Assembly: GCA_903832855.1 (NCBI GenBank)
Contig: CAILDB010000012.1
Span: 4,368 to 68,367 of the forward strand
Origin: an uncultured bacterium
Lineage (GTDB): Bacteria; Patescibacteriota; Minisyncoccia; Phycocordibacterales; GWA1-40-21
Reading direction: 5' to 3'
Length of the DNA: 64,000 nucleotides
Part shown: one piece after another, positions 1 through 64,000 of the stretch
Layout: each line of letters opens with the position of its first letter
Numbering within the stretch: the stretch's first letter is position 1
Notes under the pieces: model-generated
Told to the model about the DNA's origin: nothing
Databases searched by the model: none
What the model saw: the letters and a program-made list of their open reading frames with translations, nothing else
Program-made: the position numbers and the translations under genes

Positions 1-2
1 AA

Positions 3-938
3 AAAGGTAAAGATAGTAAAGATAAAGCTGACGAGGATTATGCCAAGAAAATTGGTGTGGAAAAGAAGGACTTGCAGGATTATAGGAAAATTGTGGAGGA
101 TTTAGAGAAAATAGTAAATCCTGAGACAGATGTGGGTATTATAGAAGAATTAAAAAATCTTTTTTCCAGAATTATTTCCAAAAGATTAAAACTAGCTCAA
201 GCACCAAAATATCCTGTAGATGAAGGGGACGAGCTTGTAGATCCGGCACAGCTTGTCGCAGATGTAAAATCAGGCAATCTTCAACCGAAGGTTTGGGAAG
301 ATACTGAAATAAAAGAAAAGAAAGGTGAAAGATTTGGCGAAGTGGAAATTACTCTTGTTTGTGACAGGTCTGGTTCAATGGCAGGTCAAAAAGCCGAGGA
401 GCAAAGAAAGTCCGCAGTTCTCGTAATGGAAGTTTTGAAAGAATTTGCTGAACTTTGTGAGGCGGAAAAGAGAAATATAGATAAACCGTTAGAAGTAAAA
501 TCAGAAATTTATAGTTTTGCCGGTAGTAGTGAAGATAAAAAACCAATAAAAGTAATGTCATCTGAATTAGGCGAGGGTGAGAGAATAAAGGTCTTCAAAA
601 CACTTTGCGATACAACTGGTCCAAGGACGACAGATTATGACTGTCTAGAAGCAATAGGTAATGTTTTGGACGATAAGATAAAAATTAGAATAAAAATAGG
701 GGAATTAAAAAAGATTGTTATTGTCTTTACAGATGGTGAGAGTAATAATCCTGGGGCAGTGCAAGTGCAATTAAAAAATCTAAGAGATAACGGGGTGATA
801 GCTATTGGAGTAGGAATTACGAGTGAAGGTGCACCTGTTTTGTCTACTTATGCACCAAATGCTTTGGTTGTGGAAGATGTGTCAAAACTCCCAATTATTT
901 TAGGCGAACTTTTGAGGGAACATTTGAAAGATTTGTAA
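3..938 (+). CDS. von Willebrand factor A (vWA) domain protein, 5' partial (the frame is open to the window start)
   Basis: MIDAS-like motif ITLVCDRSGSMAG, plus downstream TDGES and IGVGI elements typical of vWA. It is paralogous to the C-terminus of the 13116..15422 protein. No stop codon between position 3 and the first Met at 57. Confidence 0.6.
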   Translation, partial: KGKDSKDKADEDYAKKIGVEKKDLQDYRKIVEDLEKIVNPETDVGIIEELKNLFSRIISKRLKLAQAPKYPVDEGDELVDPAQLVADVKSGNLQPKVWEDTEIKEKKGERFGEVEITLVCDRSGSMAGQKAEEQRKSAVLVMEVLKEFAELCEAEKRNIDKPLEVKSEIYSFAGSSEDKKPIKVMSSELGEGERIKVFKTLCDTTGPRTTDYDCLEAIGNVLDDKIKIRIKIGELKKIVIVFTDGESNNPGAVQVQLKNLRDNGVIAIGVGITSEGAPVLSTYAPNALVVEDVSKLPIILGELLREHLKDL

Positions 939-980
939 TTCACCCTGTTAAATTATTTTAAATTTTGTTATAATAATACT

Positions 981-1994
981 ATGAATTTCGAATCCATCAC
1001 CCAAATGGCCAAAGCCACCAAATCACCAGAAAAATCTCCAAAACTGGAGAAACCCCAATCGGAACTCCGAGCTACTTTGGAACAAAGATTAAAATCTCTT
1101 AAACCCACCTTACAGGATGGAATAAAGGAATATGAACAAGCCTTGGAAAACGATGTTTTTGATGATGCCCCAGGTGAACCAGAAGGTACAGGCGAAAAGA
1201 GAAAGGAAGATATGCAAAGAAAACTTACTGATATGGCAGACAGAGCAGAAAAGATAAAAAACACACTAGACAGTGATAAACCTTTACCTCAATCAACTCC
1301 CGAAATCTCCACTACTTACACTCGTCCTGATGGTAAATCGGAAACCATCTCTCTAGACATTGAATCCAAACTTACAGATTTTCTTTCTTTCTACAAAAAA
1401 ACCAACATTGACTTACCACCAGACTTTGAAGACACCATCCGCGACATCTGGGAGAGAAATCAATCCGAGATTGAACAAGTAATTCAGAAGAATGGTTTTG
1501 ATGATATTCTTCTTATACCTGGCAATATTCCACTTGCTGATATTGCAGAAAAGTTGAAAATGGAAAATGGCAATTTCACCGGCTCAAACTTTGATGACGG
1601 TGGTGGTTTTGCCGGAGCAGTCAGCCAAAATACCGATAAACCTAGAATCATTCTTTTTCATAAAAAAACCTTACCAGAAGTCCAAGCAGAAACAGGTCTT
1701 GATGTGCACCTAAATATCACGGCAGGCGAGGCTTTGAAGTTGTTTAATAAAAATCCGGATGAACATATGACCTTAAATGATTTTATAATAATGGAAAGAA
1801 AAGTTTTTGAAGAATCGGGTGTCCATATCTCTGACTGGAATAAAAAAAGTGCTCAATGGTTGAACACCAAATCGGGCGCTCGCCTCGTCTGCGCGTACGG
1901 GGATCCTACCGATGCTGGGCTCGGCGTGGATGCGTTTGTTGACGAGTATCACTACGACAACCTAGGCCTTCGCCCCTCCCGCTGTTTCTTTTGA
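981..1994 (+). CDS. DGR-target-family paralog T3; C-terminal CLec-like domain ending GLRPSRCFF; diverged from the local TR
   Basis: Shares the conserved module (ISLDIESKLTDFLSFYKKTNIDLPPDFEDTIRDIWERN ... RIILFH ... MERKVFEESGVHISDW) and the C-terminal tail (..V.A.G....G.GV......D.G.RLSRCF) with the 15871..17850 and 20547..21650 proteins. The 3' end carries an IMH-like ctcccgcTgtttc. Confidence 0.6.
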   Translation: MNFESITQMAKATKSPEKSPKLEKPQSELRATLEQRLKSLKPTLQDGIKEYEQALENDVFDDAPGEPEGTGEKRKEDMQRKLTDMADRAEKIKNTLDSDKPLPQSTPEISTTYTRPDGKSETISLDIESKLTDFLSFYKKTNIDLPPDFEDTIRDIWERNQSEIEQVIQKNGFDDILLIPGNIPLADIAEKLKMENGNFTGSNFDDGGGFAGAVSQNTDKPRIILFHKKTLPEVQAETGLDVHLNITAGEALKLFNKNPDEHMTLNDFIIMERKVFEESGVHISDWNKKSAQWLNTKSGARLVCAYGDPTDAGLGVDAFVDEYHYDNLGLRPSRCFF

Positions 1995-2044
1995 TAAAGT
2001 AGATTGTAGCTTGAATTTTCTATTTTCTTTTATTTTTTAATTTT

Positions 2045-2076
2045 TAATGCCCCGCGTTCTGACGCGGGGCAGATTT
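2045..2076 (+). terminator. GC hairpin gccccgcgttctgacgcggggc followed by T-rich tract
   Basis: Perfect 8-bp GC stem immediately downstream of the 981..1994 stop. Confidence 0.5.
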
Positions 2077-2133
2077 TGAATTTTTTAAATTCCATTTGTA
2101 TTTTTTTATTAAAAATGTTATACTCTTATCTAT

Positions 2134-2367
2134 ATGGTAAATCGAATGCGACATAACAGATCCCAGAGGGGAAGTACAAGATCACATCACGCTTTAAAAG
2201 GTGTGAGACTTTCAAAATGCCCAGACTGCGGATTGCCTATTTTAAATCACAGGCTTTGTGCAAATTGCGGTAAATACAATGGCAAACAAGTAGTCAGTAA
2301 AGAAGTAAAAGTTTCAAAGAAAGTTACAAAAGGAAAAAAGGCAGAAAAAGTAACAAAAGCAAAATAA
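2134..2367 (+). CDS. rpmF: 50S ribosomal protein L32
   Basis: N-terminal RRSH-type motif (RSQRGSTRSHHAL) and a C4 zinc ribbon (CPDCG...CANCG). The true start may be Met at 2146. A TGTTATACT extended -10 lies just upstream. Confidence 0.7.
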   Translation: MVNRMRHNRSQRGSTRSHHALKGVRLSKCPDCGLPILNHRLCANCGKYNGKQVVSKEVKVSKKVTKGKKAEKVTKAK

Positions 2368-2429
2368 ATTTCGTGTAGTTTGGGTTGGGGTTTAGTTTTT
2401 TAACATTCACCCTAAAAAGGGCAAAATAT

Positions 2430-3326
2430 ATGGCAAACAGGCACCTTGCAAGATCAATAGTTTTACAAACTGCTTTTGAAAGTGATTTCAGGAGTCTTAC
2501 AAATGATGCTTCAATCTCTTCTCTAAAGAGAAATATTGCCGAATTTGGCGGGGGTCCGGATGACCTCTCTTTTGCTACGGCTCTTTTTTCAGGAGTGTGG
2601 GGCAAGAAAACCGAGCTGGATAATATTATTACCAAGGCTGCACCCGATTGGCCTTTGGAAAAGATTTCAATTGTGGACAGAAATGTCTTACGAATCGGAC
2701 TTTACGAGCTTCTTTTTTCGGATAGGAAAGAAGTTCCCGCAAAAGTTGCCATCAACGAGGCCATTGAAATTGCAAAAGCATTTAGTGGAGAAAAAAGTGG
2801 TGGATTTGTAAATGGAGTTCTAGGAACGGTTTACAAAGAGCTTGGTGAGCCGGGCAAGAATGAAGTTTCTCAGAAAAATAATAAAAATCTTCCGTTTGAA
2901 GAAATGCCAATTAAAAAACTTGTCGGTGCAGTAGTCTATGCACAAAAAGATGGTGATTTTTATCTTGCTTTTGTTCACGATGTTTTTGGTAAATGGACTT
3001 TGTCAAAAGGAAAGCTCACTGAAGGCGAGGAGCTCTATGATGGACTCAAAAGAGAAATAAAAGAAGAGCTCGGACTTGATATAAAAGCAGAAGATGAACT
3101 TCAATCAAACGAATACGTCGCAAATCATCCTCAAGAAGGAAAGATGCGAAAGCAAGTAAAATATTTTCTTGCAAAAGCAGACTTCAAAGATTTGAAACTT
3201 GGTGAAAGTGGAGGACTTGATGATGCAAAGTGGTTTAAAGTCAGTGAAATTCAAACACTAAATTTCTATGAAGACATCTTGCCAATTATCACAAAAGCGA
3301 TTACTATTCTAGGAAGCAGAGGATAA
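2430..3326 (+). CDS. nusB: NusB-like antitermination domain fused to a Nudix hydrolase domain
   Basis: N-terminus RHLARSIVLQTAFE resembles the NusB RRxAREhALQxLY motif. The C-terminus has a Nudix box GKWTLSKGKLTEGEELYDGLKREIKEELGL (GX5EX7REUXEEXGU). The ORF track start at 2385 is probably too far upstream. Confidence 0.6.
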   Translation: MANRHLARSIVLQTAFESDFRSLTNDASISSLKRNIAEFGGGPDDLSFATALFSGVWGKKTELDNIITKAAPDWPLEKISIVDRNVLRIGLYELLFSDRKEVPAKVAINEAIEIAKAFSGEKSGGFVNGVLGTVYKELGEPGKNEVSQKNNKNLPFEEMPIKKLVGAVVYAQKDGDFYLAFVHDVFGKWTLSKGKLTEGEELYDGLKREIKEELGLDIKAEDELQSNEYVANHPQEGKMRKQVKYFLAKADFKDLKLGESGGLDDAKWFKVSEIQTLNFYEDILPIITKAITILGSRG

Positions 3327-3338
3327 CACGAAAAAGAT

Positions 3339-3479
3339 GAAATCCCGTAGTAGAATTTCAAATCATTGCTTTTGTTTTTTAAAACGGGAATGTCAAATAA
3401 TGTCGATATTTATTAAACTTAATTAGAATCACAAATTGTATTTAGCAATAAAAACAATTTGAAATTTCACTACGGGATG
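3339..3479 (+). promoter_or_regulatory. 22-bp inverted repeat (20/22 matches) enclosing about 93 nt in the rnc 5' leader; candidate RNase III autoregulatory dsRNA site
   Basis: atcccgtagtagaatttcaaat (3342-3363) pairs with atttgaaatttcactacgggat (3457-3478). The 3' arm overlaps the rnc start codon. Confidence 0.4.
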
Positions 3480-4172
3480 AAAGATTTTACAAAATTTGAG
3501 GAAATTATAGGAATAAATTTTAGAGACAAGAATTTATTGAAACAGGCCTTTACACACAGGTCTTATTTGAATGAACACAAAGAGTCGGAAATCGTGCATA
3601 ATGAAAGATTGGAATTTCTCGGAGATGCAGTGCTTGAACTCATCGTTACAGAATATTTGTATACAAAATATCCGGATGAAACCGAAGGTAGTCTTACCTC
3701 ATATCGTGCAGCTCTCGTAAATGCAGAGACAATGTCAAAAGCTGCATCTAGAATAAATATGAATGACTTTCTTTTACTTTCAAAAGGCGAGTCAAAAGAT
3801 ACCGGTAGAGCAAGGCAAATCATTTTAGCAAATACAATAGAAGCACTTATCGGTGCACTTTTCCTTGATCAGGGTTATGAAATTGCAAAGTATTTTATTT
3901 CTAAAAATATTTTTTATTTGATAGACGACATTGTCTCGGCAAATACTTGGATGGATGCAAAGAGTAATTTTCAGGAAGCTTCTCAAGAAAATGAGAGCAT
4001 AACACCTCTTTACAAGACAATTAGCGAAGATGGCCCAGACCATGACAAAGATTTTACTGTTGGAGTTTATTTGGATGATGAATTGATTGCTTCCGGAGTA
4101 GGAAAATCCAAACAAGAAGCCGAACAAATCGCCGCGAAGCTTGCCCTCGAAAAAATGGGCTGGGATAAATAA
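3477..4172 (+). CDS. rnc: ribonuclease III
   Basis: Signature ERLEFLGDAVLE; C-terminal dsRBD (KDFTVGVYLDDELIASGVGKSKQEAEQIAA). Confidence 0.85.
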   Translation: MKDFTKFEEIIGINFRDKNLLKQAFTHRSYLNEHKESEIVHNERLEFLGDAVLELIVTEYLYTKYPDETEGSLTSYRAALVNAETMSKAASRINMNDFLLLSKGESKDTGRARQIILANTIEALIGALFLDQGYEIAKYFISKNIFYLIDDIVSANTWMDAKSNFQEASQENESITPLYKTISEDGPDHDKDFTVGVYLDDELIASGVGKSKQEAEQIAAKLALEKMGWDK

Positions 4173-4506
4173 AATGATAAAGCCGGAAGATTTAAAAGGG
4201 GCTTCTAGAGAAGTGGATTTAGAAATTGTAAGACAACAAAAAATTGTTGAGATTAACAGATTGTTGGGGTTATATTACGATAAGCTTGAAAAGGATGAAG
4301 TAACTGAACAAAAAGTTGACGAGAATTTGAGGAAACAAATTGAATTGGGCAAGGTCTTAGAATCAAAAGGGTTAGAACCTACAAATTATTTGTTTTGGCA
4401 TATTATGATTGGAAGTACTTTGCCACCAGGAATAAGTGAATCAGATATGGAATTCGATACACCAGAAGGCGATATTGAAAGACTGATAAGGGAAATTACT
4501 GTTTAA
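4141..4506 (+). CDS. hypothetical protein (start probably Met at 4174)
   Basis: ORF only; no recognisable motif. Confidence 0.3.
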   Translation: MPSKKWAGINKMIKPEDLKGASREVDLEIVRQQKIVEINRLLGLYYDKLEKDEVTEQKVDENLRKQIELGKVLESKGLEPTNYLFWHIMIGSTLPPGISESDMEFDTPEGDIERLIREITV

Positions 4507-4570
4507 TATTCTTTGTTTTAACTACTTAGATTTGCTACAATTATAGTGCGTAAAAGCGCGTTGATTAAAC

Positions 4571-6853
4571 ATGTATTTAAAAAGCATAGAAATAGCAGGG
4601 TTTAAATCTTTTAGCAAAAAGAGCTCTTTGAATTTCAATACTCCTATCTCTGCTATTGTTGGTCCAAACGGCTCGGGTAAGTCAAACGTTGCTGAATCTT
4701 TCCGTTTTGCACTTGGTGAACAATCCATCAAATCGCTTCGCGGTAAAAGGGCGGAAGACCTTATCTTCAACGGCGGTAAGGACGCGCCTAGAGCAAATCG
4801 TGCGAGTGTCAAACTTATTTTCAATAACGTTCAGAGAATATTAAATATTGACCACGACGAGGTTTCTATTGAACGTGTTGTAAATAGAGATTCTTCCAGT
4901 GAATATTCCATAAACGGCAGTCAGGTGAGGTTGAAAGATATTATTGAGCTCCTTGCGAATGCAAATATCGGTGCTTCCGGATATCAGATAATTTCTCAGG
5001 GTGAGGCAGACAAAATTCTTAATGCAAATATAAAGGAGAGAAGGGAGATGATAGAAGATGCACTGGGGCTCAAAATTTTTCAATACAAAAAAGAAGAAAG
5101 TGCGAGGAAGCTCGTGAAGACCGAAGAAAATATAAAACAGGTTGAGTCATTGCGAAGAGAAATTGCTCCGCATATTAAATTTTTGAAAAAACAGGTGGAG
5201 AAAATAGAAGGTTTAGTTTTGATGAAAGACAAACTTTGCGGAATGTATCACGACTTTTTCCGAAGAGAAGAAGAGTATATAAATTTTGAAAAAAAGACGA
5301 TTGCAGAGAATAAAGTTTCTCCGGAAAGCAAAATGCGGGAGCTTGATCACGACCTCACGGTCGCAAAAGAAACCCTTGCAAAATCAAACGCAAAAGACGC
5401 AAAAAGCGACAAAGTCATTGAAATAGAAGAAAAGCTGAAAGAGACGAGACAAAATAAAGACAATTTGATGCGAGATATTGGGCGAGTGGAAGGAGAAATT
5501 TCCTCAATTTTGCGATTGATAAGGAAGCACGAGGATGAAATGAAATCTCAGTCAGATAAAAAGGTGGAACTCTCATCTGTAGAAAATCTTTCCAAGTCCG
5601 TTGATTTAGAAATTACCTCAGCGGAAAAACTTTCCGATATTTCAGAAATTAAAAAAGTCTTCGTTTCTATCAGGAATGTTTTTGCTGAATTTATAAAAAA
5701 ATACGCAAATGAAGATGACGGTTCTGGGGACGATTTGAAAGACGAAGTCAAAAATCTTGAAGTACAGAAAAAAGAGCAGGAAGCCAAGCTATCTCTCATT
5801 AAACAGAGTGAGATTGAACTTTCCGAGCAGTATTCTTTTGTTAAAAGTGAAATTGAAAAAGAAAAAGATTCAAATAGAGATGCAGAAAAATCAGTGTTTC
5901 GAATTATTGCCGAACAAAATGAAATTCGTTCCATTCTGTCCGCGATCAGAAGCAGAGAAGAAAATTTGCGACGCGATGAAGATGATTTAAAAAAAGAACT
6001 TCAGGAAGCTTCAATTCTCGTAGGTGTTTCCGCACTCCACTTTAAAGATTTTTGGCCTACAAAAGAAAATGGCGAGCCGTTGACTTCCGATGAAATTGTA
6101 AAAGAAAATAGGGAAGTTCAGACCGAGAGAAAGCATGTAATGGAGAGAATTAAAATCCGCCTTGAGGATGCTGGGGTTGCCGGTGGGGATGATGTGGTCA
6201 AAGAATACAAAGAAACCACCGAAAGAGATGGGTTCCTTGGGCGTGAACTTGAAGACCTCGTGAAATCATCTGAATCACTCAGAAATTTAATAAAAGAACT
6301 TGATGAAAAAATTACAATAGAATTTCGAACTGGCGTGCAAAAGATAAACACCCAATTCCAAGAATTCTTCAGCCAAATGTTTGGTGGTGGAAATGCATCT
6401 CTCACGATTGTAAAAGAACAAAAACGCAAAAAATCAGATATGAATCTTGGTGTGGAAGATAGTGGGGAAGAAGTTACCGAAGAAAAAGAAGAAGAAAGTG
6501 AAGGACTTGATATTGAAGTTAGTTTACCAAAGAAAAAAATAAAAGGACTCATAATGCTTTCCGGTGGCGAGCGAGCTCTTACTTCCATCGCACTTATTTT
6601 TGCCGTGTCACAAGTCAATCCTCCACCATTTATTATTTTGGATGAGACAGATGCCGCTCTTGATGAAGCCAATTCAAAAAGATACGGCGATATGATAGAA
6701 AGCTTGGCAAAATATTCTCAGCTTATTCTCATCACCCACAACAGAGAAACAATGTCCCGCGCCGGCGTGATTTACGGAGTCACAATGGGCAATGATGGTA
6801 TCTCAAAACTCCTTTCCATTCAATTTGATGAGGCGGTGGCGGTGGCAAAGTGA
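4571..6853 (+). CDS. smc: SMC-family chromosome condensation ATPase, compact 760-aa form
   Basis: N-terminal head with Walker A (GFKSF...VGPNGSGKSNV). C-terminal signature LSGGERALTSIALIFAV, Walker B FIILDETDAALDEAN, and an ITHN D-loop. Coiled-coil middle; no obvious hinge. Confidence 0.7.
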   Translation: MYLKSIEIAGFKSFSKKSSLNFNTPISAIVGPNGSGKSNVAESFRFALGEQSIKSLRGKRAEDLIFNGGKDAPRANRASVKLIFNNVQRILNIDHDEVSIERVVNRDSSSEYSINGSQVRLKDIIELLANANIGASGYQIISQGEADKILNANIKERREMIEDALGLKIFQYKKEESARKLVKTEENIKQVESLRREIAPHIKFLKKQVEKIEGLVLMKDKLCGMYHDFFRREEEYINFEKKTIAENKVSPESKMRELDHDLTVAKETLAKSNAKDAKSDKVIEIEEKLKETRQNKDNLMRDIGRVEGEISSILRLIRKHEDEMKSQSDKKVELSSVENLSKSVDLEITSAEKLSDISEIKKVFVSIRNVFAEFIKKYANEDDGSGDDLKDEVKNLEVQKKEQEAKLSLIKQSEIELSEQYSFVKSEIEKEKDSNRDAEKSVFRIIAEQNEIRSILSAIRSREENLRRDEDDLKKELQEASILVGVSALHFKDFWPTKENGEPLTSDEIVKENREVQTERKHVMERIKIRLEDAGVAGGDDVVKEYKETTERDGFLGRELEDLVKSSESLRNLIKELDEKITIEFRTGVQKINTQFQEFFSQMFGGGNASLTIVKEQKRKKSDMNLGVEDSGEEVTEEKEEESEGLDIEVSLPKKKIKGLIMLSGGERALTSIALIFAVSQVNPPPFIILDETDAALDEANSKRYGDMIESLAKYSQLILITHNRETMSRAGVIYGVTMGNDGISKLLSIQFDEAVAVAK

Positions 6854-6860
6854 CATTTCC

Positions 6861-6892
6861 TAATGTCATCCCGGCGGAGGCCGGGATCCATT
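6861..6892 (+). repeat. family-1 palindromic repeat copy (tgtcatcccggcggaggccgggatccat)
   Basis: 8-bp GC stem atcccggc/gccgggat with a 4-nt loop. One of at least 10 copies in the window. Sits immediately after the smc stop. Confidence 0.8.
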
Positions 6893-6939
6893 ATTCTCTA
6901 ATAAAAAGCCCTTATTTTTAGCCATTTTCTGTAAAATGC

Positions 6940-6968
6940 TTGACAAAAAATATGAAAGGTGCTATACT
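6940..6968 (+). promoter_or_regulatory. sigma-70-like promoter TTGACA-N17-TGcTATACT
   Basis: Near-consensus -35, 17-bp spacer and an extended -10. Almost identical to the promoter at 38246-38274 (aggtgctatacttg). Confidence 0.45.
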
Positions 6969-7047
6969 TGAAGTAGGCTCGAAGTTAGGTTTATCGCTTA
7001 ACCTCAATCGGTACAAAAGTACCACAAGCGAAGAAAAAAGAGGAAAA

Positions 7048-7428
7048 ATGAAGAAGTTCCCATACAAGTTGGAGTATTGTCCGAATCCCAATGTTATTCA
7101 GATCCAAGCTCGCTCACGGTTCCCGAAACAGGGCAGTATGGATATACTGAATCTGCGACTCGGAGGTAAGGATCGCAAGCGTCACCCTCTCTATGTGGCG
7201 TTGAGCAAAATCAGTGGAATCGAGTCGGCATCGGCGACAGGTAGTGGTTACTGCCTTCAGGTCGCCAAGGCCAACGACCTGTTCTCATGGGATGAGATTC
7301 TGCCGAAGATTCTGGCTGCGATTCAGACTGCACTAGCAGGCAAGCGCCAGATGGCTCAGGTCGGTGAAGCAGTGCGTCCGAGCAGGGAGTATCTCATTGG
7401 ACTCCGGCTCCAGGGATGCGACGTCTGA
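7048..7428 (+). CDS. hypothetical protein in a GC-rich island (127 aa from the Met preceded by GAGG)
   Basis: The ORF track start at 6952 lies inside the promoter spacer. GAGG sits 4 nt before the ATG at 7048. The region is markedly GC-richer than its flanks. Confidence 0.35.
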   Translation: MKKFPYKLEYCPNPNVIQIQARSRFPKQGSMDILNLRLGGKDRKRHPLYVALSKISGIESASATGSGYCLQVAKANDLFSWDEILPKILAAIQTALAGKRQMAQVGEAVRPSREYLIGLRLQGCDV

Positions 7429-7504
7429 AGTATCAACAAGTCCATTTAGTGGGCGGAAAAAGTTTCCGCTTCCGAGAGTGGGCTTTTTCTTTTGCAAAAT
7501 TTAT

Positions 7505-9508
7505 TTAAATTATTTTATAATCCACGGTCTTTCTATCCGCGTCCGCATTTATGAGTTTAATTTTTACTTTGTCGCCGAGGGCGAATTTCTTTTTAGTTTT
7601 TTGACCGATGATGGCGTATTTCTTTTTGTCCAAAACATAGAAATCGTCGCCGATGCTTGAGAGCTTTACCATTCCTTCGGTTTTTGTATCTTTTTCTTCT
7701 ACATAAATGCCCCATTCCGTAACGCCCGTGATAGAGCCGTCAAAAATTTGTCCAACTTTGCTTGAAATAAATTCGATTTGTTTGAGTTTTTTTGCTTCTC
7801 TCTCGGCTTCGGTTGCGCGGATTTCATTTTGGCTACTTTCGGTGGCGATTTTCTCGTAATTTGCCCAGTCGGCTTCGGTGAGATTTTCTTTGTTGATTAT
7901 TTTGTCCAAAATTCTGTGAATGCAAAGGTCAGGATATCTTCTGATAGGTGAAGTGAAGTGCGTGTAAAATTCAAAAGCCAGACCAAAGTGCCCAATGTTT
8001 TTTGTGGAGTAAACGGCTTTTGACATTGACCTTATTGCAGTGGTTTTGATAAGTGCTTCTTCATCTTTTCCTTCAATTTTTTTGAAAAGCATTTGCAGGT
8101 CCTTTCCGGTAATCTCACCATTTTTGTTTCTAGGTAGAGTGTGTCCGAGCGCGTGCACAAAAAGTGAAAGTTCGGCGATTTTTTCTTTGTCTGGAATATC
8201 GTGAATTCTGAAAATAGGAGAGAATTTGAATCCACGATTTTTTATCATTTTGTAAAGGAATTGTGCGACTTCTCTGTTTGCAAGAAGCATGTATTCCTCC
8301 ACGAGTTTGTGAGTATCTAGGCGAACTTTTTTGTGAATTGCGAGAACTTTACCATTTGTATCCATTTCAAACTCAATTTCTTCATGCTCAAAATCAATCG
8401 CACCTTTTTGGATTTTTTCGGCTTGAAGTTTCTTGGCGATTTTGTTTAGGGTGTCTAGTTCGTAGAAAAATTCTTTTCCGTCTTTGCCAAGGTCCGACCT
8501 TGGTATTGAGGTATGTGTGTTATAATATGTTTTTGCTTGATTATCCAAAACCTCCTGTGCGCTTTCATAGGAAAATCTTTTTGCGGATTTTATAACTGTC
8601 TTTCCAAACCATCTTGAAAGCACTTTTGCATTTTTATCAACTTCAAAAATCGCCGAGTAAGCCATTTTTTCTTCGCCCTCATTCAAACTGCAAAGATTGT
8701 CGGAAAGAATTGAAGGAAGCATTGGAATTGTTCTGTCCGGCAAATACACGGAAAATCCTCTTTTTCTTGCCTCCTTATCCATCTCGGTTTTCTCACGAAC
8801 ATAAAAAGAAACATCAGCAATGTGAACGCCAATTTCAAATTTATCATCCGAAATTTTCTTGAATGAAATTGCGTCGTCAAAATCCTTTGCGGTCTTTGGG
8901 TCAATTGTGAAAGTTAAGGTATTTCTGAGATCTTTTCTTTTTTTGATTTCTTCTTGCCAGATTGATCTTGAGTTTGCATCCACTTGTTTGGCTTCGTTTT
9001 CCACTACTGCCTCAAATTTAGAATCAAAACCTTTTTCCGAAAGAATGGATTTCATTTCGGCAGTATTATCGCCTTTTTTACCGAAAATTTCTTGGAGTTT
9101 TCCTTCGGCGTCTTTACCAATGTCGCCCCAGTTTGTAATTAGAACAGAAGCTTTTTGACCGAGATTTTCTTTACTTGCGCCTTCTGTAATTTTGATTGTC
9201 GTTCTAGCTTTTTTGTCGTCGGGAATTAAAACAAAATCATTCTCTCTCATTTCCACAGTTCCTGAAAAAAGTTTTTTGTTTCTTTTGAGAATTTTTTCCA
9301 CACGTCCTTGCTGGCGTTCTCTCTTTGATGGTGCGGATATGGAAATGAGCACGGTATCTTTGTGCCATGCATTTTTCAAAAATTCACTCTTGATTTCGAT
9401 ATCTTCCTTAAAATCAAGCAGAGAAACATACCCCAGACCTTTGCCTGTGATACTTATGAGCCCTTCATATGATTTTATTTGATTTCCTTTTTGCTTGTGA
9501 TTGTCCAT
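7505..9508 (-). CDS. rnr: ribonuclease R (RNB family 3'-5' exoribonuclease)
   Basis: RNB domain motifs (HIADVSFYV, PMLPSILSDNLCSLNEGEEK); C-terminal S1 domain (GSITGVTEWGIYVEEKDTKTEGMVKLS). Confidence 0.85.
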   Translation of the reverse strand: MDNHKQKGNQIKSYEGLISITGKGLGYVSLLDFKEDIEIKSEFLKNAWHKDTVLISISAPSKRERQQGRVEKILKRNKKLFSGTVEMRENDFVLIPDDKKARTTIKITEGASKENLGQKASVLITNWGDIGKDAEGKLQEIFGKKGDNTAEMKSILSEKGFDSKFEAVVENEAKQVDANSRSIWQEEIKKRKDLRNTLTFTIDPKTAKDFDDAISFKKISDDKFEIGVHIADVSFYVREKTEMDKEARKRGFSVYLPDRTIPMLPSILSDNLCSLNEGEEKMAYSAIFEVDKNAKVLSRWFGKTVIKSAKRFSYESAQEVLDNQAKTYYNTHTSIPRSDLGKDGKEFFYELDTLNKIAKKLQAEKIQKGAIDFEHEEIEFEMDTNGKVLAIHKKVRLDTHKLVEEYMLLANREVAQFLYKMIKNRGFKFSPIFRIHDIPDKEKIAELSLFVHALGHTLPRNKNGEITGKDLQMLFKKIEGKDEEALIKTTAIRSMSKAVYSTKNIGHFGLAFEFYTHFTSPIRRYPDLCIHRILDKIINKENLTEADWANYEKIATESSQNEIRATEAEREAKKLKQIEFISSKVGQIFDGSITGVTEWGIYVEEKDTKTEGMVKLSSIGDDFYVLDKKKYAIIGQKTKKKFALGDKVKIKLINADADRKTVDYKII
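8487..8531 (+). repeat. family-2 palindromic repeat (ccaaggtccgaccttgg tattgaggtatgtgtgttataata) inside the rnr coding sequence
   Basis: 44 of 47 nt identical to the intergenic copy at 39163-39208. Here it is translated in-frame on the minus strand as ..TYYNTHTSIPRSDLGKD.. Confidence 0.7.
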
Positions 9509-9574
9509 GAATAACTATTTATCAACTGTAGCAAAAAATTTGACATTTGTCAGCTTTTTGTTAGTATGCTTTGT

Positions 9575-9958
9575 ATGTTAATTATTAGATTGCAAAGGGT
9601 GGGAAGAGTTCATGAGCCGACTTTTAGAATTGTGCTTACGGATTCCAAGAACAGCACAAAGAGCGGAAGGTACCTAGAAGTGCTTGGTTCTTATGATGCT
9701 CGCGCAAAAGGCATTTGTACTGTGGATGCTGAAAAAGTAAAACACTGGATTTCCAAAGGTGTTCAACTTTCCGGAACTGTCAAAAATTTTCTTATTGAAC
9801 AAAAAATAATCACTGGTAAAAAAATAAATGTTTTACCAAAAAAGACTGTTCCTAAAAAAGAAGAAGTAAAAGAGGAAGCTAAACTAGCAGAAAAGGCAGA
9901 AGTAAAAGCTGAAGAACCAAAAGTAGAAGAAGCTCCTAAAGAAGAAGTAACCCAGTAG
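9575..9958 (+). CDS. rpsP: 30S ribosomal protein S16 with a K/E/A-rich C-terminal extension
   Basis: MLIIRLQRVGRVHEPTFRIVLTDSKNSTKSGRYLEVLGSYD matches the S16 N-terminal consensus. Confidence 0.75.
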   Translation: MLIIRLQRVGRVHEPTFRIVLTDSKNSTKSGRYLEVLGSYDARAKGICTVDAEKVKHWISKGVQLSGTVKNFLIEQKIITGKKINVLPKKTVPKKEEVKEEAKLAEKAEVKAEEPKVEEAPKEEVTQ

Positions 9959-10189
9959 TGAATTTTGGCATCGGGTTTTCGGAAAAACCCAAATGAGCTA
10001 AATCTAATCTTATATCAAAAGTATTTTTTGTCTGAAGTTTTTTATATTATAGGAGGTTTTTCAATGCCAAAATCTACTACTGGGTGTTGTTTGCATTTTA
10101 TTTTTATGATACACTTTGAATAGGCAGTATAAATAAATTTACAGGTCGAATTACTGCATGATAATAATGAATTAATTTACAAAAAAAAT

Positions 10190-10531
10190 ATGTCAGAAAA
10201 CGATGTAAAGTTTCTTGAGTATGTTGTGAAAGCTCTTGTGGATGTTCCAGACAAAGTGGTCATTACAAGGACAGTAGATGAAATGGGTGTTTTACTTACT
10301 CTTACAGTAGACAATGCCGATATGGGCAAAGTTATTGGAAGACTCGGTAACACAGCCAAAGCCATCAGAACACTTCTTAGAGTTGTCGGTATGAAAAACA
10401 ATTCAAGAGTGAACTTGAAAATCAACGAACCAGAAGGAAGCACAAGAGGAGAATTTGTCGCTGGTGCAGCTAGACCAGAAATGAAATCTTCCAAGACCGT
10501 AGACGAAGCAATGGCAGATCTCAAGTTCTAG
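10190..10531 (+). CDS. KH-domain RNA-binding protein (UPF0109/YlqC-like)
   Basis: GKVIGRLGNTAKAIRTLL KH GXXG-type motif. Conserved position between rpsP and trmD. Confidence 0.6.
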   Translation: MSENDVKFLEYVVKALVDVPDKVVITRTVDEMGVLLTLTVDNADMGKVIGRLGNTAKAIRTLLRVVGMKNNSRVNLKINEPEGSTRGEFVAGAARPEMKSSKTVDEAMADLKF

Positions 10532-10554
10532 TTTCAATTAAATTAGAAAATTTC

Positions 10555-10578
10555 AAAACCGCTCGCAAGGGCGGTTTT
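10555..10578 (+). terminator. hairpin aaaaccgctcgcaagggcggtttt
   Basis: GC stem with flanking A and T runs, after the KH gene. Confidence 0.45.
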
Positions 10579-10617
10579 GATTTGCTATTTTTGTATTTTT
10601 GTGGTATTTTAAGTAAA

Positions 10618-11343
10618 ATGAATTTTCATATTATTACATTATTTCCAGAGTCATTTAGCTCGTATTTGAATGAGTCAATCTTGGCACGGGCGATAAAAAA
10701 TAAATTTTTGAAAGTGGAATTTTACAATCCGCGAGATTTTGTGAAGCCGACGAAAGTACAGGCAAAAAAAAATAAGCCGTATCTGAGAGTTGATGATATT
10801 CCATATGGTGGAGGTCCTGGAATGATAATGCAAGCGGAGCCAGTGGCAAAAGCTGTTGAAGTTATATTGAAAAAAATAAAAAATCCCGGTAGTAAAATTC
10901 TGAAGACAGAATTTACTACGGGACTTCGCCGTAATAAGAATGTTAAGATAATCTTTTTGGTACCCGATGGAAAGATGTTTGATACGAGTTATGCGAAATT
11001 AACGGCTCGGAAATATTCCGATATTATAATAATTTGCGGAAGATATGAAGGAATAGACGAGAGAATAAATAAAATATTTAAGACGGACAAAATTTCCGTA
11101 GGAAATTTTGTCCTGACTGGTGGGGAATTACCGGCAATGATTATTTTGGATTGTATGGCAAGGCAAATCGATGGAGTTCTCGGAAATTTTTCATCTCGCG
11201 AAGAAGAACGTGTTGCAAGTAGTGAAGTTTACACTCGCCCAGAAGTTTTGACTTTCAAAAACAAAAAGTATGCCGTTCCAAAAATCCTTTTGTCCGGAAA
11301 TCACGCCAAAATTGAGGAATGGAGAAACCATGGCAAGGTCTGA
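10618..11343 (+). CDS. trmD: tRNA (guanine37-N1)-methyltransferase
   Basis: MNFHIITLFPESF ... DDIPYGGGPGMIM ... ICGRYEGIDERI motifs. Confidence 0.8.
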   Translation: MNFHIITLFPESFSSYLNESILARAIKNKFLKVEFYNPRDFVKPTKVQAKKNKPYLRVDDIPYGGGPGMIMQAEPVAKAVEVILKKIKNPGSKILKTEFTTGLRRNKNVKIIFLVPDGKMFDTSYAKLTARKYSDIIIICGRYEGIDERINKIFKTDKISVGNFVLTGGELPAMIILDCMARQIDGVLGNFSSREEERVASSEVYTRPEVLTFKNKKYAVPKILLSGNHAKIEEWRNHGKV

Positions 11344-11356
11344 CCTTGCCATGGGA
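11327..11356 (+). repeat. perfect 13+13 palindrome ccatggcaaggtc t gaccttgccatgg (family-2 core) overlapping the trmD stop
   Basis: The same CAAGGTC-N-GACCTTG core recurs at 8493, 21760 and 39167. Confidence 0.6.
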
Positions 11357-11406
11357 TGGAATTTTTTTATTCATTACTTTCAATTTTGTATGTTAGAATA
11401 ACTTCT

Positions 11407-13071
11407 ATGACACAAAAGCAAGCGCTGGATATTTTGAAAATGGGTTTTAATTGCTACATTACGGGAGCGGCTGGAAGCGGTAAGACGCATCTTTTGAATG
11501 AGTATATAAATTTTTTGAAAAATAAGGGAGTGGATGTTGGTGTGACTGCGTCAACGGGAATTGCGGCGACTCACCTCGGTGGTTCTACAATACATTCTTG
11601 GGCGGGGATTGGAATCAAAGATGAAATGAGTAATTATGATTTGGAAGATTTGGAAAGTAAAAAATATATTTATGACAGATTGAAAAATACGCAGGTGCTT
11701 GTGATTGATGAAATCTCAATGCTTCATCATTTTCGACTTGACCTTGTGGACTTGGTGGCGAGACATCTTCGCAGAGTGGATGCACCTTTTGGTGGAATGC
11801 AGGTGATATTGTGCGGAGACTTTTTTCAGCTTCCGCCGATTTCAAGAATGGGAGAGAGAGAATCACACTTTTCTTACAAATCCTCGGCATGGAGGGATTT
11901 AAATTTAAAATTTTGTTATCTGGAGGAACAGCATAGGCAGAAAGAGGGGAATCTTCTTAGAGTTCTAAATGACATCCGTGGAAATTGTGTGAGCGAAGTT
12001 ACGATTGAGATTTTGGAAGGAAGAAAAAATCAAAAAACTTTGCAAAATATTGAGCCGACGCGCCTGCATACTCATAATATAAATGTAGATACAATAAATG
12101 ATGGGGAGCTTAACAAAATTTCTGGACAGACTTTTATTTTTAATATGGAAAGTAAGGGCAGACAGCCACTTGTGGATATTTTGAAAAAAAGTTGTCTTGC
12201 TCCGGAAGTTTTGAAATTGAAAATTGGTGCAAAAGTAATGTTTGTAAAAAATAATCCTGAACTTGGATTTGCAAACGGAACGCTCGGAAAAATTGTTGAT
12301 TGCAGGTACGGACATCCGAGGGTTTTGACGACTTCAAATAAAATAATTGACGTGGAACCAGCGACTTGGATGATAGAGGAAGAAGGAAAGTTGAAAGCAC
12401 AAATTCAGCAGTTTCCACTTCGCCTGGCATGGGCGATAACCGTGCACAAAAGCCAAGGAATGAGTTTGGATGCCGTGGAGGTGGATTTGTCAAAATCATT
12501 TGAAAAAGGCATGGGATATGTCGCCCTTTCGCGTGTGAGGTCCCTAGAAGGCCTAAATTTGCTCGGACTCAATGGTGTGGCCCTTTCTGTAAATGACGAG
12601 GTTTTGGAGTATGACGAGATGTTTCGTAAGAGGTCAGAAATTGATGTGAAATTTTTGGAGGCGATGGATGAGAGCGAAAAGTCGGAAAGACAGGCGAAAT
12701 TTTTGGAAAAAATTTCGCCTGCTGACGGCTCCGTTCACGGCAAAAAAAAAGTTTCCGCTTCCGACAAAGTTAAGGAAATGATTTTGGAAGAAAGAGGTTT
12801 GAAAGAAATTGCAAAAATAAAAAATGTAACAATAGATACCGTCATTGCTCACTTAGAAAAAATAATTGAAAAAGATCCAAGCATTGATATTTCATATTTA
12901 AAAAAAGAAGTCCCGACAAACAAATTTATAAAAATATATTCCGCTTTCAAAGATTTGTATGGTGATAACCGCGACTTCCTGTTGTCCCCAGTTAAAAACA
13001 AACTTGGAAATGGTTTTACTTTTGAAGAATTGAAGGTGGTGAGGTTGTTTGTAAAAAAAGCACTGTCTTAA
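11407..13071 (+). CDS. Pif1/RecD-family 5'-3' DNA helicase with a C-terminal extension
   Basis: Walker A ITGAAGSGKTHLL, VLVIDEISM, ILCGDFFQLPPI, ITVHKSQGMSLD motifs. About 150 extra C-terminal residues. Confidence 0.7.
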   Translation: MTQKQALDILKMGFNCYITGAAGSGKTHLLNEYINFLKNKGVDVGVTASTGIAATHLGGSTIHSWAGIGIKDEMSNYDLEDLESKKYIYDRLKNTQVLVIDEISMLHHFRLDLVDLVARHLRRVDAPFGGMQVILCGDFFQLPPISRMGERESHFSYKSSAWRDLNLKFCYLEEQHRQKEGNLLRVLNDIRGNCVSEVTIEILEGRKNQKTLQNIEPTRLHTHNINVDTINDGELNKISGQTFIFNMESKGRQPLVDILKKSCLAPEVLKLKIGAKVMFVKNNPELGFANGTLGKIVDCRYGHPRVLTTSNKIIDVEPATWMIEEEGKLKAQIQQFPLRLAWAITVHKSQGMSLDAVEVDLSKSFEKGMGYVALSRVRSLEGLNLLGLNGVALSVNDEVLEYDEMFRKRSEIDVKFLEAMDESEKSERQAKFLEKISPADGSVHGKKKVSASDKVKEMILEERGLKEIAKIKNVTIDTVIAHLEKIIEKDPSIDISYLKKEVPTNKFIKIYSAFKDLYGDNRDFLLSPVKNKLGNGFTFEELKVVRLFVKKALS

Positions 13072-13115
13072 AAAAGTAGATTAACAAGACACAGATTTTA
13101 GTATAGAATAACAGT

Positions 13116-15422
13116 ATGAAGTTTGAACAATTAGGGCAAAAAACGGACTCGCAAGGTGAAATTTCAGCTCAGGAAAGCGAGCTCTTTATGATGGCCAAAA
13201 TGGAAACCGCAGATGAAAAAATTTTGGAACAATTTACACTAGAACAACAAAAAGAAATCAAAGAGAAACAAAAAATTCTTTCCTCCCTGGCTTATTATAT
13301 CAGCAAGGATTTTCAGATACCTATCGTTTTAGGTTTGCCAACAAAAGAATGTCCAAGCGGTTGGAAGTGGGTAAAAAATATGAAAGATGGAACGCAATTT
13401 ATTCAAATGAATGCTCATGATTTATTGACTAAGCCAATGGACTATCTACGCTTTGTCACTTCTCACGAAGGTGGACATGCCAGGATATCTCGTTTTGATT
13501 TCGTTGATATGACAGTTTATAACGAAAGAGGTTTTTCTTTTTTATTGAATGCCATAGAAGATCCACGAGACAATAATTTTGTGGCGGCTAACTATCCGCG
13601 TTTTGCCGAGCAGATGAAGCTGATTTATGAACAAGAGGAGATTTCAGAAAAAGAAACAAAGAAAAAAGCCAGTGATATGTTTGGTTTTCAACCTAGATTT
13701 ATGCAGGCTGGTTTTGAGTATATAAGACAATGGTATCGGGAAAGGACGAAGCAAAGTGCGGATATTTCCGCCGAATTACCAGCTGAAGTGCGAGCCGTCG
13801 TTAAAAAGACTATGGAATCAGCCAGCGGTGCTTGGAAAACTTATCCCACAAAAGAATTAGCCGATAAAGGTGGTGTTTTGTCTAGTGGTCAAAAAGTAGA
13901 TGGGGAGAAAATGATAACCGAATATGCCAAGCAATCATATGAAATTATTTTGGAAGAAATCTGGCCGGAATATCAGAAATTAGTAGAAAAAGATTTAGAG
14001 GATCAGAAAATGTCTGAACTACTAAAGGATCTTCAAAAAGAAAAACAGGAAAGAGAACAAGGTGAATCTGGTGATGAAAAAGGAAGTAAAAGTGGTGAAA
14101 AAAAAGATGGGGAGGGGAAAGGTGGGGACGGGTTACCAAAAGAATTAAAGGATAAGCTATCACCAGAAGAACAAAAAGAGCTTGAGAAAGCTATAGACAA
14201 AGCAATAGAAGATTCGAAAAAAGACGCAGAAAAATCAGAAGGTCAAGATACAGGTAAATTCAAAGCTATAGATATAGATTCACTTTCACCAGAATTGAAA
14301 AAGAAAATTCAGGATTTCTTGGATTCCTTGCCGGAAGAAAAGAAAAAAGAATTAGCAGAAAAAGCTGAGAAAGATCTGAGAGATTTTGAGAAGGAAATTG
14401 AAAAGGAAAGAGAGGGGAAATTGGTGGAAAATCCAGAGGAGAGAGAAAAAAGAGAAAGTGCGGAAAAATCGGAAAGAGAAAAAGAATTAGAGAAAGATAA
14501 AGACACGGAGGATGCTGATAAAAAAGAAAAAACGGATAAGAAAAAAGAACTGGATGAAAAAAAAGAAGCAGAAGAGAAGAGAAATAAAATAATAAAAGAT
14601 TCCGAAGAAATGCTTGAAAGAGTGAGAAAAAGCCTAAAGGGGCAAGAAAATGAATATCAAACAGAAATGAAACGGCTAGCCCCACAGATCAATTCTCTGA
14701 AAGAAAAATTAGCCGAAATATTTCAAGAGAGAAGGAAAAGAGGCATTAAAACTGGTTTTGAGGAAGGAGAAGAAATAGATGTGGAAAGACGCTTGCAAGA
14801 AAAAGCTAAGGGTATTTCTATTTTTGAGAGCCGTGCTTGGAGACGAACGGAATTACCAAAAGAGAAGGATTATGCAATTTCCTTGCTTGTAGATTTGTCT
14901 GGTTCAATGGAAGGTGAAAGAATAAAAGAGGCATTTGAAGCGACTGTCCTTTTTACTGAGGTCTTGAATTCTCTGGGTATAAAAACAGAAATCTTGGGTT
15001 TTAACGATCGCCTCTACGAATATCAAAAATTTAATGACCGACTTTCTGGGGATATAAGAAAAAAAATAATTACGATGGAAAGTCGAGTTCATTTGTCTGG
15101 GAGTGGATATAATGATGATGGTTGGGCTGTTACTGAAACGGCAAAAAGATTACAAGCAAGAAAAGAAAAAGAGAAACTTTTGCTGGTTATTTCTGATGGT
15201 GAGCCAGTAAATTCAAACAGACATGATGGTCCAGAATACGAGCTTGGAACGGTGGTAGAAAAAATAATGAGAGAGGGTGAAGTAAAAATAGTCGGACTTG
15301 GCTTGGGCCGTTCGGGAGTGGACGCTGTTAAGCAATTTTACCCAAAACATCTATTAGCTAATAGTGCCGAGCAAATGATTGAAAAGATTGGTGATCTGCT
15401 TTTAGAAGTAATAAAAGGGTGA
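13116..15422 (+). CDS. vWA-domain protein with an N-terminal HExxH zincin-like motif and a long E/K-rich coiled region; likely partner of the downstream MoxR-like ATPase
   Basis: HEGGH at FVTSHEGGHARISRF with a downstream Glu (NAIEDPRD). C-terminal vWA MIDAS LLVDLSGSMEG, SDGEP, VGLGLG. Paralogous to the 3..938 vWA. Confidence 0.6.
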   Translation: MKFEQLGQKTDSQGEISAQESELFMMAKMETADEKILEQFTLEQQKEIKEKQKILSSLAYYISKDFQIPIVLGLPTKECPSGWKWVKNMKDGTQFIQMNAHDLLTKPMDYLRFVTSHEGGHARISRFDFVDMTVYNERGFSFLLNAIEDPRDNNFVAANYPRFAEQMKLIYEQEEISEKETKKKASDMFGFQPRFMQAGFEYIRQWYRERTKQSADISAELPAEVRAVVKKTMESASGAWKTYPTKELADKGGVLSSGQKVDGEKMITEYAKQSYEIILEEIWPEYQKLVEKDLEDQKMSELLKDLQKEKQEREQGESGDEKGSKSGEKKDGEGKGGDGLPKELKDKLSPEEQKELEKAIDKAIEDSKKDAEKSEGQDTGKFKAIDIDSLSPELKKKIQDFLDSLPEEKKKELAEKAEKDLRDFEKEIEKEREGKLVENPEEREKRESAEKSEREKELEKDKDTEDADKKEKTDKKKELDEKKEAEEKRNKIIKDSEEMLERVRKSLKGQENEYQTEMKRLAPQINSLKEKLAEIFQERRKRGIKTGFEEGEEIDVERRLQEKAKGISIFESRAWRRTELPKEKDYAISLLVDLSGSMEGERIKEAFEATVLFTEVLNSLGIKTEILGFNDRLYEYQKFNDRLSGDIRKKIITMESRVHLSGSGYNDDGWAVTETAKRLQARKEKEKLLLVISDGEPVNSNRHDGPEYELGTVVEKIMREGEVKIVGLGLGRSGVDAVKQFYPKHLLANSAEQMIEKIGDLLLEVIKG

Positions 15423-15434
15423 TATAATAAACAT

Positions 15435-15842
15435 ATGTCCATTTCATTAAGAGATTTTATAAAAACCGCTGAGAAATCCAAAGAAGCTTCTATTTTGGTT
15501 GCCGAAATGACGATGGATATGTCCGAATATTCAAAATTATTGGAAAATTTAGGTTATTTTTGTGTAGTTGATTCTAGTGAAGCACAAAAATATTTTGGAG
15601 AGGGTAGGAAAGTTTATGGGGTTGTATCAGAAAAAAACGCAGATTTTTATTATACCTTGGCCAAGGACTATGCTGGAGGAGATATCCATCTTTTTGATTT
15701 TGTTAAAAAAGAAAAAATCTGGATTACGCCAAATAGAGAGACCTCGGCTTTTGTTTTGATAATTCAGCTAAAGGATATTGAAAATCTCAAATCAAAAGGT
15801 TATGATTTTTCCACTGTTTGCGAGTCGGCTTATAGAAAATAA
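15435..15842 (+). CDS. hypothetical protein lying between the vWA and AAA-target genes
   Basis: ORF with close spacing; no recognisable motif. Confidence 0.3.
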   Translation: MSISLRDFIKTAEKSKEASILVAEMTMDMSEYSKLLENLGYFCVVDSSEAQKYFGEGRKVYGVVSEKNADFYYTLAKDYAGGDIHLFDFVKKEKIWITPNRETSAFVLIIQLKDIENLKSKGYDFSTVCESAYRK

Positions 15843-15870
15843 ATTATTATAAAATTAAATAAATAAAAAA

Positions 15871-17850
15871 ATGGAAGGACTACCAATAATACAAAATCCA
15901 GAGATACCAGAGGAGATACCAAAAAGAAAACCAGAAAAAATAAAATTTGGTAAGCTTGGCGTTGCCCTTGAAGTAGCTGAGAATAGAGGTAATGCTCGAG
16001 ATACGAGAGAATATGAGGATGATTTTAAGATTCCAACCATTGAATGGATGGAGGGTGAGATTGCTATGGCATTTCGAGAAAATGAACCGATTTTGATTGA
16101 GGGTGGAACTGGTATTGGTAAAACAAGGACAGTGGAGAGGATGTGTGCCCAACTTGGTTATGAATTATATAAGCTTCCTTGTTCTTCCTCTACCACAGAA
16201 AGGGAAATGATGGGGCGTTATGTTTCCAATTCCGAACGAAAGTCAAAATTAGATCCAGAAGTCATTTTTGCTCTTGGGGTTATTGCCGAAGGGCTCAAGG
16301 AGGAACCTGGTAAAATAAAAGTTATATATTTAGACGAAATAAATGCTATGGACGGAGCTGTCGGTGCCAGATTGCATGATATTTTAGATGAAGCAAAAAA
16401 AGAAAAAGTAAAGGGAAGAGTAAAACTTGTGGAAGATGCTGGAGAAGTTTTAGAATTTGATCCTAAAAGAGTAAAGATAGTGGCTACGATGAACTCCGCC
16501 GATTCAAAAAATACTCACGCCCAGAAATTATCCGAGGCACTACTACGGCGTTTTACTTACAAGAGAACAGTAGATGAATTGCCAGACGTGGAATTTTTAA
16601 GCATTGCTTTACAAAAATTTCAATCAAATGAAATTCTGAAGGATTTACCGGGTATTTCCGATGAGGGGGAATTGATAAAGGCATACTCTGAATGTCATAA
16701 GGCCTTACAGGGTTTAAAAAGAAATAATCAGATTGGCGTAGGCGTCGCTCAAGATTTTAAATTTGAAGATATAGATTATCTAAAGAGAGTAATCAAAAAA
16801 GTGGCAGTATTTTGGGAAGACGGTATCTTTACCGATTTGCCATCGGCTTTCAGAGAGGCTGTAAAAATCGTTTATACCGGTATGATTGTTGATCCAACTG
16901 AAAGAAAAATGATGGAGGAACAGATTTCTAAATTGGATTTCAAGCCAGTGGAAGATCCCAACAGAAAAGGTTTGGATGACAGGAGAAAAGCCAAAAAGTT
17001 GGCTGAAGAAGCGGAAAGAAAAAAGAAAGAAGAGGCAGAAGCTTTGAAAGCTAAAACCGAGTTGGGCAGGGCTGAATTGGCACTTGAAGAAATCAAGAAA
17101 AAAGAGGCTAAATTAAAAATGGCACTCCGAAAAGGTAAAAAAGAGCTGTCTGGCGAGACGGCAGAAGCAGAAGAGATTTCAGTAGAATATAAAAGAAAAG
17201 ATACTAAAGGCAAAGAAAAATCCGAAACTATTTCTTTAAACTTTGAAAAAGAGCTTACTGATTGGACTGATTTTTATACTAAACACGGTATTGAGTTACC
17301 TGCAGATTTTGCTGAACAGATGCAAGACATATGGAATAGAAATGCAGATGTGATAACAGAAGCTATCAAAGAAAAAGGGTTCAATAATGTTTTATTTATT
17401 CCAGATGGCCTTCCTTCATTGTCTATTTTGGACGAAAAGATGACGGAAGGTTATGAAAAAGCAAAAGGAAACAAGACATATTGGGAAATGAAAAAAGAAG
17501 AAATCACGGAGAAAAGAAGCGGTGGTCGAATTATTTTACTTCACGATTCTATTGAACCAGATGATATTCCTGAATTGGCCGTAACCCTAGGAAAAACTGC
17601 CCAATCCTTTTTGGACGCCAAAGAAGAACTTACAGTTTCTGAATACCTACTTTTGCAAAGGGAAATATTTGAAAAAACGGGTAAACATATAGACGACAAA
17701 AGAACCAGTTGGGTTCCTGGTGCTAGGGTCGGTTCCGGTGTCGTTCGTGCCTGCTGGGGTCCTGATGGTGCGCAGGTGGGTGTGAATTCCGGTGCGCCTG
17801 GCGATTCCTTTTCTGATATTGGGTGCCGGCTCTCCCGCTGTTTCAAATAA
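15871..17850 (+). CDS. DGR target T1: MoxR-like AAA+ ATPase fused to a coiled coil, a conserved module and a C-terminal diversified CLec-like domain (VR1)
   Basis: Walker A LIEGGTGIGKT, Walker B VIYLDEIN, sensor-1 ATMN, MoxR-type LLRRF. The C-terminal 40 aa are encoded by VR1 and end GCRLSRCFK. Confidence 0.75.
   Translation: MEGLPIIQNPEIPEEIPKRKPEKIKFGKLGVALEVAENRGNARDTREYEDDFKIPTIEWMEGEIAMAFRENEPILIEGGTGIGKTRTVERMCAQLGYELYKLPCSSSTTEREMMGRYVSNSERKSKLDPEVIFALGVIAEGLKEEPGKIKVIYLDEINAMDGAVGARLHDILDEAKKEKVKGRVKLVEDAGEVLEFDPKRVKIVATMNSADSKNTHAQKLSEALLRRFTYKRTVDELPDVEFLSIALQKFQSNEILKDLPGISDEGELIKAYSECHKALQGLKRNNQIGVGVAQDFKFEDIDYLKRVIKKVAVFWEDGIFTDLPSAFREAVKIVYTGMIVDPTERKMMEEQISKLDFKPVEDPNRKGLDDRRKAKKLAEEAERKKKEEAEALKAKTELGRAELALEEIKKKEAKLKMALRKGKKELSGETAEAEEISVEYKRKDTKGKEKSETISLNFEKELTDWTDFYTKHGIELPADFAEQMQDIWNRNADVITEAIKEKGFNNVLFIPDGLPSLSILDEKMTEGYEKAKGNKTYWEMKKEEITEKRSGGRIILLHDSIEPDDIPELAVTLGKTAQSFLDAKEELTVSEYLLLQREIFEKTGKHIDDKRTSWVPGARVGSGVVRACWGPDGAQVGVNSGAPGDSFSDIGCRLSRCFK
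17725..17844 (+). other. DGR variable repeat VR1
   Basis: About 120 bp matching the TR at 19040-19165. About 18 mismatches fall at TR adenines and 3 at non-A positions. IMH is ggGtgccggctctcccgcTgtttc. Confidence 0.75.
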
Positions 17851-17956
17851 GTTAGCTTTTAACTTTTATTATTTTAAATTCTTTTTTTAATTTTTTAATT
17901 TTAGCTTTAGAAAATTTACTGGTGGAATAATGTAAAATATGCTATAATAGATATAT

Positions 17957-18181
17957 ATGAAATTTAGACCAGCATTGTTTTGGGATACCAATCCAGATAA
18001 AATAGATATCCAAAAAAACGCTCAATATATAATTGAGCGAGTTTTGGATTTGGGTGAGGATAAGGAAGTAAGTTGGTTGTGGAAGACATATGACAAGTTA
18101 CTTCTTAAGAACACGGTATTAAAATCTAGGTCGCTTAGACCAAGTTCAAAAACATTATGGACTCTTCTTCTAAAAAGTTAA
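17957..18181 (+). CDS. small protein overlapping the downstream nucleotidyltransferase gene; possible antitoxin-like partner
   Basis: 74-aa ORF whose stop overlaps the start of 18157..18837 by 25 nt, an operon-like arrangement. Confidence 0.3.
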   Translation: MKFRPALFWDTNPDKIDIQKNAQYIIERVLDLGEDKEVSWLWKTYDKLLLKNTVLKSRSLRPSSKTLWTLLLKS

Positions 18182-18837
18182 TAAATTGGCATTATGAAAT
18201 CTTGCCTGTTGAGACGAAACAGGCTCTTGATTTTTTGTCTAAGGAAAAATGGTTAGAAAAATCAGGATGGTATTTGGCTGGCGGGACAGCTCTAGCTTTG
18301 CAAGTAGGAAATCGTAGGTCTGTTGATTTGGATTTCTTCACAACCCAAAAAGATTTTGATGAGAAAAAATTATTAACCAATTTTATTGGAAATTCAAATT
18401 GGCAGACATCTGTAGAAGAAAAAAATACCATCTATGGAGTGCTTTTGAACGCAAAAATTAGTTTTATTGCCTATCCTTTTTTCGTTCCCAAACAAGAATT
18501 CATCCAATATGGCTCAATCAATGTTTTGTCGCCTATTGATATCGCGGTGATGAAGATAATCGCCGTTTCTCAAAGAGGAAGGAAGAGGGACTTCTTTGAC
18601 TTATATTGGTGTGCCAAAAATATTAAATCTTTAGACAATTTAATTACAAAATTAAAAGTTCAGTATCCTTCAGTGGCGCATGATTACAATCATATTTTGA
18701 AAAGTTTGGTTTATTTTGCCGATGCGGAAAGCGACCCAGAACCGGAAATATATTTTAAAGCAAGTTGGAAAGAAGTGAAAGATTTTTTTGAAAAAGAAAT
18801 TCCTAGAATAACAGTTGAATTAATCGGCTTAAATTAA
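18157..18837 (+). CDS. nucleotidyltransferase of the AbiEii/DUF1814-like family (putative abortive-infection / type IV TA toxin component)
   Basis: Motif WYLAGGTALALQVGNRRSVDLDFF resembles the GGTAL...RxSxDLDF nucleotidyltransferase signature. Confidence 0.5.
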   Translation: MDSSSKKLINWHYEILPVETKQALDFLSKEKWLEKSGWYLAGGTALALQVGNRRSVDLDFFTTQKDFDEKKLLTNFIGNSNWQTSVEEKNTIYGVLLNAKISFIAYPFFVPKQEFIQYGSINVLSPIDIAVMKIIAVSQRGRKRDFFDLYWCAKNIKSLDNLITKLKVQYPSVAHDYNHILKSLVYFADAESDPEPEIYFKASWKEVKDFFEKEIPRITVELIGLN

Positions 18838-19039
18838 ATTCTTTGGTGAGTACGGTCTATGAGTTAGGAAATAGGCCTACCAAAGTGCCCAAGTAAGATA
18901 GAAGATGGCGAAGAGATGTCGCTGTAATGTCTTAAGTAAGGAGGGTAATAGATAAAGAAACAGCAGTTTGACCTTGGGGAATATGTCGCCCTAATAAATG
19001 GAGTATTGTTTCCATGATTGTCCTAGGTAAGGTCAGGCT

Positions 19040-19165
19040 AAAAGAGAGTCGGTTCCAATGTCGTTCGTGCCTACTGGAATCCTGATAATGCACAGGTGAA
19101 TGTGAATTCCAATTCGCCTGACAATTCCAATTCTAATATTGGTTGCCGGCTCTCCCGCCGTTTCG
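19040..19165 (+). other. DGR template repeat (TR)
   Basis: Intergenic. In the VR reading frame it encodes VGSNVVRAYWNPDNAQVNVNSNSPDNSNSNIGCRLSRRF, with 8 AAT codons at the positions that vary in VR1 and VR2. IMH* is ..ctcccgcCgtttc. Confidence 0.8.
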
Positions 19166-19172
19166 TTTATTA

Positions 19173-19547
19173 CTAATACCTTACACCTCTTTCATATTTC
19201 AGCCAGTTCATAGCTTGTTTACCTGCCTCTTGGAGATGATTCTCCATTTCCAGATATTTTGGTCCTTCAATCAGTTTACAATTTAAAGCCAGACGAAAGA
19301 GGATTTTGAGAAGTTCTATCTTGGTATTGGTTTGTGAGAGAAGTTTCTCCTTATCCAATTTATTGGCGCAATTTGCCATAATCGTCAGCTCCATTGCCGA
19401 TAAAGTAGTATTTTCTATCTTTTCACCAAGTGTGTATCTCTCAAATTTTGGTAGAGAGAAAATTATCTTATGCACTCTTTCATAAATGACAAAAAGTTCG
19501 GTGAGAAGTGGTATTTCTAATTTTTTAAAACTATGATTATTTTCCAT
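19173..19547 (-). CDS. avd: Avd-like four-helix-bundle protein (23S rRNA IVS protein family) - DGR accessory variability determinant
   Basis: 124 aa. Pattern LPKFERYTLGEKIENTTLSAMELTIMAN ... ELLKILFRLALNCKLI ... YLEMENHLQEAGKQAMNWLK matches the IVS/Avd helix pattern. Lies directly between the TR and the RT. Confidence 0.55.
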   Translation of the reverse strand: MENNHSFKKLEIPLLTELFVIYERVHKIIFSLPKFERYTLGEKIENTTLSAMELTIMANCANKLDKEKLLSQTNTKIELLKILFRLALNCKLIEGPKYLEMENHLQEAGKQAMNWLKYERGVRY

Positions 19548-20510
19548 AAAAATTTTAATGAATTATTTAATCTTGATAATATTTTATCTGCTTGGCAGAT
19601 ATTTCGGCGGGGAAAGACCAGTAAAATGGATGTAAAAGTGTTTGAAAGACATTTGGAAGATAATTTGTTTGATTTATATGAAGAACTGAAAAATAGTGAA
19701 TATATACATAGAGCATACAAGTTTTTTGTAGCATTTGATAGTAAGAAAAGGGATATTCATGTTGCGGAAATTAGAGATAGAATTGTTCATCGTTTGATTT
19801 ACGATTATTTAGTAGAGATGTATGAACCACTTTTTATATCCGATTCATATTCTTCTAGAATTGGTAGGGGGTCACATAAGGCGATAAAAACATTTAGATA
19901 TTTTGCAAAATTAGTCAGTGGAGAAAACCACGGGAGATGTTTCGTCTTGAAATGTGATATTCAAAAATTTTTTCAGAGTGTTGATTGTGACATCATCGTC
20001 CACTTATTGAAGCAAAAAATCACTGATGAAAAAATTTTGAAAATAATGGAAGAAGTTGTCAATAGTTTTAAAGAAGGCATTCCGCTTGGTAATGTTACCA
20101 GTCAAATTTTTGCAAATATTTATTTGAATGATTTTGATTTTTTTGTAAAAAATATCCTAAAGGTTAGATACTATGTTCGCTACAATGATGATTTCGTGAT
20201 TTTAGATAATAACCCAGAACGACTGAGCCTTTTATTAGAAAAAATTAGGGATTATTTGGAAAAAGAAAGATTATTGAAAATACCGGAACATAAGGCAAGT
20301 ATCAGGAAGCTGCAGTGGGGAATTGACTTTCTTGGCTACACTATTTTACCAAATGCTGTCCTACTTAGAAATAAAACAAAAGCAAAAATGTTTTCTCGTG
20401 CAAACGAGAAAAACATAGATTCTTACCTTGGATTACTGAAGCATTGTAATTCGTTTAATCTGCGTCAAAAGCTCATCTTTTGGGTAAATAATAGGGTGTC
20501 ACAACTTTGA
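19533..20510 (+). CDS. DGR reverse transcriptase
   Basis: RT motifs: RDRIVHRLIYDYL (motifs 1-2), GIPLGNVTSQIFANIYL (the DGR-specific [I/L]GxxxSQ in motif 4), YVRYNDDFVIL (motif 5, YNDD in place of YxDD). No maturase or endonuclease domain. Cognate TR lies just upstream. Confidence 0.85.
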   Translation: MIIFHKNFNELFNLDNILSAWQIFRRGKTSKMDVKVFERHLEDNLFDLYEELKNSEYIHRAYKFFVAFDSKKRDIHVAEIRDRIVHRLIYDYLVEMYEPLFISDSYSSRIGRGSHKAIKTFRYFAKLVSGENHGRCFVLKCDIQKFFQSVDCDIIVHLLKQKITDEKILKIMEEVVNSFKEGIPLGNVTSQIFANIYLNDFDFFVKNILKVRYYVRYNDDFVILDNNPERLSLLLEKIRDYLEKERLLKIPEHKASIRKLQWGIDFLGYTILPNAVLLRNKTKAKMFSRANEKNIDSYLGLLKHCNSFNLRQKLIFWVNNRVSQL

Positions 20511-20546
20511 GTTGTTTGATTTGCGATTATTTGTTATTATTTATAC

Positions 20547-21650
20547 ATGGAAAGCTTTGAGGCACTTATACCAAAATTTAGAAAAGCTAAGGCGGAAAAA
20601 GCAGAGACCGCGGAAACTAAGACCGAGGGACTTTTAGTTGAAGAAAAAACCGAATTATTGAGTCAATTAGAAGATCATATACAAAGAGTCAGTACTGAGA
20701 GAGAAAATTTGGAAGCAGAATTAGAAAAAGCCAGGAAATCTGGCAATTTTTCCAAATTTAATAAATTGCAAGAAACCGTCAAAAGTGAAATATCTAAAGC
20801 AGAAGGAATTCAAAGAAAGATTGAGGGTAGGACGACCAGTTCAGAAATTTCCGGTGTTTATTCTTCCATAGATGCTGGAGGTAAAGAAAAAATTGAAGCT
20901 ATTTTATTAAGCTTTGAAGCAGAACTCACTACATGGACTGATTTTTATACTAAACACGGTATTGAGTTACCTGCAGATTTTGCTGAACAGATGCAAGACA
21001 TATGGAATAGAAATGCAGATGTGATGACAGAAGCAATAACAGAAAAGGGATTTGACCGAGCTATATTTATTCCAGAAATAGTTGACGGTGTAGATTTAAA
21101 AAAGATTGAAGAAGAAATGACTAAGAGTTACAAGGAAGAAGCCAAAAAGGCTGGGTTACCTGAGAATGATACTTATTTAGGTATTGATATTAAAAAGGTG
21201 GTCAATTCCAGGACGGGTAGTCGCATAATTCTTATTCATTCTGCTCCAGACTTGACGGCTCAACCAGAACTTTTGAAAACTTTGGATAAAAAATATGGAG
21301 GGGAGAAAACTGATGGTGTAGACAATAAAGCCGAGGATTTCATTAAGGCGGGTGAAGAACTCACTTTGTCTGAGTGGTTTATCTTTCAGAGAGAAATTTG
21401 GGAAAAGACTGGTGTTCATCTTGATGGCAAGAAGGGGTCCGATGGCTATGTCAAACCTACTTGGTGTGGAGGGTCACGGATGGGTTCGGGAGTCGGTTCC
21501 CATGTCGTTCGTGCCTGCTGGTATCCTGTTTTTGCCGGGGTGGATGTGGTTCCCATTCGCCTGTCTATTCCGTTTCTAGGTTTGGTTGCCGGCTCTCCCG
21601 CTGTTTCCAATAAGTTAGCTTTTAACTTTTATTATTTTAAATTATTTTAA
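20547..21650 (+). CDS. DGR target T2 (coiled-coil N-terminus, conserved module, VR2). The C-terminal reading frame is disrupted by a 1-nt deletion in VR2
   Basis: Shares the module, including a 93-bp stretch identical to T1. After ..GVDV the frame is -1 relative to the TR and reads through the expected stop into the conserved 3' flank (..VPIRLSIPFLGLVAGSPAVSNKLAFNFYYFKLF). Confidence 0.6.
   Translation: MESFEALIPKFRKAKAEKAETAETKTEGLLVEEKTELLSQLEDHIQRVSTERENLEAELEKARKSGNFSKFNKLQETVKSEISKAEGIQRKIEGRTTSSEISGVYSSIDAGGKEKIEAILLSFEAELTTWTDFYTKHGIELPADFAEQMQDIWNRNADVMTEAITEKGFDRAIFIPEIVDGVDLKKIEEEMTKSYKEEAKKAGLPENDTYLGIDIKKVVNSRTGSRIILIHSAPDLTAQPELLKTLDKKYGGEKTDGVDNKAEDFIKAGEELTLSEWFIFQREIWEKTGVHLDGKKGSDGYVKPTWCGGSRMGSGVGSHVVRACWYPVFAGVDVVPIRLSIPFLGLVAGSPAVSNKLAFNFYYFKLF
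21484..21607 (+). other. DGR variable repeat VR2 (with a 1-nt deletion relative to the TR)
   Basis: All substitutions versus the TR fall at TR adenines, including the 5' extension (TR aaaagag against VR2 gttcggg). IMH is ggttgccggctctcccgcTgtttc. Confidence 0.75.
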
Positions 21651-21665
21651 TTTTTTCTTTTCCCC

Positions 21666-21728
21666 TTTGTCATTCCTGCGTAGGCAGGAATCCATCCCTT
21701 CTGTCATCCCAGCGGATGCTGGGATCCA
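21666..21728 (+). repeat. two tandem family-1 palindromic repeat copies (variants cattcctgcgtaggcaggaatc and catcccagcggatgctgggatc)
   Basis: Sequence identity to the other copies, with compensatory stem changes. Confidence 0.75.
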
Positions 21729-21753
21729 GTATTTAATTTATGAAATCATATCT

Positions 21754-21778
21754 ATGGCAAGGTCTGACCTTGTCAAAG
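21754..21778 (+). repeat. family-2 palindrome core (atggcaaggtctgaccttgtc)
   Basis: Matches the palindrome at 11327-11356. Confidence 0.5.
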
Positions 21779-22034
21779 GTAGTTATCCACACTTGACCAC
21801 ATAGCGGATGTTGACATATTTTGTGCTTTCGTGTAGGATGTCTCTAGCTTAAAGGAGAATGAGTTGCGGATGGGAGCTTGTTGTAAGTGGATTAAATATC
21901 TTGCTTAGAATAATCCAATAATAAAAAAGATAAAAAAATATACACCTTTGAATGGGAGGGGTGCTTTTTTGTCTTCTTTTTGTTATTTGATGATTCTAAG
22001 GGTCATTTATTAAGCGTTAATTATTTTTATTAAT

Positions 22035-25000
22035 ATGAAACAAGCTTCTTTTGTAACCGGCGGTAAGACACAGAAAAAATATTTCGGAAAATTCAGAAAA
22101 CCTTTGGTTGATACTCCCAATCTTGTGGAGCACCAGCTCATTTCATACGCAAACTTTCTTGAGACAGGTCTTCCTGATGTGCTCAAAGAATTTTCTCCTA
22201 TCAAGGACTATGCTGACAAAAAGTTTGAGCTATCTTTCACCGGTTTTGAAATTGAGCAACCGAAGTATGATGAATATCATGCAAAAGACAAAAAGATTTC
22301 TTACGAAGGATCACTAAAAGTAAAAGTTAGTTTAAAAAATAAAACTCTAGGCACTGTAAAAGAACAAGAAATATTTTTGACAGAAATTCCTATGATGACA
22401 GGCCATGGTACTTTTATTGTAAATGGAATTGAAAGAGTCATCGTCCCACAGCTTGCTCGTTCATACGGTATTTTCTTTACAACAAATGAAAGTAAAGGCA
22501 AAAGTTATTTTGGTGCAAAAGTCATTCCAGCAAGAGGTGCTTGGATAGAAATTGAGTCGGATGCAGATGGCGCAATTTATGTAAAAATAGATAAAAAAAG
22601 AAAATTCCCAATTCCTTCTCTCCTTCGTGTTCTTGGCGTTAAGACAGACAAGGAAATGCTCGACCTTTTTGCGGGTGATGAAGAGACAAAGAAAGTAATA
22701 GAGACATCTTTGACGAAAGATCACGCCAAAACTCAAGACGAATCATATGTGGAAATTTATAAAAGACTTCGAGATGGCGACCTCGCTGCAGTAGACAACG
22801 CAAAAGGTTTTATTAATTCTATTTTTAATGTTGAGAGATATGATATTTCAAAAGTAGGAAGATTCAAATTCAATAAGAGATTCAGTAAACCGATGGACGA
22901 AAAGTCTCTTGAGCAGAAAGCTCTTACAATAGATGACTTGGTTACTTCCATCAAATACATCACAGCGCAAAATAATGACCCCGAGGCTATCGAGGACGAT
23001 ATTGACCATTTAGGTTCTCGCAGAGTCAGATTTGTAGGTGAGCTTCTTCAGGCAAAAGTGAGAGTCGGTATGACTCAGATGAAGAGAAATATTCAGGACA
23101 GAATGTCTACTATTGATCCGGATATTTCTATGCCTGTTCAATTTATTTCTCCTCGACCTCTTCAGGCGAGAATAAAAGAATTTTTTGCCACAAACCAGCT
23201 CTCTCAATTTATGCAACAAGAAAATATTTTGCAGGAGATTGAGCAGTTGAGAACTCTTTCGGCTCTTGGCCCAGGAGGACTGACTCGCGAACGCGCAGGA
23301 TTTGAAGTGCGTGATGTTCATTCATCTCACTATGGTAGAGTTTGTCCCGTTCATACACCAGAAGGTCAGAACATTGGTCTTATTTTGCGTTTATCTATTT
23401 ATGCCAGAGTCAATGAATTTGGAATGATTGAAACCCCTTATGCCAAAGTCAAAAATGGAGTTATTACAGAAGAGATAAAATATTTTAATGCGCTTGAGGA
23501 AGAAAATTTTAAAATTGCTCACGCTGCGCAGGAGTATGATGAAAAAGGAAAGATCACAAATCATGAAGTGGAAGTTCGTTTGAACGGAAAACCACAGATT
23601 TGTAAAAGAGAAGAAGTGGACTATATAGATGTTGCTACAAACCAAGCATTTTCTATTGCACCTTCTATGATTCCTTTCTTAAATCACGATGATGCAAACA
23701 GAGCTCTTATGGGTTGTAACATGCAAAAGCAAGCAGTACCTTGTATTATTCCTGAGGCACCACTTGTGGCTACGGGTATTGAGGGTGATGCTGCAAGATA
23801 CACAGGAAGAATTATTTATGCAGAAGAAGAAGGTAATGTAACTCATGTCGATGCAAATAGAATTGTATTAAAAAATAGTAAAGGAAAAGAGAAAGAATAC
23901 AAGCTTGTAACTTTTTCAAAGACAAACAGTTTGACTGCTTTTCATCAGAGACCGATGGTATCTCTCGGAGAAAAGGTTAAAAAAGGAGCGCTTCTTGCCG
24001 ATACTTCTTCTTCTGTAAATGGAGAAATAGCTGTCGGTCAAAACGGTCTCGTTGCCTTTATGACTTGGTCTGGTGCAAACTATGAGGACGCTATCATCCT
24101 TTCGGAGAGGATTGTAAAAAACAGTAAATTCACATCCGTGCACATTGAAGAATTTATTGTAAGTGTTCGTGATACTAAGCTCGGTCCAGAAATTACCACT
24201 CACGATATTCCAAATGTTGGCGAGACCAAATTAAAAAATCTTGACGAAGACGGAATCATCCGTGTAGGTGCTGAAGTGATGCCGGGAGATATCCTCGTCG
24301 GTAAAATTACTCCAAAAGGTGAGACACAGCTAACTCCAGAAGAGAGACTACTCAGATCAATTTTCGGAGAAAAAGCTAGAGATGTAAAAGACACTTCAAA
24401 GAGACTTGAAGGAGGAAAGAGGGGAAGAATTATTTCTGTAAAAATCTTTTCAAGAGAAAGCGGAGACAAACTTGAATCAGGAATTATAAAAAGAATTCAC
24501 ATTGAAGTCGCACAAGTCAGAAATGTTTCTATCGGTGACAAGCTTGCCGGAAGACACGGAAATAAAGGTGTTATTTCAAAAATTCTTCCGGAAGAAGATA
24601 TGCCATATATGGAAGATGGAACTCCAATTGATATTATTCTTACACCACTTGGTGTTCCTTCTCGTATGAACCTCGGACAAATTCTCGAGGTGCATCTTGG
24701 ACTTGCAGCAAATACTTTGAACTATCAGGCCATCGTTCCGCCTTTTGCGGGAGCCACAGATGCGGAAATTAAAGAGGAACTCATAAAAGCTGGATTCAAA
24801 CACAACGGCAAGATGAAACTTTTTGATGGAAGAACAGGGGAGTCATTTGAACAGGAAATTGCTGTCGGTTATATGTATATTTTGAAGCTTCACCATGAAG
24901 TTGAAGACAAGATTCACATGAGATCTATTGGTCCATACTCAATGATTACGCAACAGCCACTCGGAGGAAGATCACAAGGAGGAGGTCAGAGATTTGGAGA

Positions 25001-25229
25001 AATGGAGGTCTGGGCACTGCTTGGATATGGAGCTGCATACACACTTCGTGAAATGCTTACAATTAAATCAGACGATATTGTCGGAAGGTCTGCTGCATTT
25101 GATTCAATTGTAAAAGGTGAGCGTTTGAAACAGCCAGGGATTCCAGCTTCGTTTAATGTCCTTCTAAATAGTCTTAAAGGTCTTGCTCTTGACATTGAGC
25201 TTAAAAAAGAAGATGGGGATTTTGTATAA
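22035..25229 (+). CDS. rpoB: DNA-directed RNA polymerase subunit beta
   Basis: Conserved beta-subunit blocks (GRHGNKGVISKILP, NMQRQAVP-type region, SIGPYSMITQQPLGGRSQGGGQRFGEMEVWAL). Confidence 0.95.
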   Translation: MKQASFVTGGKTQKKYFGKFRKPLVDTPNLVEHQLISYANFLETGLPDVLKEFSPIKDYADKKFELSFTGFEIEQPKYDEYHAKDKKISYEGSLKVKVSLKNKTLGTVKEQEIFLTEIPMMTGHGTFIVNGIERVIVPQLARSYGIFFTTNESKGKSYFGAKVIPARGAWIEIESDADGAIYVKIDKKRKFPIPSLLRVLGVKTDKEMLDLFAGDEETKKVIETSLTKDHAKTQDESYVEIYKRLRDGDLAAVDNAKGFINSIFNVERYDISKVGRFKFNKRFSKPMDEKSLEQKALTIDDLVTSIKYITAQNNDPEAIEDDIDHLGSRRVRFVGELLQAKVRVGMTQMKRNIQDRMSTIDPDISMPVQFISPRPLQARIKEFFATNQLSQFMQQENILQEIEQLRTLSALGPGGLTRERAGFEVRDVHSSHYGRVCPVHTPEGQNIGLILRLSIYARVNEFGMIETPYAKVKNGVITEEIKYFNALEEENFKIAHAAQEYDEKGKITNHEVEVRLNGKPQICKREEVDYIDVATNQAFSIAPSMIPFLNHDDANRALMGCNMQKQAVPCIIPEAPLVATGIEGDAARYTGRIIYAEEEGNVTHVDANRIVLKNSKGKEKEYKLVTFSKTNSLTAFHQRPMVSLGEKVKKGALLADTSSSVNGEIAVGQNGLVAFMTWSGANYEDAIILSERIVKNSKFTSVHIEEFIVSVRDTKLGPEITTHDIPNVGETKLKNLDEDGIIRVGAEVMPGDILVGKITPKGETQLTPEERLLRSIFGEKARDVKDTSKRLEGGKRGRIISVKIFSRESGDKLESGIIKRIHIEVAQVRNVSIGDKLAGRHGNKGVISKILPEEDMPYMEDGTPIDIILTPLGVPSRMNLGQILEVHLGLAANTLNYQAIVPPFAGATDAEIKEELIKAGFKHNGKMKLFDGRTGESFEQEIAVGYMYILKLHHEVEDKIHMRSIGPYSMITQQPLGGRSQGGGQRFGEMEVWALLGYGAAYTLREMLTIKSDDIVGRSAAFDSIVKGERLKQPGIPASFNVLLNSLKGLALDIELKKEDGDFV

Positions 25230-25258
25230 AAACTAATTAAAATCATTAAATAAAAAAC

Positions 25259-28200
25259 ATGAATTATAAAAATAACAAACAAAGTGTAAATGATTTCAAT
25301 GCGGTTTCTATCAAAGTCGCATCACCAGAAAAAATAAAAGGCTGGTCTTTCGGAGAAGTTACAAAACCAGAGACAATCAACTACAGAACTCAAAGAAGTG
25401 AAAGAGGCGGTCTTTTTGATGAAAAAATATTCGGTCCAGACAAGGATTATGAATGTTATTGCGGAAAATACAGAGGCATCAGATATAAAGGAATTGTCTG
25501 TGAAAAATGCGGAGTGGAAATCACAAGGTCAATAGTGAGAAGAGAAAGAATGGGACATATTGAGCTTGCTACACCGGTATCACACATCTGGTTTTTGAGA
25601 GGAACACCATCTCGTCTCGGTATGATTTTGGGTATGGGAATGAATGATTTGGAAAAAGTCATTTATTTTGCTGGATATATCGTCACGAAAACAATTCAAG
25701 CCGAAAAAGAGAGAATTTTGAGAGAAATTGAATCGGAATTTAAATCAAAAGTGAAAGCTGTCAGTGATGAGAAGACAAAAGAGGCTATCAAGGAACTTGC
25801 AGTAAATGCCAAAAAAGAAGTGGAAAGTATTCAAGAGGGTTTTGTTTTAGACGAGGTGATGTTCCATAAATTCTCTATGAAATACGGAACGATGTTTGAA
25901 GCGGGAATTGGGGGAGAAGCAATTTATGAAATATTGAGAAAAGTTGACTTGAAGGCTCTTGAAAAACAAACAGTGGTGGCTTTGGAAACTTCCAACACAA
26001 TTGATTCTGAAAAATTAAATAAAAGATTGGCTCTGATTAAGTCAATGATAATTTCTGGCGTAAGACCAGAATGGATGTTTTTGACTACTATTCCTGTCAT
26101 CCCACCAGCACTTCGTCCGATGGTTCCTCTTGATGGAGGAAGATTTGCGACTTCAGATGTAAATGATTTGTACAGAAGAATTATAAACAGAAATAATCGA
26201 CTTCTTAAACTCAAAGAAATTCACGCTCCGGATGTTATTTTGAGAAATGAAAAAAGAATTTTACAGGAGGCAGTGGATGCTCTCATAGATAATTCTATCA
26301 GACACGGTAACTCTGCATTGTCTGCGATGACTTCTGCACAAAAGAGACCTTTGAAATCTCTCGCAGATAACTTAAAAGGAAAAAGAGGAATATTTAGATT
26401 AAATCTTCTCGGTAAAAGAGTTGACTATTCTGCAAGGTCAGTCATTGTCGTTGGTCCAGAACTTCACCTTGATCAATGCGGTCTTCCAAAACATATGGCA
26501 CTCGAGCTTTTCAGACCATTTGTTATTTCAGAACTTTTGAAAAAAGAATTTGCTTTCAATATTCGTGGAGCAGGAAAGCTCATTGATGATGGTATTCCAG
26601 AAGTTTGGACAATCCTCGAAGAAGTGATTAAGGGTAAATATGTTCTATTAAACAGAGCACCTACTCTTCACCGACTTGGTATTCAGGCATTTAGACCTAT
26701 ACTTATTGAAGGAAATGCTATTCAGGTGCACCCACTTGTTTGTACTGCTTTCAACGCTGACTTTGATGGAGATACAATGTCCGTTCACTTGCCACTTGGC
26801 GAAGAGGCCCAAACAGAGGCGAGAGAAATGATGGCAGCAGATAAAAATATTTTGAAACCAGGGAATGGTGATCCGACTATCTCTGCAAAACTTCTAGACA
26901 TTGTTCTTGGATGTTATTGGATGACCAAAGTTGTCTCTGGCGAAAAAGGAGAAGGTAAATATTTCTCATCACCAAATTCTGCAATCACAGCATATGACTT
27001 CGGTGCAGTAAGTTTCAGAGCAAAAATAAAAGTTTTGCCTACAGAAAAAGAAAAGTATGCAGAGTTTGAAGGAAAGCCTTTTGAGACATCCGTCGGCAGA
27101 TTGCTTTTTAATAGTGCTTTGCCGAAAGATCATCCGTTTGTTAATAAGGAAATTGACAAAAAACAATTATCAAAAATTATTGATGAACTCATCAATAAAC
27201 ACGGTCCAAATAAAGTGGGTGAGATACTTGATAAAGTAAAAACATTTGGATTTAAATATGCAACTTATTCTGGTATTACTTGGGGACTTGATGATATTGC
27301 TGTGCCAAAGGAAAAAGAGGGAATTATTAAAATTGCAAAAGAAAGAAGTGAAGAGGTTTACGCACAATTTAATGATGGTTTGCTTGCCGAAGAGGAAAGA
27401 ATTAGAAAAAATATTGAAATCTGGCATGGAGCAAAAAGTGAACTTGAAAAAATTATTCCTGAGTCGCTTGATAAAAATGGTTCTGTCTATGATATGTGGA
27501 AATCAGGTGCGAGAGGTTCACTCGGATCACTTACACAGATGGTGGGTATGAAGGGTTTGATTCAAAATACCGCCGGAGATACAATTGAATTTCCTGTCAT
27601 AAGCTCCGCAAAAGAAGGACTTACTCCGATTGAATATTTCATTACTACTCACGGTTCTAGAAAAGGACTTTCGGACACAGCTCTCAATACTGCAAAAGCA
27701 GGATATCTTACAAGAAGGTTATTTGATGTTGCTCAAGATATTCTTATTAAAGAAGTTGATTGTGGAACAAAAGCTAGTATTTGTATTAGCAGAAATAGCG
27801 GACCAGAAGGTAGCTCATCAATTGCAAAAAATGTAAGAGGAAGATTTCTTGCACAAGAAGTTCTCGGGAAAGATGGAAAGGTTTTGTTTGAAAAAGGGCA
27901 TCTTGTTACAAAAGAGAATTCTCAAAAAATAGATAGCGAAGAAGTTGAAAAGGTCTTTGTAAGATCTCCTCTTACTTGTAAAACGCTTCACGGAATTTGT
28001 GTGAAATGCTATGGTATGGATCTCGGAAAAAGCGAAGTTATAGATATTGGTGAAGCGGTAGGAACAGTCGCCGCGCAAGCTATCGGTGAGCCGGGAACAC
28101 AGCTTACGATGAGAACATTCCATGCTGGAGGTACGGCTTCTGTCGGTGGAGATATTACTTCGGGTTTGCCTAGAGTTGAAGAAATTTTTGAAAAGAGAAG

Positions 28201-28945
28201 ACCAAAAAATCCTGCCGTAATTTCTACTGTAAATGGACTCGTATCTTCAGTAAAAGATTTCGGAAAAGAAAAAATAATTACGGTTATTCCAGAAATTGAA
28301 GATAAAGGTAAATCCAAAAAGTCAGGTGAATTAGAATTTGTATTTAATCCAAAAAGGGTTTCGCTTGTGAAAATGGGTGACAAGATTACAAAAGGTCAAT
28401 TTTTGACAGATGGTTCTGCTGATATTGATGAGATATTTGAGTTGTCGGGAAAAGAGGCCGCAATGAATTACATTATTTCAGAGGTCAGCAAGCCATATGA
28501 ACTTCAAGGTGAAGCGGTATCCAGAAAGCATATTGAAATTATCGTCAAACAAATGTTTTCAAAAATGATTGTTACGGATTCAGGTTCTTCTGAACTTACA
28601 AAAGGCGAGGTTATTGATGAGCTCGATTTGATTGAAGAAAATGATGCAATAGATATTAAAAAAGGAGAAAAGGTAAAAGTAGAGCCAGTGGTAATGGGAA
28701 TTACAGAATCAGCACTTTCAAGAAGAAGTTTCTTGTCTGCCGCTTCATTCCAACACACAGTCAGAGTTCTTATCAACGCTTCCGTAAAAGGAACTATAGA
28801 CAGACTCACGGGTCTCAAAGAAAATGTTATTATTGGTAGAGTTATTCCTGCAGGTACTGGTTTTGAAGGTAGCAAAAAATTCAATATCATAAAAGAAATT
28901 CACGATAAATATAGAAACGAAGACGAGAGAGACCGCGATAGATAG
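25259..28945 (+). CDS. rpoC: DNA-directed RNA polymerase subunit beta'
   Basis: Zinc-finger CYCGKYRGIRYKGIVCEKCGVE; catalytic NADFDGD; trigger-loop and bridge-helix regions. Confidence 0.95.
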   Translation: MNYKNNKQSVNDFNAVSIKVASPEKIKGWSFGEVTKPETINYRTQRSERGGLFDEKIFGPDKDYECYCGKYRGIRYKGIVCEKCGVEITRSIVRRERMGHIELATPVSHIWFLRGTPSRLGMILGMGMNDLEKVIYFAGYIVTKTIQAEKERILREIESEFKSKVKAVSDEKTKEAIKELAVNAKKEVESIQEGFVLDEVMFHKFSMKYGTMFEAGIGGEAIYEILRKVDLKALEKQTVVALETSNTIDSEKLNKRLALIKSMIISGVRPEWMFLTTIPVIPPALRPMVPLDGGRFATSDVNDLYRRIINRNNRLLKLKEIHAPDVILRNEKRILQEAVDALIDNSIRHGNSALSAMTSAQKRPLKSLADNLKGKRGIFRLNLLGKRVDYSARSVIVVGPELHLDQCGLPKHMALELFRPFVISELLKKEFAFNIRGAGKLIDDGIPEVWTILEEVIKGKYVLLNRAPTLHRLGIQAFRPILIEGNAIQVHPLVCTAFNADFDGDTMSVHLPLGEEAQTEAREMMAADKNILKPGNGDPTISAKLLDIVLGCYWMTKVVSGEKGEGKYFSSPNSAITAYDFGAVSFRAKIKVLPTEKEKYAEFEGKPFETSVGRLLFNSALPKDHPFVNKEIDKKQLSKIIDELINKHGPNKVGEILDKVKTFGFKYATYSGITWGLDDIAVPKEKEGIIKIAKERSEEVYAQFNDGLLAEEERIRKNIEIWHGAKSELEKIIPESLDKNGSVYDMWKSGARGSLGSLTQMVGMKGLIQNTAGDTIEFPVISSAKEGLTPIEYFITTHGSRKGLSDTALNTAKAGYLTRRLFDVAQDILIKEVDCGTKASICISRNSGPEGSSSIAKNVRGRFLAQEVLGKDGKVLFEKGHLVTKENSQKIDSEEVEKVFVRSPLTCKTLHGICVKCYGMDLGKSEVIDIGEAVGTVAAQAIGEPGTQLTMRTFHAGGTASVGGDITSGLPRVEEIFEKRRPKNPAVISTVNGLVSSVKDFGKEKIITVIPEIEDKGKSKKSGELEFVFNPKRVSLVKMGDKITKGQFLTDGSADIDEIFELSGKEAAMNYIISEVSKPYELQGEAVSRKHIEIIVKQMFSKMIVTDSGSSELTKGEVIDELDLIEENDAIDIKKGEKVKVEPVVMGITESALSRRSFLSAASFQHTVRVLINASVKGTIDRLTGLKENVIIGRVIPAGTGFEGSKKFNIIKEIHDKYRNEDERDRDR

Positions 28946-28950
28946 TGCTT

Positions 28951-28992
28951 GTCTGTCATCCCGGCGAAGGCCGGGATCCATCCCTTCTGTCT
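28951..28992 (+). repeat. family-1 palindromic repeat copy immediately after the rpoC stop
   Basis: tgtcatcccggcgaaggccgggatccatcccttctgtc. Confidence 0.8.
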
Positions 28993-29059
28993 TTGCGAGG
29001 GTTTTCCCGAAGCAATCCAGTTCTTCAAAATTTGTTTATTAATTTATTAATCTAATTAA

Positions 29060-29090
29060 GCCGAATTTTTTGGCAACCAAAAAATTCGGC
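29060..29090 (+). terminator. 12-bp-stem hairpin gccgaatttttt ggcaacc aaaaaattcggc
   Basis: Perfect inverted repeat downstream of rpoC. Confidence 0.45.
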
Positions 29091-29155
29091 CAAACAAAAA
29101 ACTTGTCCCGTTAGAAATTCTGAGTAGTCAGATATAAAACAGGACAATATATACA

Positions 29156-29458
29156 ATGCACAATATTGGAAAAGAAAGAATTGTGGAGAGTAAAATTTCT
29201 AATGGGATGAATTCTCAAAAAGGTTTTGTTCTCCCACTCATAATCGCTATCATTGTCATTTTGGCAATTGCTGGTGGTGTTTTTATCTATCAGAAAAAGG
29301 CTGTAGCTCCTGTCATAAATACTATCGCGACCTCAACTGCAACTCCCACAATAATTGGTGGTGACCGTGACATTCACGGCTGTCTTGGTCCAGCGGGCTA
29401 TTCATGGTGCGCGGTGAAAAACAAATGTCTGCGTGTTTGGGAAGAAAAATGTGAATAA
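29156..29458 (+). CDS. small membrane-anchored protein with a Cys-rich C-terminal domain (4 Cys); the N-terminus is loosely pilin-like
   Basis: Hydrophobic helix GFVLPLIIAIIVILAIAGGVFIY after K-G; C-terminus CLGPAGYSWCAVKNKCLRVWEEKC. Confidence 0.3.
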   Translation: MHNIGKERIVESKISNGMNSQKGFVLPLIIAIIVILAIAGGVFIYQKKAVAPVINTIATSTATPTIIGGDRDIHGCLGPAGYSWCAVKNKCLRVWEEKCE

Positions 29459-29459
29459 A

Positions 29460-31184
29460 ATGTCCTCATCCGTAGAAAAAATAAAAGAAAGATTGAGCAT
29501 TGTGGATGTTGTTGGCTCGTATGTAAAGCTAGATAGAGCCGGTAGCAACCTCAAAGCAAAGTGTCCTTTTCATAATGAAAAGACACCGTCTTTTTTCGTG
29601 TCTCCGGAGAGGGGAACTTATTATTGTTTTGGATGTGGAGTTAAAGGCGATATTTTCAGTTTTGTGGAGGAGTTTGAAGGAATTGATTTTATGGGTGCGC
29701 TAAAACTTCTTGCGGAAAAAGCTGGAATTGAACTTGAAAAATATGAGCCGGGGAAAATAGAAAAAAAAGACCGACTTTATAAACTTTTGGAAGAATCAAC
29801 CAATTATTTTGTTGAATGCCTAAAAAAAGAAACAATACCGAAAGAATATCTTAAGAAGAGGGGACTGACAGAGAAAACAATTATAGATTGGAAAATTGGT
29901 TATGCAAATGATGAATGGCATACTGTTTCCGAATATTTGAAAAAGAAAGGATTTACAGATGAAGAAATGGAAAGAGCCGGACTCATCAAAAAAGGCGACA
30001 AGGGTTTTTATGATAGATTTCGAGGTAGAATAATGTTCCCGATTTTCGATACTGCTGGTAGAATTATTGCTTATTCTGGTAGAACTTTATCAAAGGATGA
30101 AAATACTCCGAAATATTTGAACAGTCCGGAGACGCCACTTTTCAACAAATCAAAAACTCTTTATGGATTTCATATTGCAAAGCAAGCGATAAGAAAATTT
30201 GACTACGCAGTGCTTGTGGAGGGACAAATGGATTTACTAATGTGTCAGCAAGTCGGTTTTACAAATACAGTTGCATCTTCAGGAACGGCACTCACACCAG
30301 ACCATTTGGAAATTATAAAAAGAATGTCAAACAGAGTCATAATGGCTTTTGATTCTGATAGCGCTGGCGCAAAAGCAGCGGAGAGAGCTTGGATGATAGC
30401 TGTCGCATCGCAGATGGAAGTGAAGGTTGCACAAATTCCGGATGGATTTGATCCAGCCGATTTAATCTTGAAAGACAAGGAAGCTTGGAAAGTTGTTTTG
30501 AAAAATGCTTTGCATATTGTTGATTTTCTTTTAAACAGAATTCTAGCTGAAAAACCGGATGACAGGAAACTTGGGATTTTGGTTCGTGAAAAAGTTCTTC
30601 CTTACATATCTCTGATAGATAGCAGTATAGAAAAATCTCAACATATTGCAAAGATAAGTGATAAAACTGGAATTAAGGAAGACGCACTTTGGGAAGATTT
30701 GAAGAAAATAAAGGTTATTATTTCGACAGAAGATGGCACAAAAAGTACAGGACAAGAGTCAATAAAAGAGTATAATAAGATAATTAGAGCGAACTCTCTG
30801 GAGAGGAGAGTACTCGGTATGGTTTTGTGGACAGAAAATACGGCTTCAAAAAAGGATATTTTGGAGTTTTTTAAAGGAGAAGTCAAAAAGTATCTTGACG
30901 AAAAGTTTTTAGAAAAAACGAAAGCAATAGATGAAAATTTGAAAAGTGAATTAATTTTTGAAGCAGAAAGTTATTATTTAGGATTTGATAATGAACGGCT
31001 CAAGGCAGATTTTATGGAGCTTGTGAGAGGAATTAAAGAAGAAGAATATAAAAAAGAACTCTCAGAAATAATTTTAGAAATAAAAAATACAGAAAAGACA
31101 GGCGATAGAGACAAGCAAATGATACTGGCAAAAAGATTCAATGATGTCTCAAAAATGCTTAATAATTTAAAAACAAATAAATAA
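29460..31184 (+). CDS. dnaG: DNA primase
   Basis: CHC2 zinc finger [30 protein letters not shown]; [15 protein letters not shown] ... AFDSDSAG. Confidence 0.85.
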
Positions 31185-31185
31185 T

Positions 31186-32397
31186 ATGAAAAAGAAAAAA
31201 GCAAACAAGAAGACAAAGGTCAACAAAGCAAAAAAGATAAAGAAAGTTAAAAAAACTTTCAAAAAGAAGATTAATGCAAAAAAAGTTGTAAAGAAAAAAA
31301 CTGCAAAACTTTCTGTAAAGAAAAAAGAAATGGAAGTGAAGGCAGATAAATTACTTTCAAAAGGTAAAGATAGAGGATATGTGACCTACGATGAAATTTT
31401 ACATGAATTTCCGAAAATAGAAGAGGATGTAATTTTTCTTGAGGAATTATATGCAAAATTAAGTTCAGCCGGTATAGATATTCTTGAAGGAGGAGGAATG
31501 CTTGAATTTGAAAGTGAAATTGCAAATAATAAAAAAGTTTATGGAGGTAAAAATGCCGACCCATCATACGATTCAATTCAAATTTATTTGAAAGAAATAG
31601 GACAGTATCCTCTCATCAGTGCTTCAATGGAAAAAGATTTGGCGAGAAAAATCCAAGTTGGAGATGAAGAAGCAAAAAACCTCCTCGCAAAAGCAAACTT
31701 GAGACTTGTCGTTTCTATTGCAAAAAAATATGTAGGAAGAAGTGCCGACCTCACACTCCTCGATTTAATTCAGGAAGGAAACCTCGGTTTATTTAAGGCC
31801 GTGGAAAAATTTGACTGGACAAAGGGTTACAAATTTTCAACATATGCAACTTGGTGGATCCGTCAGGCAATTACTCGTGCCCTTGCTGATCAATCTAGAA
31901 CTATTCGTGTGCCAGTGCATATGGTGGAAACGATTGCAAAATACAAGCAGGTTTACAGAAGACTTTCACAAGACCTTGGCAGAGAGCCAATGCCGGATGA
32001 AATCGCAACCGAAATGGGGATTGAGGTTGAAAAAGTTTACATAATTGAAAAGATTGATCAGGATACTGTGTCATTGGAAACTCCTGTGGGAGATGATAGT
32101 GATGATGGTAAATCTACACTCGGAGACTTTGTAGCAGATGACAAAATCCTTTCGCCAGATCAGGATTCATCTAGGAGAATTTTGAGTGATCAGGTCAAAG
32201 AAATTCTTGGAGACCTTTCGCTTAAAGAAAGAAAAATTTTGGAAATGAGACATGGGCTTGTGGATGGTATTACCCATACACTTGAAGAAGTTGGAACAGA
32301 GTTTGGTGTTACTCGAGAAAGAATTCGTCAGATTGAGGCAAAAGCTCATGAAAAAATTCGAGTTCATGAAAAAATAAATAGATTACAAAGCTATTAG
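31186..32397 (+). CDS. rpoD: RNA polymerase sigma-70 factor with a K-rich N-terminal extension
   Basis: Region 2 [40 protein letters not shown]; region 4 [22 protein letters not shown]. Confidence 0.9.
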
Positions 32398-32469
32398 CTA
32401 TTTTCGTCAAGATAGTGTATAGTAAGAGTATTAGTTTAATAGAAGATTTAATTCATCTTAAAAAATAAA

Positions 32470-32916
32470 ATGGGAAAATTTAATAGAGATGGTGATAGAG
32501 GAGGATATGGCGGTAATCGTGGAGGGGGATCGAGATTTGGCGACAGAGACAGAAGGGATGTCGTGATGTCTGACGCCGTCTGCGCTGAATGTCACAAAAA
32601 TTGTCAGGTTCCTTTCAAGCCAAGTAATGACAAACCGGTTTATTGTAAAGATTGTTTTAGTAAAAGAGGTGGCGGTCCTTCAAGACCAAGTTTTGGTGAT
32701 TCTCCTAGAAGAGATTTTACGCCAAGACAACAGAGTGCACCTAGCTTTGTAGCAAGCAAAAGTGATGATGGCACCAAAAAATTACTCGAGACAATAAATG
32801 TAAAATTAGATAGTTTGATAAAAGCAATTGAGAACTCATCTAAGCCAGTCGTAAAGGCAACAGTAAAAGCTCCGAAAGCAAAGGTCGCAGTTAAAAAGAA
32901 ATCTACCAAAAAATAA
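32470..32916 (+). CDS. RGG-rich protein with a C4 zinc ribbon
   Basis: N-terminal GDRGGYGGNRGGGSRFGDRDRR; CAECHKNC ... CKDCF. Confidence 0.35.
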   Translation: MGKFNRDGDRGGYGGNRGGGSRFGDRDRRDVVMSDAVCAECHKNCQVPFKPSNDKPVYCKDCFSKRGGGPSRPSFGDSPRRDFTPRQQSAPSFVASKSDDGTKKLLETINVKLDSLIKAIENSSKPVVKATVKAPKAKVAVKKKSTKK

Positions 32917-33040
32917 AATGGCAAAAAGAATGAGTGTAAATAAGAAAGTTCCGCATACTCACAAGACCAAAAAAAGATTAGCAATAAAATACGCAAGGTT
33001 GGCATTAAAAAGAGCAAAAAAAGGAAGAAAATAGAAGAAA

Positions 33041-33078
33041 TCAAATGCCCCGCGAATGAGAATTCGCGGGGCATTTGA
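33041..33078 (+). terminator. hairpin aaatgccccgcgaat gag aattcgcggggcattt
   Basis: 15-bp stem; same gccccgcg stem type as the hairpin at 2045. Confidence 0.5.
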
Positions 33079-33104
33079 TTTGTGATATATGTTATAATTT
33101 ACTT

Positions 33105-36100
33105 ATGAATTTTGAGGAAAGGTATAAAGCATTAAACAGCGAGCAGAAGATGGCAGTGGATAAAATAGACGGACCACTTCTTGTCGTGGCTGGACCAGGT
33201 TCCGGAAAAACAGAGATTTTGAGTTTGAGAGTTGGAAAAATTTTGAAGGATACTGATACTCGTGCATCAAATATTTTGTGTTTAACTTTTACAGAATCGG
33301 CAACTTTGAATATGCGAAAGCGTCTCGCGTCACTTATTGGTTCTGAAGCATACCGAGTAGCTATTCATACTTTTCATAATTTTTGCGTGGATGTAATACA
33401 AAAATATCCGCAATATTTTTATAGCGGGGCTTTTTTCTCGTCTGCTGACCCACTCACGCAGGTGCAAATTATGGAAGAGATTTTTGAAAATTTGTCGCAC
33501 AATCATCTTCTTAGTTCGTATCACCCAGAGCAGGGCTTTGTGTATTTAAAAAGCACTTTGGATATCATTGGGTATTTGAAAAAGGCTGGTCTTACGCCGG
33601 ATGAGTTTAAAGCGATTTTGGGGCACAATAAAAAATCTTTGGATGAGATAAATAAAATTTTGATGCCTATTTTTTCTGAAAGAATGGGGAAGGAAAGTGT
33701 TTTAAAAATAGCTGGAGCTTGTGAAAAAATAAAAGTTCTAGCAGAAAAGTCGCAGACTGATTTTCCGACAACATATTTTAATTCACTTTATTTTTCTGTC
33801 GCAGAATCTTTGAAAAAGGCACTTGATGAAGCCGAAGATTCCGGTAAAGCGACGCCACTTTCTGCTTGGAAACAAAAATGGATGAAAAAAGATGACGAAG
33901 ATAGAAGTATTTTTAAGGACACCGTAAACATAGAAAAAATGCTTTGTGTGGCTGATATTTACGCAAAATATAGGAAGACGATGCATGAAAAAGGTTACTA
34001 TGATTTTGACGATATGATCCTAGATGTTCTGAAAGCATTTGAAGAAAATCCAAGTTTACGATATGAAATTCAAGAGCAATATCAATACGTTTTGGTGGAT
34101 GAATTTCAAGATACAAATGAAGCTCAAATGCGACTTCTTCGACTTATTTCTGATGCTCCAGTAAATGAAGGCAGACCAAACATAATGGCTGTGGGAGATG
34201 ATGACCAAGCTGTTTACAAATTTCAGGGCGCAGAGCTTTCGAACATTCTAAATTTTAAGAAGATTTTTAAAGATGTGCAGGTTGTGGCGATGACAAAAAA
34301 TTATCGTTCTACACAAGATATTTTGGACATTGCATCACATATTATTCGAAAAGGGGAGGAAAGACTTGAAAAACTTTTGCCTGAAATTGAGAAAAATTTA
34401 ATTGCATCAAATAAAGATATTAAACAGGGGAATATTGTTCGCAAAGAATTTAAAACCGTTGCCCACGAATATCATTTCATCTCTCGTGAAATAAAAAAGA
34501 AGATAGACGCGGGTGAAAAGCCGGAGGAGATTGCCGTGATTGCTAGGAAACACAGACAGCTTGAAGCTCTTGTGCCGTATTTGCGTGGGGTTGGCGTGCC
34601 AATAAGATACGAGAGGGAACAGAATGTTTTTAAGGAACCTCATATTGCACAACTTATTATTATTGCCAGATTTATTTCTTCTCTTGCAGATAAAAATAAA
34701 GACGAAGCGGATGAGTTTATGCCACAGATTTTGAGTTTTCCTTTCTGGAACTTGAATAGGGAAGACGTCTGGAAGATTTCACTTGAGGCTAGAAAAAATT
34801 ATCCGGAAAAAACTTGGCTTGAGGTAATGCTCGCACACAAGAATGAAAAAATAAAAAAGATTGCAGAGTTTTTGATTGATTTGGGGGTGAGAGCGCAGTC
34901 TGAGCCACTTGAGCTTATTCTTGATGAGATTATTGGTGCACATTTGCTACTTGTGGAGGAGAATGAAGATGATGATGAGGACGAATTTTTTGCGGCAAAA
35001 AATTCGTCCGTCTCTCCCGCAAAATTTGAATCACCTTTCCGTGAATTTTATTTCAACAAAGAAAAATTTAATCACGCCCGCGCAGAATATTTGTCTTTTC
35101 TTTCAAGTTTGCGTGTCTTTGTCGGTGCGCTCCGAGAATACAAAAGTGGAGAAATTCTTTCTATCAAAGACCTCGTAGAATTTGTAGATTTGCACGAGCA
35201 AAATGACATTTCTCTCAACGATTCTAGTCCATTTGCAAAGCTTGATAATGCCGTCAATTTACTGACCGCCCACAAGGCCAAAGGGCTCGAATTTGAGTCT
35301 GTCTTTGTCCTATCATGTCAGGATGATATTTGGGCTCGTGGGGGCGCATCTAGCAGGCTTGTATTGCCTGCAAACCTGCCAATTGAACCTGCTGGAGACA
35401 CTCAAGATGACCAATTACGCCTATTTTATGTTGCCCTAACTCGTGCAAAAAGGCACCTTTATATCACTTCATATCTCACAGAAGAAGGTGGAAAAGAAGC
35501 TGAAATGCTAAGATTTTTGATTGCCGAAAGTGGGGAAGAAGAAGTGATGAAAAAAGAAGTCTTGAAAAAGATTTATTTCGAAAGTGAAAGTGTAGATGAT
35601 GAAGTTGTGCCAGATGCTCACGAAGTTCTTACTGCGTCTTGGCTTCAATATCACACACCACCTTTTGTCGGCTCTGAAGAAAAACTTTTGAAATCTCTGC
35701 TTACCGATTATCAAATGCCCGTGACACACTTGAATAATTTTCTTGATGTGGAAAAGGGCGGCCCGCAATATTTTCTTGAACAAAATCTTTTGCGTTTTCC
35801 TCAAGCCAAAAATACTAGTAGTTCATACGGCTCGGCTATTCATCACACTTTGGAAAAAGTATCTTTGTTTCTGAAAAAAGAAGGTGAGATGTCAAAAATA
35901 CCAGAAGTTTTATCTTGGTTTAAATATTTCCTCATAAAAGAAAGAATGTCACCAAAAGATTTTGAAAAATATTTGGAAAAAGGACAGGACGATCTAGGTA
36001 GATTTTTGGAAAATAAAAATGATAGGTTTAGTCCAAAAGATATCGTCGAATTTAATTTTAAAGAACAAGGTGTGAAAATAGGCGACGCACATCTGACTGG

Positions 36101-36506
36101 AAAAATAGACAGAATTATTGATGAAGATGGAGAATACAAAGTCTGCGATTACAAGACTGGCAAACCACTTTTATCTTGGACTAGCGGAACGGATTATGAA
36201 AAGACAAAGGCTATGAAATACGAAAGACAACTAGCTTATTACAAACTTCTTTTAGAAAATTCACGAGAGTTTGCCGGAAAAGGAAAAGTGAAAACAGGTG
36301 TTCTAGAATTTATTGAACCAAAAAACAGCAAAATTCTTGACCTCAATTTAATTCTTGATGATGAAAAAGTAGAAAATTTGAAAAAGCTTATTGAAGTGGT
36401 TTACAATAAAATTATTAATCTAGATTTCCCGGATGTTACCAAATATTCTAAAGACACAAAAGGCATTAAGCAATTTGAAGAGGACTTGATAGAGGAAAAA
36501 GTCTAG
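33105..36506 (+). CDS. UvrD/PcrA-type superfamily 1 helicase fused to a C-terminal PD-(D/E)xK (RecB-like) nuclease domain (AddA-like)
   Basis: Walker A LVVAGPGSGKTEIL; helicase motifs (VDEFQDTN, TKNYRS, TAHKAKGLEFESVFV). C-terminal GKIDRIIDEDGEYKVCDYKTGKP nuclease motif. Confidence 0.75.
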   Translation: MNFEERYKALNSEQKMAVDKIDGPLLVVAGPGSGKTEILSLRVGKILKDTDTRASNILCLTFTESATLNMRKRLASLIGSEAYRVAIHTFHNFCVDVIQKYPQYFYSGAFFSSADPLTQVQIMEEIFENLSHNHLLSSYHPEQGFVYLKSTLDIIGYLKKAGLTPDEFKAILGHNKKSLDEINKILMPIFSERMGKESVLKIAGACEKIKVLAEKSQTDFPTTYFNSLYFSVAESLKKALDEAEDSGKATPLSAWKQKWMKKDDEDRSIFKDTVNIEKMLCVADIYAKYRKTMHEKGYYDFDDMILDVLKAFEENPSLRYEIQEQYQYVLVDEFQDTNEAQMRLLRLISDAPVNEGRPNIMAVGDDDQAVYKFQGAELSNILNFKKIFKDVQVVAMTKNYRSTQDILDIASHIIRKGEERLEKLLPEIEKNLIASNKDIKQGNIVRKEFKTVAHEYHFISREIKKKIDAGEKPEEIAVIARKHRQLEALVPYLRGVGVPIRYEREQNVFKEPHIAQLIIIARFISSLADKNKDEADEFMPQILSFPFWNLNREDVWKISLEARKNYPEKTWLEVMLAHKNEKIKKIAEFLIDLGVRAQSEPLELILDEIIGAHLLLVEENEDDDEDEFFAAKNSSVSPAKFESPFREFYFNKEKFNHARAEYLSFLSSLRVFVGALREYKSGEILSIKDLVEFVDLHEQNDISLNDSSPFAKLDNAVNLLTAHKAKGLEFESVFVLSCQDDIWARGGASSRLVLPANLPIEPAGDTQDDQLRLFYVALTRAKRHLYITSYLTEEGGKEAEMLRFLIAESGEEEVMKKEVLKKIYFESESVDDEVVPDAHEVLTASWLQYHTPPFVGSEEKLLKSLLTDYQMPVTHLNNFLDVEKGGPQYFLEQNLLRFPQAKNTSSSYGSAIHHTLEKVSLFLKKEGEMSKIPEVLSWFKYFLIKERMSPKDFEKYLEKGQDDLGRFLENKNDRFSPKDIVEFNFKEQGVKIGDAHLTGKIDRIIDEDGEYKVCDYKTGKPLLSWTSGTDYEKTKAMKYERQLAYYKLLLENSREFAGKGKVKTGVLEFIEPKNSKILDLNLILDDEKVENLKKLIEVVYNKIINLDFPDVTKYSKDTKGIKQFEEDLIEEKV

Positions 36507-36509
36507 TTA

Positions 36510-37268
36510 TTATTTTAATATAATATCAACGAGGATTTTGAATGCATCATATGGGTATGCTCCGCCAAAACTGATGTGTTTGTTGTCGGCACTTATTGTC
36601 ATATTTGTTCCAAAGTTTGTTACAATGTTTGTAATTTTTTCTTCGGTGAGTGCAGTTTTCAAAATCAACTCTAAATGTGGAGTGCTCAATTGTCCACCAG
36701 TAACTTTCAAAGCATCTGCCAAGTTCTGATCAACAATTGACTTCGTTGCATTTGTGGAAAGGCAGGTGTTGAACTTTGTGACATCGAGCTTGAAAGAGGA
36801 AGCAATTTTTGGAAGTTCTGCTAAGTCGAGCCCATTGTTTCCTGGAGTGATTGTGTAGATTTGATCTAGGAATTTCCAGAACATATCGTTACCGCCCTGA
36901 AGATTTGCACATTCTGTTGCTTCAGCCTCTTTTGGTGCTTTTGAATGAAGTCCAACAATCGGAGAATGTCTGAAAACCCAAGCGACTTGGCCTGACTTTC
37001 CGTAGTTACTCATTATTTGTGTCATTACTGTGTGGAACATTTTGCAAGGAGGGCATTCTGTATCACCATATTCTACAACGACAATATTTGCTTGAGGGTT
37101 GCCTTGAATATGATCTTTTTCATTTACGGGCGTTACGACGGAAACTTTTGGTGCAGTATTTTTTACTGTTGTTGGCTCGCTTGTCTTAATTTCTTTTGTA
37201 ATAAAGATTACTCCGGCGATAAGAACTCCTGCTATGACTATTGCGATTTGTGTTAAATATTTATTCAT
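36510..37268 (-). CDS. membrane-anchored DsbA-like thiol:disulfide oxidoreductase
   Basis: N-terminal TM helix; thioredoxin-fold active site VEYGDTECPPCKMFH. Confidence 0.6.
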   Translation of the reverse strand: MNKYLTQIAIVIAGVLIAGVIFITKEIKTSEPTTVKNTAPKVSVVTPVNEKDHIQGNPQANIVVVEYGDTECPPCKMFHTVMTQIMSNYGKSGQVAWVFRHSPIVGLHSKAPKEAEATECANLQGGNDMFWKFLDQIYTITPGNNGLDLAELPKIASSFKLDVTKFNTCLSTNATKSIVDQNLADALKVTGGQLSTPHLELILKTALTEEKITNIVTNFGTNMTISADNKHISFGGAYPYDAFKILVDIILK

Positions 37269-37335
37269 TTTTTTAGCTTAATATTAATAATGAAGTCATT
37301 TTAACATATCACAAAAAAAATGCTACAATGTAAAA

Positions 37336-38190
37336 ATGTTAGATTTAATTATTTTAGGATTTACGGAGGGAATCACTGAGTTTTTGCCTATTTCATCTTC
37401 TGGACATTTGATATTGATTAGAGATATTTTTGGGATGAAGACAGGTTTTGATTTGTCTTTTGACGCGGTTTTGCAACTTGCTACTGGGCTTGCTCTCGTA
37501 GTATATTTTTGGAAAGATATTTGGAATCTGATCGTCACTTTTTTTTCACTTCTGTCATCCCGGCGCAGGCCGGGATCCATCTCTGACCCGATGGATTCCG
37601 TTCTACAACGGAATGACAATCGGGAACAAGATGACAGAAAAAGAAATTGGATTTTGATTTGGGCAATCATCCTCGGCACAATTCCCGCTGTCATCGGCGG
37701 ACTTCTTTTACAGAAACAAATGGATACGGTTTTTAGAAATTTACACCTTGTCGCTTATGTTCTCATTGCCGGAAGTATCGTAATGTATCTTGCAGAATGG
37801 TTTTCAAAACAAAATAAAGAACTCACTGTCGGTAAAGGATTTATCGTCGGACTTTTTCAGTGTCTCGCACTTCTCCCCGGATTTTCTCGCTCTGGCGCAA
37901 CCATTTCCGGTGGACTTTTCATGGGCTTCAATAGGGAACAGGCAGCGCGATTTTCCTTTTTGCTTTCAATACCAATTATCGTTGGCTCAGGTCTCTTAAA
38001 ACTTTTTGAGCTCATTCATAGCCACGAACTCGGAGGTCTTGGCCTTCCGCTTCTTGTCGGTTCGCTCGTTGCTTTTTTGTCAGGGCTTCTTGTCGTTCAT
38101 TATCTCCTCAAATTCCTCAAAAATCACAAATTAAATATTTTTGCATACTATCGCGTGATTTTGGCGCTCATAATTTTGGCCTTTTTGTAA
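37336..38190 (+). CDS. uppP: undecaprenyl-diphosphatase carrying an in-frame family-1 repeat insertion in a loop
   Basis: LGFTEGITEFLPISSSGH ... LPGFSRSGATISGG signature motifs. Residues RRRPGSISDPMDSVLQRNDNREQ are encoded by the repeat. Confidence 0.8.
   Translation: MLDLIILGFTEGITEFLPISSSGHLILIRDIFGMKTGFDLSFDAVLQLATGLALVVYFWKDIWNLIVTFFSLLSSRRRPGSISDPMDSVLQRNDNREQDDRKRNWILIWAIILGTIPAVIGGLLLQKQMDTVFRNLHLVAYVLIAGSIVMYLAEWFSKQNKELTVGKGFIVGLFQCLALLPGFSRSGATISGGLFMGFNREQAARFSFLLSIPIIVGSGLLKLFELIHSHELGGLGLPLLVGSLVAFLSGLLVVHYLLKFLKNHKLNIFAYYRVILALIILAFL
37550..37640 (+). repeat. family-1 palindromic repeat (extended multi-hairpin variant) inside the uppP coding sequence
   Basis: tgtcatcccggcgcaggccgggatccatctc, plus additional hairpins (gatccatc..gatggattc; ccgttctacaacgg). 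Confidence 0.75.
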
Positions 38191-38245
38191 AATAAACTTA
38201 AAAATACAACTATTTTAGTGATCAGTTTGACAAAATGGAAAATCA

Positions 38246-38274
38246 TTGACTTTTTTATTTAGAGGTGCTATACT
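38246..38274 (+). promoter_or_regulatory. strong promoter TTGACT-N17-TGcTATACT
   Basis: Near-identical to the 6940-6968 promoter. Followed by a leader with a small hairpin and an AAGGAGGG Shine-Dalgarno. Confidence 0.45.
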
Positions 38275-38345
38275 TGTAGGCAGAGGAATCAGATTGTAGA
38301 AGTTTAAAGACTTCATCTGGTTCTAAACAAGATAAGGAGGGTAAG

Positions 38346-38495
38346 ATGTTTATCTATGTTCACGAAGTACCTTACGGAGTTTCAGGGTATCGGACAAAGT
38401 CAGATATGGCGATCCTATCACGTGGTAAGCCGGTGCTTCTCGTTGTTGTACTCGGGTTTTTGGTGGTTGTTTGCACAATCGGATTGCTACTCTAG
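38346..38495 (+). CDS. 49-aa peptide with a C-terminal hydrophobic helix (MFIYVHEVPYGVSGYRTKSDMAILSRGKPVLLVVVLGFLVVVCTIGLLL); small membrane protein or type I toxin-like
   Basis: Not in the ORF track (under 60 aa). The strongest Shine-Dalgarno in the window (AAGGAGGG, 5-nt spacing). Has its own promoter and a terminator-like hairpin with a T-run at about 38540-38572. GC-rich island. Confidence 0.4.
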   Translation: MFIYVHEVPYGVSGYRTKSDMAILSRGKPVLLVVVLGFLVVVCTIGLLL

Positions 38496-38572
38496 ACCGA
38501 GTGAGCAATAATACCGCTCGTCACGAGCTGAGGAACCGTCCTCTCGCTTTCAGTGAAAGGGCGGTTTTTCTT

Positions 38573-39154
38573 TTACCCAAACAAAGTATGGGTGATGACA
38601 GACTCATTTTTCTTTTCCCAGTTTGATGTGTCAATTTTCAAATCTCTTATTGTTCCACCGTCTCGGTCTTTGTATTTCAAAATGCCGTTTTTGAGAGCAT
38701 ATTCATAGACTTCTTTTGTAATTTTGACATCTTCCATACAATATTTAATCACTTTTTCGTACTCGCCGTTTTTCCACCAAATAGTGGCTTCTATACCGTG
38801 CCCAATTTTATTTTTGCCAAGTGTGGCCTCTGCGACATTATCCAATTTAATTCTTCTGCCTAAAGAGATTTTAATATCTTTCATAATATCTACACTTTTT
38901 ATTTTTGTTAAATCTCCAGAATAATATTTTCCAAGAAGTGGAATATCAAAATGGTCGCTATTGTAGCCAATGAGAACATCAGCTTTTTCTAAAATTGGCC
39001 AAAGGTCTTTTAGTTGATCTTTTTTAAAACTAGAATATTTGTCTGTCTCATAATCATAGATACAACACACCGACATATCAAGGTCCCTTGCATCATTACT
39101 CGCAACTTCATCAAAAATATTACTTGTTTCCAAGTCAAAAACAATTTTTTTCAT
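38573..39154 (-). CDS. DEDD-family 3'-5' exonuclease (DnaQ/RNase T-like)
   Basis: Exo motifs VFDLETS (Exo I), YNSDHFDIPLL (Exo II), YCMEDV (Exo III). Confidence 0.65.
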   Translation of the reverse strand: MKKIVFDLETSNIFDEVASNDARDLDMSVCCIYDYETDKYSSFKKDQLKDLWPILEKADVLIGYNSDHFDIPLLGKYYSGDLTKIKSVDIMKDIKISLGRRIKLDNVAEATLGKNKIGHGIEATIWWKNGEYEKVIKYCMEDVKITKEVYEYALKNGILKYKDRDGGTIRDLKIDTSNWEKKNESVITHTLFG

Positions 39155-39162
39155 AGATTATC

Positions 39163-39208
39163 CGTTGCCAAGGTCGGACCTTGGTATTAGGTATTGTGTG
39201 TTATAATA
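39163..39208 (+). repeat. family-2 palindromic repeat (ccaaggtcggaccttgg tattaggtattgtgtgttataata), intergenic
   Basis: Near-identical to the 8487-8531 copy inside rnr. Contains a TGTGTTATAAT extended -10-like element. Confidence 0.7.
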
Positions 39209-40502
39209 ATTTTGAGATTTCATTTATTTCTGAATCAGAAAATTCTGTTTGTTCACCTGTCGTTAGATTTTTTACCTTAAATTTCCCACTTGTGACTTCT
39301 TCATCGCCGATGCAAATGATAAATGGAATTTTGTTTTTATCGGCATATTTGATTTGGTCACCTACTTTTCGAAAGGAAAAATCGACAGAAGTTCTGACTT
39401 TTTTCTCTCGCAGAAGTTGTGCTAAATCTTGTGCAAAACCGATTGAATTTTCGTTCATTACACAAATATAAATATCTGCCGGAGCAGGGAACTTCGGCAT
39501 TAAACCATATGTCTCCAAAATATCTCTAATAATTACATCTCCAGCACCAAATCCAAAAGCTGGAACTTTTTCTTTGTCAAAAATATCAAGCAAATCATCA
39601 TATCTTCCGCCTCCAAAAACAGAGCGTCTGTTGTCAGGATTCGTATCATAAACCTCAAAGACAATTCCTGTGTAATAGTCAAAACCACGCATTAAGTTTT
39701 GGCTAAACACTGCATTTGTAATTCCGACTTCCTCAAGTCTAGAAATAAGTTTTTTAATTTCTTTGATACCTTCGTTTTCGCTTGCAGTTTGTGGTAGGCG
39801 AGAGACGAATTCCTCAAAATTCTTTGAACTGATAAGTGTCAAAAATTCAGAACTTCTTTCGGCAATCGTTTCTCTGATTGCTTCCTCAAAAGCACCATCC
39901 TTTAATTTGTCTTTTTTATCTATAAGTTTGGAAACCTTTTCTGCCGTCTCATCATCTAGAGCAAAAATATCATTTAAAATATAATTTATTATTTTTCGGC
40001 TATTTATTCTGATTTCAAAATTTTCATCTTTCAAACCGAAGTTTTTCAAAACCTGTGAAGCAATAGAAATAACCTCCACTTCTGCTTCAATGGATTTTAC
40101 ACCAAAAATATCTACATTTAATTGCCAATGTTCGCGCATTCTGCCTCTCTGCGGATTTTCATATCGGAAAAGATTTGGAATTGAATACCATCGCAAAGGC
40201 ATTGAAAACTCTTTCAATTTTCCTGCAATCATTCTTGCAACAGTCGGCGTCATTTCTGGTCGCAAAGAAACTTCTCGGTCGCCTTTGTCTTTGAATGTGT
40301 ATGTTTGCTCATTTACAATTTCTTCACCTGACTTTGCTTTGTAAAGGTCTGATGGTTCCAAAACAGATGCTCCATATTCAGAATAACCGAAACTTTCAAC
40401 TGTTTCTTTCATCACCTTAAATATATAATTTTGTACAGCCATATCCGCAGGATAAAAATCCCTCACGCCCTTGTATGCCTCCGTACTTACTTTTTTTGTC
40501 AT
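39201..40502 (-). CDS. hisS: histidine--tRNA ligase
   Basis: Class II aaRS motifs; N-terminal KGVRDFYP and the HisRS-specific RYENPQRGRMREHWQ. Confidence 0.9.
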   Translation of the reverse strand: MTKKVSTEAYKGVRDFYPADMAVQNYIFKVMKETVESFGYSEYGASVLEPSDLYKAKSGEEIVNEQTYTFKDKGDREVSLRPEMTPTVARMIAGKLKEFSMPLRWYSIPNLFRYENPQRGRMREHWQLNVDIFGVKSIEAEVEVISIASQVLKNFGLKDENFEIRINSRKIINYILNDIFALDDETAEKVSKLIDKKDKLKDGAFEEAIRETIAERSSEFLTLISSKNFEEFVSRLPQTASENEGIKEIKKLISRLEEVGITNAVFSQNLMRGFDYYTGIVFEVYDTNPDNRRSVFGGGRYDDLLDIFDKEKVPAFGFGAGDVIIRDILETYGLMPKFPAPADIYICVMNENSIGFAQDLAQLLREKKVRTSVDFSFRKVGDQIKYADKNKIPFIICIGDEEVTSGKFKVKNLTTGEQTEFSDSEINEISKLL

Positions 40503-40582
40503 ATATGTATATTCTATACAAAAGAGAGTATTTCTACAAGGGGCAGCTTTACATTTAATCCTGAATACGATAATATATCAAT

Positions 40583-40762
40583 ATGCAAAAGAAATATAAT
40601 TTTCCGGTTATAATAGAAAAAGACGAAAACAATATCTATATTGCCACTGTGCCTTCTTTGCGTGGATGTCATACCCAAGCCAAAAGCTTATCCACTTTGT
40701 ATAAAAGAATAGAAGAAGTGGTTTCTCTTTGTCTGGAAGTGGAAAGAACAGTTTTAATTTAA
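40583..40762 (+). CDS. HicB-like (UPF0150) antitoxin-family protein, 59 aa
   Basis: Not in the ORF track. MQKKYNFPVIIEKDENNIYIATVPSLRGCHTQAKSLSTLYKRIEEVVSLCLE matches the UPF0150 pattern (YxVIEKDEDGGYVAxVPxLPGCxTQG..). No HicA seen nearby. Confidence 0.55.
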   Translation: MQKKYNFPVIIEKDENNIYIATVPSLRGCHTQAKSLSTLYKRIEEVVSLCLEVERTVLI

Positions 40763-40771
40763 AATAATCTC

Positions 40772-40808
40772 CTCTGTCATCCCGGCGAAGGCCGGGATCC
40801 ATCTTAAT
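40772..40808 (+). repeat. family-1 palindromic repeat copy upstream of the GIY-YIG gene
   Basis: ctctgtcatcccggcgaaggccgggatccatcttaat. Confidence 0.8.
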
Positions 40809-40819
40809 TTCTTAATCTT

Positions 40820-41134
40820 ATGGAAACTTACTCTGTCTATATTCTTGCTAGTAAAAAGGAAGGAACCTTATATATTGGTGTAACTTCAGATCTAGAAAAA
40901 AGGGTCTGGCAACATAAGAACAAAATTATCAAAGGATTTACAGAGAAATACAATGTAAATAAATTGGTCTATTACGAACAGACAGGAAATGTAGAATCAG
41001 CACTAACTAGAGAAAAGCAATTAAAAGAATGGCAGAGAAGATGGAAAATCAGACTGATTGAAAAAGATAATCCAGAGTGGAATGACCTCTATGAAGAATT
41101 AAGAACAGATGGATCCCGACCTGCGTCGGGATGA
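40820..41134 (+). CDS. small GIY-YIG nuclease superfamily protein
   Basis: YSVYILASKKEGTLYIGVTSDLEKRVWQHKN ... YYEQ..N...ALTREKQLKEWQR resembles the GIY-YIG core. The last 9 codons are supplied by an inverted family-1 repeat. Confidence 0.7.
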   Translation: METYSVYILASKKEGTLYIGVTSDLEKRVWQHKNKIIKGFTEKYNVNKLVYYEQTGNVESALTREKQLKEWQRRWKIRLIEKDNPEWNDLYEELRTDGSRPASG

Positions 41135-41140
41135 CAGAGG
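41109..41140 (-). repeat. family-1 palindromic repeat copy, inverted orientation, overlapping the GIY-YIG 3' end
   Basis: ggatcccgacctgcgtcgggatgacagagg is the reverse complement of the family-1 consensus. Confidence 0.75.
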
Positions 41141-41269
41141 TTTGCAATGTTTGTATACTTTGTGCTATACTACACAATAGCAGTAAACAAGCTCTCGTAG
41201 GTTTAAGTTTTCTTAGCCGTTTGAGAAGTGGTCGTTCTGCGAATTTTATTAGTAGAATATTTCAAGCAA

Positions 41270-41560
41270 ATGGCAAAGAAATTGTATATAGGTAATCTTT
41301 CATATGGCATCAATGATGCAAGTTTGGCTGATTATTTCTCAAAAGCTGGAACTGTTGAAGGTGCCAATGTCATCATGGATAAGATGACTGGTCGTTCAAG
41401 AGGTTTTGGATTTGTGACTATGACTAATGATGATGAAGCTGATAAAGCTATCTCAACTCTTAACGGAGTTGAAATGGACGGAAGAAAGCTCATTGTTAAT
41501 GAAGCAAAGCCACTCGAACCAAGACAAGACAGAGGAGATAGAGGTTTTAGAGGAAGATAA
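41270..41560 (+). CDS. RRM-type RNA-binding protein
   Basis: RNP2 LYIGNL, RNP1 RGFGFVTM, and an RG-rich tail. Confidence 0.7.
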   Translation: MAKKLYIGNLSYGINDASLADYFSKAGTVEGANVIMDKMTGRSRGFGFVTMTNDDEADKAISTLNGVEMDGRKLIVNEAKPLEPRQDRGDRGFRGR

Positions 41561-41586
41561 TAATTGACTCGCTAGAGTTTGATAGA

Positions 41587-41630
41587 AAAGTAAAGGGCCC
41601 CGAAATCTGATTTCGGGGCCCTTTACTTTT
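41587..41630 (+). terminator. hairpin aaagtaaagggccccgaaatctgatttcggggccctttacttt
   Basis: 17-bp stem followed by T-rich sequence. Confidence 0.55.
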
Positions 41631-41750
41631 CCCCAAGAAGTAGTAATATCTCTCTTGGATTGTTATTTTTAAATATTGGTTTTAGGAATGTGATCTCTAC
41701 CGAGTGGTGGGGATTGTGAAGGAAAAAACAAGAAAAAGGGAGATGAAGTT

Positions 41751-42359
41751 ATGACAAAGAGGCCACATGACAGTAACTTTCGGCAAACTATTCCGGTAAG
41801 GGTGGATATCGGTAAAAAACCGAATATGCCACCTGACGACAGGTTCCACAAAAATGTCTTCGGATTGGATCCGAAGGATGCCCAGCACATTACAGACAAT
41901 GTTGATGAGCACGGCGTCATGTGGGTTTCCATTTTGGATCCTGTCTATCCGGCTGGATGTGGAAAGCGAACTGTTTTTGGAGCTATGCAAATTATTCACG
42001 CTTTGGGAGGGTATCCTCTGAACGTGAAGGAGGCGCATGCTGGGGCTGAAGCCATTGAGAGGATGATCGCGCACAATTTTTCGGAGGTATCAAAAGTTGG
42101 TGTTGCCTTTCCGTGTTTGGGTACACAGTACTATTCACCGGAAGATGAGCATCCAGCTTTTACTCTCTTGTGGCATCGGCTCTTGGAAGGTGCTTCTTGT
42201 CACAGGTTCCATTTCTGTCGTCTCATGAAGTTTTGGCCGGACGCTGTTCGAGAACCGCTTTTTTGTCCGGCAGAGTGGAGAATTCCTTTCGCTATTCCGG
42301 CTGAATCTGTTAGCAGTTTTACCGCTGCGATAGTGCCAGACGAAGTTGAGGTTGAGTAA
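41751..42359 (+). CDS. hypothetical protein encoded in a GC-rich island
   Basis: AAGGGAG Shine-Dalgarno 7 nt upstream. GC content is markedly above the flanks. Bounded downstream by family-1 repeats. Confidence 0.35.
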   Translation: MTKRPHDSNFRQTIPVRVDIGKKPNMPPDDRFHKNVFGLDPKDAQHITDNVDEHGVMWVSILDPVYPAGCGKRTVFGAMQIIHALGGYPLNVKEAHAGAEAIERMIAHNFSEVSKVGVAFPCLGTQYYSPEDEHPAFTLLWHRLLEGASCHRFHFCRLMKFWPDAVREPLFCPAEWRIPFAIPAESVSSFTAAIVPDEVEVE

Positions 42360-42410
42360 TCGCAGAATGCGCGTCGGGACCGAGTGTCCCTTCGCGCTTT
42401 TTTAATGTCT

Positions 42411-42441
42411 CTCTGTCATTCCTGCGGAGGCAGGAATCCAG
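42411..42441 (+). repeat. family-1 palindromic repeat (variant cattcctgcggaggcaggaatc)
   Basis: Sequence similarity to the other copies, with compensatory stem changes. Confidence 0.7.
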
Positions 42442-42573
42442 TTCTTATTTTCTGGATTGCTTTCTTACAGAAACTGTCCACTCATTGGATCTTTTGTTTC
42501 GCATTGCTCACAAAAGCCCTCAATGAGTCTTGCAGAAGCAAATACTTTTGCTTCCTCACATTTCACTCGCAAA

Positions 42574-42617
42574 GACAGAGGGGATGGATCCCAGCCTTCG
42601 CTGGGATGACAGAAAGG
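42574..42617 (-). repeat. family-1 palindromic repeat, inverted relative to the 42411 copy
   Basis: gacagaggggatggatcccagccttcgctgggatgacagaaagg. Confidence 0.7.
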
Positions 42618-42621
42618 ATTT

Positions 42622-44424
42622 CTACAAATCATTCAACTTTTTTGTCTGGCTTCTTTCGTTACGAGACCTGTCTGTTTTTGTTAAATTCTTTTTTCGTAAA
42701 CGAACATTTTTAGGAGTAATTTCTAGAAGTTCATCATGTCGCATAATTTCAAGACCTCTTTCAATATCAAGACGAAGCGGTGGAGTAAGATAAATAGATT
42801 CATCTGAACTTGTCTTTCTCATATTTGTCAGCGCTTTTCCTTTTGTTGGGTTTACATCCATTTCATCACCTTTGGTAACATTTCCGATGACCATTCCTTC
42901 ATAAACTTCAGTCGCAGGATCAATATAAATAGAACCTCTTTCTTGCAAATTCCAAAGAGAAAATGCGAGAGCTTTCCCCGTCTCCATTGAAGTCATTGAA
43001 CCATATTCTTGCTTTCTTATTTCTCCAGCATAGGGTTTAAAACCGATAAATCTAGAACAAAGAATTCCTTCACCACGAGTATCCACCACAAATTGTCCTT
43101 TGTATCCGAGAAGTCCTCTTGTTGGCACATCAAAAATAATTCGACAATGATTTTCGTTTGTTTTCATTTCTGTCATTATTCCTTTTCTTCTGCCAATTTT
43201 ATCAATTACATTTCCAGAATATTCTTCGGGAACATCTATTGTAACTTCTTCAAACGGCTCAACTTTTTCTCCATTTATTTCTTTAAAAATTGCTTGGGGT
43301 TGAGAAACCTGAAGTTCGTAACCCTCGCGTCTCATATTTTCCAAAAGGATCGCAATGTGAAGCTCGCCTCGTCCGTAAACCAAAAGTGGCTCTGAATTAA
43401 AATCAATTTTTAGACCAACATTTACTTCCAGCTCTTTTTCAAGTCTTTCTCGTATCTGTCTTCCAGTCACAAATTTTCCTTCTTGCCCTGCAAAAGGGGA
43501 GTCGTTGACCAAAAAGTTTAGGGAAATAGTGGGCTCATCAATTGGAATTGAAGAAAGGGGAGTCTGCTCACTATTTTCAATAATTGTCTCTCCTATAAAT
43601 GCATCAGGAATTCCTGCAACCATCACAATATCTCCACACAGTGCTTCTTCTACGGCTTCTTTTGCCATTCCATTAAAAGTGTAAAGTTTTGTAATCCTGT
43701 ATTTTTTGATTTCTCCATCGGGAGTTTTTGTAAAGATAGTTTGTCCGTCTTTTATTTTTCCTTCATAGATTCTAGCCACGGCAAGTCGTCCAAGGAAATT
43801 ATCATATCCCAAATTAAAAATTTGAGCTTTTAAAAGTGAGTCAATTTTATTTTCTGCAGGTTTAACATTTTCTAAAATACAATCTAAAATTGGCGATAAA
43901 TCTTTTTGTTCATCTGCCAAATTTTTCATAGCAACGCCATTTCTTCCAATTGCGTAAATAACAGGGAAATCCAACTGCTCGTTGTTTGCACCGAGTTCCA
44001 TAAAAAGTTCCAAAACTTTTTCGTGGGCTTCCTCTGGCTTTGCGGCGGACTTGTCTATTTTATTTATAATAACAATTGGTTTAAGACCAATTTCTAGAGA
44101 TTTTTTTAGAACAAATTTTGTTTGAGGCATTGGACCTTCTTGGGCGTCAACGACTAAAAGAACTGAATCAATGGATTTGATAACTCGTTCAACTTCAGAT
44201 CCGAAGTCGGCGTGTCCGGGAGTGTCAACGATATTTATTTTCGTGCCTTTGTAAAAGACAGAAGTATTTTTTGCATAAATAGTAATACCGCGCTCTTGCT
44301 CGAGTTTGTTTGAGTCCATTGTCAGGCCTTCCATATTTACTCCGCTTTGTTTCATCAAAGCGTCGGTAAGGGTGGTCTTGCCGTGGTCCACATGGGCGAT
44401 GATTGCGATATTTCGTATTTCCAT
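42622..44424 (-). CDS. typA: translational GTPase BipA/TypA
   Basis: [18 protein letters not shown]1 motif, [13 protein letters not shown]. Start taken as MEIRN; the ORF track start is 69 nt further upstream. Confidence 0.85.
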
Positions 44425-44610
44425 AATTTGATTTGACGGGCGCAATTTTTTGCCGCAAAAAATTGCGCCGATAAGAAAAGCGCCGAAGCGCATATCTATC
44501 TGTCTATTAAAGCATATTTTTAATAAAAAAGGAAGCTTTTATAAATATACTGAAAATATAATAAAAAAGCTGGCCTCGTGAGGGTCAGCTCTAAAGTCAA
44601 ACGAATCTGC

Positions 44611-44997
44611 TTAGTATAAGCCATCTTGCAGAATGTCACGAATTTTTTCATTCACCCTTTCAAATGGTCTTATTACATTACATCCGATCTCCTTTAGCTT
44701 TTTGTCTGTGTCATCTTCTCCAGTGGCGGCGAAAAATATTGTCTCAAATTTTAAAATTTTTTTGAGACTGGTCGCTACACAGATGTTGGCCTCGAATGAT
44801 CCACCGTCTTCAAGTGTAAGTATATATCCCATAAAGAATACGATGGAGATATCTGGATTTTCGGTTGCAATCTGGATGACGTCATCCAGACACATGGCAG
44901 AAAAGGATTCGATTAGACTTTGTTTATTTGGAGATAGCATATCAAGAAGCGCCTTCAAATATAGATTGTCGACTCCGATAAAGAGTACTTTTCTCAT
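44611..44997 (-). CDS. small receiver (CheY-fold)-like hypothetical protein; paralog A (phospho-acceptor Asp position replaced by Met)
   Basis: Beta-strand pattern VLFIGVDN / ISIVFFMGY / IFFAATGEDD. Own TTGACT-N17-TATTAT promoter at about 45040-45075 on the minus strand. Confidence 0.3.
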   Translation of the reverse strand: MRKVLFIGVDNLYLKALLDMLSPNKQSLIESFSAMCLDDVIQIATENPDISIVFFMGYILTLEDGGSFEANICVATSLKKILKFETIFFAATGEDDTDKKLKEIGCNVIRPFERVNEKIRDILQDGLY

Positions 44998-45094
44998 ATC
45001 ATAGTCCCTTCATTCAGTGGTTTGTACAAAATTTCTTTTATTATAATATGGTTTTTAATTTAAAAAGTCAATGGGTTATTTTTTGTATAAAAAA

Positions 45095-45119
45095 GGGCCG
45101 TTCGCGAAGCGAACGGCCC
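45095..45119 (-). terminator. hairpin gggccgttcgcgaagcgaacggccc downstream of the 45148..45543 gene
   Basis: Perfect 10-bp GC-rich stem. Confidence 0.5.
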
Positions 45120-45147
45120 GCACCTGGAGACGAAGCCTCCAAGAATC

Positions 45148-45543
45148 CTAACGAATCCCGAGTGGTACAACCAATGCTTCTGTCGCATCTGCTGTTACTC
45201 GGTATCTACGAGGCACCTTGTTCGCCAGAAGTTTCCTGACGAATTCGTGCTCGTCGTGATTTGCGCACAACGATACGAAGACGAAGTAGGTAGCTTCGTG
45301 ACATTCTCCCATGAGTATGCGGAGACTGACCAGATGATCTTTCATTCCGTAATCAAACACCACGAGTATCACATCCTTCTTGTTGGCGGAGATGTGTCCT
45401 ATGGCCGCGGCTGGACTTTGAGTACAATATAGCTTGATAGTACGAAGTTTACCGGATGCTTCTAAATCATCAAATCTGTCGGTCCAATAACCACACAGAT
45501 CTGAGTTACCGACGATTACCACATGCGTTTTCTCGTCACTCAT
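45148..45543 (-). CDS. small receiver-like hypothetical protein; paralog B, GC-rich; retains the Asp in VVFDYGM
   Basis: Same secondary-structure pattern as paralog A. TTGACT-N17-TATTAT promoter at 45588-45616 on the minus strand; AAAAGGAG Shine-Dalgarno. Confidence 0.3.
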   Translation of the reverse strand: MSDEKTHVVIVGNSDLCGYWTDRFDDLEASGKLRTIKLYCTQSPAAAIGHISANKKDVILVVFDYGMKDHLVSLRILMGECHEATYFVFVSLCANHDEHEFVRKLLANKVPRRYRVTADATEALVVPLGIR

Positions 45544-45653
45544 ATTGAGCTCCTTTTCTATTTTGTTTCTGTTGCCAATCCTTTTATATAATATGCTTTT
45601 TAATCAAAAAAGTCAATAGATAACAAATTTCATTTTTCTGTTATAATTTCTCT

Positions 45654-48035
45654 ATGCAAGATGAAGTTGAAAAAATAAAAAAATATGTTCGTGCGACAAA
45701 TTATCTTACAGTTGCTCAAATATATTTGCAGGACAATTATTTACTAAAAAATAAACTTACTTTTAACGATATCAAGTCTAGACTCCTTGGCCATTGGGGA
45801 ACTTGTCCAGGGATTAATTTTGTCTATGCAAACCTAAATAATTTAATTACAAAAACTTGTGCAAAAATGGCTTTTGTCCTAGGTCCCGGTCACGGATTTC
45901 CTGCACTCCAAGCCAATCTTTTTTTGGAAGGAACTTTGGGAAAATATTATCCAGAAGCTACAAAAGATTTTGCTGGTCTATCATATGTTGCCAAGGAGTT
46001 TAGCTGGCCATACGGATTTCCAAGTCATTCTAGTCCTGTCACCCCCGGAGTAATTCTCGAGGGTGGAGAACTCGGGTATTCTCTTTCTGTCTCTTATGGT
46101 GCGGTGCTAGATAACCCTGAACTTATCGTGGCATGTCTAGTCGGAGATGGTGAAGCGGAAACAGGACCACTTGCGACTGCGTGGCATTTGAATAAATTTA
46201 TTGATCCTGCGACAAATGGTGCTGTACTTCCGATATTGCATTTAAATGGTTACAAAATTTCCGGTCCAACTATCTTTGGCAGAATGAATAATTCTGATTT
46301 GAAATCCCTTTTCAAAGGCTACGGATATGAGCCGATAATTGTAGAAGGTAAAAACGACAAAGTTTATGAAAAAATGATAAAAGCTTTGGATGAATCGTAT
46401 GCGAAGATAAAAGCAATTCAAAAAGAAGCCAGAGAAAATAAAACTGAAAATAAAATCGCAAATGATGAAAAATATTTTGCCAGATTTCCTATGATAATTC
46501 TCAAAACACCAAAAGGATGGACTGGGATTAAAACCCTTAAAGGCGACAAAATAGAAGGGAATTGTCTGTCACACCAAGTCGTTGGAAAAGAAGCAAAGAC
46601 CGACAAAGTAGAATTAAAAGCGATAGAAAAATGGATGCACTCGTATAAATTTGAAGAACTTTTCAGCGAAGAAAAAGGTTTTGTGGAGGAACTTTCTAAA
46701 AATATTCCAAGAGAGGAACTGCGAATGGGGGACAATCCACATGCATATGGAATTAAAAAAGGAGACAATTCTAGAGATTTAATTTTGCCGGAAATTAACG
46801 AATTTTACGAAGATTTTTTGAACAGAGGTAAAGAAAATGTTGGTTCAATGAAGAAAATCGGCACATATCTCACTGAGGTTTTTAAATTAAATAAAGAAAA
46901 GAAAAATTTTCGTTTGATGTCACCAGATGAGACATATTCCAATCGTTTGCAGGATGTTTTTACACAAACCTCTCGTGCCTTCACTGGTCCCGTGATGGAA
47001 TGGGACAATAATATTTCCGCAGATGGCCGAGTAATGGAAATGCTTTCTGAACATTCAATGCAAGGGCTTGCGCAGGGTTACACTCTTACTGGAAGATTTG
47101 CGATTTTTGCCTCGTATGAGGCATTTATTCCAATTGTTTCAAGTATGGCGGATCAATATTCTAAATTTTTGAAAATTGCCAGAAAAACAGAGTGGCGAGG
47201 AGATGTTCCTTCGTTTAATTATATTTTGACTTCGTCTGGCTGGCGTCAGGAACACAACGGTTTTTCTCATCAGAACCCAGGATTTATAGATGGACTTTTG
47301 CAAAAGCACAACGACTTTATCAGCGTATTTTTCCCAGCAGATGCAAACGAGGCTATGGCTGTGATGAAAAGATGTTTGTCTTCAAAAAATGAAATAAATA
47401 TTATTGTCGCGGAAAAAACAATTGAGCCGATTTGGCTTAAAAAAGAAGAAGTTGAAAAAGAACTTGCGGACGGACTTTCTGTTTGGGATTTTGCAAGTGA
47501 TGAAAATCCTGACATCGTAATTGCTGGTTGCGGACAATATCTCGTCAAAGAGGCACTCGCCACAATTGATTTGATTAAAAAAGAAGTACCGGAAATAAAA
47601 GTGCGATTTGTAAATATTTTGGAACTTTCACCAAATACTATCGGTAGTGCACTTTCTCAAATGCCGGAAGATAAATTTGAAAAATATTTTACAAAAGATA
47701 AGCCAGTGATATTTAATTTCCACGGATATCCAGAAACCCTCAAGCAATCTATTTTTGATTATGAAAATGCGCTCGGCAGATTTTCTGTCCACGGATATTT
47801 GGAAAATGGATCTACTACAACGGCGTTTGATTTGCACATTAGAAATAAGACAGACAGATATAATCTTTTGATTGAAACGGTTTTAAAAATGGCAAAAAAT
47901 GGCGTGATTACCGAAGACAAAGCTTCAAAAATAGTAGAAATTTATCAACAAAAAATAATTGACCACAAAGAATACATAATTAAATTCGGCGCCGATCCAG
48001 ATGAAATAGAAAAGTGGCAGTGGAGTAAAAACTAA
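45654..48035 (+). CDS. xfp: xylulose-5-phosphate/fructose-6-phosphate phosphoketolase
   Basis: GHWGTCPG signature; thiamine-diphosphate enzyme motifs (GDGEAETGPLATAWH, EHSMQGLAQGY). Confidence 0.85.
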   Translation: MQDEVEKIKKYVRATNYLTVAQIYLQDNYLLKNKLTFNDIKSRLLGHWGTCPGINFVYANLNNLITKTCAKMAFVLGPGHGFPALQANLFLEGTLGKYYPEATKDFAGLSYVAKEFSWPYGFPSHSSPVTPGVILEGGELGYSLSVSYGAVLDNPELIVACLVGDGEAETGPLATAWHLNKFIDPATNGAVLPILHLNGYKISGPTIFGRMNNSDLKSLFKGYGYEPIIVEGKNDKVYEKMIKALDESYAKIKAIQKEARENKTENKIANDEKYFARFPMIILKTPKGWTGIKTLKGDKIEGNCLSHQVVGKEAKTDKVELKAIEKWMHSYKFEELFSEEKGFVEELSKNIPREELRMGDNPHAYGIKKGDNSRDLILPEINEFYEDFLNRGKENVGSMKKIGTYLTEVFKLNKEKKNFRLMSPDETYSNRLQDVFTQTSRAFTGPVMEWDNNISADGRVMEMLSEHSMQGLAQGYTLTGRFAIFASYEAFIPIVSSMADQYSKFLKIARKTEWRGDVPSFNYILTSSGWRQEHNGFSHQNPGFIDGLLQKHNDFISVFFPADANEAMAVMKRCLSSKNEINIIVAEKTIEPIWLKKEEVEKELADGLSVWDFASDENPDIVIAGCGQYLVKEALATIDLIKKEVPEIKVRFVNILELSPNTIGSALSQMPEDKFEKYFTKDKPVIFNFHGYPETLKQSIFDYENALGRFSVHGYLENGSTTTAFDLHIRNKTDRYNLLIETVLKMAKNGVITEDKASKIVEIYQQKIIDHKEYIIKFGADPDEIEKWQWSKN

Positions 48036-48036
48036 T

Positions 48037-49209
48037 ATGAAAAAATATTTAATAATAAATCCAGGAAGTGCATCCAGAAAATACGCGCTATATGAAGGCG
48101 AAAAAGAACTCGCTTATATGCATATTGAGAGTGAAGAGGGGGGGAATGAAATTAGCACTGTTACTGCACAAGGTAAAAAAGAAAAGAAAAATATTAGTGC
48201 TGAAGATTTTGATAAGTCGTTTGAATATACATTAAATGAACTCATAAAAGCTGGGCTTATTGCGAGCAAAGAGGATATTGCGGTCTGCGGAATTAGAGTC
48301 GTCGCTCCTGGAAATTTTTTCTTGCAAGATAAAATAATAAATTCTGAATATAAAAAATTGTTGAAAAAAGCTTTTGAAAAAGCGCCTCTTCATATTGCGC
48401 CAATTTTGGAAGAAATTAAAAAAATACGATATGCAATTGGAAGAATTCCTTTAGTTGGTATTTCGGACAGTGCGTTTCATTCCAGTATGATGGAAAAGTC
48501 CAAGAGATACGCAATACCATCTGAGGATGCAGAAAAATTTGAAATTTTCAGATATGGCTATCACGGAATTTCTTTGAGGTCTATTGTTTCAAAAATGGAA
48601 AAATCAGGGCCAATTCCAGAAAATGTAATTATCTGCCACATTGGTGGGGGTGTCAGCGTAACCGCGCTCAAAAATGGTAAAAGCATAGATACTACTATGG
48701 GACTTACTCCACTTGAAGGAGTCGTAATGGCGACAAGGGTGGGTGATATTGATTCTGGAGCGGTTGTTTATTTGTCCAAAGTAAAAAAGTTGAAAGGCAA
48801 AAATCTTTTGCAATACTTAAATAAAAAATGCGGACTTCTGGGAATAAGCGGGAAAAGTGATGATGTTCGCGATTTGATTAAAGCCGAAAACGAGGGCGAC
48901 AATCTTTCAAAACTTGCTCTTGATATGTATGCCTACAAAATTCAAAAATACATTGGTGCCTATGCAGTAGCTCTCGGTGGTCTTGATACAATTGTTTTTT
49001 CTGGAACAGTGGGGGAGAGATCTTTTTTGATGAGAGAAAGAATTTGCAAGGGGCTTGGATTTCTCGGTGTTGAAATAAATTCAATATTAAATAACACATC
49101 AGATAGTATAGATGTCGTCTTGAGCTCTCCAGAATCAAAAGTAAAAGTAGAAGTGGTCAAGACTGATGAAATGGCACAGATGGCAAAAGATACTGCAAAG
49201 TTTCTATAA
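48037..49209 (+). CDS. ackA: acetate kinase
   Basis: LIINPGSASRKYALYE N-terminus; HIGGGVSVTALKNGKSIDTTMG; VGERS motif. Confidence 0.85.
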   Translation: MKKYLIINPGSASRKYALYEGEKELAYMHIESEEGGNEISTVTAQGKKEKKNISAEDFDKSFEYTLNELIKAGLIASKEDIAVCGIRVVAPGNFFLQDKIINSEYKKLLKKAFEKAPLHIAPILEEIKKIRYAIGRIPLVGISDSAFHSSMMEKSKRYAIPSEDAEKFEIFRYGYHGISLRSIVSKMEKSGPIPENVIICHIGGGVSVTALKNGKSIDTTMGLTPLEGVVMATRVGDIDSGAVVYLSKVKKLKGKNLLQYLNKKCGLLGISGKSDDVRDLIKAENEGDNLSKLALDMYAYKIQKYIGAYAVALGGLDTIVFSGTVGERSFLMRERICKGLGFLGVEINSILNNTSDSIDVVLSSPESKVKVEVVKTDEMAQMAKDTAKFL

Positions 49210-49210
49210 T

Positions 49211-49251
49211 CCCTTCTGTCATCCCGGCGGAGGCCGGGATCCATCTTAATC
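49211..49251 (+). repeat. family-1 palindromic repeat copy after the ackA stop
   Basis: cccttctgtcatcccggcggaggccgggatccatcttaatc. Confidence 0.8.
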
Positions 49252-49296
49252 TTTCCTATAAAAATTCTCTCATCTCTTTTTCTAAAATAATTACTA

Positions 49297-49617
49297 GGCT
49301 CCGGAGGTAGGGATCGAACCTACGACCAATCGCTTACATTTGTTCCAAAATTTCTTTTGGCATGGACTATATCATCATCCTTCACAAAATTGTGAATTGG
49401 ATGTGGGGCGTTTCCCGGGATTTAAAAAATCCAAGTACTCTCTTTCGAGATAGTCTCTGAACCTTCAAGTCATGAGTGACTTGCTTGGCTGCTGATTGCC
49501 CGTTCGCCTCAAGCGAATTTGGGTTTCCAGCAATTAACCTCATTTTTCATCCTAAATTACTTTAGGAAGCTGCAAGTACGCTTACAGGCGATCGCTCTAC
49601 CGCTGAGCTACTCCGGA
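49297..49617 (-). tRNA. tRNA-Asn(GUU) interrupted by a 247-nt group I intron in the anticodon loop (between positions 35 and 36). The mature form has a class I variable loop, discriminator G and an encoded CC
   Basis: 5' exon 49584-49617 (TCCGGAG TA GCTC AGCGGTA GAGC G ATCGC CTGT). 3' exon 49297-49336 (TAA GCGAT TGGTC GTAGG TTCGATC CCTAC CTCCGGA G CC). Acceptor, D, anticodon and T stems all pair. The anticodon loop CUGUUAA is the same as E. coli tRNA-Asn. Confidence 0.65.
49337..49583 (-). ncRNA. group I self-splicing intron within tRNA-Asn
   Basis: Contains the canonical group I core elements R (GTTCAGAGACTA) and S (TGATATAGTCC), which form P7. The 5' exon ends in U, the intron ends in G (..caaatg), and a GCAG at intron position 11 could form P1 with exon CUGU. 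Confidence 0.65.
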
Positions 49618-49810
49618 GCCTAAAAATCATTTTTACCTATTAAGTTGTTTAAAGAACGGTGCCCTTTTTGAGCAAACTCATACTATCAGAAAATTCTAAA
49701 AAAATAAAGGGCGTGGTGTCTGCATAAGTAAAATTTGAACCCTCATTGCATTTATTGTAAAAAAGAGTATTTTATGTGTGGAAGTAGGTCTCAAACATGA
49801 GGAGAAAAAC

Positions 49811-50026
49811 ATGAGCATTTGTAAGGTTGACTCTCGACTGATTTGGAACTTGGATGATATTGTCAGCTTGACCCATGATATTTCTAGGGTGGCCGGACGT
49901 GACAGAAGGAAGGAATTTGAGATAATCTTAGTTCCAGTACTTGATCGAATGTTTATGGTCAAGATTCAAGGCCCAGAAGAATACCGTGCCTTGATTGAAA
50001 AGATGTCTAACCAAGAGATTGTATAA
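49811..50026 (+). CDS. small hypothetical protein
   Basis: GAGGAG Shine-Dalgarno upstream; terminator hairpin at 50057-50093. Confidence 0.3.
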   Translation: MSICKVDSRLIWNLDDIVSLTHDISRVAGRDRRKEFEIILVPVLDRMFMVKIQGPEEYRALIEKMSNQEIV

Positions 50027-50056
50027 GGTATTGAACTTAGTTGTTTGGTCATGAGG

Positions 50057-50093
50057 TTCTACTAGTCCACGATTGCCGAAAGGTGATCGTGGG
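50057..50093 (+). terminator. hairpin ccacgattgccgaaaggtgatcgtgg gcggttttttt
   Basis: 7-bp stem followed by a T7 tract. Confidence 0.55.
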
Positions 50094-50342
50094 CGGTTTT
50101 TTTATACAAAACTTAACTTCTTTGATGAAGTGTTGTATTATAGTGTATATGGTTATAGATATAGAATTAACATTAAATAGATGGGGTTTCGGAAGAATTA
50201 GTGAAAATAAATTTCAATTTTTGTGTTTAAGATTTTCCAAATGGAAAATTCCAAATAAATATTCTATTTCCTTTGAAATAAATTGGCGAGTAAAGGAATA
50301 AAACATTTTCTAACTTTCTTTTTTTATGCTAAAATAAATAGC

Positions 50343-51344
50343 ATGGGAAAGCATGGAAAAAGGATTATTTATGTTGCCTCGTTTGTCTCCTTAATATTTG
50401 TACTAGTACTATTGTTACCAATCTTTTTGAAATTTTATATTGAACACAGGTCTTCATTATCGACAGCATTTAGTGAATTTCCTGTCACAGTAAATCCAAA
50501 AGACAAAACCATAACTGAAGATGAAAAAGTAAACGAATTTCTAGCAAATAAACATTCTCTACTGGGGGCAACTGTTATTGAAAGTGGAAATTTCTTATGG
50601 AATCTGTTTGAAAATGTCGCACTGTCGATAGCCAATACTCCGTGGTATGAGAATACCGCTAGTGTCGGTAGTCGATTCGTAACTATTCAGCCGGGTATGA
50701 GAAAAGAACAAGTTGCTAATACTTTTGGAGATACTTTAAAGTGGAATAGTAAACAGAAAAAAGAATTTATCACTCCCATAGGTAGCTCAACATTGCCACT
50801 TGCCGAAGGATCTTTTACTCCCGGACTTTATTCTGTCATGATGGGTATGACTCCAGGTGAAGCACAGGCAATTATAAATGAAAGATTTTCTGACGAAGTG
50901 TTGGCTCACTATGGGACAGCGACGCAAAAAATTGTTCCATTAAATGAAGCTTTAATCATAGCTTCACTAATACAAAGAGAGACAGTAAGTACAGATGGTA
51001 TGCGTTTGTTATCTGGTATTATGTGGAACAGATTATTTTTAGGGATGAATTTACAAATAGATTCCACGCTCCAATATGCAAAGGCAAATAAAAGCACGGT
51101 GACGAGCTGGTGGCCAAAAGTAGTACCGAACGACAAATATATATCATCACCGTTTAATACATATAAATATAAAGGTTTACCACCAACACCCATAGCAAAC
51201 CCATCTGTTGCAGCCATTTTAGCAGCACTGAATCCCATAAATACTTCGTGCCTATTTTACTTTAATGATAAGACAGGAGCTTTCCATTGTTCGGACGATT
51301 ATACAGAGCATGTGTTACAAATAAAAAAATATTATGGAAATTAG
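50343..51344 (+). CDS. mltG: endolytic murein transglycosylase MltG/YceG family
   Basis: N-terminal TM helix; C-terminal signature SPFNTYKYKGLPPTPIANPSVAAILAALNP. Confidence 0.7.
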   Translation: MGKHGKRIIYVASFVSLIFVLVLLLPIFLKFYIEHRSSLSTAFSEFPVTVNPKDKTITEDEKVNEFLANKHSLLGATVIESGNFLWNLFENVALSIANTPWYENTASVGSRFVTIQPGMRKEQVANTFGDTLKWNSKQKKEFITPIGSSTLPLAEGSFTPGLYSVMMGMTPGEAQAIINERFSDEVLAHYGTATQKIVPLNEALIIASLIQRETVSTDGMRLLSGIMWNRLFLGMNLQIDSTLQYAKANKSTVTSWWPKVVPNDKYISSPFNTYKYKGLPPTPIANPSVAAILAALNPINTSCLFYFNDKTGAFHCSDDYTEHVLQIKKYYGN

Positions 51345-51428
51345 AGGCAGAATCCTGTTTCTATTTTTATTGACAAAGGAAATTTAATCTATTTTTTTGC
51401 GTTTAAATTTCTCTTTTTATTTTTATTT

Positions 51429-51437
51429 TGCTATAAT
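51429..51437 (+). promoter_or_regulatory. extended -10 TGCTATAAT ending 6 nt before the purF-1 ATG (near-leaderless transcript)
   Basis: The same TGCTATAAT element lies 9 nt before the purF-2 ATG (56805-56813). Confidence 0.4.
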
Positions 51438-51443
51438 GTTGGC

Positions 51444-52826
51444 ATGGAAAAAATTGGAGAAAAATGTGGGGTCTTTGGTATTTATGGAAAAGGCCTAGAT
51501 GTCAGTCGTCTCACATTTTTCGGGCTATATGCACTTCAGCATCGAGGTCAAGAAAGTTCAGGAATATCTTCTACCGATGGAAATGAAATTTTTTGCCACA
51601 AAAACAACGGTCTGGTCTCTCAAGTTTTCAATGAAGAAATAATTAAAAGTTTGAGAGGACATATCGCGATAGGACACAATAGATATTCTACTTCATCAGG
51701 CTCTGGAGCAGAGCACGCACAGCCTGTCGAAGTGTCTGATGGAAGCATTACTTTGGTTCATAACGGAAATATTCCAAGCGTAGTTAAGCTTCTCGAAATT
51801 TTAAAAAAGAAAAATGTTACACTCACAGATGCTTCTGATTCAAAGATAATTACCGAGATTCTTCATTGTCTAATAAAAGAAGGAAAGTCTTTTGAAAAAG
51901 CAGTTGAAGAAATTTTTCCACTTCTCATTGGTTCGTTTTCTATTTTAATAATGAATAAGGAAAAAATTATTGCCATCAGGGATAGTTTTGGAATTCGCCC
52001 CCTTTCTATCGCAAAATTAAATGGTGGATATGTGTTTGCCTCGGAAACCTGCGCCTTTCATCCTATCGGTGCTGTATATTTTAGAGATGTTGAGCCTGGA
52101 GAAATGGTAGTGGTGGATGAAAATGGTCTGAGAATAAAACAAATAATGAAAGGGAATCAAAAGTTGGATATTTTCGAATTCGTATATTTTTCTAGACCCG
52201 ATAGTGTCCTACTTGGTCAGTCCGTCTATGAAGTTAGGAAAAATTTTGGCATTCGCCTTGCAAAGGAATATAAAATAGATGCTGATGTGGTAATTCCTGT
52301 TCCTGAGACAGCTATACCTGTGGCGATAGGTTATGCAAATGCATCTGGTATACCTTTTGAAATGGGGTTGATAAAAAGCAGATATATTCACAGAACTTTT
52401 ATTGAGCCAGAACAGCATATTCGTGAGCAAGGAGTGAAGCTCAAGCTTGCTCCGCTCAAGGAAGAAATAGAAAATAAAAGAATTATTATTGTTGATGATT
52501 CTATTGTGAGAGGAACGACATCAAAGCAAATGGTTAAAATGCTTTTTGAAACAGGTGCTAGGGAAGTGCATTTTCTTGTGAGTTCTCCACCGGTAAAATT
52601 TCCGGATTTTTATGGCATAGATTTGCCTATTCAAAAACATCTTTTGGCAAACGGAAAAAGTGTTGAGGAGATGCGAGATTATTTGGGTTGTACATCTCTA
52701 AATTTTCTTTCATTTGATGGAATGATAGAAGCAACAAATATTCCTAAAGATAAATTTTGTACCTCATGTTTTTCCGGTATATATCCCATAGACTTATCTG
52801 AAAGGAAGAATGATTTTAATTGTTGA
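51444..52826 (+). CDS. purF: amidophosphoribosyltransferase (class II glutamine amidotransferase + PRTase), copy 1
   Basis: N-terminal nucleophile MEKIGEKCGVFGI; LQHRGQESSGI; PRTase loop IIVDDSIVRGTTSKQ; C-terminal Cys cluster CTSCFSG. Confidence 0.8.
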   Translation: MEKIGEKCGVFGIYGKGLDVSRLTFFGLYALQHRGQESSGISSTDGNEIFCHKNNGLVSQVFNEEIIKSLRGHIAIGHNRYSTSSGSGAEHAQPVEVSDGSITLVHNGNIPSVVKLLEILKKKNVTLTDASDSKIITEILHCLIKEGKSFEKAVEEIFPLLIGSFSILIMNKEKIIAIRDSFGIRPLSIAKLNGGYVFASETCAFHPIGAVYFRDVEPGEMVVVDENGLRIKQIMKGNQKLDIFEFVYFSRPDSVLLGQSVYEVRKNFGIRLAKEYKIDADVVIPVPETAIPVAIGYANASGIPFEMGLIKSRYIHRTFIEPEQHIREQGVKLKLAPLKEEIENKRIIIVDDSIVRGTTSKQMVKMLFETGAREVHFLVSSPPVKFPDFYGIDLPIQKHLLANGKSVEEMRDYLGCTSLNFLSFDGMIEATNIPKDKFCTSCFSGIYPIDLSERKNDFNC

Positions 52827-52883
52827 ACTTTTATGAGGCATCGGATTTTCATTGTTTTTTTATTGAAACTGTGTTAGAATAAT

Positions 52884-53255
52884 TTGATGTATATGACTTT
52901 GGTGACGAAAGAATTTATTGTGGGTATTTTCCTAGTGGTACTCGGTTTTCTTGTTTTTTTTATTTTTGGAGGAAATGCAAAAAATACTTTACCTTTTGCA
53001 GCTGTTTTGTCTATTGATAATTATATTAATATTGCAACATCCACACCCAATGTTGATCAATCAACACTTTTTCATTATATAGAAATAATTAATGGGTGTG
53101 GTCCATATTATAATAATTCCTTGTGTGTAAATATGCGTTCCGGTCCTGGCACAGAATATCCAGCAGTAGTTCGTTTACGAACCGGTGTCGTTTTGAAAGT
53201 GGAGAATACCGTAGTGCAAGACGGATTGTGGTATTTACTGATAAAGAATAGATAA
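52884..53255 (+). CDS. membrane-anchored protein with a bacterial SH3-like C-terminal segment
   Basis: TM helix; MRSGPGTEYPAVVRLRTGVVLKVENTVVQDGLWYLL resembles an SH3b motif. Confidence 0.35.
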   Translation: MMYMTLVTKEFIVGIFLVVLGFLVFFIFGGNAKNTLPFAAVLSIDNYINIATSTPNVDQSTLFHYIEIINGCGPYYNNSLCVNMRSGPGTEYPAVVRLRTGVVLKVENTVVQDGLWYLLIKNR

Positions 53256-53294
53256 AAAGATATTTTTTCTTATGTGTGCTATAATTAATGTATT

Positions 53295-53579
53295 ATGAAA
53301 AAGAAAAAAACAAATAAGAGAATGAGTAAGAAAATAAAATCTGTTGCAAAGACTGTTGCAAAGAAAACGAAATTGCTTATGGGTAAAGCAAACAAGAAAG
53401 CCAAGAAGGTGGCAAAGTCAATTCAAAAAGAATGGAAAAAAGAAAAGCCTCATCGTGAAGAATATAGAGAAGAATTAAAAAAAGCCGTTGGTAATGCACT
53501 TGAAGATGGTATTAAAATAGGTGGTGATATTTTTGAAACAATTAAGAAAGATATTAAAGAGATCAATAGTAAAAAATAA
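53295..53579 (+). CDS. small lysine-rich hypothetical protein
   Basis: ORF only. Confidence 0.3.
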   Translation: MKKKKTNKRMSKKIKSVAKTVAKKTKLLMGKANKKAKKVAKSIQKEWKKEKPHREEYREELKKAVGNALEDGIKIGGDIFETIKKDIKEINSKK

Positions 53580-53902
53580 ATAAGGTCGTTATTATTAGAA
53601 TTTAATTTAATTTAAATATATGCAAAAAAGTACAATTTTAGCAGTCAGTGTTGTTTTATTAGTGCTTGGAGTGATTGGTCTTGTGACTAGCTTCTCTACA
53701 TTTTTGATGTGGACTCTCGTAATCTTGGGTTTAGTCGGTCTAGTTTGGGGTTATGTAAATAAACCAAAGGACGGCGAAAAAAAATAAAGGGTATTAAGCC
53801 GTAATAAAAGCAGTAGATAAAAGAAAATCACCCGCTAATAAAGTGGGTGTTTTTTTATCGTGTTGCGTATTAATATAATATATGTGTTACAATTGTAGTA
53901 TT

Positions 53903-54820
53903 ATGAAAAAAACAATAATCACGTTTGCAGTTGTTATTATTCTTGTCGCTGGCGGTATTTATTATTTTATTAATAGCTCACCTAAGGAAGTCGTGGAGGA
54001 TACAAATCAAACTGTTGCAACGACTACCAACACTACTGCAACGACAACCGCTACTAGTACGAAGCCTGTTGATAAAACAATGACTGTAATAGGGAAGTCT
54101 GTAGAGGGAAGAGATATTGTTGCGTATCACTTCGGAACAGGTGCTACCGAACTTTTATTTGTCGGTGGTATTCACGGTGGATATGAATGGAACACAGTAC
54201 TTGTCGCTTACAATTTAGTTGACTATTTGAAGGCAAATCTAGGTGCGATTCCGGCGAACATAAAAGTAACTGTCATTCCAGTACTTAATCCTGATGGTTT
54301 GAATAAAGTGGTGGGTACAACAACTGGCAATTTTTCAAGTCAGGATGTAATCAGTGGAGTAAAGACCCCGGGTTTTGGTCGTTTTAACGATAATGGAGTG
54401 GACTTGAATCGAAACTTTGATTGTGATTGGCAGACAGTTGGTAAATGGCAAAACATGGATGTAAATGGGGGGAGCGCAGTATTTTCCGAACCGGAAAGTT
54501 TGGCTATGAAAAATTATATTGGAGCAAACAATCCCAAAGCAGTAGTTGTTTATTATAGCGCTGCTGGTGGAGTTTATTCTTCAAGTTGCCACAACGGTAT
54601 TTTGCCAGAAACAAACACTCTTACAAAAACTTATGCCAAAGCTTCTGGTTACCCTGCATATGAGACATTTGATTTTTATGCCACAACTGGAGATATGGTA
54701 AATTGGCTTGCTAAAATAAATATTCCTGCAATTAGTGTTCTTCTTACAAATCACAATGATGTGGAATGGTCAAAAAACTTAGCTGGTGTTCAAGCTCTAC
54801 TTAAATATTACGGTAAATAA
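53903..54820 (+). CDS. membrane-anchored M14 zinc-carboxypeptidase-like protein, probably catalytically inactive
   Basis: Retains HGGYE and DLNRNF. At the positions aligned with the active paralog, the third zinc ligand His is Tyr (VVVYYSAAG against VVFWHSKSD) and the catalytic Glu is Leu (ISVLLTNH against ITVELKTH). Confidence 0.55.
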   Translation: MKKTIITFAVVIILVAGGIYYFINSSPKEVVEDTNQTVATTTNTTATTTATSTKPVDKTMTVIGKSVEGRDIVAYHFGTGATELLFVGGIHGGYEWNTVLVAYNLVDYLKANLGAIPANIKVTVIPVLNPDGLNKVVGTTTGNFSSQDVISGVKTPGFGRFNDNGVDLNRNFDCDWQTVGKWQNMDVNGGSAVFSEPESLAMKNYIGANNPKAVVVYYSAAGGVYSSSCHNGILPETNTLTKTYAKASGYPAYETFDFYATTGDMVNWLAKINIPAISVLLTNHNDVEWSKNLAGVQALLKYYGK

Positions 54821-55707
54821 TGAGAGATATTTTTTCTAAGAAAGTCATTGCTGGGGTTGTTCTCCTTGTTGTAATAATCGTTGGTATTTTTGCTTTTGTT
54901 TCTTGGTATAAAAAAGCTGCACCTCCTAAAATAAATAATATTGTAACAGAGATACAGAATACTAGTCCAAAAATAAAAGTAATTGGGACATCAGTCCAAG
55001 GACGAAAAATAGAAAGTTACACATATGGAAATGGAGAAACCCACATTGCTTTTGTTGGTGGTATTCACGGTGGATACGAATGGAACAGCGTTCTTCTCGC
55101 ATACCAATTCGTAGATTATTTGAATGCGAATCCGGATGTGATTCCAAAAAATATTTCTGTATCAATAATTCCATCTGCCAATCCCGATGGAGTGTTCAAA
55201 GTAATTGGTAAAGAGGGAAGGTTTACGATTGCTGACATATCGACGGGTGTATCGGAAGCTCCAGGGAGATTTAATGCAAACAATGTAGACCTCAACAGAA
55301 ACTTTGATTGTAAATGGCAGGCGACGAGTACTTGGCAAAATAAAATAGAGAGTGCCGGAACATCTCCTTTTTCTGAACCAGAGGCCAAAGCTATTCAAAG
55401 TTTTATTTCGGAAAATCATCCCGTAGCCGTAGTTTTTTGGCACAGCAAATCAGACGCGGTGTATGCATCACAATGTAGTAAAGGTATTCTTCCGGAAACT
55501 CTTGATATTATGAATGCATACTCAAAAGCATCTGGGTATCCTGCTGTAAAAACATTTGATGCATATGTGACTACTGGTGCTGCAGAAGATTGGCTTGCGT
55601 CAATAAACATACCGGCGATAACTGTGGAACTTAAAACTCATGAGACTGTAGAATGGGAGAAAAATTTGGCAGGTATTAAAGCACTTTTTGAATATTTCAC
55701 CCTTTAA
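54820..55707 (+). CDS. membrane-anchored M14 zinc carboxypeptidase (gamma-D-Glu-DAP peptidase-like), apparently active
   Basis: HGGYE (His/Glu zinc ligands), DLNRNF, WHS (third His), ITVELKTHE (catalytic Glu). Confidence 0.65.
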   Translation: MRDIFSKKVIAGVVLLVVIIVGIFAFVSWYKKAAPPKINNIVTEIQNTSPKIKVIGTSVQGRKIESYTYGNGETHIAFVGGIHGGYEWNSVLLAYQFVDYLNANPDVIPKNISVSIIPSANPDGVFKVIGKEGRFTIADISTGVSEAPGRFNANNVDLNRNFDCKWQATSTWQNKIESAGTSPFSEPEAKAIQSFISENHPVAVVFWHSKSDAVYASQCSKGILPETLDIMNAYSKASGYPAVKTFDAYVTTGAAEDWLASINIPAITVELKTHETVEWEKNLAGIKALFEYFTL

Positions 55708-55848
55708 AGCTTTTACTAACGCATTATGCAATCGGATTGCATAATGCAAGAAAAGTTGGTAAATATGTTAGGAAGTGTTTTTTTTGTGTTACAATTATTA
55801 GATGAAGGTTTTGTCCAACTTTTCATTAGTAAAAATTTTTTAGGGTAA

Positions 55849-56781
55849 ATGAAAAACACATCATTGGAACATATTGATCTTGGTAAATTGGCCCTTATTT
55901 TAGGCGGTATTTCTTTGGTTGCTATTTTTGCTATCGGTTATTTTGTTTATTTTTCTGTGTCAAAAGATATCGTTGTCTTGAAAAACAATATGTCTTCTTC
56001 TACGCAAATATTAAATCAAAGAATTGCAAACCTAGTAGCGGATTTGGCTTCAACGACTCTTACGAGTCAGGAATTATCCCAGCGTCTACTTGAGGAGCAA
56101 GCAAAAAGTTCATCCTTTGAAGCAAGTCTAAATAACATAACTGGGACGGTCAACAATATATCTGGAACCGTCGGTACTTTGGAAAAACTTTCCAAGACTG
56201 ACAAAGAGTTATTACAAAAATATTCCAAAGTATATTTTCTAAGTGACAACTATGTACCAATGAGTCTTACAAATATAGATAAAAAATATTTATATGATGA
56301 TGCAAAGACTCTCCAATTTCATACATCTGCCTTGCCATTTTTGGTAAGGATGCTTGATCAGGCAAATAATGAAGGTGTCTCTTTAAAAATCGTATCGGCA
56401 TATCGCTCTTTTGGTACACAATCAACTTTAAAAAATGATTATTTAGTAACTTACGGTAGCGGTGCAAATAAGTTTTCTGCGGATCAAGGATATTCCGAGC
56501 ACCAGCTTGGCACAGCGCTCGATATCGCAAACGGTTTGAGTAAGCCGGCCCTAGAGATTAGTTTTGAAGACACCTCTGCATTTACATGGCTTACAAACAA
56601 TGCTTATAGTTATGGATTTATACTTTCATATTCAAAAAATAATGTTTACTTTCAGTATGAACCGTGGCATTGGAGATTCGTAGGAGTTAGCCTTGCTACA
56701 AGGCTCCACAATGACAGAATTACTTTTTCTGATTTAGAACAAAGGATTATTGATACTTATTTAGTAAATATTTTTGATTAA
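55849..56781 (+). CDS. VanY/M15B-family D-Ala-D-Ala carboxypeptidase-like protein with N-terminal TM and coiled coil
   Basis: SAYRSFGTQSTL and GYSEHQLGTALDI (zinc-binding SxHxxGxAxD) motifs. Confidence 0.65.
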   Translation: MKNTSLEHIDLGKLALILGGISLVAIFAIGYFVYFSVSKDIVVLKNNMSSSTQILNQRIANLVADLASTTLTSQELSQRLLEEQAKSSSFEASLNNITGTVNNISGTVGTLEKLSKTDKELLQKYSKVYFLSDNYVPMSLTNIDKKYLYDDAKTLQFHTSALPFLVRMLDQANNEGVSLKIVSAYRSFGTQSTLKNDYLVTYGSGANKFSADQGYSEHQLGTALDIANGLSKPALEISFEDTSAFTWLTNNAYSYGFILSYSKNNVYFQYEPWHWRFVGVSLATRLHNDRITFSDLEQRIIDTYLVNIFD

Positions 56782-56822
56782 AAAATATCTTTTTCTTTTT
56801 TACCTGCTATAATAGTGCCAGC

Positions 56823-58205
56823 ATGGAAAAAATAGGAGAAAAATGTGGAGTTTTTGGAATTTATGGCAAAGGCTTGGATGTCAGCCGTCTCACGTTTTTT
56901 GGACTATATGCACTCCAACATAGAGGTCAAGAAAGTTCAGGGATATCTTCTACTGATGGCAATGAAATATTTTGTCACAAAAATAATGGTTTGGTCTCTC
57001 AGGTTTTTAATGAAGAAATAATAAAAAGTTTAAAAGGTCACATAGCGATAGGGCACAACAGATATTCCACCTCATCTGGTTCCGGTGCTGAGCACGCTCA
57101 ACCCGTTGAAGTGAAGGATGGAAGTATTACTTTGGTTCACAATGGTAATATTCCAAGTGTAGTAAAACTCCAAAAAATTCTAAAAAAGAAAGGTATCAAT
57201 ATCACAGATGTTTCCGATTCAAAGATAATTACTGAGTTATTGCATTGTTTAATTAAAGAGGGGAAGAATTTTGAAAAGGCCGTTGAAGAAATTTTTCCGC
57301 TTCTCATTGGTTCGTTTTCTATTTTAATAATGAACAAAGAAAAAATTATTGCGATTAGAGATAGTTTTGGAATACGCCCCCTCTCAATAGCAAAATTAAA
57401 TGGAGGTTATGTTTTTGCTTCAGAAACTTGTGCTTTTCACCCTATTGGTGCTGTATACTTTAGAGATGTAGAACCAGGGGAAATGGTGATAGTAGATGAA
57501 AGTGGTTTGAGAATAAAACAAATAATGAAGGGTACTCAGAAATTGGATATTTTTGAATTTGTTTATTTTTCGCGACCGGACAGTGAACTACTGGGGCAAT
57601 CGGTTTATGAAGTCAGAAAAAGATTTGGTATCAGGCTTGCAAAAGAATATAAGATAAAAGCAGATGTGATAATTCCTGTTCCAGAGACCGCAATACCTGT
57701 TGCGATAGGGTATTCAAATGCCTCTGGAATACCTTTTGAGATGGGGTTGATAAAGAGTAGATATATTCACAGGACTTTTATTGAGCCTGAACAACATATC
57801 CGCGAACAAGGAGTTAAACTAAAGCTCGCTCCGCTCAAAGAAGAAATAGAAAACAAAAGCATTATTATCGTAGACGACTCTATCGTCAGGGGGACGACAT
57901 CCAAACAAATGGTCAAAATGCTTTTTGAAACAGGCGCTAGGGAAGTGCATTTTCTCGTTAGTTCTCCACCAGTAAAGTTTCCAGATTTTTATGGTATTGA
58001 TTTACCTATTCAAAAACATCTACTTGCAAATGGAAAAACCATAAAAGAAATGCGGGACTATCTTGGGTGCACATCATTAAGTTTTCTTTCTTTCAATGGA
58101 ATGATAGAGGCAACACATATTCCAAAAGACAAATTTTGTACCTCCTGTTTTTCTGGTGAGTATCCTATAGATATCTCAGAAAGGAAAAAAGATTTCAAAT
58201 CTTAG
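56823..58205 (+). CDS. purF: amidophosphoribosyltransferase, copy 2 (about 93% aa identity to copy 1)
   Basis: Same motifs as copy 1. About 85% nucleotide identity, mostly synonymous differences. Confidence 0.8.
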   Translation: MEKIGEKCGVFGIYGKGLDVSRLTFFGLYALQHRGQESSGISSTDGNEIFCHKNNGLVSQVFNEEIIKSLKGHIAIGHNRYSTSSGSGAEHAQPVEVKDGSITLVHNGNIPSVVKLQKILKKKGINITDVSDSKIITELLHCLIKEGKNFEKAVEEIFPLLIGSFSILIMNKEKIIAIRDSFGIRPLSIAKLNGGYVFASETCAFHPIGAVYFRDVEPGEMVIVDESGLRIKQIMKGTQKLDIFEFVYFSRPDSELLGQSVYEVRKRFGIRLAKEYKIKADVIIPVPETAIPVAIGYSNASGIPFEMGLIKSRYIHRTFIEPEQHIREQGVKLKLAPLKEEIENKSIIIVDDSIVRGTTSKQMVKMLFETGAREVHFLVSSPPVKFPDFYGIDLPIQKHLLANGKTIKEMRDYLGCTSLSFLSFNGMIEATHIPKDKFCTSCFSGEYPIDISERKKDFKS

Positions 58206-58522
58206 ATATGATTATTAAGGGAGTGGATTATCCACAGGTATATTGCATTTTGGAAAATTAGGTCTATAATGGAAAGTATAGAGAAGCACTTCATGAGCAA
58301 GGTGTTTTTCAAATTATTAATAGTAGATAATATTAAAAATATGTCTTCAAAAACAGTTACTTGGGTCGTCGTTATAATAGTGATCATTTTGATCGGTTGG
58401 TGGTATGCTTCAAGCAAACCAGCTGTCAACAATGGAACAACTGCTACAACTACAGCCACATCAACAGTTTCAACAACAACACAGCAGTAGTCTATTTGCT
58501 TCGTGTTCTGAAATTTAAAAAG

Positions 58523-58544
58523 AAAATCCGCCTAGGCGGATTTT
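58523..58544 (+). terminator. hairpin aaaatccgcctaggcggatttt
   Basis: 8-bp stem flanked by A and T runs. Confidence 0.5.
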
Positions 58545-58598
58545 CTTTTTGTTTGAAAAAGAGAACAAAAAAGTATAGTGTATAATAGGAGACAAGCT

Positions 58599-59171
58599 AT
58601 GGAAATTAAAAGTGATTATGAATTAATACAAGAATATCTTTCTGGAAATGAAGATGCTCTGAAAGAGATTATTGAACGTCACTACAAAATGGTGTATAGA
58701 TTTTTATTTAACCTTACTCACGGGTCAGAAGAATCATCCGATCTTACTCAAGAAGTTTTTGTAAAAGTCTGGAAGAAGATAAAAAGATATGACAAAAAAT
58801 ATAATTTTAAAACATGGGTTTTTACGATAGCCCGAAATACTGCGATAGACTTCTTTCGAAAGAAAAAGAGTTTGGTTTTTTCGGATTTTGATAATGAGGA
58901 AGGAGGAAATCCTTTTGCGGATACTTTGGAGGACGAGTCGGCTTTACAGGATGATATTTTCGCCGGAAAAGAGGATAGCAAAAAAATAAAAGAAATAATT
59001 GAAGATTTACCGCTGATTTATAAAGAAATTCTCTTGCTCAGATATGAGGAAGAATTAGATTTTGAAGAAATAAGCAAGGTTTTAAAAAGGCCAATTGAAA
59101 CAGTTAGAAGTCAGCATAGGAGAGCCGTATTACTAATGAAAAAAAGAGTTAATTTATCAGATTTTAATTAA
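58599..59171 (+). CDS. ECF-type RNA polymerase sigma factor
   Basis: Region 2 DLTQEVFVKVWKKIKRYD...FKTWVFTIARNTAIDFFRK; region 4 LPLIYKEILLLRYEEELDFEEISKVL. Confidence 0.7.
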   Translation: MEIKSDYELIQEYLSGNEDALKEIIERHYKMVYRFLFNLTHGSEESSDLTQEVFVKVWKKIKRYDKKYNFKTWVFTIARNTAIDFFRKKKSLVFSDFDNEEGGNPFADTLEDESALQDDIFAGKEDSKKIKEIIEDLPLIYKEILLLRYEEELDFEEISKVLKRPIETVRSQHRRAVLLMKKRVNLSDFN

Positions 59172-59181
59172 TGCACTAAAA

Positions 59182-59607
59182 ATGATGCCTAATCCGTATA
59201 AAACAAGTATGAATAAAGATTTAAATTATTTTAATAACCCGACACCACCGGCTGATTTGTATGAGAAAATTGTTTTTAGGGTTCAGAGAGAGGAGGTAAA
59301 ATCTGCTTCAATTAGGTCTGTTTTTCAAGGATGTATCACCCTTGCGTCTTTTGTCTTTGCTTTTCCTATTTTTATCAATGTTTTGAATGGATTTAGCCAG
59401 TCCGGTTTCTGGCAGTATTTTTCACTTATATTTACCGACAGTGCCGTAGTCATAACTCATTTTCAAACTTTTCTAACATCCCTAGTTGAGTCGACACCTT
59501 TCTATGAAATAACGATTTTCCTTGTGGTACTCTTTATTTTTCTCGGAAGTATCAAATATGTTTCGGAAAATTTAAGGCAGGTAGCTTTATTAAAAAAGTT
59601 AGCATAA
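59182..59607 (+). CDS. membrane protein, possible anti-sigma factor
   Basis: Immediately downstream of the ECF sigma gene; multiple TM helices. Confidence 0.3.
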   Translation: MMPNPYKTSMNKDLNYFNNPTPPADLYEKIVFRVQREEVKSASIRSVFQGCITLASFVFAFPIFINVLNGFSQSGFWQYFSLIFTDSAVVITHFQTFLTSLVESTPFYEITIFLVVLFIFLGSIKYVSENLRQVALLKKLA

Positions 59608-59614
59608 TTTTTAT

Positions 59615-60115
59615 ATGGATATTAAAATGTACAAAGATTTTTTTAGGTCAAAAATATTTTCCGGAATAATAATTGGAATAGGAGTTTTGATTATTGTTGG
59701 TGTAATTTTTCAAGCAGGGAAGTTTGTTGGGCTTAAGAAGGCGGAATTTTCTGGTAGGATGGGGGATAATTACAGTCGCATTTTTGATGGACAAGGAGGT
59801 GAAATGATGGGCTTACCGCCAATAGGTTTGGATTTACCCGGAGGTCACGGTTCTGTCGGTAAGATAATTAAAATAGATTTACCAAAAGTTGTGGTAGAGG
59901 ATAGGGGAAATGTAGAGAAAGTTATTATTGTCGGGGGAAAAACGTTAATACGAGAATTTAGAGATGAAATAAAATCAAGTGATTTGGAAGTCGGAGATTT
60001 TATCGTGGTTTTAGGCAAACCAAATAATATCGGCGAGATAGAAGCTGACTTGATTAGGACAATGCCTGATTCATCTCTTATCATGGGAACGAGTTCTCTT
60101 TTTAGGAAAAAATAA
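59615..60115 (+). CDS. membrane-anchored hypothetical protein
   Basis: N-terminal TM helix. Confidence 0.3.
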   Translation: MDIKMYKDFFRSKIFSGIIIGIGVLIIVGVIFQAGKFVGLKKAEFSGRMGDNYSRIFDGQGGEMMGLPPIGLDLPGGHGSVGKIIKIDLPKVVVEDRGNVEKVIIVGGKTLIREFRDEIKSSDLEVGDFIVVLGKPNNIGEIEADLIRTMPDSSLIMGTSSLFRKK

Positions 60116-60122
60116 TTTTACC

Positions 60123-62030
60123 ATGGAAATTAAAAAAATATATAAAAACGTTTTTTTTACAAAAATATTTAATTTTGTAAAAGTTCACAAGATTTGGTCT
60201 ATCATAATTATAGTTGCAATTATTGCTATTGGTTACTTTGTTTATCCCAAGATTTTTGCCAGTGGCACGACAGTTCAGTATACATTTGGGATGGTGAAAA
60301 AGGGTGATTTAGTCGTAAGTGTCTCTGGTTCAGGACAGGTTGCTACTTTAAGTAAGGTCTCTATCAAGCCAAATACCATAGGTCAGACGCAGACTTTGGG
60401 TCAGATAATTTCCGTAAAAGTGAAAAATGGTGATACTGTAAAGGCTGGACAGGTGGTAGCTATTCTTGATGGAAAAAACGCATTACAAACGCTCAATCAA
60501 GCAAAAGCTAGCTTGTTAAGTTCTCAAGCAAATTACGATAAGGTTGTTTCTGGTCTTACAGAATCAGAATTAATTTCCTTAAATGACAGTATAAATTCTG
60601 CACAAACATCTCTTGATAACTCAAAACAAAACATATTATTGAGTTTGAAAAGTGCTTATACTACCGTATCAAATTTATTTTATTTGAATACAGATTTATA
60701 TTTTACTGATCCGACGATAATTCCCACACTTACTATAAGCGGGGTCAATTTTATTAGTCAACAATTACAAAATAATGTTAATCAGGGAAGATACAATATT
60801 AATCCATTACTCAGCACATGGAGAGATACAGTAAAAACGCAAAGTGTATTGGTTGCTACTGACACAGGAGATGATTATATAAAGGGATCAATAAATAGTG
60901 TGTTGTCAGATTTGAACACAGTGAGAACTTATTTTGATGATATGGCAACACTTTTTGCATTGTATAGTGTGGCTTCAGATTCTACAGGGGCTACGTCTCT
61001 TGCCACTGCCAAAAGTGCTGCTTCAAGTGCAAGAGGAAGTGTGGATACACTTATAAGTTCACTGACATCTTCATTACAATCCTACAACAATTTAATAACA
61101 TCTCTCGAACAAGCCAAAGAAGATTTAAGATTACAACAAAAACCTCCAGAAGCGGCAACTTTGGCTACAGCTCAATCTTCTTTAGATAATGCAAAGGCAA
61201 CTTTGGCCAATGCTGAGACGGCTTATTCTGCAAGGATTATCACTGCTCCTTTTGACGGACAGATAGGTGGACTTTCGGCAGATGTCGGACAGCAAGTCTC
61301 TTCCTCAGATTCTTTGGGAACGCTTATTACTGCAGAAAAAGTTATAAATGTGACTTTGAACGAGGTTGATGCTGCCAAAGTTTTAGCGGGAAATTCTGTG
61401 ACAATTACCTTTGATTCCTTGCCGGGCGTTTCCCTTACTGGAAGTATAAACTACATTGATCCACTTGGAACCGTGACACAAGGCGTCGTTAGCTATGCTG
61501 TGCAAATTAAAATAAATAAACAAAATGACCAAGTAAAGACAGGAATGACAGCCTCGGTTGCTATTGTCACGACAGAGCATCTTAATACTCTTATAATCCC
61601 AACATCATCTATCACCACAAGTGGAGGAAAGAAATATGTTTTGGTTGCCGATATGTCATCATCTACATTCTCGGGTGCCAACATAAATTCTATTGGTTCT
61701 ACAACAAGAAATTTTTCCTCATCAACCAGAAGAAATTTTGCTTCATCTACTCTCGTTACATCAACCGGAGCAAACAGTAGCATGTCTCAAGGTATAACAA
61801 TGCAATATCCCGTAACTCAGGTTGGAATTACTGTAGGTATTTCAAATAATACAACTACCGAAGTTCTTTCCGGACTTACAGAGGGTCAACTTGTAGTTAC
61901 AAAGAAATCTACTGTTAGTGGAACAACGGTCAAAAGTACAGCTTCTTCAGCAACTACAAACACGAGAGGAGGTTTTGGAGGTGGAGCTGTTGGAACAGCT
62001 TCGGGATTTAGGGCACTCGGAGGAAATTAA
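60123..62030 (+). CDS. HlyD/MacA-family periplasmic adaptor with a long S/T-rich C-terminal extension
   Basis: TM anchor; biotin-lipoyl-like VKAGQVVAILDG; RIITAPFDGQIGGLSADVGQQV. Confidence 0.65.
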   Translation: MEIKKIYKNVFFTKIFNFVKVHKIWSIIIIVAIIAIGYFVYPKIFASGTTVQYTFGMVKKGDLVVSVSGSGQVATLSKVSIKPNTIGQTQTLGQIISVKVKNGDTVKAGQVVAILDGKNALQTLNQAKASLLSSQANYDKVVSGLTESELISLNDSINSAQTSLDNSKQNILLSLKSAYTTVSNLFYLNTDLYFTDPTIIPTLTISGVNFISQQLQNNVNQGRYNINPLLSTWRDTVKTQSVLVATDTGDDYIKGSINSVLSDLNTVRTYFDDMATLFALYSVASDSTGATSLATAKSAASSARGSVDTLISSLTSSLQSYNNLITSLEQAKEDLRLQQKPPEAATLATAQSSLDNAKATLANAETAYSARIITAPFDGQIGGLSADVGQQVSSSDSLGTLITAEKVINVTLNEVDAAKVLAGNSVTITFDSLPGVSLTGSINYIDPLGTVTQGVVSYAVQIKINKQNDQVKTGMTASVAIVTTEHLNTLIIPTSSITTSGGKKYVLVADMSSSTFSGANINSIGSTTRNFSSSTRRNFASSTLVTSTGANSSMSQGITMQYPVTQVGITVGISNNTTTEVLSGLTEGQLVVTKKSTVSGTTVKSTASSATTNTRGGFGGGAVGTASGFRALGGN

Positions 62031-62045
62031 AATTTTATAGTCAGT

Positions 62046-62774
62046 ATGATTGAGTGTAAAAATATTAAAAAAATTTATGTAAACGGAGAGGCCGAAACGA
62101 AAGCTCTCGGTGGAGTATCCTTTACTATAAAAGATGGAGAATTTGTTGCGATTATGGGTCCTTCGGGTTCTGGAAAGTCTACATTGATGCATATTTTAGG
62201 TGCGTTAGACACTCCTACTTCTGGAGAATATTTTCTTGATGGCGAAGATGTTTCCAAACTTACAGATGACGAGCTTGCCAATATCCGTGGTAATAAAATT
62301 GGTTTTGTTTTTCAATCTTTCAATCTTCTTCCGAGGACAGAAGTAATACGAAACGTCATTTTACCTTTGGTATATTTAAAAGTTTCTCCGGAAGAAAGGA
62401 AAATTAAAGCAGAATTAGCATTAAAATCCGCTGGACTTGAAGAAAACAGATGGCATCATCTTTCAAATCAACTTTCAGGTGGACAAATACAACGTGTAGC
62501 TATTGCTCGTGCACTTGTAAATGATCCTTCACTTATCATGGCAGACGAACCGACCGGGAATTTGGATACTAGAACCGGAGAAATTGTACTGAAAACTTTT
62601 CAGGATTTAAATAAAAAAGAAGGTCATACGATTATCCTTATTACTCACGAACTTGATGTTGCAGAACATGCGGATAGAATTATTCACATAAGGGATGGTT
62701 TGATATTGAGTGATGAGGCAAACAAAAATAAAAGAATTGTTGAACCGTGTATTTGTGAGGAAGTTAAAAAATAA
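62046..62774 (+). CDS. ABC transporter ATP-binding protein (MacB/LolD-like)
   Basis: Walker [10 protein letters not shown]; signature [15 protein letters not shown]; Walker [12 protein letters not shown]. Confidence 0.85.
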
Positions 62775-62778
62775 AAGG

Positions 62779-64000
62779 ATGACAATCAAAGATTTATTAC
62801 AAGAAACGGCGACAGGATTATTATCGAATAAAGTTCGAACAGGACTTACGATGCTTGGTATAGTCATCGGTATTGCGTCTGTTATTGCGATGCTTGCTGT
62901 AGGTAATGGAGCGACAAGCACTATTCAATCCAGCATAGAATCTATAGGGTCAAATTTAGTTGTGATTTCTCCAGGAGCTCCCAGAACTCCAGGAAGTGCA
63001 GTAAACGCAAGTAGAGGATCTGCAAACACACTAACTATGTCAGATGTTGAAGCAATAAAAGAAGGAGTAACGAGTGCTAAATATGTAGCTCCTGTAGTTT
63101 CTTCACAGAAACAAATAATAGCAGCTGGAACAAACACCAATACCTCTGTCATAGGAACAACTCCATCATACTTTGATATCAAAAATATTACTATTAATTT
63201 AGGAGTATTTTTTTCAGATGAGCAGGTGACTCAAATGGCAAGAGTCGTGGTTATTGGTCCTACAACAAGAGACGATTTGTTTGGGGAAGGAGTAGATGCT
63301 ATCGGTAAGACAATAAGAATAAGCGGAAATGAATTTACAGTAATTGGCGTGACAGTAGCAAAGGGTGGAACAGGTCAGAGTAGCGCTGACGACGTTGTTT
63401 ATATTCCTATTACAGTTGCTCAACAATTTTTTACTGGAAATAAATATGTTTCTTCAATAAATATTTCTGCTCAAACTGCAGACTTGGTTACTGATGTGCA
63501 AAATCAAGCCACTGATATTTTACTCGCAAGACACAATATTACAGATCCTACCAAAGCGGATTTTAGTACAATGAATCAGTCGGATATGTTAGCGACAGCG
63601 TCCTCCATAACGACGACAATGACATATTTGCTTGCCGCTATAGCGGGTATATCTTTGCTTGTCGGTGGAATAGGAATTATGAATATGATGCTTACGACAG
63701 TCACGGAAAGGACACGGGAAATTGGTTTGAGAAAAGCGGTTGGAGCAAAAAAAAGAGATATTCGATTACAATTTTTAGTAGAATCAGTAGTGCTTACCGC
63801 TATTGGTGGAGTTATTGGTATACTTCTCGGAATAAGTATTGCTTGGGCGATAACTCTGACTGGATTATTGACCGCAAAAATATCAATATCGTCCGTTACT
63901 TTGTCCTTCGGGGTTTCTGCTTTGATAGGAATAATTTTTGGATATTATCCTGCGGCCAGAGCCTCCAACTTAAATCCAATAGACGCGTTAAGATATGAAT
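62779..64000 (+). CDS. ABC transporter permease, FtsX/MacB family; 3' partial (runs off the window)
   Basis: N-terminal TM LTMLGIVIGIASVIAMLAVGNG, a periplasmic domain, and the start of a C-terminal FtsX-like 4-TM bundle. No stop before the window end. Confidence 0.75.
   Translation, partial: MTIKDLLQETATGLLSNKVRTGLTMLGIVIGIASVIAMLAVGNGATSTIQSSIESIGSNLVVISPGAPRTPGSAVNASRGSANTLTMSDVEAIKEGVTSAKYVAPVVSSQKQIIAAGTNTNTSVIGTTPSYFDIKNITINLGVFFSDEQVTQMARVVVIGPTTRDDLFGEGVDAIGKTIRISGNEFTVIGVTVAKGGTGQSSADDVVYIPITVAQQFFTGNKYVSSINISAQTADLVTDVQNQATDILLARHNITDPTKADFSTMNQSDMLATASSITTTMTYLLAAIAGISLLVGGIGIMNMMLTTVTERTREIGLRKAVGAKKRDIRLQFLVESVVLTAIGGVIGILLGISIAWAITLTGLLTAKISISSVTLSFGVSALIGIIFGYYPAARASNLNPIDALRYE

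Follow-up and report, generated by a model that had tools for sequence, protein, structure and literature searches.

The window, by which we mean the whole 64-kb stretch of DNA analysed here (GC 36.8%), carries exactly 11 copies of a short palindromic repeat (family 1), as counted with a rule-based detector of CGTC hairpins that averaged 0.59 hits in shuffled sequences and never exceeded 3. Two copies flank a small GIY-YIG nuclease gene, a homologue of ssn, and two lie in frame within uppP. The features are given below, with the coordinates of the 28-nt core for each copy.

6865..6892, + strand: copy 1, stem ATCCCGGC, loop GGAG; 10 nt past the smc stop codon
21669..21696, + strand: copy 2, stem ATTCCTGC, loop GTAG; 17 nt past ORF 20547-21650, first member of a head-to-tail pair
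21703..21730, + strand: copy 3, stem ATCCCAGC, loop GGAT; in tandem, 6 nt past copy 2
28955..28982, + strand: copy 4, stem ATCCCGGC, loop GAAG; 8 nt past the rpoC stop codon
28983..29020, + strand: family-2 unit, CCTTCT-GTCTTTGCGAGGGTTTTCCCGAAGCAATCCAG, abutting copy 4
37336..38190, + strand: uppP/bacA, 284 aa (Pfam BacA, E = 2e-84), carrying copies 5 and 6
37554..37581, + strand: copy 5, stem ATCCCGGC, loop GCAG; within uppP, read as ..LLSSRRRPGSIS..
37590..37617, - strand: copy 6, stem ATTCCGTT, loop GTAG; within uppP, read as ..MDSVLQRND..
40776..40803, + strand: copy 7, stem ATCCCGGC, loop GAAG; left-hand SRM of the SRM-ssn-SRM unit, lying 12 nt past a hicB-like ORF, with the ssn start codon 16 nt further on
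40820..41134, + strand: ssn homologue, 104-aa single-domain GIY-YIG ORF (Pfam PF01541, E = 1.3e-15)
41108..41135, - strand: copy 8, stem ATCCCGAC, loop GCAG; right arm of SRM-ssn-SRM, overlapping the ssn 3' end
42415..42442, + strand: copy 9, stem ATTCCTGC, loop GGAG; 54 nt past a 202-aa ORF (ORF202), beyond a terminator-like hairpin
42452..42576, - strand: family-2 unit between copies 9 and 10, halves GTCTTTGCGAG ... GAAAGCAATCCAG about 100 nt apart
42583..42610, - strand: copy 10, stem ATCCCAGC, loop GAAG; 10 nt past the bipA stop codon, in the orientation of bipA
49218..49245, + strand: copy 11, stem ATCCCGGC, loop GGAG; 7 nt past the ackA stop codon

An oriented hairpin with a covarying stem

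A preliminary description of this DNA had counted at least 10 copies. Each of its ten positions indeed holds one, and an eleventh, not listed there, lies at 37590-37617(-). The consensus it proposed matched 7 copies with at most 3 mismatches, against 0 in 100 shuffles, while a covariance model built from the copies gave them 36-63 bits, the runner-up scoring 13 bits. The 28-nt core can be written TGTC-ATYCCNNN-GNAG-NNNGGRAT-CCA, and all 11 copies combine the TGTC tag with a perfect 8-bp stem beginning with AT, a loop of 4 nt and a CCA tail. Lineage-specific extras are the leader CCYTCT, made of pyrimidines, and an extended tail that reads CCATC. The family-2 unit at 28983..29020 has the TGTC tag of family 1, a tail ending in CCAG and an interrupted stem.

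Folded as ssDNA, 11/11 copies gave the 8-bp stem and 4-nt loop that had been proposed for them, with energies of -7.7 to -11.7 kcal/mol and z-scores of -3.1 to -4.9, and all stem cells across the copies are paired (88/88). The compensatory changes said to preserve pairing in variant stems were confirmed at 4 of the 8 stem pairs (10 cells changed on both sides), a result matched by 0/500 shuffles; the covariation is real. The claim of selection on structure holds for this covarying stem but is only partial, as the invariant bases are the unpaired GTC tag and the C past the stem (invariant columns over the 11 copies: T-GTC-AT...AT-CCA). The likening to REP elements was also correct, the repeat being a GC-rich palindrome with all the traits that define the published CGTC-1 REP family. 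What the preliminary description had overlooked is that the family is already known, that it has a partner gene in ssn, and that a doublet sits in frame in uppP.

Copies at gene ends and in relatives

Among the extragenic copies, 8/9 lie just 3' of a gene in sense orientation, 7-54 nt from the stop codon. The reported position after stop codons is thus correct, but the reported gap of 5-10 nt is not: the distance from stop to TGTC is 7-17 nt (ackA 7, rpoC 8, smc 10, bipA 10, hicB-like 12, ORF 20547-21650 17 nt). The exceptions are one copy at 54 nt, one that overlaps the GIY-YIG gene and provides its stop codon, and two inside uppP.

Comparison of orthologous loci, as the preliminary description had suggested, revealed presence/absence differences. 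In L202, a Minisyncoccia MAG (GCA_049695975.1) that is syntenic with the window and about 80% identical to it, the sites orthologous to copies 4 (past rpoC) and 11 (past ackA) are empty, and the family-2 unit at 28983..29020 is absent. This relative also lacks a module made of the hicB-like ORF and SRM-ssn-SRM, as well as one made of ORF202 and an SRM; it has one decayed copy in 20.9 kb, where the corresponding part of the window has 8. In the near-identical strain L121, divergence from the window begins inside copy 10. The copies are dynamic, and the hairpins mark points at which gene content differs between relatives. Comparing the filled sites of the window with the empty sites of L202 shows no target-site duplication and no other trace of a transposition mechanism, and the pattern could also reflect loss in L202.

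The sense orientation of most extragenic copies, so close to stop codons, would place a stable stem-loop in the transcript. The hairpins might then be primarily RNA elements, terminators or 3'-end stabilisers selected after highly expressed genes, and an action at the RNA level has been suggested for many REPs (Di Nocera, De Gregorio & Rocco 2013, BMC Genomics 14:522). However, a T-tract follows none of the copies, and 0/7 copies in the 36-50 kb interval were called terminator-like; because they have no T-tails, we conclude that the hairpins are not terminators. Separate hairpins with T-runs are found nearby, after rpoC (where one is conserved in L202) as well as in the stretch separating ORF202 from copy 9. 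Furthermore, the same gene ends in L202 have no such hairpins, two copies are in a coding frame, another lies antisense to ssn at its 3' end, and RNA stability leaves the invariant unpaired GTC and C unexplained. We therefore consider a primary RNA role unlikely, while a secondary effect of the hairpins on mRNA decay may exist.

In-frame insertion in uppP

Copies 5 and 6 form an inverted doublet with the tags pointing outward, which adds about 22 aa in frame to UppP at a loop position of the alignment. Aligned homologues are 256-267 aa long, compared with 284 aa in the window, and those 76-80% identical to the window protein are missing the segment. Within the 64 kb, uppP is the one gene with an in-frame hairpin doublet.

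The translation of these two copies, together with recurrent reverse-strand ORFs starting MDPGLRRDD, could hint at a conserved protein-coding feature. The preliminary description had treated such ORFs (MDPGLRRDDR...) as spurious, and one is present at 40608-40802(-); it had also raised coding function and assembly artefact as possible objections to the repeat. The coding reading is ruled out by copies that occur in several frames and are mostly intergenic, and by the absence of the uppP segment from 76-80% identical orthologues. Nor are the copies an assembly artefact, because the same ones are present in independent assemblies, L121 among them, and the motif recurs as an exact 22-mer in at least 120 unrelated genome stretches from many phyla. 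The probability left for either objection is negligible.

An ssn homologue between inverted hairpins

The core of the ssn homologue comprises residues 1-94; copy 8 encodes its final 8 residues and the TGA stop, and the gene is flanked by inverted copies at 40776(+) and 41108(-). A sequence search returned more than 7,900 homologues, with Y7, Y18, R28 and E65 as invariant residues. The predicted structure (pLDDT 88) gave GIY-YIG proteins (1zg2, Slx1 and UvrC-N) as its best fold matches.

We surveyed the linkage in 82 homologous ssn genes from 80 metagenome loci. A hairpin lies within 150 nt upstream of 43/82 genes, downstream of 51/82 and on both sides of 33/82, and most loci scored as negative hold variant hairpins that escape the rule-based detector. 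Hairpin density reaches 8.9 per kb within 50 nt of the ssn homologues, against 0.07-0.09 per kb beyond 1 kb, an enrichment of about 100-fold. Orientation is also consistent, with + hairpins in 43/48 upstream cases and - hairpins in 49/61 downstream cases. Among the ssn homologues listed, about 25/120 have C-terminal tails or N-terminal extensions encoded by a hairpin, and the canonical Neisseria NTS, allowing at most 1 mismatch, was found in 16 of the 80 loci. Homologues 75% and 90% identical to the window gene occupy other gene contexts (prfB-ftsE; downstream of gyrB), flanked by hairpins of the same lineage-specific type with the stem variants of the window. The roughly 100-fold enrichment and the fixed spacing and orientation argue that ssn is not incidental to the hairpins.

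These data bear on two further explanations. Short GC-rich extragenic palindromes after stop codons, some in inverted doublets, resemble classical REP/REPIN elements, which owe their mobility to a RAYT, an IS200/IS605-type tyrosine transposase of the Y1 (HUH) class. A weak Y1_Tnp fragment of 66 aa also occurs in strain L203, downstream of uppP by about 9.5 kb. Nothing in the window corresponds to that fragment (tblastn E >= 0.27), however, and the tag is TGTC/CGTC rather than GTAG. The flanked gene, here and in about 80 other loci, encodes a GIY-YIG nuclease and not a Y1 transposase, and no RAYT was found flanked by CGTC repeats (Di Nocera 2013, BMC Genomics 14:522). Mobilisation by a RAYT is thus very unlikely.

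Alternatively, the hairpins could serve a site-specific recombinase or a phage as sites of recombination or integration, with the GIY-YIG gene uninvolved. Differences in gene content between the window and both L202 and L121 start at hairpins, the motif is present in 46 stretches of viral or prophage contigs, and Neisseria dRS3 is cited as a phage recombinase target (Chenal et al. 2025, Nat Commun 16:2388). On the other hand, none of the annotated window ORFs adjoining the copies is a recombinase gene, and the hairpin enrichment at ssn homologues argues against an uninvolved GIY-YIG gene. As a replacement for an Ssn-based explanation this is extremely improbable, although a role as recombination sites is compatible with it.

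Proposed explanation

Taking these results together, we consider it highly likely that family 1 consists of lineage-specific CGTC-1 REPs, or Ssn-related motifs (SRMs), of the Neisseria dRS3/NTS type, whose cognate Ssn nuclease is encoded in the window, in the hairpin(+)-ssn-hairpin(-) arrangement typical of the family. Each copy is an oriented unit 28-34 nt long. It opens with (CCYTCT)-TGTC, continues with an 8-bp stem whose first bases are AT and a GNAG loop, and ends in a CCA(TC) tail; the hairpin forms on one of the two DNA strands. Solo copies would be non-autonomous relatives of the ssn-flanking hairpins, gained in this lineage past stop codons, beside one another and in frame within uppP. 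To our knowledge, no transposition chemistry has been described for Ssn.

Small GIY-YIG Ssn nucleases bind NTS/SRM hairpins as ssDNA and cut them site-specifically; cleavage and binding by Neisseria SsnA depend critically on the GTC and on the C that follows the palindrome, and activity was lost when the palindrome was changed but the hairpin kept (Chenal 2025, Nat Commun 16:2388). Judging from the four Ssn proteins assayed in vitro, the window Ssn would bind the hairpin only as ssDNA, recognise the stem sequence together with the C that directly follows it on the 3' side, and cleave a few nt 5' of the GTC tag. We further infer that it would act on the window copies and drive, or once have driven, their spread. 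Since the copies have five different stems for one ssn gene in the window, and Neisseria SsnA is stem-specific, not all of them may be its substrates. The genome may hold further ssn paralogues outside the window, as L261 would suggest if it belongs to this genome. The gain for the cell might be control of recombination with incoming ssDNA, genome plasticity, or nothing if the repeats are selfish DNA.

Comparison with known systems

The in-frame doublet recalls the Rickettsia palindromic elements (RPEs), reportedly described by Ogata et al. in 2000 as inserted in frame in protein-coding genes. In both cases a palindromic repeat in an essential gene adds a peptide segment (about 22 residues in UppP) and leaves the reading frame intact; the window insert is a doublet of 28-nt hairpins, whereas RPEs measure 100-150 bp. 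With REP/REPIN-RAYT systems (Nunvar 2010; Bertels & Rainey 2011) the Ssn system shares a single-copy nuclease gene bracketed by inverted hairpins recognised as ssDNA, and many non-autonomous hairpins and doublets scattered between genes. Those systems use an HUH Y1 transposase and a GTAG tag, in contrast to the GIY-YIG nuclease and CGTC/TGTC tag of the Ssn system.

The closest likeness among REPs is to the CGTC-1 family, which includes Neisseria dRS3 and Rickettsia conorii RPE-6 (Di Nocera 2013, BMC Genomics 14:522). Common features are the unpaired CGTC/TGTC tag, the 8-bp stem starting with A-T, T-A, the 4-nt loop and the CCA tail, as well as inverted dimers, a location mostly downstream of genes with some intragenic copies, and the lack of a RAYT association. 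The window copies differ in being all TGTC (11/11) rather than CGTC, in sharing the CCYTCT leader and CCATC tail, and in their host, a 37%-GC Minisyncoccia (CPR) bacterium, whereas the 2013 paper dealt mainly with Alphaproteobacteria among 5 phyla.

With the NTS-ssnA-NTS architecture, in which ssn genes lie between two hairpins (Chenal 2025, Nat Commun 16:2388), the window shares the hairpin-ssn-hairpin order, a single-domain GIY-YIG protein of about 94 aa with conserved catalytic Tyr, Tyr and Glu, an oriented hairpin with GTC upstream and C past the stem, and many solo copies clustered around some genes. The published degenerate SRM string is exact in 4/11 window copies and 1-3 positions off in the others. 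The Neisseria NTS string matches 0/11; the NTS stem is ATTCCCGC, and that of the window ATCCCGGC. The main text of Chenal 2025 (Nat Commun 16:2388) mentions neither CPR/Patescibacteria hosts nor in-frame intragenic copies.

The repeat family is therefore not new: it is a CGTC-1 REP, the same as Neisseria dRS3/NTS and very widespread. As a known hairpin family and an Ssn-type nuclease gene are found together in the window, the locus provides a new example of a recently described system, and what it adds is the presence of this kind of hairpin-Ssn system in a candidate-phyla (CPR) bacterium.

A family of eleven tagged hairpins

We confirmed that the window carries a GC-rich palindromic repeat (family-1) in at least 10 copies, as the preliminary description had claimed. 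Seven window matches to its consensus were found at up to three mismatches, against none in 100 shuffles, and a looser search of the window gave 11 copies, at 6865+, 21669+, 21703+, 28955+, 37554+, 37590-, 40776+, 41108-, 42415+, 42583- and 49218+ (copies 1-11), that is, the ten already listed and one extra at 37590(-). This amounts to one copy per 5.8 kb of window. A rule-based detector (GTC or CTC tag, AT-starting stem of 8-9 bp, loop of 4-5 nt, at most one mismatch) returned the same 11 copies and no more (shuffles: mean 0.59, maximum 3). A covariance model built from the copies scored them at 36-63 bits; since the next best window match reached only 13 bits, there are no hidden degenerate copies. 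The suspicion of an assembly artefact could be dismissed because the copies were found again in an independent assembly.

The aligned copies share the pattern TGTC-AT(Y)CC(NNN)-GNAG-(NNN)GG(R)AT-CCA, and in the majority a pyrimidine leader (CCYTCT) precedes the tag and the tail is lengthened to CCATC. All eleven have an unpaired 5' TGTC tag, a perfect 8-bp stem beginning with AT and an unpaired 3' CCA tail, and the 4-nt loop is GNAG in ten copies and GGAT in one. No change at all is seen in the unpaired tag, in the two outer A-T/T-A pairs, in the CC/GG core or in the CCA tail, so that GTC 5' of the palindrome and C immediately 3' of it are present in 11/11 copies. Only the inner stem pairs, compensated each time, and loop position 2 vary. 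Five stems occur: ATCCCGGC (five copies), ATTCCTGC and ATCCCAGC (two each), ATCCCGAC and ATTCCGTT (one each). When folded as single-stranded DNA, every copy adopted the same 8-bp stem and 4-nt loop (-7.7 to -11.7 kcal/mol). The compensatory stem changes reported earlier held up as well: pairing is complete in 88/88 stem cells, both partners have changed in four of the eight pairs, and shuffled sequences never attain this.

Most copies had been described as lying within 5-10 nt of a stop codon. The placement stands, as eight of the nine extragenic copies follow a gene end in the sense orientation of the gene, but the spacing is wider. Six start 7-17 nt past the stop codon (of smc, ORF 20547-21650, rpoC, a hicB-like ORF, ackA and bipA), copy 3, in tandem behind ORF 20547-21650, is the seventh, and the eighth lies 54 nt past the stop of ORF202 (a 202-aa ORF), on the far side of a terminator-like hairpin. 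We rejected transcription termination as the primary role of the repeat because T-tails are absent, separate terminator-like hairpins lie nearby and a syntenic relative has empty sites. The hairpins run on into CCATC..., with no T-tail in any copy, and none of the seven copies in the 36-50 kb interval was called terminator-like by a terminator scan. A secondary effect of the hairpins on mRNA ends is possible. Eight of the 11 copies lie on the G-rich strand, an excess that is not significant and is confounded with gene orientation.

The outward-facing tag of copy 8, GGGATGACAG, places an ATGACA hexamer in front of a TATACT box at a distance of 17 nt (41131-41159), ahead of the gene for an RRM protein. 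The match is probably incidental, since another promoter, the next in the downstream direction (TTGCAA, 18 nt, TATACT), seems to be the orthologous one.

The putative partner gene ssn and its homologues

Two of the hairpins bracket a small nuclease gene:

40776, +, copy 7, ending 16 nt before the ssn ATG
40820-41134, +, ssn, 104 aa, single-domain GIY-YIG (PF01541, residues 4-77, E = 1.3e-15) with no other domain
41108, -, copy 8, coding for the last eight ssn residues and the TGA stop

The window thus shows the NTS-ssn-NTS order, with hairpins on both sides of the gene, and at 104 aa the protein falls within the size of Ssn nucleases (single-domain GIY-YIG, <150 aa). A structure model of it (pLDDT 88) shows the GIY-YIG fold and is most similar to Slx1, the N-terminal domain of UvrC and the UPF0213 protein 1zg2. 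This fold search was clearer than a sequence search of solved structures, which gave a weak match to 1zg2 and spurious WD40-repeat matches. No NCBIfam model scored above cut-off for the protein. The 53 homologues compared all keep Y7, Y18 and E65, and R28 and N84 as well; from a one-residue offset we infer that the first three equal the catalytic Y6, Y17 and E64 of the Neisseria protein, which is not part of this alignment.

More than 7,900 homologues were found, typically of 94-97 aa and 65-80% identical. CPR bacteria and Proteobacteria are both represented among the few with a source name. In about 25 of the best 120 of these >7,900 homologues, a translated hairpin forms a C-terminal tail (DGSRPASG, DSGSSPE, GFPPARE...) or an N-terminal extension (MSFRWRPESSVF-).

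We also considered whether the gene belongs to an anti-phage defence system or comes from a phage. PADLOC and PHROGs gave marginal GIY-YIG or homing-endonuclease matches only, and a pattern-based scan of viral contigs confirmed only 10 homologues; these libraries add nothing, and this origin was set aside. A REPIN propagated by a RAYT, the Y1 (HUH) tyrosine transposase of REP elements, was likewise rejected, because the tag reads TGTC and not GTAG and the hairpins enclose a GIY-YIG nuclease gene and not a RAYT; within the 64-kb window, the 20 ORFs adjoining copies are all free of Y1_Tnp domains. A weak Y1_Tnp match of the IS200/RAYT type is given by a 66-aa fragment upstream of thrS in a strain of the relative (locus L203, 13254-13454); this fragment has no match in the window.

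The linkage between hairpin and gene extends to other loci. In 80 metagenome loci encoding 82 ssn homologues, a CGTC hairpin lies within 150 nt upstream of 43/82 genes, downstream of 51/82 and on both sides of 33/82 under a strict rule. The both-side architecture is commoner than this once variant hairpins are counted, and most apparently 'negative' loci do contain such variants (longer loops, or stems without the AT start). Up to 50 nt from the gene there are 8.9 hairpins per kb, and beyond 1 kb there are 0.07-0.09 per kb. The hairpins are in + orientation in 43 of 48 upstream cases and in - orientation in 49 of 61 downstream cases, and the tags therefore face outward. The canonical Neisseria NTS occurs within 150 nt of the gene in 16 of the 80 loci (homologues 53-69% identical).

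Two homologues (75% and 90% identical) have different neighbouring genes, one being in a prfB-ftsE interval (L261, 3930-4353) and the other downstream of gyrB (L262, 3957-4313). Each has one or two hairpins per side, with the same CCYTCT leader and tail and the stem variants of the window. L261 shares its sample series with the near-identical strain L121, so a second ssn paralogue may be present in the source genome.

Identity and spread of the repeat family

The CGTC-1 REP family is defined by a CGTC tag (TGTC and CCTC allowed), an 8-bp stem opening with A-T/T-A, a 4-nt loop and a CCA tail (Di Nocera 2013). At the level of sequence, family-1 matches this CGTC-tagged super-family (Di Nocera et al. 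2013) in tag, stem, loop and tail. The same family has been equated with dRS3 of Neisseria and RPE-6 of R. conorii, and a transposase was found to be lacking (Di Nocera 2013). A species-representative genome collection contains the exact 22-mer CATCCCGGCGNAGGCCGGGATC in at least 120 stretches. Hosts among the matches listed include Alpha-, Beta- and Gammaproteobacteria, Microgenomates, Actinobacteria, Gemmatimonadales, Desulfobacterales and two archaeal records. Outside the stem, only (C/T)GTC and CCA are conserved among these listed matches, and inverted doublets are frequent.

The degenerate string of the Ssn-related motif (SRM), HGTCWYN(0-2)YYVSBRHN(0-5)WNVSBRGN(0-2)RNCYNB, is matched exactly by 4/11 copies against 0.05 expected; the remaining copies differ from it by one (three copies), two (three copies) or three (one copy) substitutions. 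None of the 11 window copies matches the Neisseria NTS string. Judged by its sequence, family-1 is a CGTC-1 REP and very probably an Ssn-related motif, with a GIY-YIG gene very probably of the Ssn family in the same window, and the REP-like interpretation of the preliminary description is supported.

Filled and empty sites among relatives

Among named relatives the closest is L202, from a Minisyncoccia MAG (GCA_049695975.1), which is syntenic with window positions 27.5-49.6 kb at ~80% identity and on which the assignment of the host to Minisyncoccia rests. We ran the comparison of orthologous loci that had been proposed and found that L202 has no family-1 unit after rpoC and ackA, the stop codon passing directly into a conserved AT-rich spacer. 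The abutting unit of a second TGTC-tagged repeat (family-2) after rpoC is likewise missing. L202 also lacks two larger modules. One, of 620 nt (window 40540-41161, between hisS and the RRM gene), holds the hicB-like ORF (40583-40762) and hairpin-ssn-hairpin. The other, of 1 kb (window 41564-42620, from the RRM gene to bipA), holds ORF202 (41751-42359), a terminator-like hairpin and then two hairpins. ORF202 has a GC content of 48%, against 37% for the window (36.8%), and gave no match in Pfam, PHROG or PADLOC. Overall, the covariance model detects one decayed copy in the 20.9 kb of L202 and eight in the orthologous stretch of the window. Target-site duplications were not visible at three filled-versus-empty sites, where the flanks are only ~80% identical.

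Strain L121, 99.8% identical over 4.8 kb, leaves the window sequence exactly inside copy 10 (42583-42610). The hairpin frame is kept (L121, 4759-4803), with the stem ATTCCGTT in place of the window's ATCCCAGC (42583-42613), and beyond the hairpin L121 has unrelated genes, including an M23 peptidase gene. This divergence points to a rearrangement or insertion at the hairpin.

Copies 5 and 6 lie inside uppP, where they are read in frame as ..LLSSRRRPGSISDPMDSVLQRNDNR.. in UppP (BacA, 284 aa). Homologues that are 76-80% identical have 256-262 aa and are short of ~22 residues at the insert point, which falls between conserved blocks of the alignment. The empty uppP site is seen in the DNA of one homologue (L204). 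In L202, the same site holds a decayed family-1 unit and then a family-2-like unit, which suggests that units accumulate beside existing ones; a further family-2-like unit lies in frame elsewhere in the gene.

Taken together, the differences from L202 and L121 and the gene contexts of the homologues fit a mobile or recombinogenic element. One may go further and propose that hairpin-ssn-hairpin has active IS-like mobility in this CPR lineage, with Ssn propagating CGTC-type REPs, seeding new ones and creating breakpoints, a proposal we consider rather doubtful. Ssn would then be the long-sought propagating enzyme of CGTC-type REPs. New hairpins would be seeded after stop codons, next to existing copies and in frame within essential genes (uppP), and the hairpin-ssn-hairpin element would make breakpoints where the gene content of strains differs. 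The hairpins could also mark incoming single strands for cutting before recombination, in an episymbiont living on imported DNA. A role of the hairpins as recombination sites would be compatible with the main reading, that of CGTC-1 REPs with an Ssn-type nuclease gene, and does not compete with it.

Other repeats and a tRNA-Asn intron

Family-2, (CCTTCT)GTCTTTGCGAG...GAAGCAATCCAG, is found at window positions 28983-29020(+) and 42452-42576(-) and at 10230-10275 in L202. It has the TGTC tag of family-1 and a similar tail ending in CCAG, but its stem is interrupted, and each copy adjoins one of family-1; in one case the halves lie ~100 nt apart. The L202 UppP contains family-2-like units, translated in frame, at two points (..VIASEDGAIQ..). 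Family-2 probably represents a further class of Ssn-related motif.

A third palindrome, GGCAAGGTCNGACCTTGCC, occurs four times (8486-8502, 11332-11350, 21756-21774 and 39167-39183). The copies at 8484 and 39165 have 49 nt in common (84% identical); the next bases, TGTGTTATAAT, look like an extended -10 box, and this palindrome could be an operator or promoter element. The window further contains two paralogous gene pairs, 51444-52826 / 56823-58205 (84% identity over 300 nt) and 15871-17850 / 20547-21650 (81% identity over 234 nt), and a 66-nt block at the 3' end that occurs three times (17726, 19046 and 21490).

ARAGORN found no tRNA in the window. A tRNA-Asn(GUU) gene at 49286-49617(-) is split by a group I intron (~49337-49583; Rfam RF00028, 80 bits at 49344-49593) inserted between anticodon positions 35 and 36 (..CCTGT|TAAGCG..), and the tRNA-Asn gene of L202 (20162-20235) has no intron. 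Group I introns are known in bacterial tRNA-Leu, tRNA-fMet, tRNA-Arg and tRNA-Ile genes; we know of none in a bacterial tRNA-Asn gene.

Discussion

The system in this window is of a known kind, first characterised in 2025. We dropped the idea that the link between hairpin and GIY-YIG gene is new, because the same association and its biochemistry are reported by Chenal et al. (2025). What is new here is the CPR (Minisyncoccia) host, a group without mention in the main text of that paper, and also the clear filled-versus-empty sites, the in-frame uppP doublet and the strain breakpoint within a hairpin. The Ssn/SRM system is thereby extended to a candidate-phyla bacterium.

The assignment also explains a conspicuous feature of the genome, namely GC-rich islands against a 37% GC background and the repeated appearance of spurious ORFs like MDPGLRRDD; the ORF beginning MDPGLRRDDR, noticed at the outset, is indeed present in the window. 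The hairpins are annotation traps because they give rise to small ORFs that are not real and falsely lengthen proteins at the N or C terminus. Moreover, the filled and empty sites, the strain breakpoint and an in-frame insertion that UppP, an essential membrane enzyme, apparently tolerates provide material on how CGTC repeats spread, whether driven by Ssn or not.

Among known systems, REP/REPIN-RAYT elements differ from this one, since their defining GTAG tag and a RAYT bracketed by repeats are both missing from the window. The in-frame uppP copies parallel the RPEs of Rickettsia, as well as the intragenic CGTC REPs already reported by Di Nocera (2013). Membership of the Ssn family is defined by cd10448 as top CDD match and a blastp E < 1e-10 to SsnA of N. 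meningitidis (NMB0047 / NMV_0044). SsnA is a 94-aa protein (cd10448) that binds the 28-nt NTS CGTCATTCCCGCGMAVGCGGGAATCYRG, which includes dRS3, as single-stranded DNA only and cuts a few nucleotides upstream (Chenal et al. 2025). Homologues of three further species act alike, each on its own hairpins; a survey placed an Ssn-related motif near 71% of homologues and on both sides of 42%; and in Neisseria the system reduces transformation by NTS-bearing DNA (Chenal et al. 2025). Cleavage by SsnA is governed by the three bases 5' of the palindrome and binding by the C just 3' of it (Chenal et al. 2025), and the bases that are invariant in the window are exactly these functional positions.

Follow-up and report, generated by a model that had tools for sequence, protein, structure and literature searches.

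The 64,000-nucleotide stretch of DNA analysed here (the window) harbours, on its plus strand, a three-copy direct repeat composed of a template repeat (TR, 19040-19165) and two VRs, VR1 (17720-17845, core 17725-17844) at the end of target gene T1 and VR2 (21484-21607) at the end of target gene T2; a search of the window found no further VR matching this TR. The TR encodes an Asn-rich peptide, as proposed in a sequence-only reading of this DNA, with nine AAT codons in the T1 frame where that reading had counted eight, and 26 of its 28 adenines occupy codon positions 1-2 when it is read in that frame. When the alignment is tabulated by TR base over a TR core of 120 nt (19045-19164, 26 A), VR1 carries 18 substitutions at adenines and 3 elsewhere, and VR2 likewise, VR2 additionally lacking 1 nt opposite one of the TR adenines. 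This bias (at least 18 of 21 substitutions at A; binomial p 7e-10, Fisher's test 1.5e-12) had been predicted, and A-biased TR/VR pairs recur in three sister loci (L001, L003, L005) and in a second retroelement described below. The IMH (..CTCCCGCTGTTTC; 17832-17844 in VR1, 21595-21607 in VR2) differs from the IMH* of the TR (..CTCCCGCCGTTTC; 19152-19164) by a single base, the alignment agreeing here with the earlier claim. The reverse transcriptase (RT, 325 aa, 19533-20510, plus strand; Pfam RVT_1) possesses the LGNVTSQ and YNDD motifs, and its assignment to the DGR type is corroborated by its top PDB sequence match, 8ub7_A, a 328-aa RT chain that we take to be the bRT of phage BPP-1 (E 2.3e-34, residues 5-291), group II RTs (1e-17) and retron-type RTs (2e-13) being weaker. 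It also matches PHROG 1423 (8.7e-91) and, over its full length, the RTs of Vibrio phage VP585 and of crAss-like and Bordetella phages. The avd gene (124 aa, 19173-19547) is recognised by Pfam bAvd (47.6 bits, cut-off 40), by NCBIfam DivGenRetAVD (3.4e-15, under that model's cut-off) and by the PHROG 'Avd protein of DGR' (4e-15); it does lie between TR and RT, as had been stated, but on the minus strand, antisense to TR and RT, with a head-to-head overlap of 15 nt with the RT start. The A-biased mismatches, the IMH/IMH* pair, the RT and Avd confirm that the region is a genuine chromosomal diversity-generating retroelement (DGR) of a Patescibacteria (CPR) bacterium.

The principal target, T1 (15871-17850, plus strand), is composed of a MoxR-class ATPase (residues about 60-330; Walker A GGTGIGKT, Walker B VIYLDEIN, ATMN, LLRRF), a helical K/E-rich linker and a diversified CLec-fold module (residues 436-659, nt 17176-17847). 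The proposed ATPase fusion is upheld by the assignment of its AAA+ part to Pfam AAA_5 and by PDB sequence matches to Midasin, NorQ and CbbQ; the structure model of full-length T1 is poor (pLDDT 51). The short target T2 (20547-21650, plus strand) consists of a coiled coil and a CLec module that is 46% identical to T1 residues 388-638 (tblastn). It lacks the ATPase, as does the short target T3 discussed below, in accordance with the earlier description, which needs correction for T2 as assembled: a 1-nt deletion in VR2 between 21548 and 21549, opposite TR A19105, shifts the frame, and once the frame is repaired the protein ends in GCRLSRCFQ*, as in T1. Upstream of T1 lies vWA1 (13116-15422, plus strand; Pfam CobT_C 4.5e-18 and VWA; PDB matches CobT and NorD), with an N-terminal zincin-like motif (HEGGH...NAIEDPRDN; conserved as HExxH...NxxxDxRxN), a middle part rich in K/E and, at the C-terminus, a CobT/NorD-like vWA domain whose MIDAS (DLSGS...T...SDG) is intact in the alignment of orthologues. 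Its N-domain gave no match in Pfam or PDB sequence searches, and 81 of the 85 homologues of this domain carry HExxH; to judge by the motif, vWA1 may be a zincin-like metallopeptidase. The catalytic motifs of T1 and the MIDAS motifs of vWA1 are invariant among orthologues. The vWA gene had been placed directly before T1; it does belong with T1, but p135 intervenes (15435-15842, plus strand), encoding a conserved 135-aa protein (67-88% identity in L001, L003 and L005) that found no match in Pfam, NCBIfam, PADLOC, PHROGs or PDB. T1 is predicted from the sequence to be co-operonic with vWA1 and p135. Between T1 and the TR are encoded DUF6922 (17957-18181, plus strand; Pfam) and an AbiEii nucleotidyltransferase (18157-18837, plus strand; Pfam, PADLOC AbiEii). 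Relatives have either nothing at this place (L001, L003) or a GIY-YIG gene (L005), and the AbiEii-like gene is not, as had been suggested, part of the cassette; the pair is a lineage-specific, toxin-antitoxin-like insertion outside it.

T3 (337 aa, 981-1994, plus strand) was found by tblastn with T1 and T2 and carries its VR at about 1873-1992, with the IMH-like CCTCCCGCTGTTTC. It was considered as a target of the TR at 19040-19165 and rejected, since TR2 and RT2 of a second DGR (DGR-2), just outside the window, serve it: TR2, about 2.5 kb left of the window, templates the T3 VR, with 15 mismatches at A and 2 elsewhere. DGR-2 comes with a separate vWA gene, vWA2 (full length 672 aa), which crosses the left window edge and whose C-terminal 311 aa lie at 3-938 (plus strand, frame open to position 3; Pfam VWA 3.9e-10, MIDAS DRSGS); vWA2 and vWA1 share 24% identity across 273 aa. 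The gene order vWA (HExxH, intact MIDAS), 135-aa ORF, AAA::CLec, TR, Avd (minus strand), RT and short target is kept in relatives (type A), and a second layout (type B) uses the same parts, p135 being limited to type A. In an HMM census of 43 loci, both the vWA and the AAA::CLec gene are present in every RT-bearing locus with enough flank (the window, L001-L005, L008, L009, L016, L021, L024 and L035). On this comparative sequence evidence, vWA, AAA::CLec, TR, Avd, RT and the short CLec target are co-inherited as one set across Patescibacteria, arranged in either of the two layouts.

A scan of vWA1, p135, T1, T2 and T3 detected neither hydrophobic segments nor signal-like N-termini in these five proteins, and KD19 exceeds 1.6 only in the frameshifted tail of T2. 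The targets are therefore predicted to be cytoplasmic, since T1, T2 and T3 lack a TM segment or signal peptide, as had been noted previously for T1 and T2, and the ATPase requires ATP. Characterised DGR targets are mostly surface proteins, and this favours a different reading in which the variable lectins serve an episymbiotic lifestyle, recognising molecules of the host cell (basibiont), either on imported material or once the lectins have been exported by an unconventional route, with the AAA+ and vWA proteins as an assembly or export chaperone. Attachment and host-interaction roles were proposed for CPR/DPANN DGRs by Paul et al. (2017), according to Dore et al. (PMC10907252), and Pfam and PADLOC searches of the cassette detected no recognised effector of any kind, VMAP, protease and TIR included, that would speak for defence. 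We nevertheless consider this reading unlikely, given the five proteins without export signals, the covalent attachment of the variable domain to an ATP-dependent motor and the lack of secretion genes in the conserved cassette in the locus census. The best explanation, which we hold to be reasonably probable, is that of a CPR DGR whose ATPase-borne lectin domains sense a cytoplasmic ligand and relay this to the vWA protein; we infer an intracellular sensor function. The sequence implies that RT and Avd would reverse-transcribe the TR RNA (19040-19165), making errors specifically at adenines, and that the cDNA, guided by the IMH, would replace the last ~120 nt of T1 and T2, randomising about 18 adenine positions, mostly in the nine AAT codons, in the final 40 residues of the C-type-lectin-fold domain. 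By analogy with NorQ-NorD, CbbQ-CbbO and CobS-CobT, T1 would form a hexameric ring engaging the vWA protein. The six hypervariable lectin domains of the ring could then bind a cytoplasmic ligand that keeps changing, the most plausible candidate being part of a phage or of another invader, and ATP-driven remodelling would relay its capture to the vWA protein, leading to ligand processing or a signal; T2 and T3 may act as recognition subunits, either free or co-assembling. Threat sensing has been proposed as the role of MoxR-vWA pairs that have variable sensors, and a 2026 preprint provides experimental support for MoxR-vWA sensing in Actinobacteria.

The same analogy raises the question of a housekeeping MoxR-vWA chaperone or metal-insertion system of the CobST, NorQD or CbbQO kind, whose client-binding end was captured by a DGR, with broadened or shifting clients and no role in conflict. 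CobT/NorD and NorQ/CbbQ are indeed the nearest sequence relatives of the two partners, with adjacent genes and intact MIDAS and Walker motifs in common, and PHROGs assigns the AAA domain to a 'porphyrin biosynthesis' family and the vWA protein to an 'aerobic cobaltochelatase CobT subunit' family. However, the scores fall far under the equivalog cut-offs (CobT 36.7 versus 759), the AAA::CLec/vWA pair is confined to DGR cassettes in the loci examined, and these cassettes lie in differing chromosomal contexts. Each of the known systems has one fixed client (NOR for NorQD, Rubisco for CbbQO, CobN for CobST), whereas the window ATPase has a hypervariable binding domain and sits in a retroelement cassette; to our knowledge, hypervariation of a housekeeping client site is unprecedented, and on balance we regard this origin as improbable.

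It can also be asked whether the DGR is decaying and inactive, the TR/VR differences being historical. The frameshifted T2 is the sole form seen, on 42 contigs, VR1 is invariant across all database copies, and the toxin-antitoxin module has inserted between T1 and the TR. Identical T1 and T3 sequences occur on 25 and 47 contigs, respectively, and a further two assemblies match at 100% across 12-13 kb. The database copies, which show 0 SNPs in 13 kb, are clonal and therefore uninformative on VR turnover. Against decay, none of RT, Avd, TR, IMH and T1 is broken, and catalytic motifs are present; the frameshift coincides with a TR adenine, as a recent homing error predicts (VR indels and frameshifts have been reported in other DGRs); and in a sister population, a VR differs by A-to-G at a site that corresponds to a TR adenine. 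We thus give decay little credence, and retain a putative sensor that would be diversified by an intact retroelement.

The arrangement had been regarded as under-described, which does not hold: a link between MoxR/vWA genes and DGRs has been published in both cyanobacteria and proteobacteria, and Dore et al. (2024; PMC10907252), citing Paul et al., give AAA-CLec fusions as the most common architecture among the targets of CPR DGRs. Wu et al. (2018; PMC5758913) described CPR targets with a Midasin-type AAA domain ('UVR4/Midasin'), and targets of CPR DGR clade 2 typically lack TM domains (Roux et al, 2021). These DGRs share with ours the host group, an N-terminal Midasin/AAA_5 domain with a C-terminal VR, several targets per TR, several DGRs per genome and targets without TM segment or signal peptide, and we see no essential difference. 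Novelty is limited, this target type having been reported in CPR since 2017; what is added over Wu, Roux, and Paul as cited by Dore is fold-level CLec evidence for the VR class, the invariant vWA/HExxH linkage (with p135 in type A) and the two layouts. The suggested likeness to vWA-MoxR-VMAP ternary systems (Kaur et al, 2020, PMC7159879; Dore et al, 2024, PMC10907252) appears to stand, by analogy, for the logic of a DGR-diversified MoxR-vWA sensor: both encode a MoxR-class AAA+, a vWA protein and a diversified CLec together, with predicted cytoplasmic proteins and proposed ligand sensing via the ATPase. Membership is rejected, as no VMAP component was detected and the CLec is on the ATPase, whereas in those systems the CLec/FGS is on the vWA component or separate beside the MoxR gene. 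They have a third VMAP or peptidase/TIR effector and C-terminal effectors, where the window vWA protein has an N-terminal HExxH domain, and their RT belongs to clade 5, ours to the CPR lineage. The DGR-diversified MoxR-vWA sensors proposed in cyanobacteria and Thiohalocapsa would work similarly, differing from the window, where the variable domain is on the ATPase. The Bordetella phage BPP-1 DGR (Mtd/Avd/TR/bRT) has in common with ours an RT of the same clade, Avd, A-biased TR/VR, IMH/IMH* and a C-terminal CLec VR, but its target is an extracellular tail-fibre tip, whereas the window targets are predicted to be cytoplasmic. It differs, too, in the position of avd, which in the window runs antisense between TR and RT, and in the hairpin after the IMH. 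The latter (AAGTTA-GCTTT-TAACTT, 17849-17865, plus strand, 5 nt past the VR1 IMH) is short, AT-rich and weak in the window, with an identical copy after VR2 (21612-21628); the z-score is only -0.6 in the flank of VR1 and -2.55 in that of VR2.

The cassette is, with near certainty, a diversity-generating retroelement (DGR). In the window, whose G+C content is 36.8%, a direct repeat is present in three copies: the template repeat (TR, 19040-19165) and two variable repeats, VR1 (17720-17845) and VR2 (21484-21607), which form the 3' ends of the target ORFs T1 (15871-17850) and T2 (20547-21650), respectively. A search of the window for a further VR matching this TR found none. The TR core used for comparison is 120 nt long and contains 26 adenines; VR1 carries substitutions at 18 of these and at 3 other bases, and VR2 gives the same counts, together with one single-base deletion opposite A19105. 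For each repeat, the probability of placing at least 18 of 21 substitutions at adenine by chance is 7e-10, which bears out the TR/VR assignment made in the sequence-only reading. In the T1 frame, the TR reads ...SNVVRAYWNPDNAQVNVNSNSPDNSNSNIGCRLSRRF and contains nine AAT codons, one more than the eight counted at that stage, and codon positions 1-2 hold 26 of its 28 adenines. At the 3' end of the repeat, the GC-rich GGCTCTCCCGC(T/C)GTTTC is the same in VR1 and VR2 and differs by one base (C/T) in the TR, which corresponds to an IMH in the VRs and an IMH* in the TR, with the single-base difference that had been described. A weak, AT-rich hairpin of 6 bp lies 5 nt downstream of both IMHs. The predicted RNA fold of the TR region (z = -1.5) and a promoter scan that performed no better than shuffled sequences (32 vs 24.9) were not used.

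The reverse transcriptase gene (RT1, 19533-20510) encodes the LGNVTSQ and YNDD motifs; LGNVTSQ fits the motif 4 form [ILV]GxxxSQ that, with the lack of maturase or En domains, marks RTs of the DGR clade, to which we assign the predicted protein. Among PDB sequences, entries 8ub7-8ube, which contain a 328-aa RT, give the top match to RT residues 5-291 (E 2.3e-34); we take this RT to be bRT of Bordetella phage. Group II intron RTs (1e-17) and retron-type RTs (2e-13) score more weakly than 8ub7, and these two readings of the enzyme were rejected. The RT also matches PHROG 1423, a phage RT family (8.7e-91), and RTs from Vibrio phage VP585, crAss-like phages and Bordetella phages align with 94-97% of the protein. 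The gene between TR and RT (19173-19547, minus strand), previously called Avd-like, is identified as Avd by Pfam (bAvd, 47.6 bits, cut-off 40) and by PHROGs ("Avd protein of DGR"), with an NCBIfam score of 56 bits that is under the equivalog cut-off of 80. It is antisense to the TR and RT, both on the plus strand, and overlaps the start codon region of the RT by 15 nt; the order TR, avd (minus strand), RT is kept in every relative. In BPP-1, an RNA segment 3' of the TR primes cDNA synthesis. Since avd is on the minus strand between TR and RT, such a spacer would here be antisense to avd, lying opposite its 3' end.

The T1 target combines an ATPase with a variable C-terminal module. Its residues 74-228 correspond to Pfam AAA_5 (5e-17), AAA_3 remaining below cut-off (18.9 vs 27 bits), and the nearest sequences are Midasin AAA modules, which provide the best PDB sequence match, together with NorQ and CbbQ; the MoxR-type ATPase recognised earlier is thus supported. 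The Walker A (GGTGIGKT) and Walker B (VIYLDEIN) motifs, like ATMN and LLRRF, do not vary across six orthologues of 53-69% identity. VR1 falls in the last 42 residues, and the variable positions lie, as in a DGR target, in a C-terminal module consistent with a C-type-lectin (CLec) fold. This assignment is of moderate strength, because Foldseek was not significant; a profile of the module had no match among PDB sequences, and a full-length structure prediction of T1 from a 6-sequence alignment (pLDDT 51) was unusable. Neither a hydrophobic segment nor a signal-like N-terminus was found in T1, T2, the short target T3 (981-1994), the vWA protein vWA1 or the 135-aa protein p135, which confirms for T1 and T2, and extends to T3, the absence of TM segments and signal peptides.

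T2 shares 46% amino-acid identity with T1 overall, far under the 81-87% nucleotide identity of a shared stretch (T1 17172-17405, T2 20843-21076), where the proteins (...FYTKHGIELPADFAEQMQDIWNRNADV...) are nearly identical; judged from the sequences, this stretch suggests a recent gene conversion between targets. The VR2 deletion (21548-21549, opposite A19105) shifts the T2 frame 21 codons before its end, with loss of the conserved GCRLSRCF terminus, whereas the repaired frame ends GCRLSRCFQ*. Only the broken T2 occurs in the database, on 42 contigs, and it may be an assembly artefact; the simplest reading is a homing error, because the deletion sits at a TR adenine and other DGRs also show indels and frameshifts in their VRs (Wu et al. 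2018, PMC5758913). A rival explanation for the cassette as a whole, that it is a decaying element, would accommodate the frameshifted T2 and has to be weighed against the invariant ATPase motifs of T1.

The vWA1 protein (13116-15422) carries a C-terminal vWA domain (CobT_C, 4.5e-18), nearest to those of CobT and NorD, with a complete MIDAS (DLSGS, T, SDG). Its N-domain contains HEGGH, followed 23 residues on by NAIEDPRDN; among its homologues, HExxH is present in 81/85 and is followed 23-34 residues later by NxxxDxRxN in 65/85. We treat a zincin-like nature of this domain as a lead that these motifs suggest, not as a result. The N-domain had no Pfam match even at E up to 10 and no PDB sequence match. 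Contrary to the earlier statement, T1 is not directly preceded by the vWA gene: the p135 ORF (15435-15842), whose product shows 67-88% identity in relatives and for which no family was detected in Pfam (E up to 10) or among PDB sequences, stands between them. The searches with the vWA1 N-domain and p135 returned no annotated protein among 85 relatives. A MoxR-class ATPase, here AAA_5, and a MIDAS-bearing vWA protein are thus encoded together, and a functional AAA+/vWA partnership is very probable. The cassette is not a CobS/CobT cobaltochelatase, as vWA1 scores 36.7 bits against TIGR01651 CobT, with a cut-off of 759; the locus tables examined contain no CobN-like gene among the neighbours. A housekeeping chaperone built on this ATPase/vWA pair is a rival explanation.

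Homologues of the cassette proteins bear the names Patescibacteria, Moraniibacteriota, Yonathbacteria or Paceibacterota. Linkage was counted in an HMM census of 43 loci. Seven loci (L001-L007) from other Patescibacteria MAGs and metagenomes have the gene order of the window (vWA, p135, AAA::CLec, TR, Avd on the minus strand, RT, short target or targets; type A), in different chromosomal neighbourhoods and with their own A-biased TR/VR pairs. A second layout, type B, consists of AAA::CLec (~820 aa), TR, Avd (minus strand), RT, an optional short target, vWA (~660 aa, with HEIEH) and a short target; it was found in L008, L009, L016, L021, L024 and L035, and partially in L018, L022 and L042. Genes for vWA and AAA::CLec are both present in every locus of the census with an RT and enough flank, and the association of MoxR-CLec fusions with vWA-HExxH genes that the sequence-only reading proposed to look for is seen in both layouts. 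An exhaustive profile search returned 838 representatives, 160 of them at E up to 1e-30, among them short targets, fusions of the module to AAA_5 (650-1100 aa), and AAA_5 proteins that end in other G/D/S/Y/W-rich regions. A scan of genome contigs with derived peptide patterns recovered 2 loci only, the patterns being too specific. Relatives were searched for on viral contigs and none were found, so this search gives no evidence for a phage origin. In the window, the cassette is flanked by a Pif1-type helicase and rpoB/rpoC (11356-13071 and 22035-28945); a Pif1 helicase and rpoB also adjoin the distant type B cassette of L009 (15380-20975), and closer type A relatives are positioned after obg or glmS.

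The AbiEii gene (18157-18837) previously counted as part of the cassette is real (Pfam 66.5 bits, also PADLOC), with DUF6922 and not AbiEi upstream, but it is an insertion that is not conserved with the DGR: the pair fills the gap between first target and TR (17851-19039) and is missing at the matching position in L001, L003 and L005 and throughout type B. A GIY-YIG gene occupies the same gap in L005 (12109-12363) and in a second DGR of the same organism (L043 1207-1461), and L001 and L003 have no gene there. This absence of AbiEii/DUF6922 elsewhere and the GIY-YIG at the same spot suggest a landing site, or insertion hot spot, for selfish genes that lies outside the system.

The second DGR is cut by the left edge of the window, which starts within its vWA2 gene (3-938; MIDAS DRSGS), immediately upstream of T3. 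As seen on longer contigs from this organism, it comprises a 355-aa target, GIY-YIG, TR2, Avd (minus strand), RT2, vWA2 and T3 (window 3-1994 and L043 1-6275, window position 1 being L043 4282). RT2 is 56% identical to RT1, and the VR of T3 differs from TR2 by 15 adenine mismatches and 2 others. T3 as a target of the TR at 19040-19165 was rejected, the window containing no third matching VR. The organism therefore carries two DGRs separated by 11 kb, and each has a vWA gene of its own.

The target that had appeared unusual and under-described belongs to a class already known in CPR bacteria (Patescibacteria). Wu et al. 2018 (PMC5758913) describe Midasin-type AAA domains in CPR targets and leave the VR fold undecided; Roux et al. 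found CPR targets to be typically without TM or recognisable domains, and left undecided whether these domain-poor targets are genuine non-membrane-bound proteins; and Dore et al. 2024 (PMC10907252), citing Paul et al. 2017, give AAA-ATPase::CLec as the commonest target architecture of CPR DGRs. T1 fits this class by its Patescibacteria host, N-terminal Midasin/AAA_5 domain and C-terminal VR. The likeness in spirit to VMAP ternary systems holds for their logic, the AAA+/vWA pairing being common to both, but membership fails: a third component with VMAP domains, usually joined to a peptidase, cyclase or EAD, is typical of those systems, yet Pfam and PADLOC gave p135, T2 and the other cassette proteins no family beyond those named above, and whereas VMAP systems fuse an effector or FGS to the vWA component, the CLec module here is on the ATPase or alone in 43/43 loci, the vWA proteins carrying only the HExxH N-domain. 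What may be new is the fold-level support for CLec in the CPR VR class, the invariant vWA/HExxH linkage (plus p135 in type A) across two layouts, and the twin DGRs in one organism. No DGR link to CobT-like or vWA genes in CPR was found in the literature searched, Paul et al. 2017 being outside it.

In the NorQ-NorD, CbbQ-CbbO and CobS-CobT systems, a MoxR-class hexamer acts on a vWA adaptor. From this analogy, we propose that T1 would assemble as a ring presenting six variable lectin domains, onto which vWA1 would dock, and that ligand capture by the variable domain would be linked to remodelling powered by ATP and perhaps also to proteolytic cleavage by the HExxH domain of vWA1. The likeliest ligand, by analogy, would come from a phage or other invader, as proposed for DGR-diversified MoxR-vWA systems (Kaur et al. 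2020, PMC7159879; Dore et al. 2024, PMC10907252), and experiments described in a 2026 preprint support threat sensing by MoxR-vWA systems. A sensor or defence role is on these parallels a serious possibility, to which we accord slightly less than even credence; a rival is a role in host interaction, which would draw on the same variable domain and has to be reconciled with targets devoid of signal-like N-termini. Database copies are uninformative on DGR activity because they are clonal: identical sequences occur on 25 (T1), 42 (T2) and 47 (T3) contigs, and the window is matched at 100% identity across 11.8-13.1 kb by two independent assemblies. Two Hainich H52 assemblies of a sister groundwater population (L003 and L004) show 12 differences in 19.6 kb; 2 of them, located in two duplicated short targets (L003 14596 and 16317), are an identical A-to-G change at a VR position that corresponds to a TR adenine, a weak hint of DGR-type turnover.

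The most specific version of the proposal would tie the DGR obligately to a CobS/CobT-like machine of its own, in which the motor bears the variable lectin and the vWA partner bears a zincin-like metallopeptidase domain; the whole would be a self-contained intracellular device for capture-and-remodel (or capture-and-cleave) that can be reprogrammed. We regard it as rather unlikely in this complete form; no description of such a device was found in the literature searched. If true, minimal-genome organisms would possess a substrate selector or an adaptive-like immune receptor that is architecturally unlike VMAP ternary systems. CPR bacteria are unusually rich in DGRs, and the cassette offers a testable parts list. 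An active-looking AAA+ motor with CLec, a MIDAS/HExxH vWA protein, p135 and free short targets are inherited as a block, which supports an intracellular use of DGR hypervariation coupled to ATP-driven remodelling and would make Patescibacteria a third major lineage with such use, besides cyanobacteria and purple sulfur bacteria. Nothing already published is overturned by the locus.

Elsewhere in the window, a tRNA-Asn(GUU) gene (49297-49617, minus strand) has a group I intron of 247 nt (Rfam RF00028, 80 bits, 49344-49593) in its anticodon loop; overlooked by the default tRNA scan, it was detected by ARAGORN with introns allowed.

Follow-up and report, generated by a model that had tools for sequence, protein, structure and literature searches.

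The uppP Locus and Its Product

The window, a stretch of 64,000 nucleotides from an uncultured member of the Patescibacteriota, carries an uppP gene whose reading frame contains a block derived from a short palindromic repeat. Further copies of the repeat are scattered over the window, and an inverted pair of them flanks a GIY-YIG nuclease gene 3 kb downstream of uppP (Table 1). The locus can be compared with L001, a Minisyncoccia MAG (GCA_049695975.1) that is syntenic with the window over 20 kb and encodes a UppP with 82% identity.

Table 1. Genes and repeat units of the window discussed in the text
Feature	Position	Strand	Remarks
Family copy	6864..6891	+	11 nt past the stop of ORF 4571..6853
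Two tandem family copies	21668..21729	+	past the stop of ORF 20547..21650
Family copy and second-type hairpin (GTCTTTGCGAG..GCAATCCAG)	28954..29020	+	between the rpoC stop and its conserved terminator; L001 site empty
uppP (undecaprenyl-diphosphatase, BacA family)	37336..38190	+	284 aa, intact, full-length
Repeat-derived insert	37550..37639	+	~90 nt / 30 codons, residues ~72-102; boundaries +/- ~10 nt
Hairpin unit A TGTCATCCCGGCGCAGGCCGGGATCCAT	37553..37580	+	translated S-S-R-R-R-P-G-S-I
Spacer, 10 nt, between units A and B	37581..37590		sequence reading
Hairpin unit B TGTCATTCCGTTGTAGAACGGAATCCAT	37591..37618	-	repeat pattern match
Family copy, left flank of GIY-YIG gene	40775..40802	+	pattern match
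GIY-YIG nuclease gene, candidate Ssn-family partner of the repeats	40820..41134	+	104 aa, single domain, Pfam E=1.3e-15
Family copy, right flank of GIY-YIG gene	41109..41136	-	encodes the last 8 residues of that gene
Two inverted family copies around ~146 nt of other hairpin motifs (mosaic)	42414..42611		pattern match
Family copy	49217..49244	+	8 nt past the ackA stop; L001 site empty

Membership of the UppP family was defined by a full-length match to PF02673 together with the motifs E-x3-E-F-L-P-I/V-S-S-x-G-H and P-G-x-S-R-S-G. The open reading frame matches PF02673 (Pfam BacA) at profile positions 2–257 of 257 (E = 2.1e-84), and both motifs are present (EGITEFLPISSSGH and PGFSRSGATISGG). 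In a PDB search, the protein matched the E. coli BacA structures 5OON and 6CB2 with E values of about 4e-42 (5OON: 3.6e-42). All 52 columns that are invariant in a 65-sequence alignment are kept, both catalytic motifs included. When the loop that holds the insert is left out, dN/dS is 0.065 against L001 and 0.063–0.089 against three orthologs (dS 1.4–1.8). The AlphaFold2 (AF2) model has a mean pLDDT of 91.9 and a pTM of 0.88, and its TM-score against 5OON is 0.80/0.84. UppP thus remains a conserved enzyme despite the insert, and its activity is predicted from these features.

Misassembly can give rise to features such as a GC-rich palindrome within an AT-rich gene, and uppP might also be regarded as a pseudogene. 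Such readings are hardly credible. The reading frame is intact, the invariant residues are kept, dN/dS is low and the structural model is confident; moreover, the identical 284-aa protein occurs on 49 contigs from many samples (68 collection blocks), which excludes an artefact of assembly.

A Family of Hairpin Repeats

The pattern GTCATYCC-N8-12-GGRATCC has 11 exact matches in the window, whereas 0.00 are expected. When aligned, the 11 units have an invariant TGTCAT head, an 8-bp stem, a 4-nt loop of the form G-N-A-G/T and an invariant ATCCA end, which includes the invariant CCA tail. Stem columns 5–12 pair with columns 17–24 in 100% of the cells, and the pairs 5–24 (A-T) and 6–23 (T-A) do not vary. 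Compensatory double changes were found at four of the eight stem pairs and one-sided changes at none. The covariation score is 0.451, compared with 0.152 in shuffled units and at most 0.16 with slid partners. This stem covariation indicates that the hairpin itself is the conserved feature. Most of the units (8/11) lie 8–55 nt after a stop codon in the orientation of the gene that they follow. The 11 units include three inverted pairs.

Two Inverted Units inside uppP

An earlier note on this DNA, made from the sequence alone, had described one extended copy of the family inside uppP, with the frame unbroken, and had taken it for the same element as the intergenic copies. The frame and the identity of the element are borne out. 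The peptide ..RRRPGSISDPMDSVLQRNDNREQ.. quoted in the note is the actual translation, and unit A agrees with the 11-copy consensus at 27 of 28 positions, the sole mismatch falling on a variable loop base. The block is not one extended copy, however, but two units in inverted orientation, enclosed by a perfect 10-nt outer inverted repeat (TTCTGTCATC at 37550–37559 and GATGACAGAA at 37630–37639). Unit B differs from the consensus at six stem positions, and these form three compensated pairs, so that its 8-bp stem stays perfect.

A region of 106 nt around the insert adopts a Y-shaped fold in which the two hairpins are closed by the outer stem. Its folding energy is -28.4 kcal/mol as DNA (z = -7.1) and -44.1 kcal/mol as RNA (z = -6.4), and no shuffled sequence was as stable in either case. 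The GC content of the insert is 53%, compared with 37% for the window. In a terminator scan, no T-runs were found 3' of the uppP hairpins, which are therefore not predicted to be intrinsic terminators. An Rfam scan of the whole window at gathering thresholds returned a group I intron only, and nothing at the repeat.

Four of the six reading frames are open through the block of about 90 nt, and five of six through a single unit; survival of the frame is therefore not improbable. Since the block has a length divisible by three and the frame used holds no stop, translation of the insert would yield a hydrophilic segment that contains 8 basic and 6 acidic residues. An example of a tryptic peptide predicted to span the insert is PGSISDPMDSVLQR.

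Orthologs without the Insert and Position of the Loop

The database search returned 7823 UppP homologs, of which the closest are mostly 262–267 aa long. The nearest repeat-free orthologs (P0003, P0004 and P0005) have 76–80% identity to the UppP of the window. In P0004 and P0005, the neighbourhood is the same as in the window: a Thioredoxin_4 gene (-), uppP (+) and an RNase_H_2 gene (-). Between the conserved motifs FF and LI(W/F)AIILG, the UppP of the window has 36 residues and the repeat-free orthologs have 14, and the insert block is missing at the DNA level from the loci L003 and L004. The alignment with orthologs that the earlier note had proposed as a check thus shows these syntenic proteins and loci to be shorter exactly at the repeat-bearing loop. 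The note was right that the loop is lengthened, but its figure of about 28 residues has to be replaced by two: a net gain of 22 residues over the nearest repeat-free orthologs and about 30 codons of repeat origin. The difference between these figures suggests that the ancestral loop was replaced, with a probable loss of about 8 codons. In the alignment of the UppP family, the length of this loop varies freely.

The loop aligns to residues ~70–90 of E. coli BacA, the connection between H3 and H4, which in that protein contains a short amphipathic helix, H3' (PMC5852022). In the crystal structure, both termini are periplasmic, the h1/h2 re-entrant pair enters from the periplasm, and the mouth of the active-site pocket faces the same side (PMC5852022). 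From the periplasmic termini and the re-entrant pair, it follows that H3 should end in the cytoplasm and that the H3–H4 loop should be cytoplasmic. From its homology to the E. coli protein, the loop with the insert is therefore predicted to be cytoplasmic, remote from the active-site pocket and non-catalytic. A hydrophilic loop between two transmembrane segments had been proposed in the earlier note, together with a check of its side and of its role in catalysis; the assignment agrees with this proposal (PMC5852022). The charged residues of the insert are compatible with the positive-inside rule and a cytoplasmic loop. In the AF2 model, the low-confidence blocks are confined to residues 71–100 (means 74, 52 and 74); residues 76–94 are coil, and helices span residues 59–75 and 95–129.

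Class of the Repeat and the GIY-YIG Module

Short hairpin repeats of the CGTC class were described by Di Nocera, De Gregorio and Rocco in 2013. By their definition, CGTC REPs combine a terminal CGTC tag, often TGTC or CCTC, with an 8/9-bp stem whose first and second positions hold complementary A-T residues, a 4/5-nt loop and a CCA tail. An 8-bp stem and a 4-nt loop define family 1 (CGTC-1), in which the tag and the short tail are unpaired (PMC3733652). Neisseria dRS3 and RPE-6 of R. conorii are placed in this family. The authors state that most of the repeats lie just downstream of ORFs (within 20 nt), that the repeats form dimers, that some are intragenic, with dimers or groups for 20–30 residues making up over half of these inserts, and that some genes were hit twice (PMC3733652). 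The repeats are reported there to occur without RAYT, “lacking a dedicated transposase”.

The units of the window agree with this description throughout. The TGTC variant of the tag is invariant in 11/11 units, and the stem of 8 bp with A-T first, the 4-nt loop, the CCA tail, the dispersal, the location downstream of genes and the dimers are all found. The repeat of the window has every defining feature of CGTC-1 REPs. The double hit has its parallel in the UppP of L001, which carries two inserts. There are also differences. The host belongs to the CPR/Patescibacteria, which are not named in the available part of PMC3733652, and the target is a polytopic membrane enzyme, whereas DNA-repair and RNA-related genes are highlighted there. 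The tails of the uppP doublet face each other, whereas the dimers in that text are mostly “HH”, although the head/tail convention may differ.

In-frame palindromic repeats are also known from other systems. RPE-1 (Ogata et al., cited in PMC3733652) is a longer palindromic insertion of a different sequence family. Like RPE-1, the uppP insert is an in-frame palindromic repeat in an essential gene that adds a hydrophilic surface segment while the fold is kept; it lies inside a conserved ORF and is absent from orthologs. Unlike RPE-1, the element of the window is a doublet of 28-nt units.

It might be argued that the repeat belongs to a different class altogether, such as the RAYT-mobilised GTAG REPs and REPINs or a Correia-type MITE. 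REPINs share the form of an inverted doublet of short hairpin repeats, but they carry a GTAG tag, lie outside genes and are associated with RAYT tyrosine transposases (Bertels and Rainey 2011, PMC3116915). The locus L002 has an annotated Y1_Tnp fragment, weak and 66 aa long, which would fit such a class. However, the tag in the window is TGTC rather than GTAG, a tag of the class reported without RAYT (PMC3733652). The gene flanked by units encodes a GIY-YIG protein. Correia elements (CREE/NEMIS), which resemble the repeat as small non-autonomous repeats in or beside genes, exceed it in length and end in conserved inverted repeats of their own (TATAGTGGATTAACAAAAA..). The terminal repeat TATAGTGGATTAACAAAAA has 0 matches in the window with up to 3 mismatches allowed. 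Assignment to one of these classes is thus very improbable. Of the two parallels drawn in the earlier note, the one with Rickettsia palindromic elements holds through the shared CGTC-1 class with R. conorii RPE-6, whereas the one with Correia elements does not; the relevant relative in Neisseria is dRS3/NTS.

This relative leads to a nuclease. Chenal et al. (2025) showed that the NTS, CGTCATTCCCGCGMAVGCGGGAATCYRG, a longer form of dRS3, is the site that SsnA binds and cleaves (PMC11893778). SsnA is a single-domain GIY-YIG nuclease of ~100 aa that is specific for single-stranded DNA; its homologs, found across phyla, have hairpins on either side, named Ssn-related motifs (SRM), and the Neisseria hairpins that it cuts modulate transformation (PMC11893778). 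The NTS and the unit of the window, TGTCATCCCGGCGNAGGCCGGGATCCAT, are alike. The search expression for SRMs, HGTCWYN(0-2)YYVSBRHN(0-5)WNVSBRGN(0-2)RNCYNB (PMC11893778), matches unit A in uppP and has 4 matches in the window, compared with 0.09 in shuffles. Of the 11 units, 4 pass this strict published expression, and the other 7 fail solely on loop or stem letters.

The GIY-YIG gene of the window resembles the NTS-ssnA-NTS module in that a single-domain gene for ~100 aa has inverted hairpins on both sides. The likeness of its product to SsnA of N. meningitidis (Nm) rests on size, domain and flanking hairpins, and nuclease activity is putative. Apart from one weak match to UPF0213, a PDB search with the protein gave only spurious matches to WD40 repeats. 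In tblastn searches, homologs with 57–65% identity and the same inverted flanking units were found in a Pirellulales MAG and in beta- and gammaproteobacterial MAGs. A homolog with 45% identity adjoins a unit in a MAG of Devosia, one of the genera listed as rich in SRMs (PMC11893778), and the unit-flanked GIY-YIG architecture also occurs at L087, L069, L038 and L066. Unlike the present case, copies inside coding sequences and CPR genomes are not discussed in the Ssn paper, nor does it cite the literature on CGTC REPs and RPEs (PMC11893778).

A Second State of the Site in a Related Genome

In the uppP gene of L001, a site that matches the insert of the window exactly in position and in frame holds a decayed unit (TGACATTTCGACGAAGATCGGGGTCCAT) with 7/28 uncompensated changes, which is followed by a decayed hairpin of the second type. 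The net gain of its loop is 11 residues. A further in-frame hairpin (GTCATTGCAAGCGAAGACGGAGCAATCCAG, translated VIASEDGAIQ) is located in the loop between H5 and h6, likewise predicted to be cytoplasmic. No canonical units were found in L001 within 20 kb, its sites after rpoC and ackA are empty, and the GIY-YIG cassette is absent from the syntenic 20 kb. Three filled/empty pairs (ackA, rpoC and uppP) revealed no target-site duplication or consistent junction. The ackA copy is flanked by TTTC(C)TATAA similarity, and the rpoC and uppP sites have no comparable flanks; as TTTC(C)TATAA is partly the repeat's own conserved leader (ATAATC), no duplication is claimed at ackA.

Could the longer loop have been co-opted by the protein, for regulation of UppP or for an interaction at the cytoplasmic face? 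Two lineages have retained a repeat-derived loop that agrees in position and frame, and helices H3 and H4 of the AF2 model extend into repeat-encoded residues. Nevertheless, the loop sequences of the two lineages diverge after the first unit, the pLDDT of the insert is 52–74, most orthologs (262–267 aa) do without the extension, and the family is free to vary in loop length. A role at the protein level is thus improbable.

The synonymous distance between the two uppP genes is near saturation (dS = 1.43). The pristine doublet of the window therefore cannot be a passive inheritance from a shared ancestral insertion. On a comparison of two genomes, three readings account for it: a recent copy, in which case the site would be a hot spot; a refresh by gene conversion; or selection on the hairpins as DNA. 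Under the last of these, the segment would be dual-coded, and the hairpins would be kept as targets of an Ssn-type nuclease or as boundaries of recombination or transformation. Units A and B are pristine at this dS, the corresponding copy in L001 has decayed without compensation in a genome with neither canonical unit nor cassette in 20 kb, and SsnA cuts hairpins of this kind in Neisseria, where they affect transformation (PMC11893778). On the other hand, recent insertion or gene conversion would explain the pristine state equally well, and the comparison comprises two genomes. Selection at the DNA level is therefore considered rather unlikely, although it deserves more weight than a role in the protein.

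Origin and Significance of the Insert

The uppP insert is, with good confidence, a doublet of the CGTC-1 REP, dRS3/NTS or SRM type that has replaced the ancestral 14-residue loop and is carried as a tolerated passenger by a functional enzyme. A convergent doublet of 28-nt hairpin repeats would have entered the segment of uppP that encodes the cytoplasmic H3–H4 loop and would have taken the place of this loop. The insert would be translated, and the enzyme, judging from its sequence and model, would stay functional. The doublet is likely to have arrived through a mobility or recombination process that spreads the hairpins, or through gene conversion from other copies. A link between this spread and the GIY-YIG gene with its inverted flanking units is probable; the gene and its flanks resemble the Neisseria NTS-ssnA-NTS module.

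A tentative and rather improbable extension of this reading is that the uppP loop is a site that is repeatedly used or actively maintained for Ssn-type hairpins. It is suggested by the genome with the cassette keeping a perfect doublet at near-saturated synonymous divergence, while L001, which has neither the cassette nor canonical units in its 20 kb, retains a mere decayed relic at that codon position. Should nuclease-linked targeting or gene conversion be the cause, rather than a recent chance insertion, the way in which CGTC/SRM repeats spread could be tested directly on pairs of filled and empty sites in these small CPR genomes, and the “protein-coding palindromes” of Rickettsia would be linked to Ssn nucleases.

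In-frame dimers of such repeats that encode 20–30 residues were already described in 2013 (PMC3733652). No specific report of in-frame palindromic repeats in Patescibacteria came out of a literature search, and the CPR host group and UppP as the target protein are new here. The case goes modestly beyond the cited papers in that intragenic inserts of the CGTC/RPE type are tied to the Ssn module, a pristine and a decayed copy are seen at one codon position, and clean filled and empty sites are available in CPR genomes. A mobile hairpin repeat has been absorbed by an essential membrane enzyme, and its empty, filled and decayed sites can all be compared. Two literatures are thereby joined, that on CGTC REPs and RPEs and that on the Ssn GIY-YIG nucleases of 2025.

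Repeats in Other Genes and Genomes

A pattern scan for TGTCATYCCNGCGNAGGCNGGRATCCA, with one genome per species, returned at least 120 stretches. The matches listed come from Proteobacteria, Planctomycetota, Bacteroidota, Chloroflexota, many Patescibacteria lineages, a Rickettsia endosymbiont and a Nanoarchaeota MAG. Among adjacent pairs in the matches listed (120 loci in other genomes), 48 are convergent, compared with 6 divergent and 6 tandem pairs. The gaps between adjacent units are mostly 13–40 nt among the matches listed, and the gap in uppP is 14 nt on the same measure. The convergent arrangement and the similar gaps indicate that the uppP insert has the standard doublet form of the family. 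Longer gaps of ~296–317 nt among the matches listed are GIY-YIG genes.

Intragenic units in credible genes are rare, at about 6 of the 152 exact-pattern units among the matches listed. Doublets occur in IleRS of a Rickettsia endosymbiont (L049), where the Pfam match covers the first unit, in TruB of a Pseudomonadota MAG (L021) and in a large ORF of an Omnitrophota MAG (L110), the last from the pattern scan only. The Pfam match spans the insert in TruB, in an N6_N4 DNA methylase of a Nanoarchaeota MAG (L019) and in an ELM1-like protein of Sulfurovum (L077); in a Wzy_C membrane protein of a Paceibacterota MAG (L068), it lies downstream of the insert. For annotation, the peptides SSRRRPGS, VIPAQAGIH, CHPGAGRDP, MDPGLRRDD and WIPACAGMT in proteins are recognisable as read-through of the repeat. 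In the pattern scan, the unit was found inside genes of a DPANN archaeon and of several other phyla.

In-Frame Copies of the Hairpin Repeat in Other Proteins

Hairpin-derived sequence also lies in frame in other protein-coding genes. In the UppP of a related Minisyncoccia MAG (P0002, encoded in the syntenic locus L001 of GCA_049695975.1), two cytoplasmic loops, H3-H4 and H5-h6, each contain an in-frame insert derived from a hairpin. In addition, a 27-nt unit of the window's repeat family lies in frame within five genes of other genomes (see the table).

Locations of hairpin-associated and other features
Feature	Location	Detail
UppP P0002	L001 10001-10873	two in-frame inserts
IleRS, Rickettsia endosymbiont	L049 1641-1770	in-frame 27-nt unit
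DNA methylase, Nanoarchaeota MAG	L019 1509-1535	in-frame 27-nt unit
TruB, Pseudomonadota MAG	L021 1689-1767	in-frame 27-nt unit
Wzy_C membrane protein, Paceibacterota MAG	L068 1504-1530	in-frame 27-nt unit
ELM1-like protein, Sulfurovum genome assembly (enrichment culture)	L077 5911-5937	in-frame 27-nt unit
85-nt block	window 28954-29040	between rpoC stop codon and conserved hairpin terminator
Mosaic	window 42414-42611	~146 nt of other hairpin motifs (GTCTTTGCGAG..GCAATCCAG type) between two inverted family-1 units
GIY-YIG gene, 104 aa	window 40820..41134	between inverted hairpin units (40775-41136)
tRNA-like gene with group I intron	window 49297-49640 (-)	Rfam RF00028, 80.3 bits, E=8.7e-19, match 49344-49593
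300-nt direct repeat	window 51433-51732, 56812-57111	84% identity
Paralogous ORFs, 460 aa	window 51444..52826, 56823..58205	marked by the 300-nt repeat

Hairpin Units at Gene Ends and in Mosaics

The block downstream of rpoC is composed of one family-1 unit (the 28-nt hairpin repeat) and a second hairpin type, GTCTTTGCGAGGGTTTTCCCGAAGCAATCCAG. Downstream of rpoC in L001, the terminator is present and the block is absent. Two units of the window (40764-40808 and 49206-49250) are 93% identical over 45 nt, including the leader ATAATC and the trailer CTTAAT. The TAA stop codon of ackA (49207-49209) is part of the leader of the latter unit, which suggests that an upstream gene can receive its stop codon from the hairpin repeat. 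The mosaic, which resembles BIMEs or NIMEs, is placed between an ORF with no Pfam match (41751..42359) and a gene on the minus strand (42622..44493 (-)).

A GIY-YIG Cassette between Hairpin Units

The final eight codons of the GIY-YIG gene are contained in the right-hand hairpin unit. Between hisS and the RRM gene of L001, both the cassette and a small upstream ORF are missing. MAGs of Planctomycetota and Proteobacteria (L087, L069, L038, and L066) encode homologs of the protein with 57-65% identity, and their genes are flanked in the same way. These features suggest a horizontally mobile module similar to NTS-ssnA-NTS of Neisseria, in which a GIY-YIG nuclease gene lies between two hairpins.

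Other Elements

In the anticodon region, the tRNA-like gene is split by the group I intron. With the window as it stands, ARAGORN found no tRNA; after in silico removal of the intron, it detected tRNA-Tyr (GTA) or tRNA-Leu (TAA), depending on the exact boundary. The L001-like organism is represented by another assembly, L002, in which a 66-aa gene adjoining thrS (13254-13454) has a weak Pfam match to Y1_Tnp (IS200/IS605-type), and a non-exhaustive scan of the window revealed no equivalent. Besides the 300-nt repeat, more direct repeats are present among the ORFs at ~17172-21660 of the window.

Follow-up and report, generated by a model that had tools for sequence, protein, structure and literature searches.

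An interrupted tRNA-Asn gene

We analysed a 64-kb stretch of DNA, here called the window, whose minus strand carries between 49617 and 49297 a tRNA-Asn(GUU) gene made up of two exons and a 247-nt group I intron; all positions below are those of the window, and all features of the gene lie on this strand. The 5′ exon (tRNA positions 1-35; 49617-49584, 34 nt) was delimited from the sequence and from ARAGORN calls on the spliced and unspliced forms. It consists, in order, of the acceptor strand UCCGGAG, UA, the D arm GCUC-AGCGGUA-GAGC, G, the anticodon stem strand AUCGC and the loop nucleotides CUGU, and it ends in CCUGU, U35 at 49584 being the base that precedes the 5′ splice site. The intron (49583-49337, 247 nt), identified by Rfam RF00028, its homologues and covariation, is without a credible ORF, begins with AAGCGUAC and ends in CAAAUG, with G49337 as its last base. 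The 3′ exon (U36 to G73; 49336-49299, 38 nt), placed by sequence, by ARAGORN and by the 72-mer identity described below, starts with UAAGCG and reads UAA, GCGAU, UGGUC, the T arm GUAGG-UUCGAUC-CCUAC, the acceptor strand CUCCGGA and the discriminator. G73 is an identity element for AsnRS in E. coli tRNA-Asn, and it is present at 49299, after the acceptor 3′ strand. C74 and C75 are encoded at 49298-49297 and are followed by U where A76 would be expected.

The original prediction had described two canonical tRNA halves 247 nt apart, and every element, length and motif that it listed is exact at 49297-49617. Its elements thus stood; it left unmentioned that the gene is on the minus strand, that the intron carries P7.1 and P7.2 hairpins, and that introns of this kind are catalogued and common. 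As a separate observation, the flanking GGC and GCC (49297-49299 and 49618-49620) could add 3 bp to the acceptor stem of the precursor.

A single junction combines a 7-nt anticodon loop with a U before the 5′ splice site and a G at the intron end, namely CCUGU/...AUG/UAAGCG (slashes in such strings mark splice sites), for which the predicted spliced junction sequence is GAUCGCCUGUUAAGCGAU. This bears out both proposed intron ends, the 5′ site after U (CCUGU/) and the intron-final G (caaaug/). When the sequence was spliced in silico, ARAGORN called tRNA-Asn(gtt), with the 7-nt loop CUGUUAA and the anticodon GUU that had been predicted; with introns allowed, it called tRNA-Asn, i(35,247), from the genomic sequence. 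Run at default settings it made no tRNA call across the 64-kb window, which otherwise holds no tRNA, rRNA or further Rfam family at the gathering threshold. Splicing after U33, which would produce a tRNA-Thr(UGU), is impossible in the window, where the intron-final base would then be A.

Four metagenomic contigs (L210, L219, L220 and L223) each carry a tRNA gene with no intron that matches the spliced 72-mer at 72/72 positions. The flanks of these genes are unrelated to those of the window. The copies therefore confirm the mature tRNA sequence, and we rejected a reading of them as the empty-site allele of the same species because no flanks are shared. A search for an uninterrupted allele in viral contigs found none.

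The chief importance of the finding is that the gene escapes standard tRNA finders. tRNAscan-SE 2.0 is, by its own statement, not designed for group I intron detection, and work on the finishing of CPR genomes (PMC8172020) reports that tRNAs with introns of this sort are difficult to detect. A genome annotated by the usual route would seem to be without tRNA-Asn, which affects tRNA-complement and completeness checks of small CPR genomes.

A group I ribozyme fold with P7.1 and P7.2 hairpins

The intervening sequence had been proposed to be a group I intron, to be checked against the Rfam covariance model. RF00028 (Intron_gpI) matches 49593-49344 of the minus strand end to end (model positions 1-253 of 253), scoring 80.3 bits (gathering score 50; E 8.7e-19), and is the sole Rfam match in the window. 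The two core elements named at the outset are likewise in place, R as GUUCAGAGACUA at 49462-49451 and S as GAUAUAGUCC at 49373-49364. The precursor folds with z = -4.9 relative to shuffled sequences, and the minimum-energy fold alone recovers P1, P2, P4-P5, P6a, P7.1, P7.2, P8, P9 and the anticodon stem. Taken with the ARAGORN calls, the model match and the fold are well outside what chance would produce.

We built an alignment (A1) of 24 short homologues, extended into the 5′ exon by 9 bases and into the 3′ exon by 8. From these 24 sequences RNAalifold predicted the anticodon stem, P1-P6, P6a, a pair of hairpins located after P7 and before the P3 3′ strand, P8, P9.0 and P9, with compensatory changes in 44 of 60 predicted pairs. 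Its pair between the terminal G and the C of AGUCC is a nesting artefact, which we discarded, and the P7 pseudoknot was substituted by hand. In a 69-pair model of the 24 sequences, 94.0% of cells are paired, as against 34-42% when the partners are slid by 1-3 columns. Changes on both sides occur in 48 of the 69 pairs, and 0 of 500 shuffles reach any of the observed measures. P7 is invariant and therefore uninformative for covariation.

P1 (49570-49587) is formed by exon CUGU and intron AAG (49587-49581), a CGUA loop (49580-49577) and the guide CUUGCAG (49576-49570). Its C-G, U-A, G-C and U.G pairs are each found in 24/24 homologues, and the last of these, U49584.G49573, is the wobble pair at the splice site (U.G in 24/24). 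The fifth pair covaries (AU 9, GC 9, GU 2, CG 1). The suggestion that the internal GCAG (49573-49570) could form P1 is thus well founded, CUGU with GCAG being invariant in 24/24 homologues and the adjoining pair covarying. P2 (49551-49566) is a hairpin, CCUAAA-GUAA-UUUAGG, all 6 pairs of which change on both sides.

P3 joins UGAGGUU (49536-49542) to CGCCCCA (49410-49404), a 3′ strand placed from the alignment, and 4 of its 7 pairs covary in the family. The segment 49490-49532 holds P4 (UGCUGG with UCAGCA; 4/6 pairs covary), P5 (CCC with GGG; 2/3) and a P5a hairpin, UUCGC-UUGAG-GCGAA, which is based on the sequence and the single-sequence fold and stands outside the covariation count. P6 (GCC with GGU) and the P6a hairpin CAAGUCA-CUCA-UGACUUG, in which 7/7 pairs covary, occupy 49461-49489.

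The 5′ strand of P7 (49451-49457), G-(A bulge)-GACUA, forms a pseudoknot with 49369-49364 and is invariant in 23-24 of 24 sequences; its 3′ strand, UAGUCC (49364-49369), was assigned from the alignment and lies within the S element. By analogy with Azoarcus, G49455-C49365 is the putative guanosine-binding pair. Two hairpins follow, P7.1 (49439-49450; UCUC-GAAA-GAGA, 4/4 pairs covary) and P7.2 (49414-49435; CUU-GGAUUU-UUU-AAAUCC-(C)-GGG, CUUGGAUUU...AAAUCCCGGG, 6/6 counted pairs covary). P8 (49376-49403; CAUCC...GGAUG) covaries in 4/5 pairs. The segment 49338-49363 comprises P9.0 (AU at 49363-49362 with AU at 49339-49338; 2/2 pairs covary) and the P9 hairpin CCAAAA-GAAA-UUUUGG (49360-49345; 4/4 counted pairs). 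The terminal guanosine (omega-G) at 49337 directly precedes the 3′ splice site and is G in 24/24 homologues.

No conserved P10 helix is visible in the 24-sequence alignment. The window has an apparent duplication, U/AAGCG at the 5′ junction and G/UAAGCG at the 3′ junction; we do not claim a P10 from it because the complementarity is one base out of register and is unconserved in the alignment.

The window copy retains 66 of the 69 pairs, inside the range of the family. One loss, in P9, is only apparent and reflects the alignment register; the two real ones are both in P3, where the window reads UGAGGUU with CGCCCCA and the family consensus, CGAGGUG with CGCCUCG, is fully paired. One of them is an A.C mismatch and the other a U.C at the end of the helix. 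Two such non-canonical positions could mark a real but decaying intron in what is now a pseudogene, with tRNA-Asn supplied by a copy outside the window; 64 kb of the genome is all that is visible, and since the intron is without an ORF, no homing activity maintains it. However, the 66 intact pairs equal or better the count in most homologues, all invariant core nucleotides are kept, and the exons are identical to uninterrupted genes elsewhere. L091, which is 85% identical overall, has both P3 deviations as well, an indication that this state of P3 is tolerated. We regard decay as very improbable.

Homologues, locus and endonuclease ORFs

We scanned genomes, one per species, for the P7 3′ strand followed after a gap of 15-45 nt by G/UAA and then by a variable loop and T arm resembling those of tRNA-Asn. 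Among 121 sequences (the 120 matches listed, with the window counted in), at least 113 show CUGU/intron/UAA and at least 107 yield tRNA-Asn(gtt) when spliced in silico at one common junction, where the 5′ splice site follows a U and the last intron base is G. Hosts among the matches listed are mostly Patescibacteria/CPR (Saccharibacteria, Paceibacterota and others), further ones being cyanobacteria (Microcoleus, Tychonema and Phormidium), Nitrospira, Omnitrophota, Elusimicrobia, Margulisbacteria and proteobacterial MAGs. Intron lengths among them run from 188 to about 830 nt and have two modes, and the closest relative listed, L091, comes from a Candidatus Paceibacterota MAG and is 85% identical across the entire precursor. 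A metagenome scan with the predicted spliced junction as query returned at least 120 contigs that share the junction region.

About half of the intron-bearing tRNA-Asn homologues are labelled tRNA-Thr(tgt) by ARAGORN in intron mode, with an intron at position 33. The call is ambiguous in these homologues because their introns begin with GU and end with GUG; two junctions then both give a U before the intron and a G at its end. A Thr identity is contradicted by their Asn-type tRNA bodies, and the mislabelling is a systematic annotation trap.

The gene neighbourhood is also shared. In L092 (MAG ELA554) the tRNA-Asn gene adjoins ackA (52% amino acid identity), the phosphoketolase gene xfp (67%) and typA (73%), as in the window; typA is a common neighbour in L039, and mltG in L078 and L056. 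Judged by this gene order, the intron occupies a conserved tRNA-Asn locus. A neighbourhood common to relatives makes the window ordinary chromosome, and its host probably belongs to the Patescibacteria (CPR). A cyanobacterial origin, hinted at by the octamer GCGATCGC in the tRNA, was rejected: the octamer occurs once in the 64 kb, and G+C is 36.8%.

Within the window, the phosphoketolase (793 aa) and acetate kinase (390 aa) genes follow one another at 45654-49209 with stop and start adjacent, a fermentative pair that is kept beside tRNA-Asn in L092. A G+C-rich inverted repeat, CCCGGC-GGAG-GCCGGG (49224-49239), separates the ackA stop codon (49209, plus strand) from the tRNA gene, which converges on ackA and has its 3′ end at 49297. 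The repeat may be a shared terminator; a simple terminator scan left it unflagged. A promoter scan upstream of the tRNA gene gave nothing better than shuffled sequence.

These comparisons bear on whether the locus might be an assembly artefact or chance, with two tRNA halves around unrelated sequence. Beyond the probable origin of the window in a metagenome assembly, nothing favours such a reading. The same architecture is found in more than 100 independent genomes and recurs at a syntenic locus, and the neighbouring acetate kinase gene is indexed in 73 blocks of a public assembly collection, from which 17 carrying contigs were examined. We give this reading next to no credence, and on the comparative record it appears effectively refuted.

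The window intron had been thought too short for a homing endonuclease, and we agree that it contains no credible endonuclease ORF: its sole ATG ORF (53 codons) crosses the core of the ribozyme and does not resemble the HNH-like ORFs of longer relatives. In 21 of the 29 listed relatives whose introns reach 500 nt or more, the P1 loop contains an HNH-like ORF of about 100 aa (L092:120-700, L009, L014, L017, L030, L037, L045, L047, L052, L064, L073, L076, L077, L090, L111, L113 and L118, among others). These ORFs have the motif CxxC...HH...CANCHxE(I/V)H, with the stop codon at or just beyond the GCAG guide. The label HNH-like refers to the CxxC...CxxCH motif only, as Pfam HNH matches to the relatives' intron ORFs were sub-threshold (18-20 bits vs 21.4) or absent. 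At the syntenic locus of L092 the intron is 551 nt long and ORF-bearing, whereas the window P1 loop is 4 nt long and ORF-less, a contrast that fits gain and loss of the endonuclease ORF.

The same pattern occurs in the viral collection IMG/VR, in 48 stretches (L122-L168); 37 of these parse as tRNA-Asn(gtt) once a group I intron of 192-844 nt at position 4 is removed in silico. Some of these contigs, which reach 543 kb, may be misclassified CPR DNA. A 2014 review knew phage group I introns in protein-coding genes only.

Predicted splicing and relation to known introns

Together these data support a model, to which we assign a probability of about 90%, in which the locus is a chromosomal tRNA-Asn(GUU) gene whose group I intron would be spliced by the standard guanosine-initiated route and represents the ORF-less form of a family with HNH-like ORFs in the P1 loop. 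The gene would be transcribed from the minus strand, and exon CUGU and intron AAG would pair with the guide CUUGCAG to form P1, placing the U.G wobble at the splice site. A free guanosine held in P7 would attack after U49584. The terminal G49337 would then occupy the guanosine site, and the freed 3′-OH of the exon would attack after G49337, joining the exons and creating the anticodon loop CUGUUAA. Throughout, the anticodon stem of the tRNA, rather than a P10 helix, probably keeps the exons in register; exons of the Anabaena pre-tRNA are aligned by the anticodon stem, according to work cited in PMC3984707. RNase P, 3′ trimming and CCA completion would finish the tRNA.

That the window intron would splice by itself is expected from homology. 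Some group I introns with P7.1/P7.2-type peripheries need a protein or RNA chaperone, and a real intron that requires such a host factor in the cell could explain the weakened P3, the AU-rich helices P2, P7.2 and P9 and the lack of a conserved P10. On the other side, the core is compact, P2, P7.1 and P9 have GNRA-type loops, the fold prediction is a strong one (z -4.9), no cofactor candidate came to light, and classical bacterial tRNA introns self-splice in vitro. A need for a cofactor is in our judgement improbable, and we favour guanosine-initiated splicing by the intron RNA itself. Our search of the literature found no splicing assay for an intron of the Asn type.

The intron is a new instance of a known and common kind. 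Williams 2020 (bioRxiv 10.1101/2020.01.27.920355) surveyed about 80,000 bacterial genomes and enlarged the set of tRNA/intron settings from the four classical ones to 21; among the seeds that it aligned is 'Pam37.Asn.4Ug' (UGU/a...g/), in a tRNA-Asn setting. The window reads CCUGU/aagcg...caaaug/UAAGCG, with the intron after the fourth anticodon-loop nucleotide, between positions 35 and 36. It shares with Asn.4Ug the tRNA, the insertion point, the U before and the G ending the intron, and the P1 of CUGU with GCAG. Between P7 and the P3 3′ strand the Pam37 seed forms a single composite hairpin, as do L097 and L057, whereas the window has two separate hairpins, and the window sequence is absent from the published seeds. 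With the kind known, common, widespread and catalogued in 2020, no new question is opened by its occurrence here. The peer-reviewed sources consulted name classical tRNA intron types only, Leu and fMet in PMC5733544 and fMet and Ile2 in PMC8450103. PMC5733544 also deals with tRNA 'group I introns' of 22-49 nt in cyanobacteria, which we set aside as not relevant because they are far shorter than a group I core.

The classical IC3 set comprises the introns of cyanobacterial and plastid tRNA-Leu(UAA), tRNA-fMet, Agrobacterium tRNA-Arg(CCU) and Azoarcus tRNA-Ile(CAU). Like these, the window intron is a small ORF-less ribozyme of the anticodon loop with a P3-P8/P4-P6 core, a P7 of GAGACUA with UAGUCC and GNRA loops on P2 and P9, and its exons are probably aligned via the anticodon stem. 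Unlike them, it is in another tRNA and at another position, within the anticodon (35/36), and before P7 it has UCAGAGACUA where the classical IC3 introns have GUAGAGACUA. The Azoarcus (Aol6) and cyanobacterial Leu (Sel1) seeds, classed IC3, have no residues in the P7.1/P7.2 columns, in contrast to the two hairpins of the window.

These columns are filled in the Lys.2Ug, Asn.4Ug, Phe.2Ug, Leu.1Ug and tmRNA seeds. Rough pairwise alignment scores were 111 for Azoarcus Aol6.Ile2.5Ug, 105 for Gba28.Ile2.2Ug (the lowest), 146 for the Leu seed and 177-194 for the Asn, Leu.1Ug and Lys seeds, all of which have P7.1/P7.2 hairpins; by this rough measure the window intron is nearest to Lys.2Ug, Leu.1Ug and Asn.4Ug. 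Because the P7.1/P7.2 hairpins are present and the Azoarcus seed scores near the bottom, we did not file the intron under IC3. P7.1 and P7.2 are a mark of class IA. The window intron has both helices and, judged on these helices alone, is assigned to no subgroup; P7.1 and P7.2 are among the class-defining features of group I introns (PMC3984707).

The Lys.2Ug (Dba165), Leu.1Ug (Mga42) and tmRNA T-loop introns have P7.1/P7.2 helices and, by rough alignment, the most similar cores (AAUUGCUGGAAA, CAAUCAGCAGCCAAG, GGUUCAGAGACUA), but they differ from the window in host RNA, position and internal guide. Tyr.4Ug (Mba143) and Asp.4Ug (Wba81) resemble it in loop position and in a CUGU target with GCAG, with G34-U35 anticodons throughout, yet their P7.1/P7.2 columns are empty, their P3/P4 sequence is different, and they are not nearest by rough score. 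We can tentatively entertain, while leaning against it, a reading in which the tRNA-Asn introns with P7.1/P7.2 form a separate, still-active lineage apart from IC3. At a locus inherited vertically in Patescibacteria, such a lineage would alternate between ORF-less forms and forms with an HNH-like ORF. It would also move from one phylum to another, reach tRNA-Asn genes carried by phages and perhaps pass from one G34-U35 tRNA (Asn, Asp, Tyr, His) to the next, all of which offer a CUGU target. If this were true, the only tRNA-Asn gene of many CPR genomes would be interrupted and the ribozyme activity essential. The window copy is in any case a compact natural ribozyme of 247 nt sited inside the anticodon itself.
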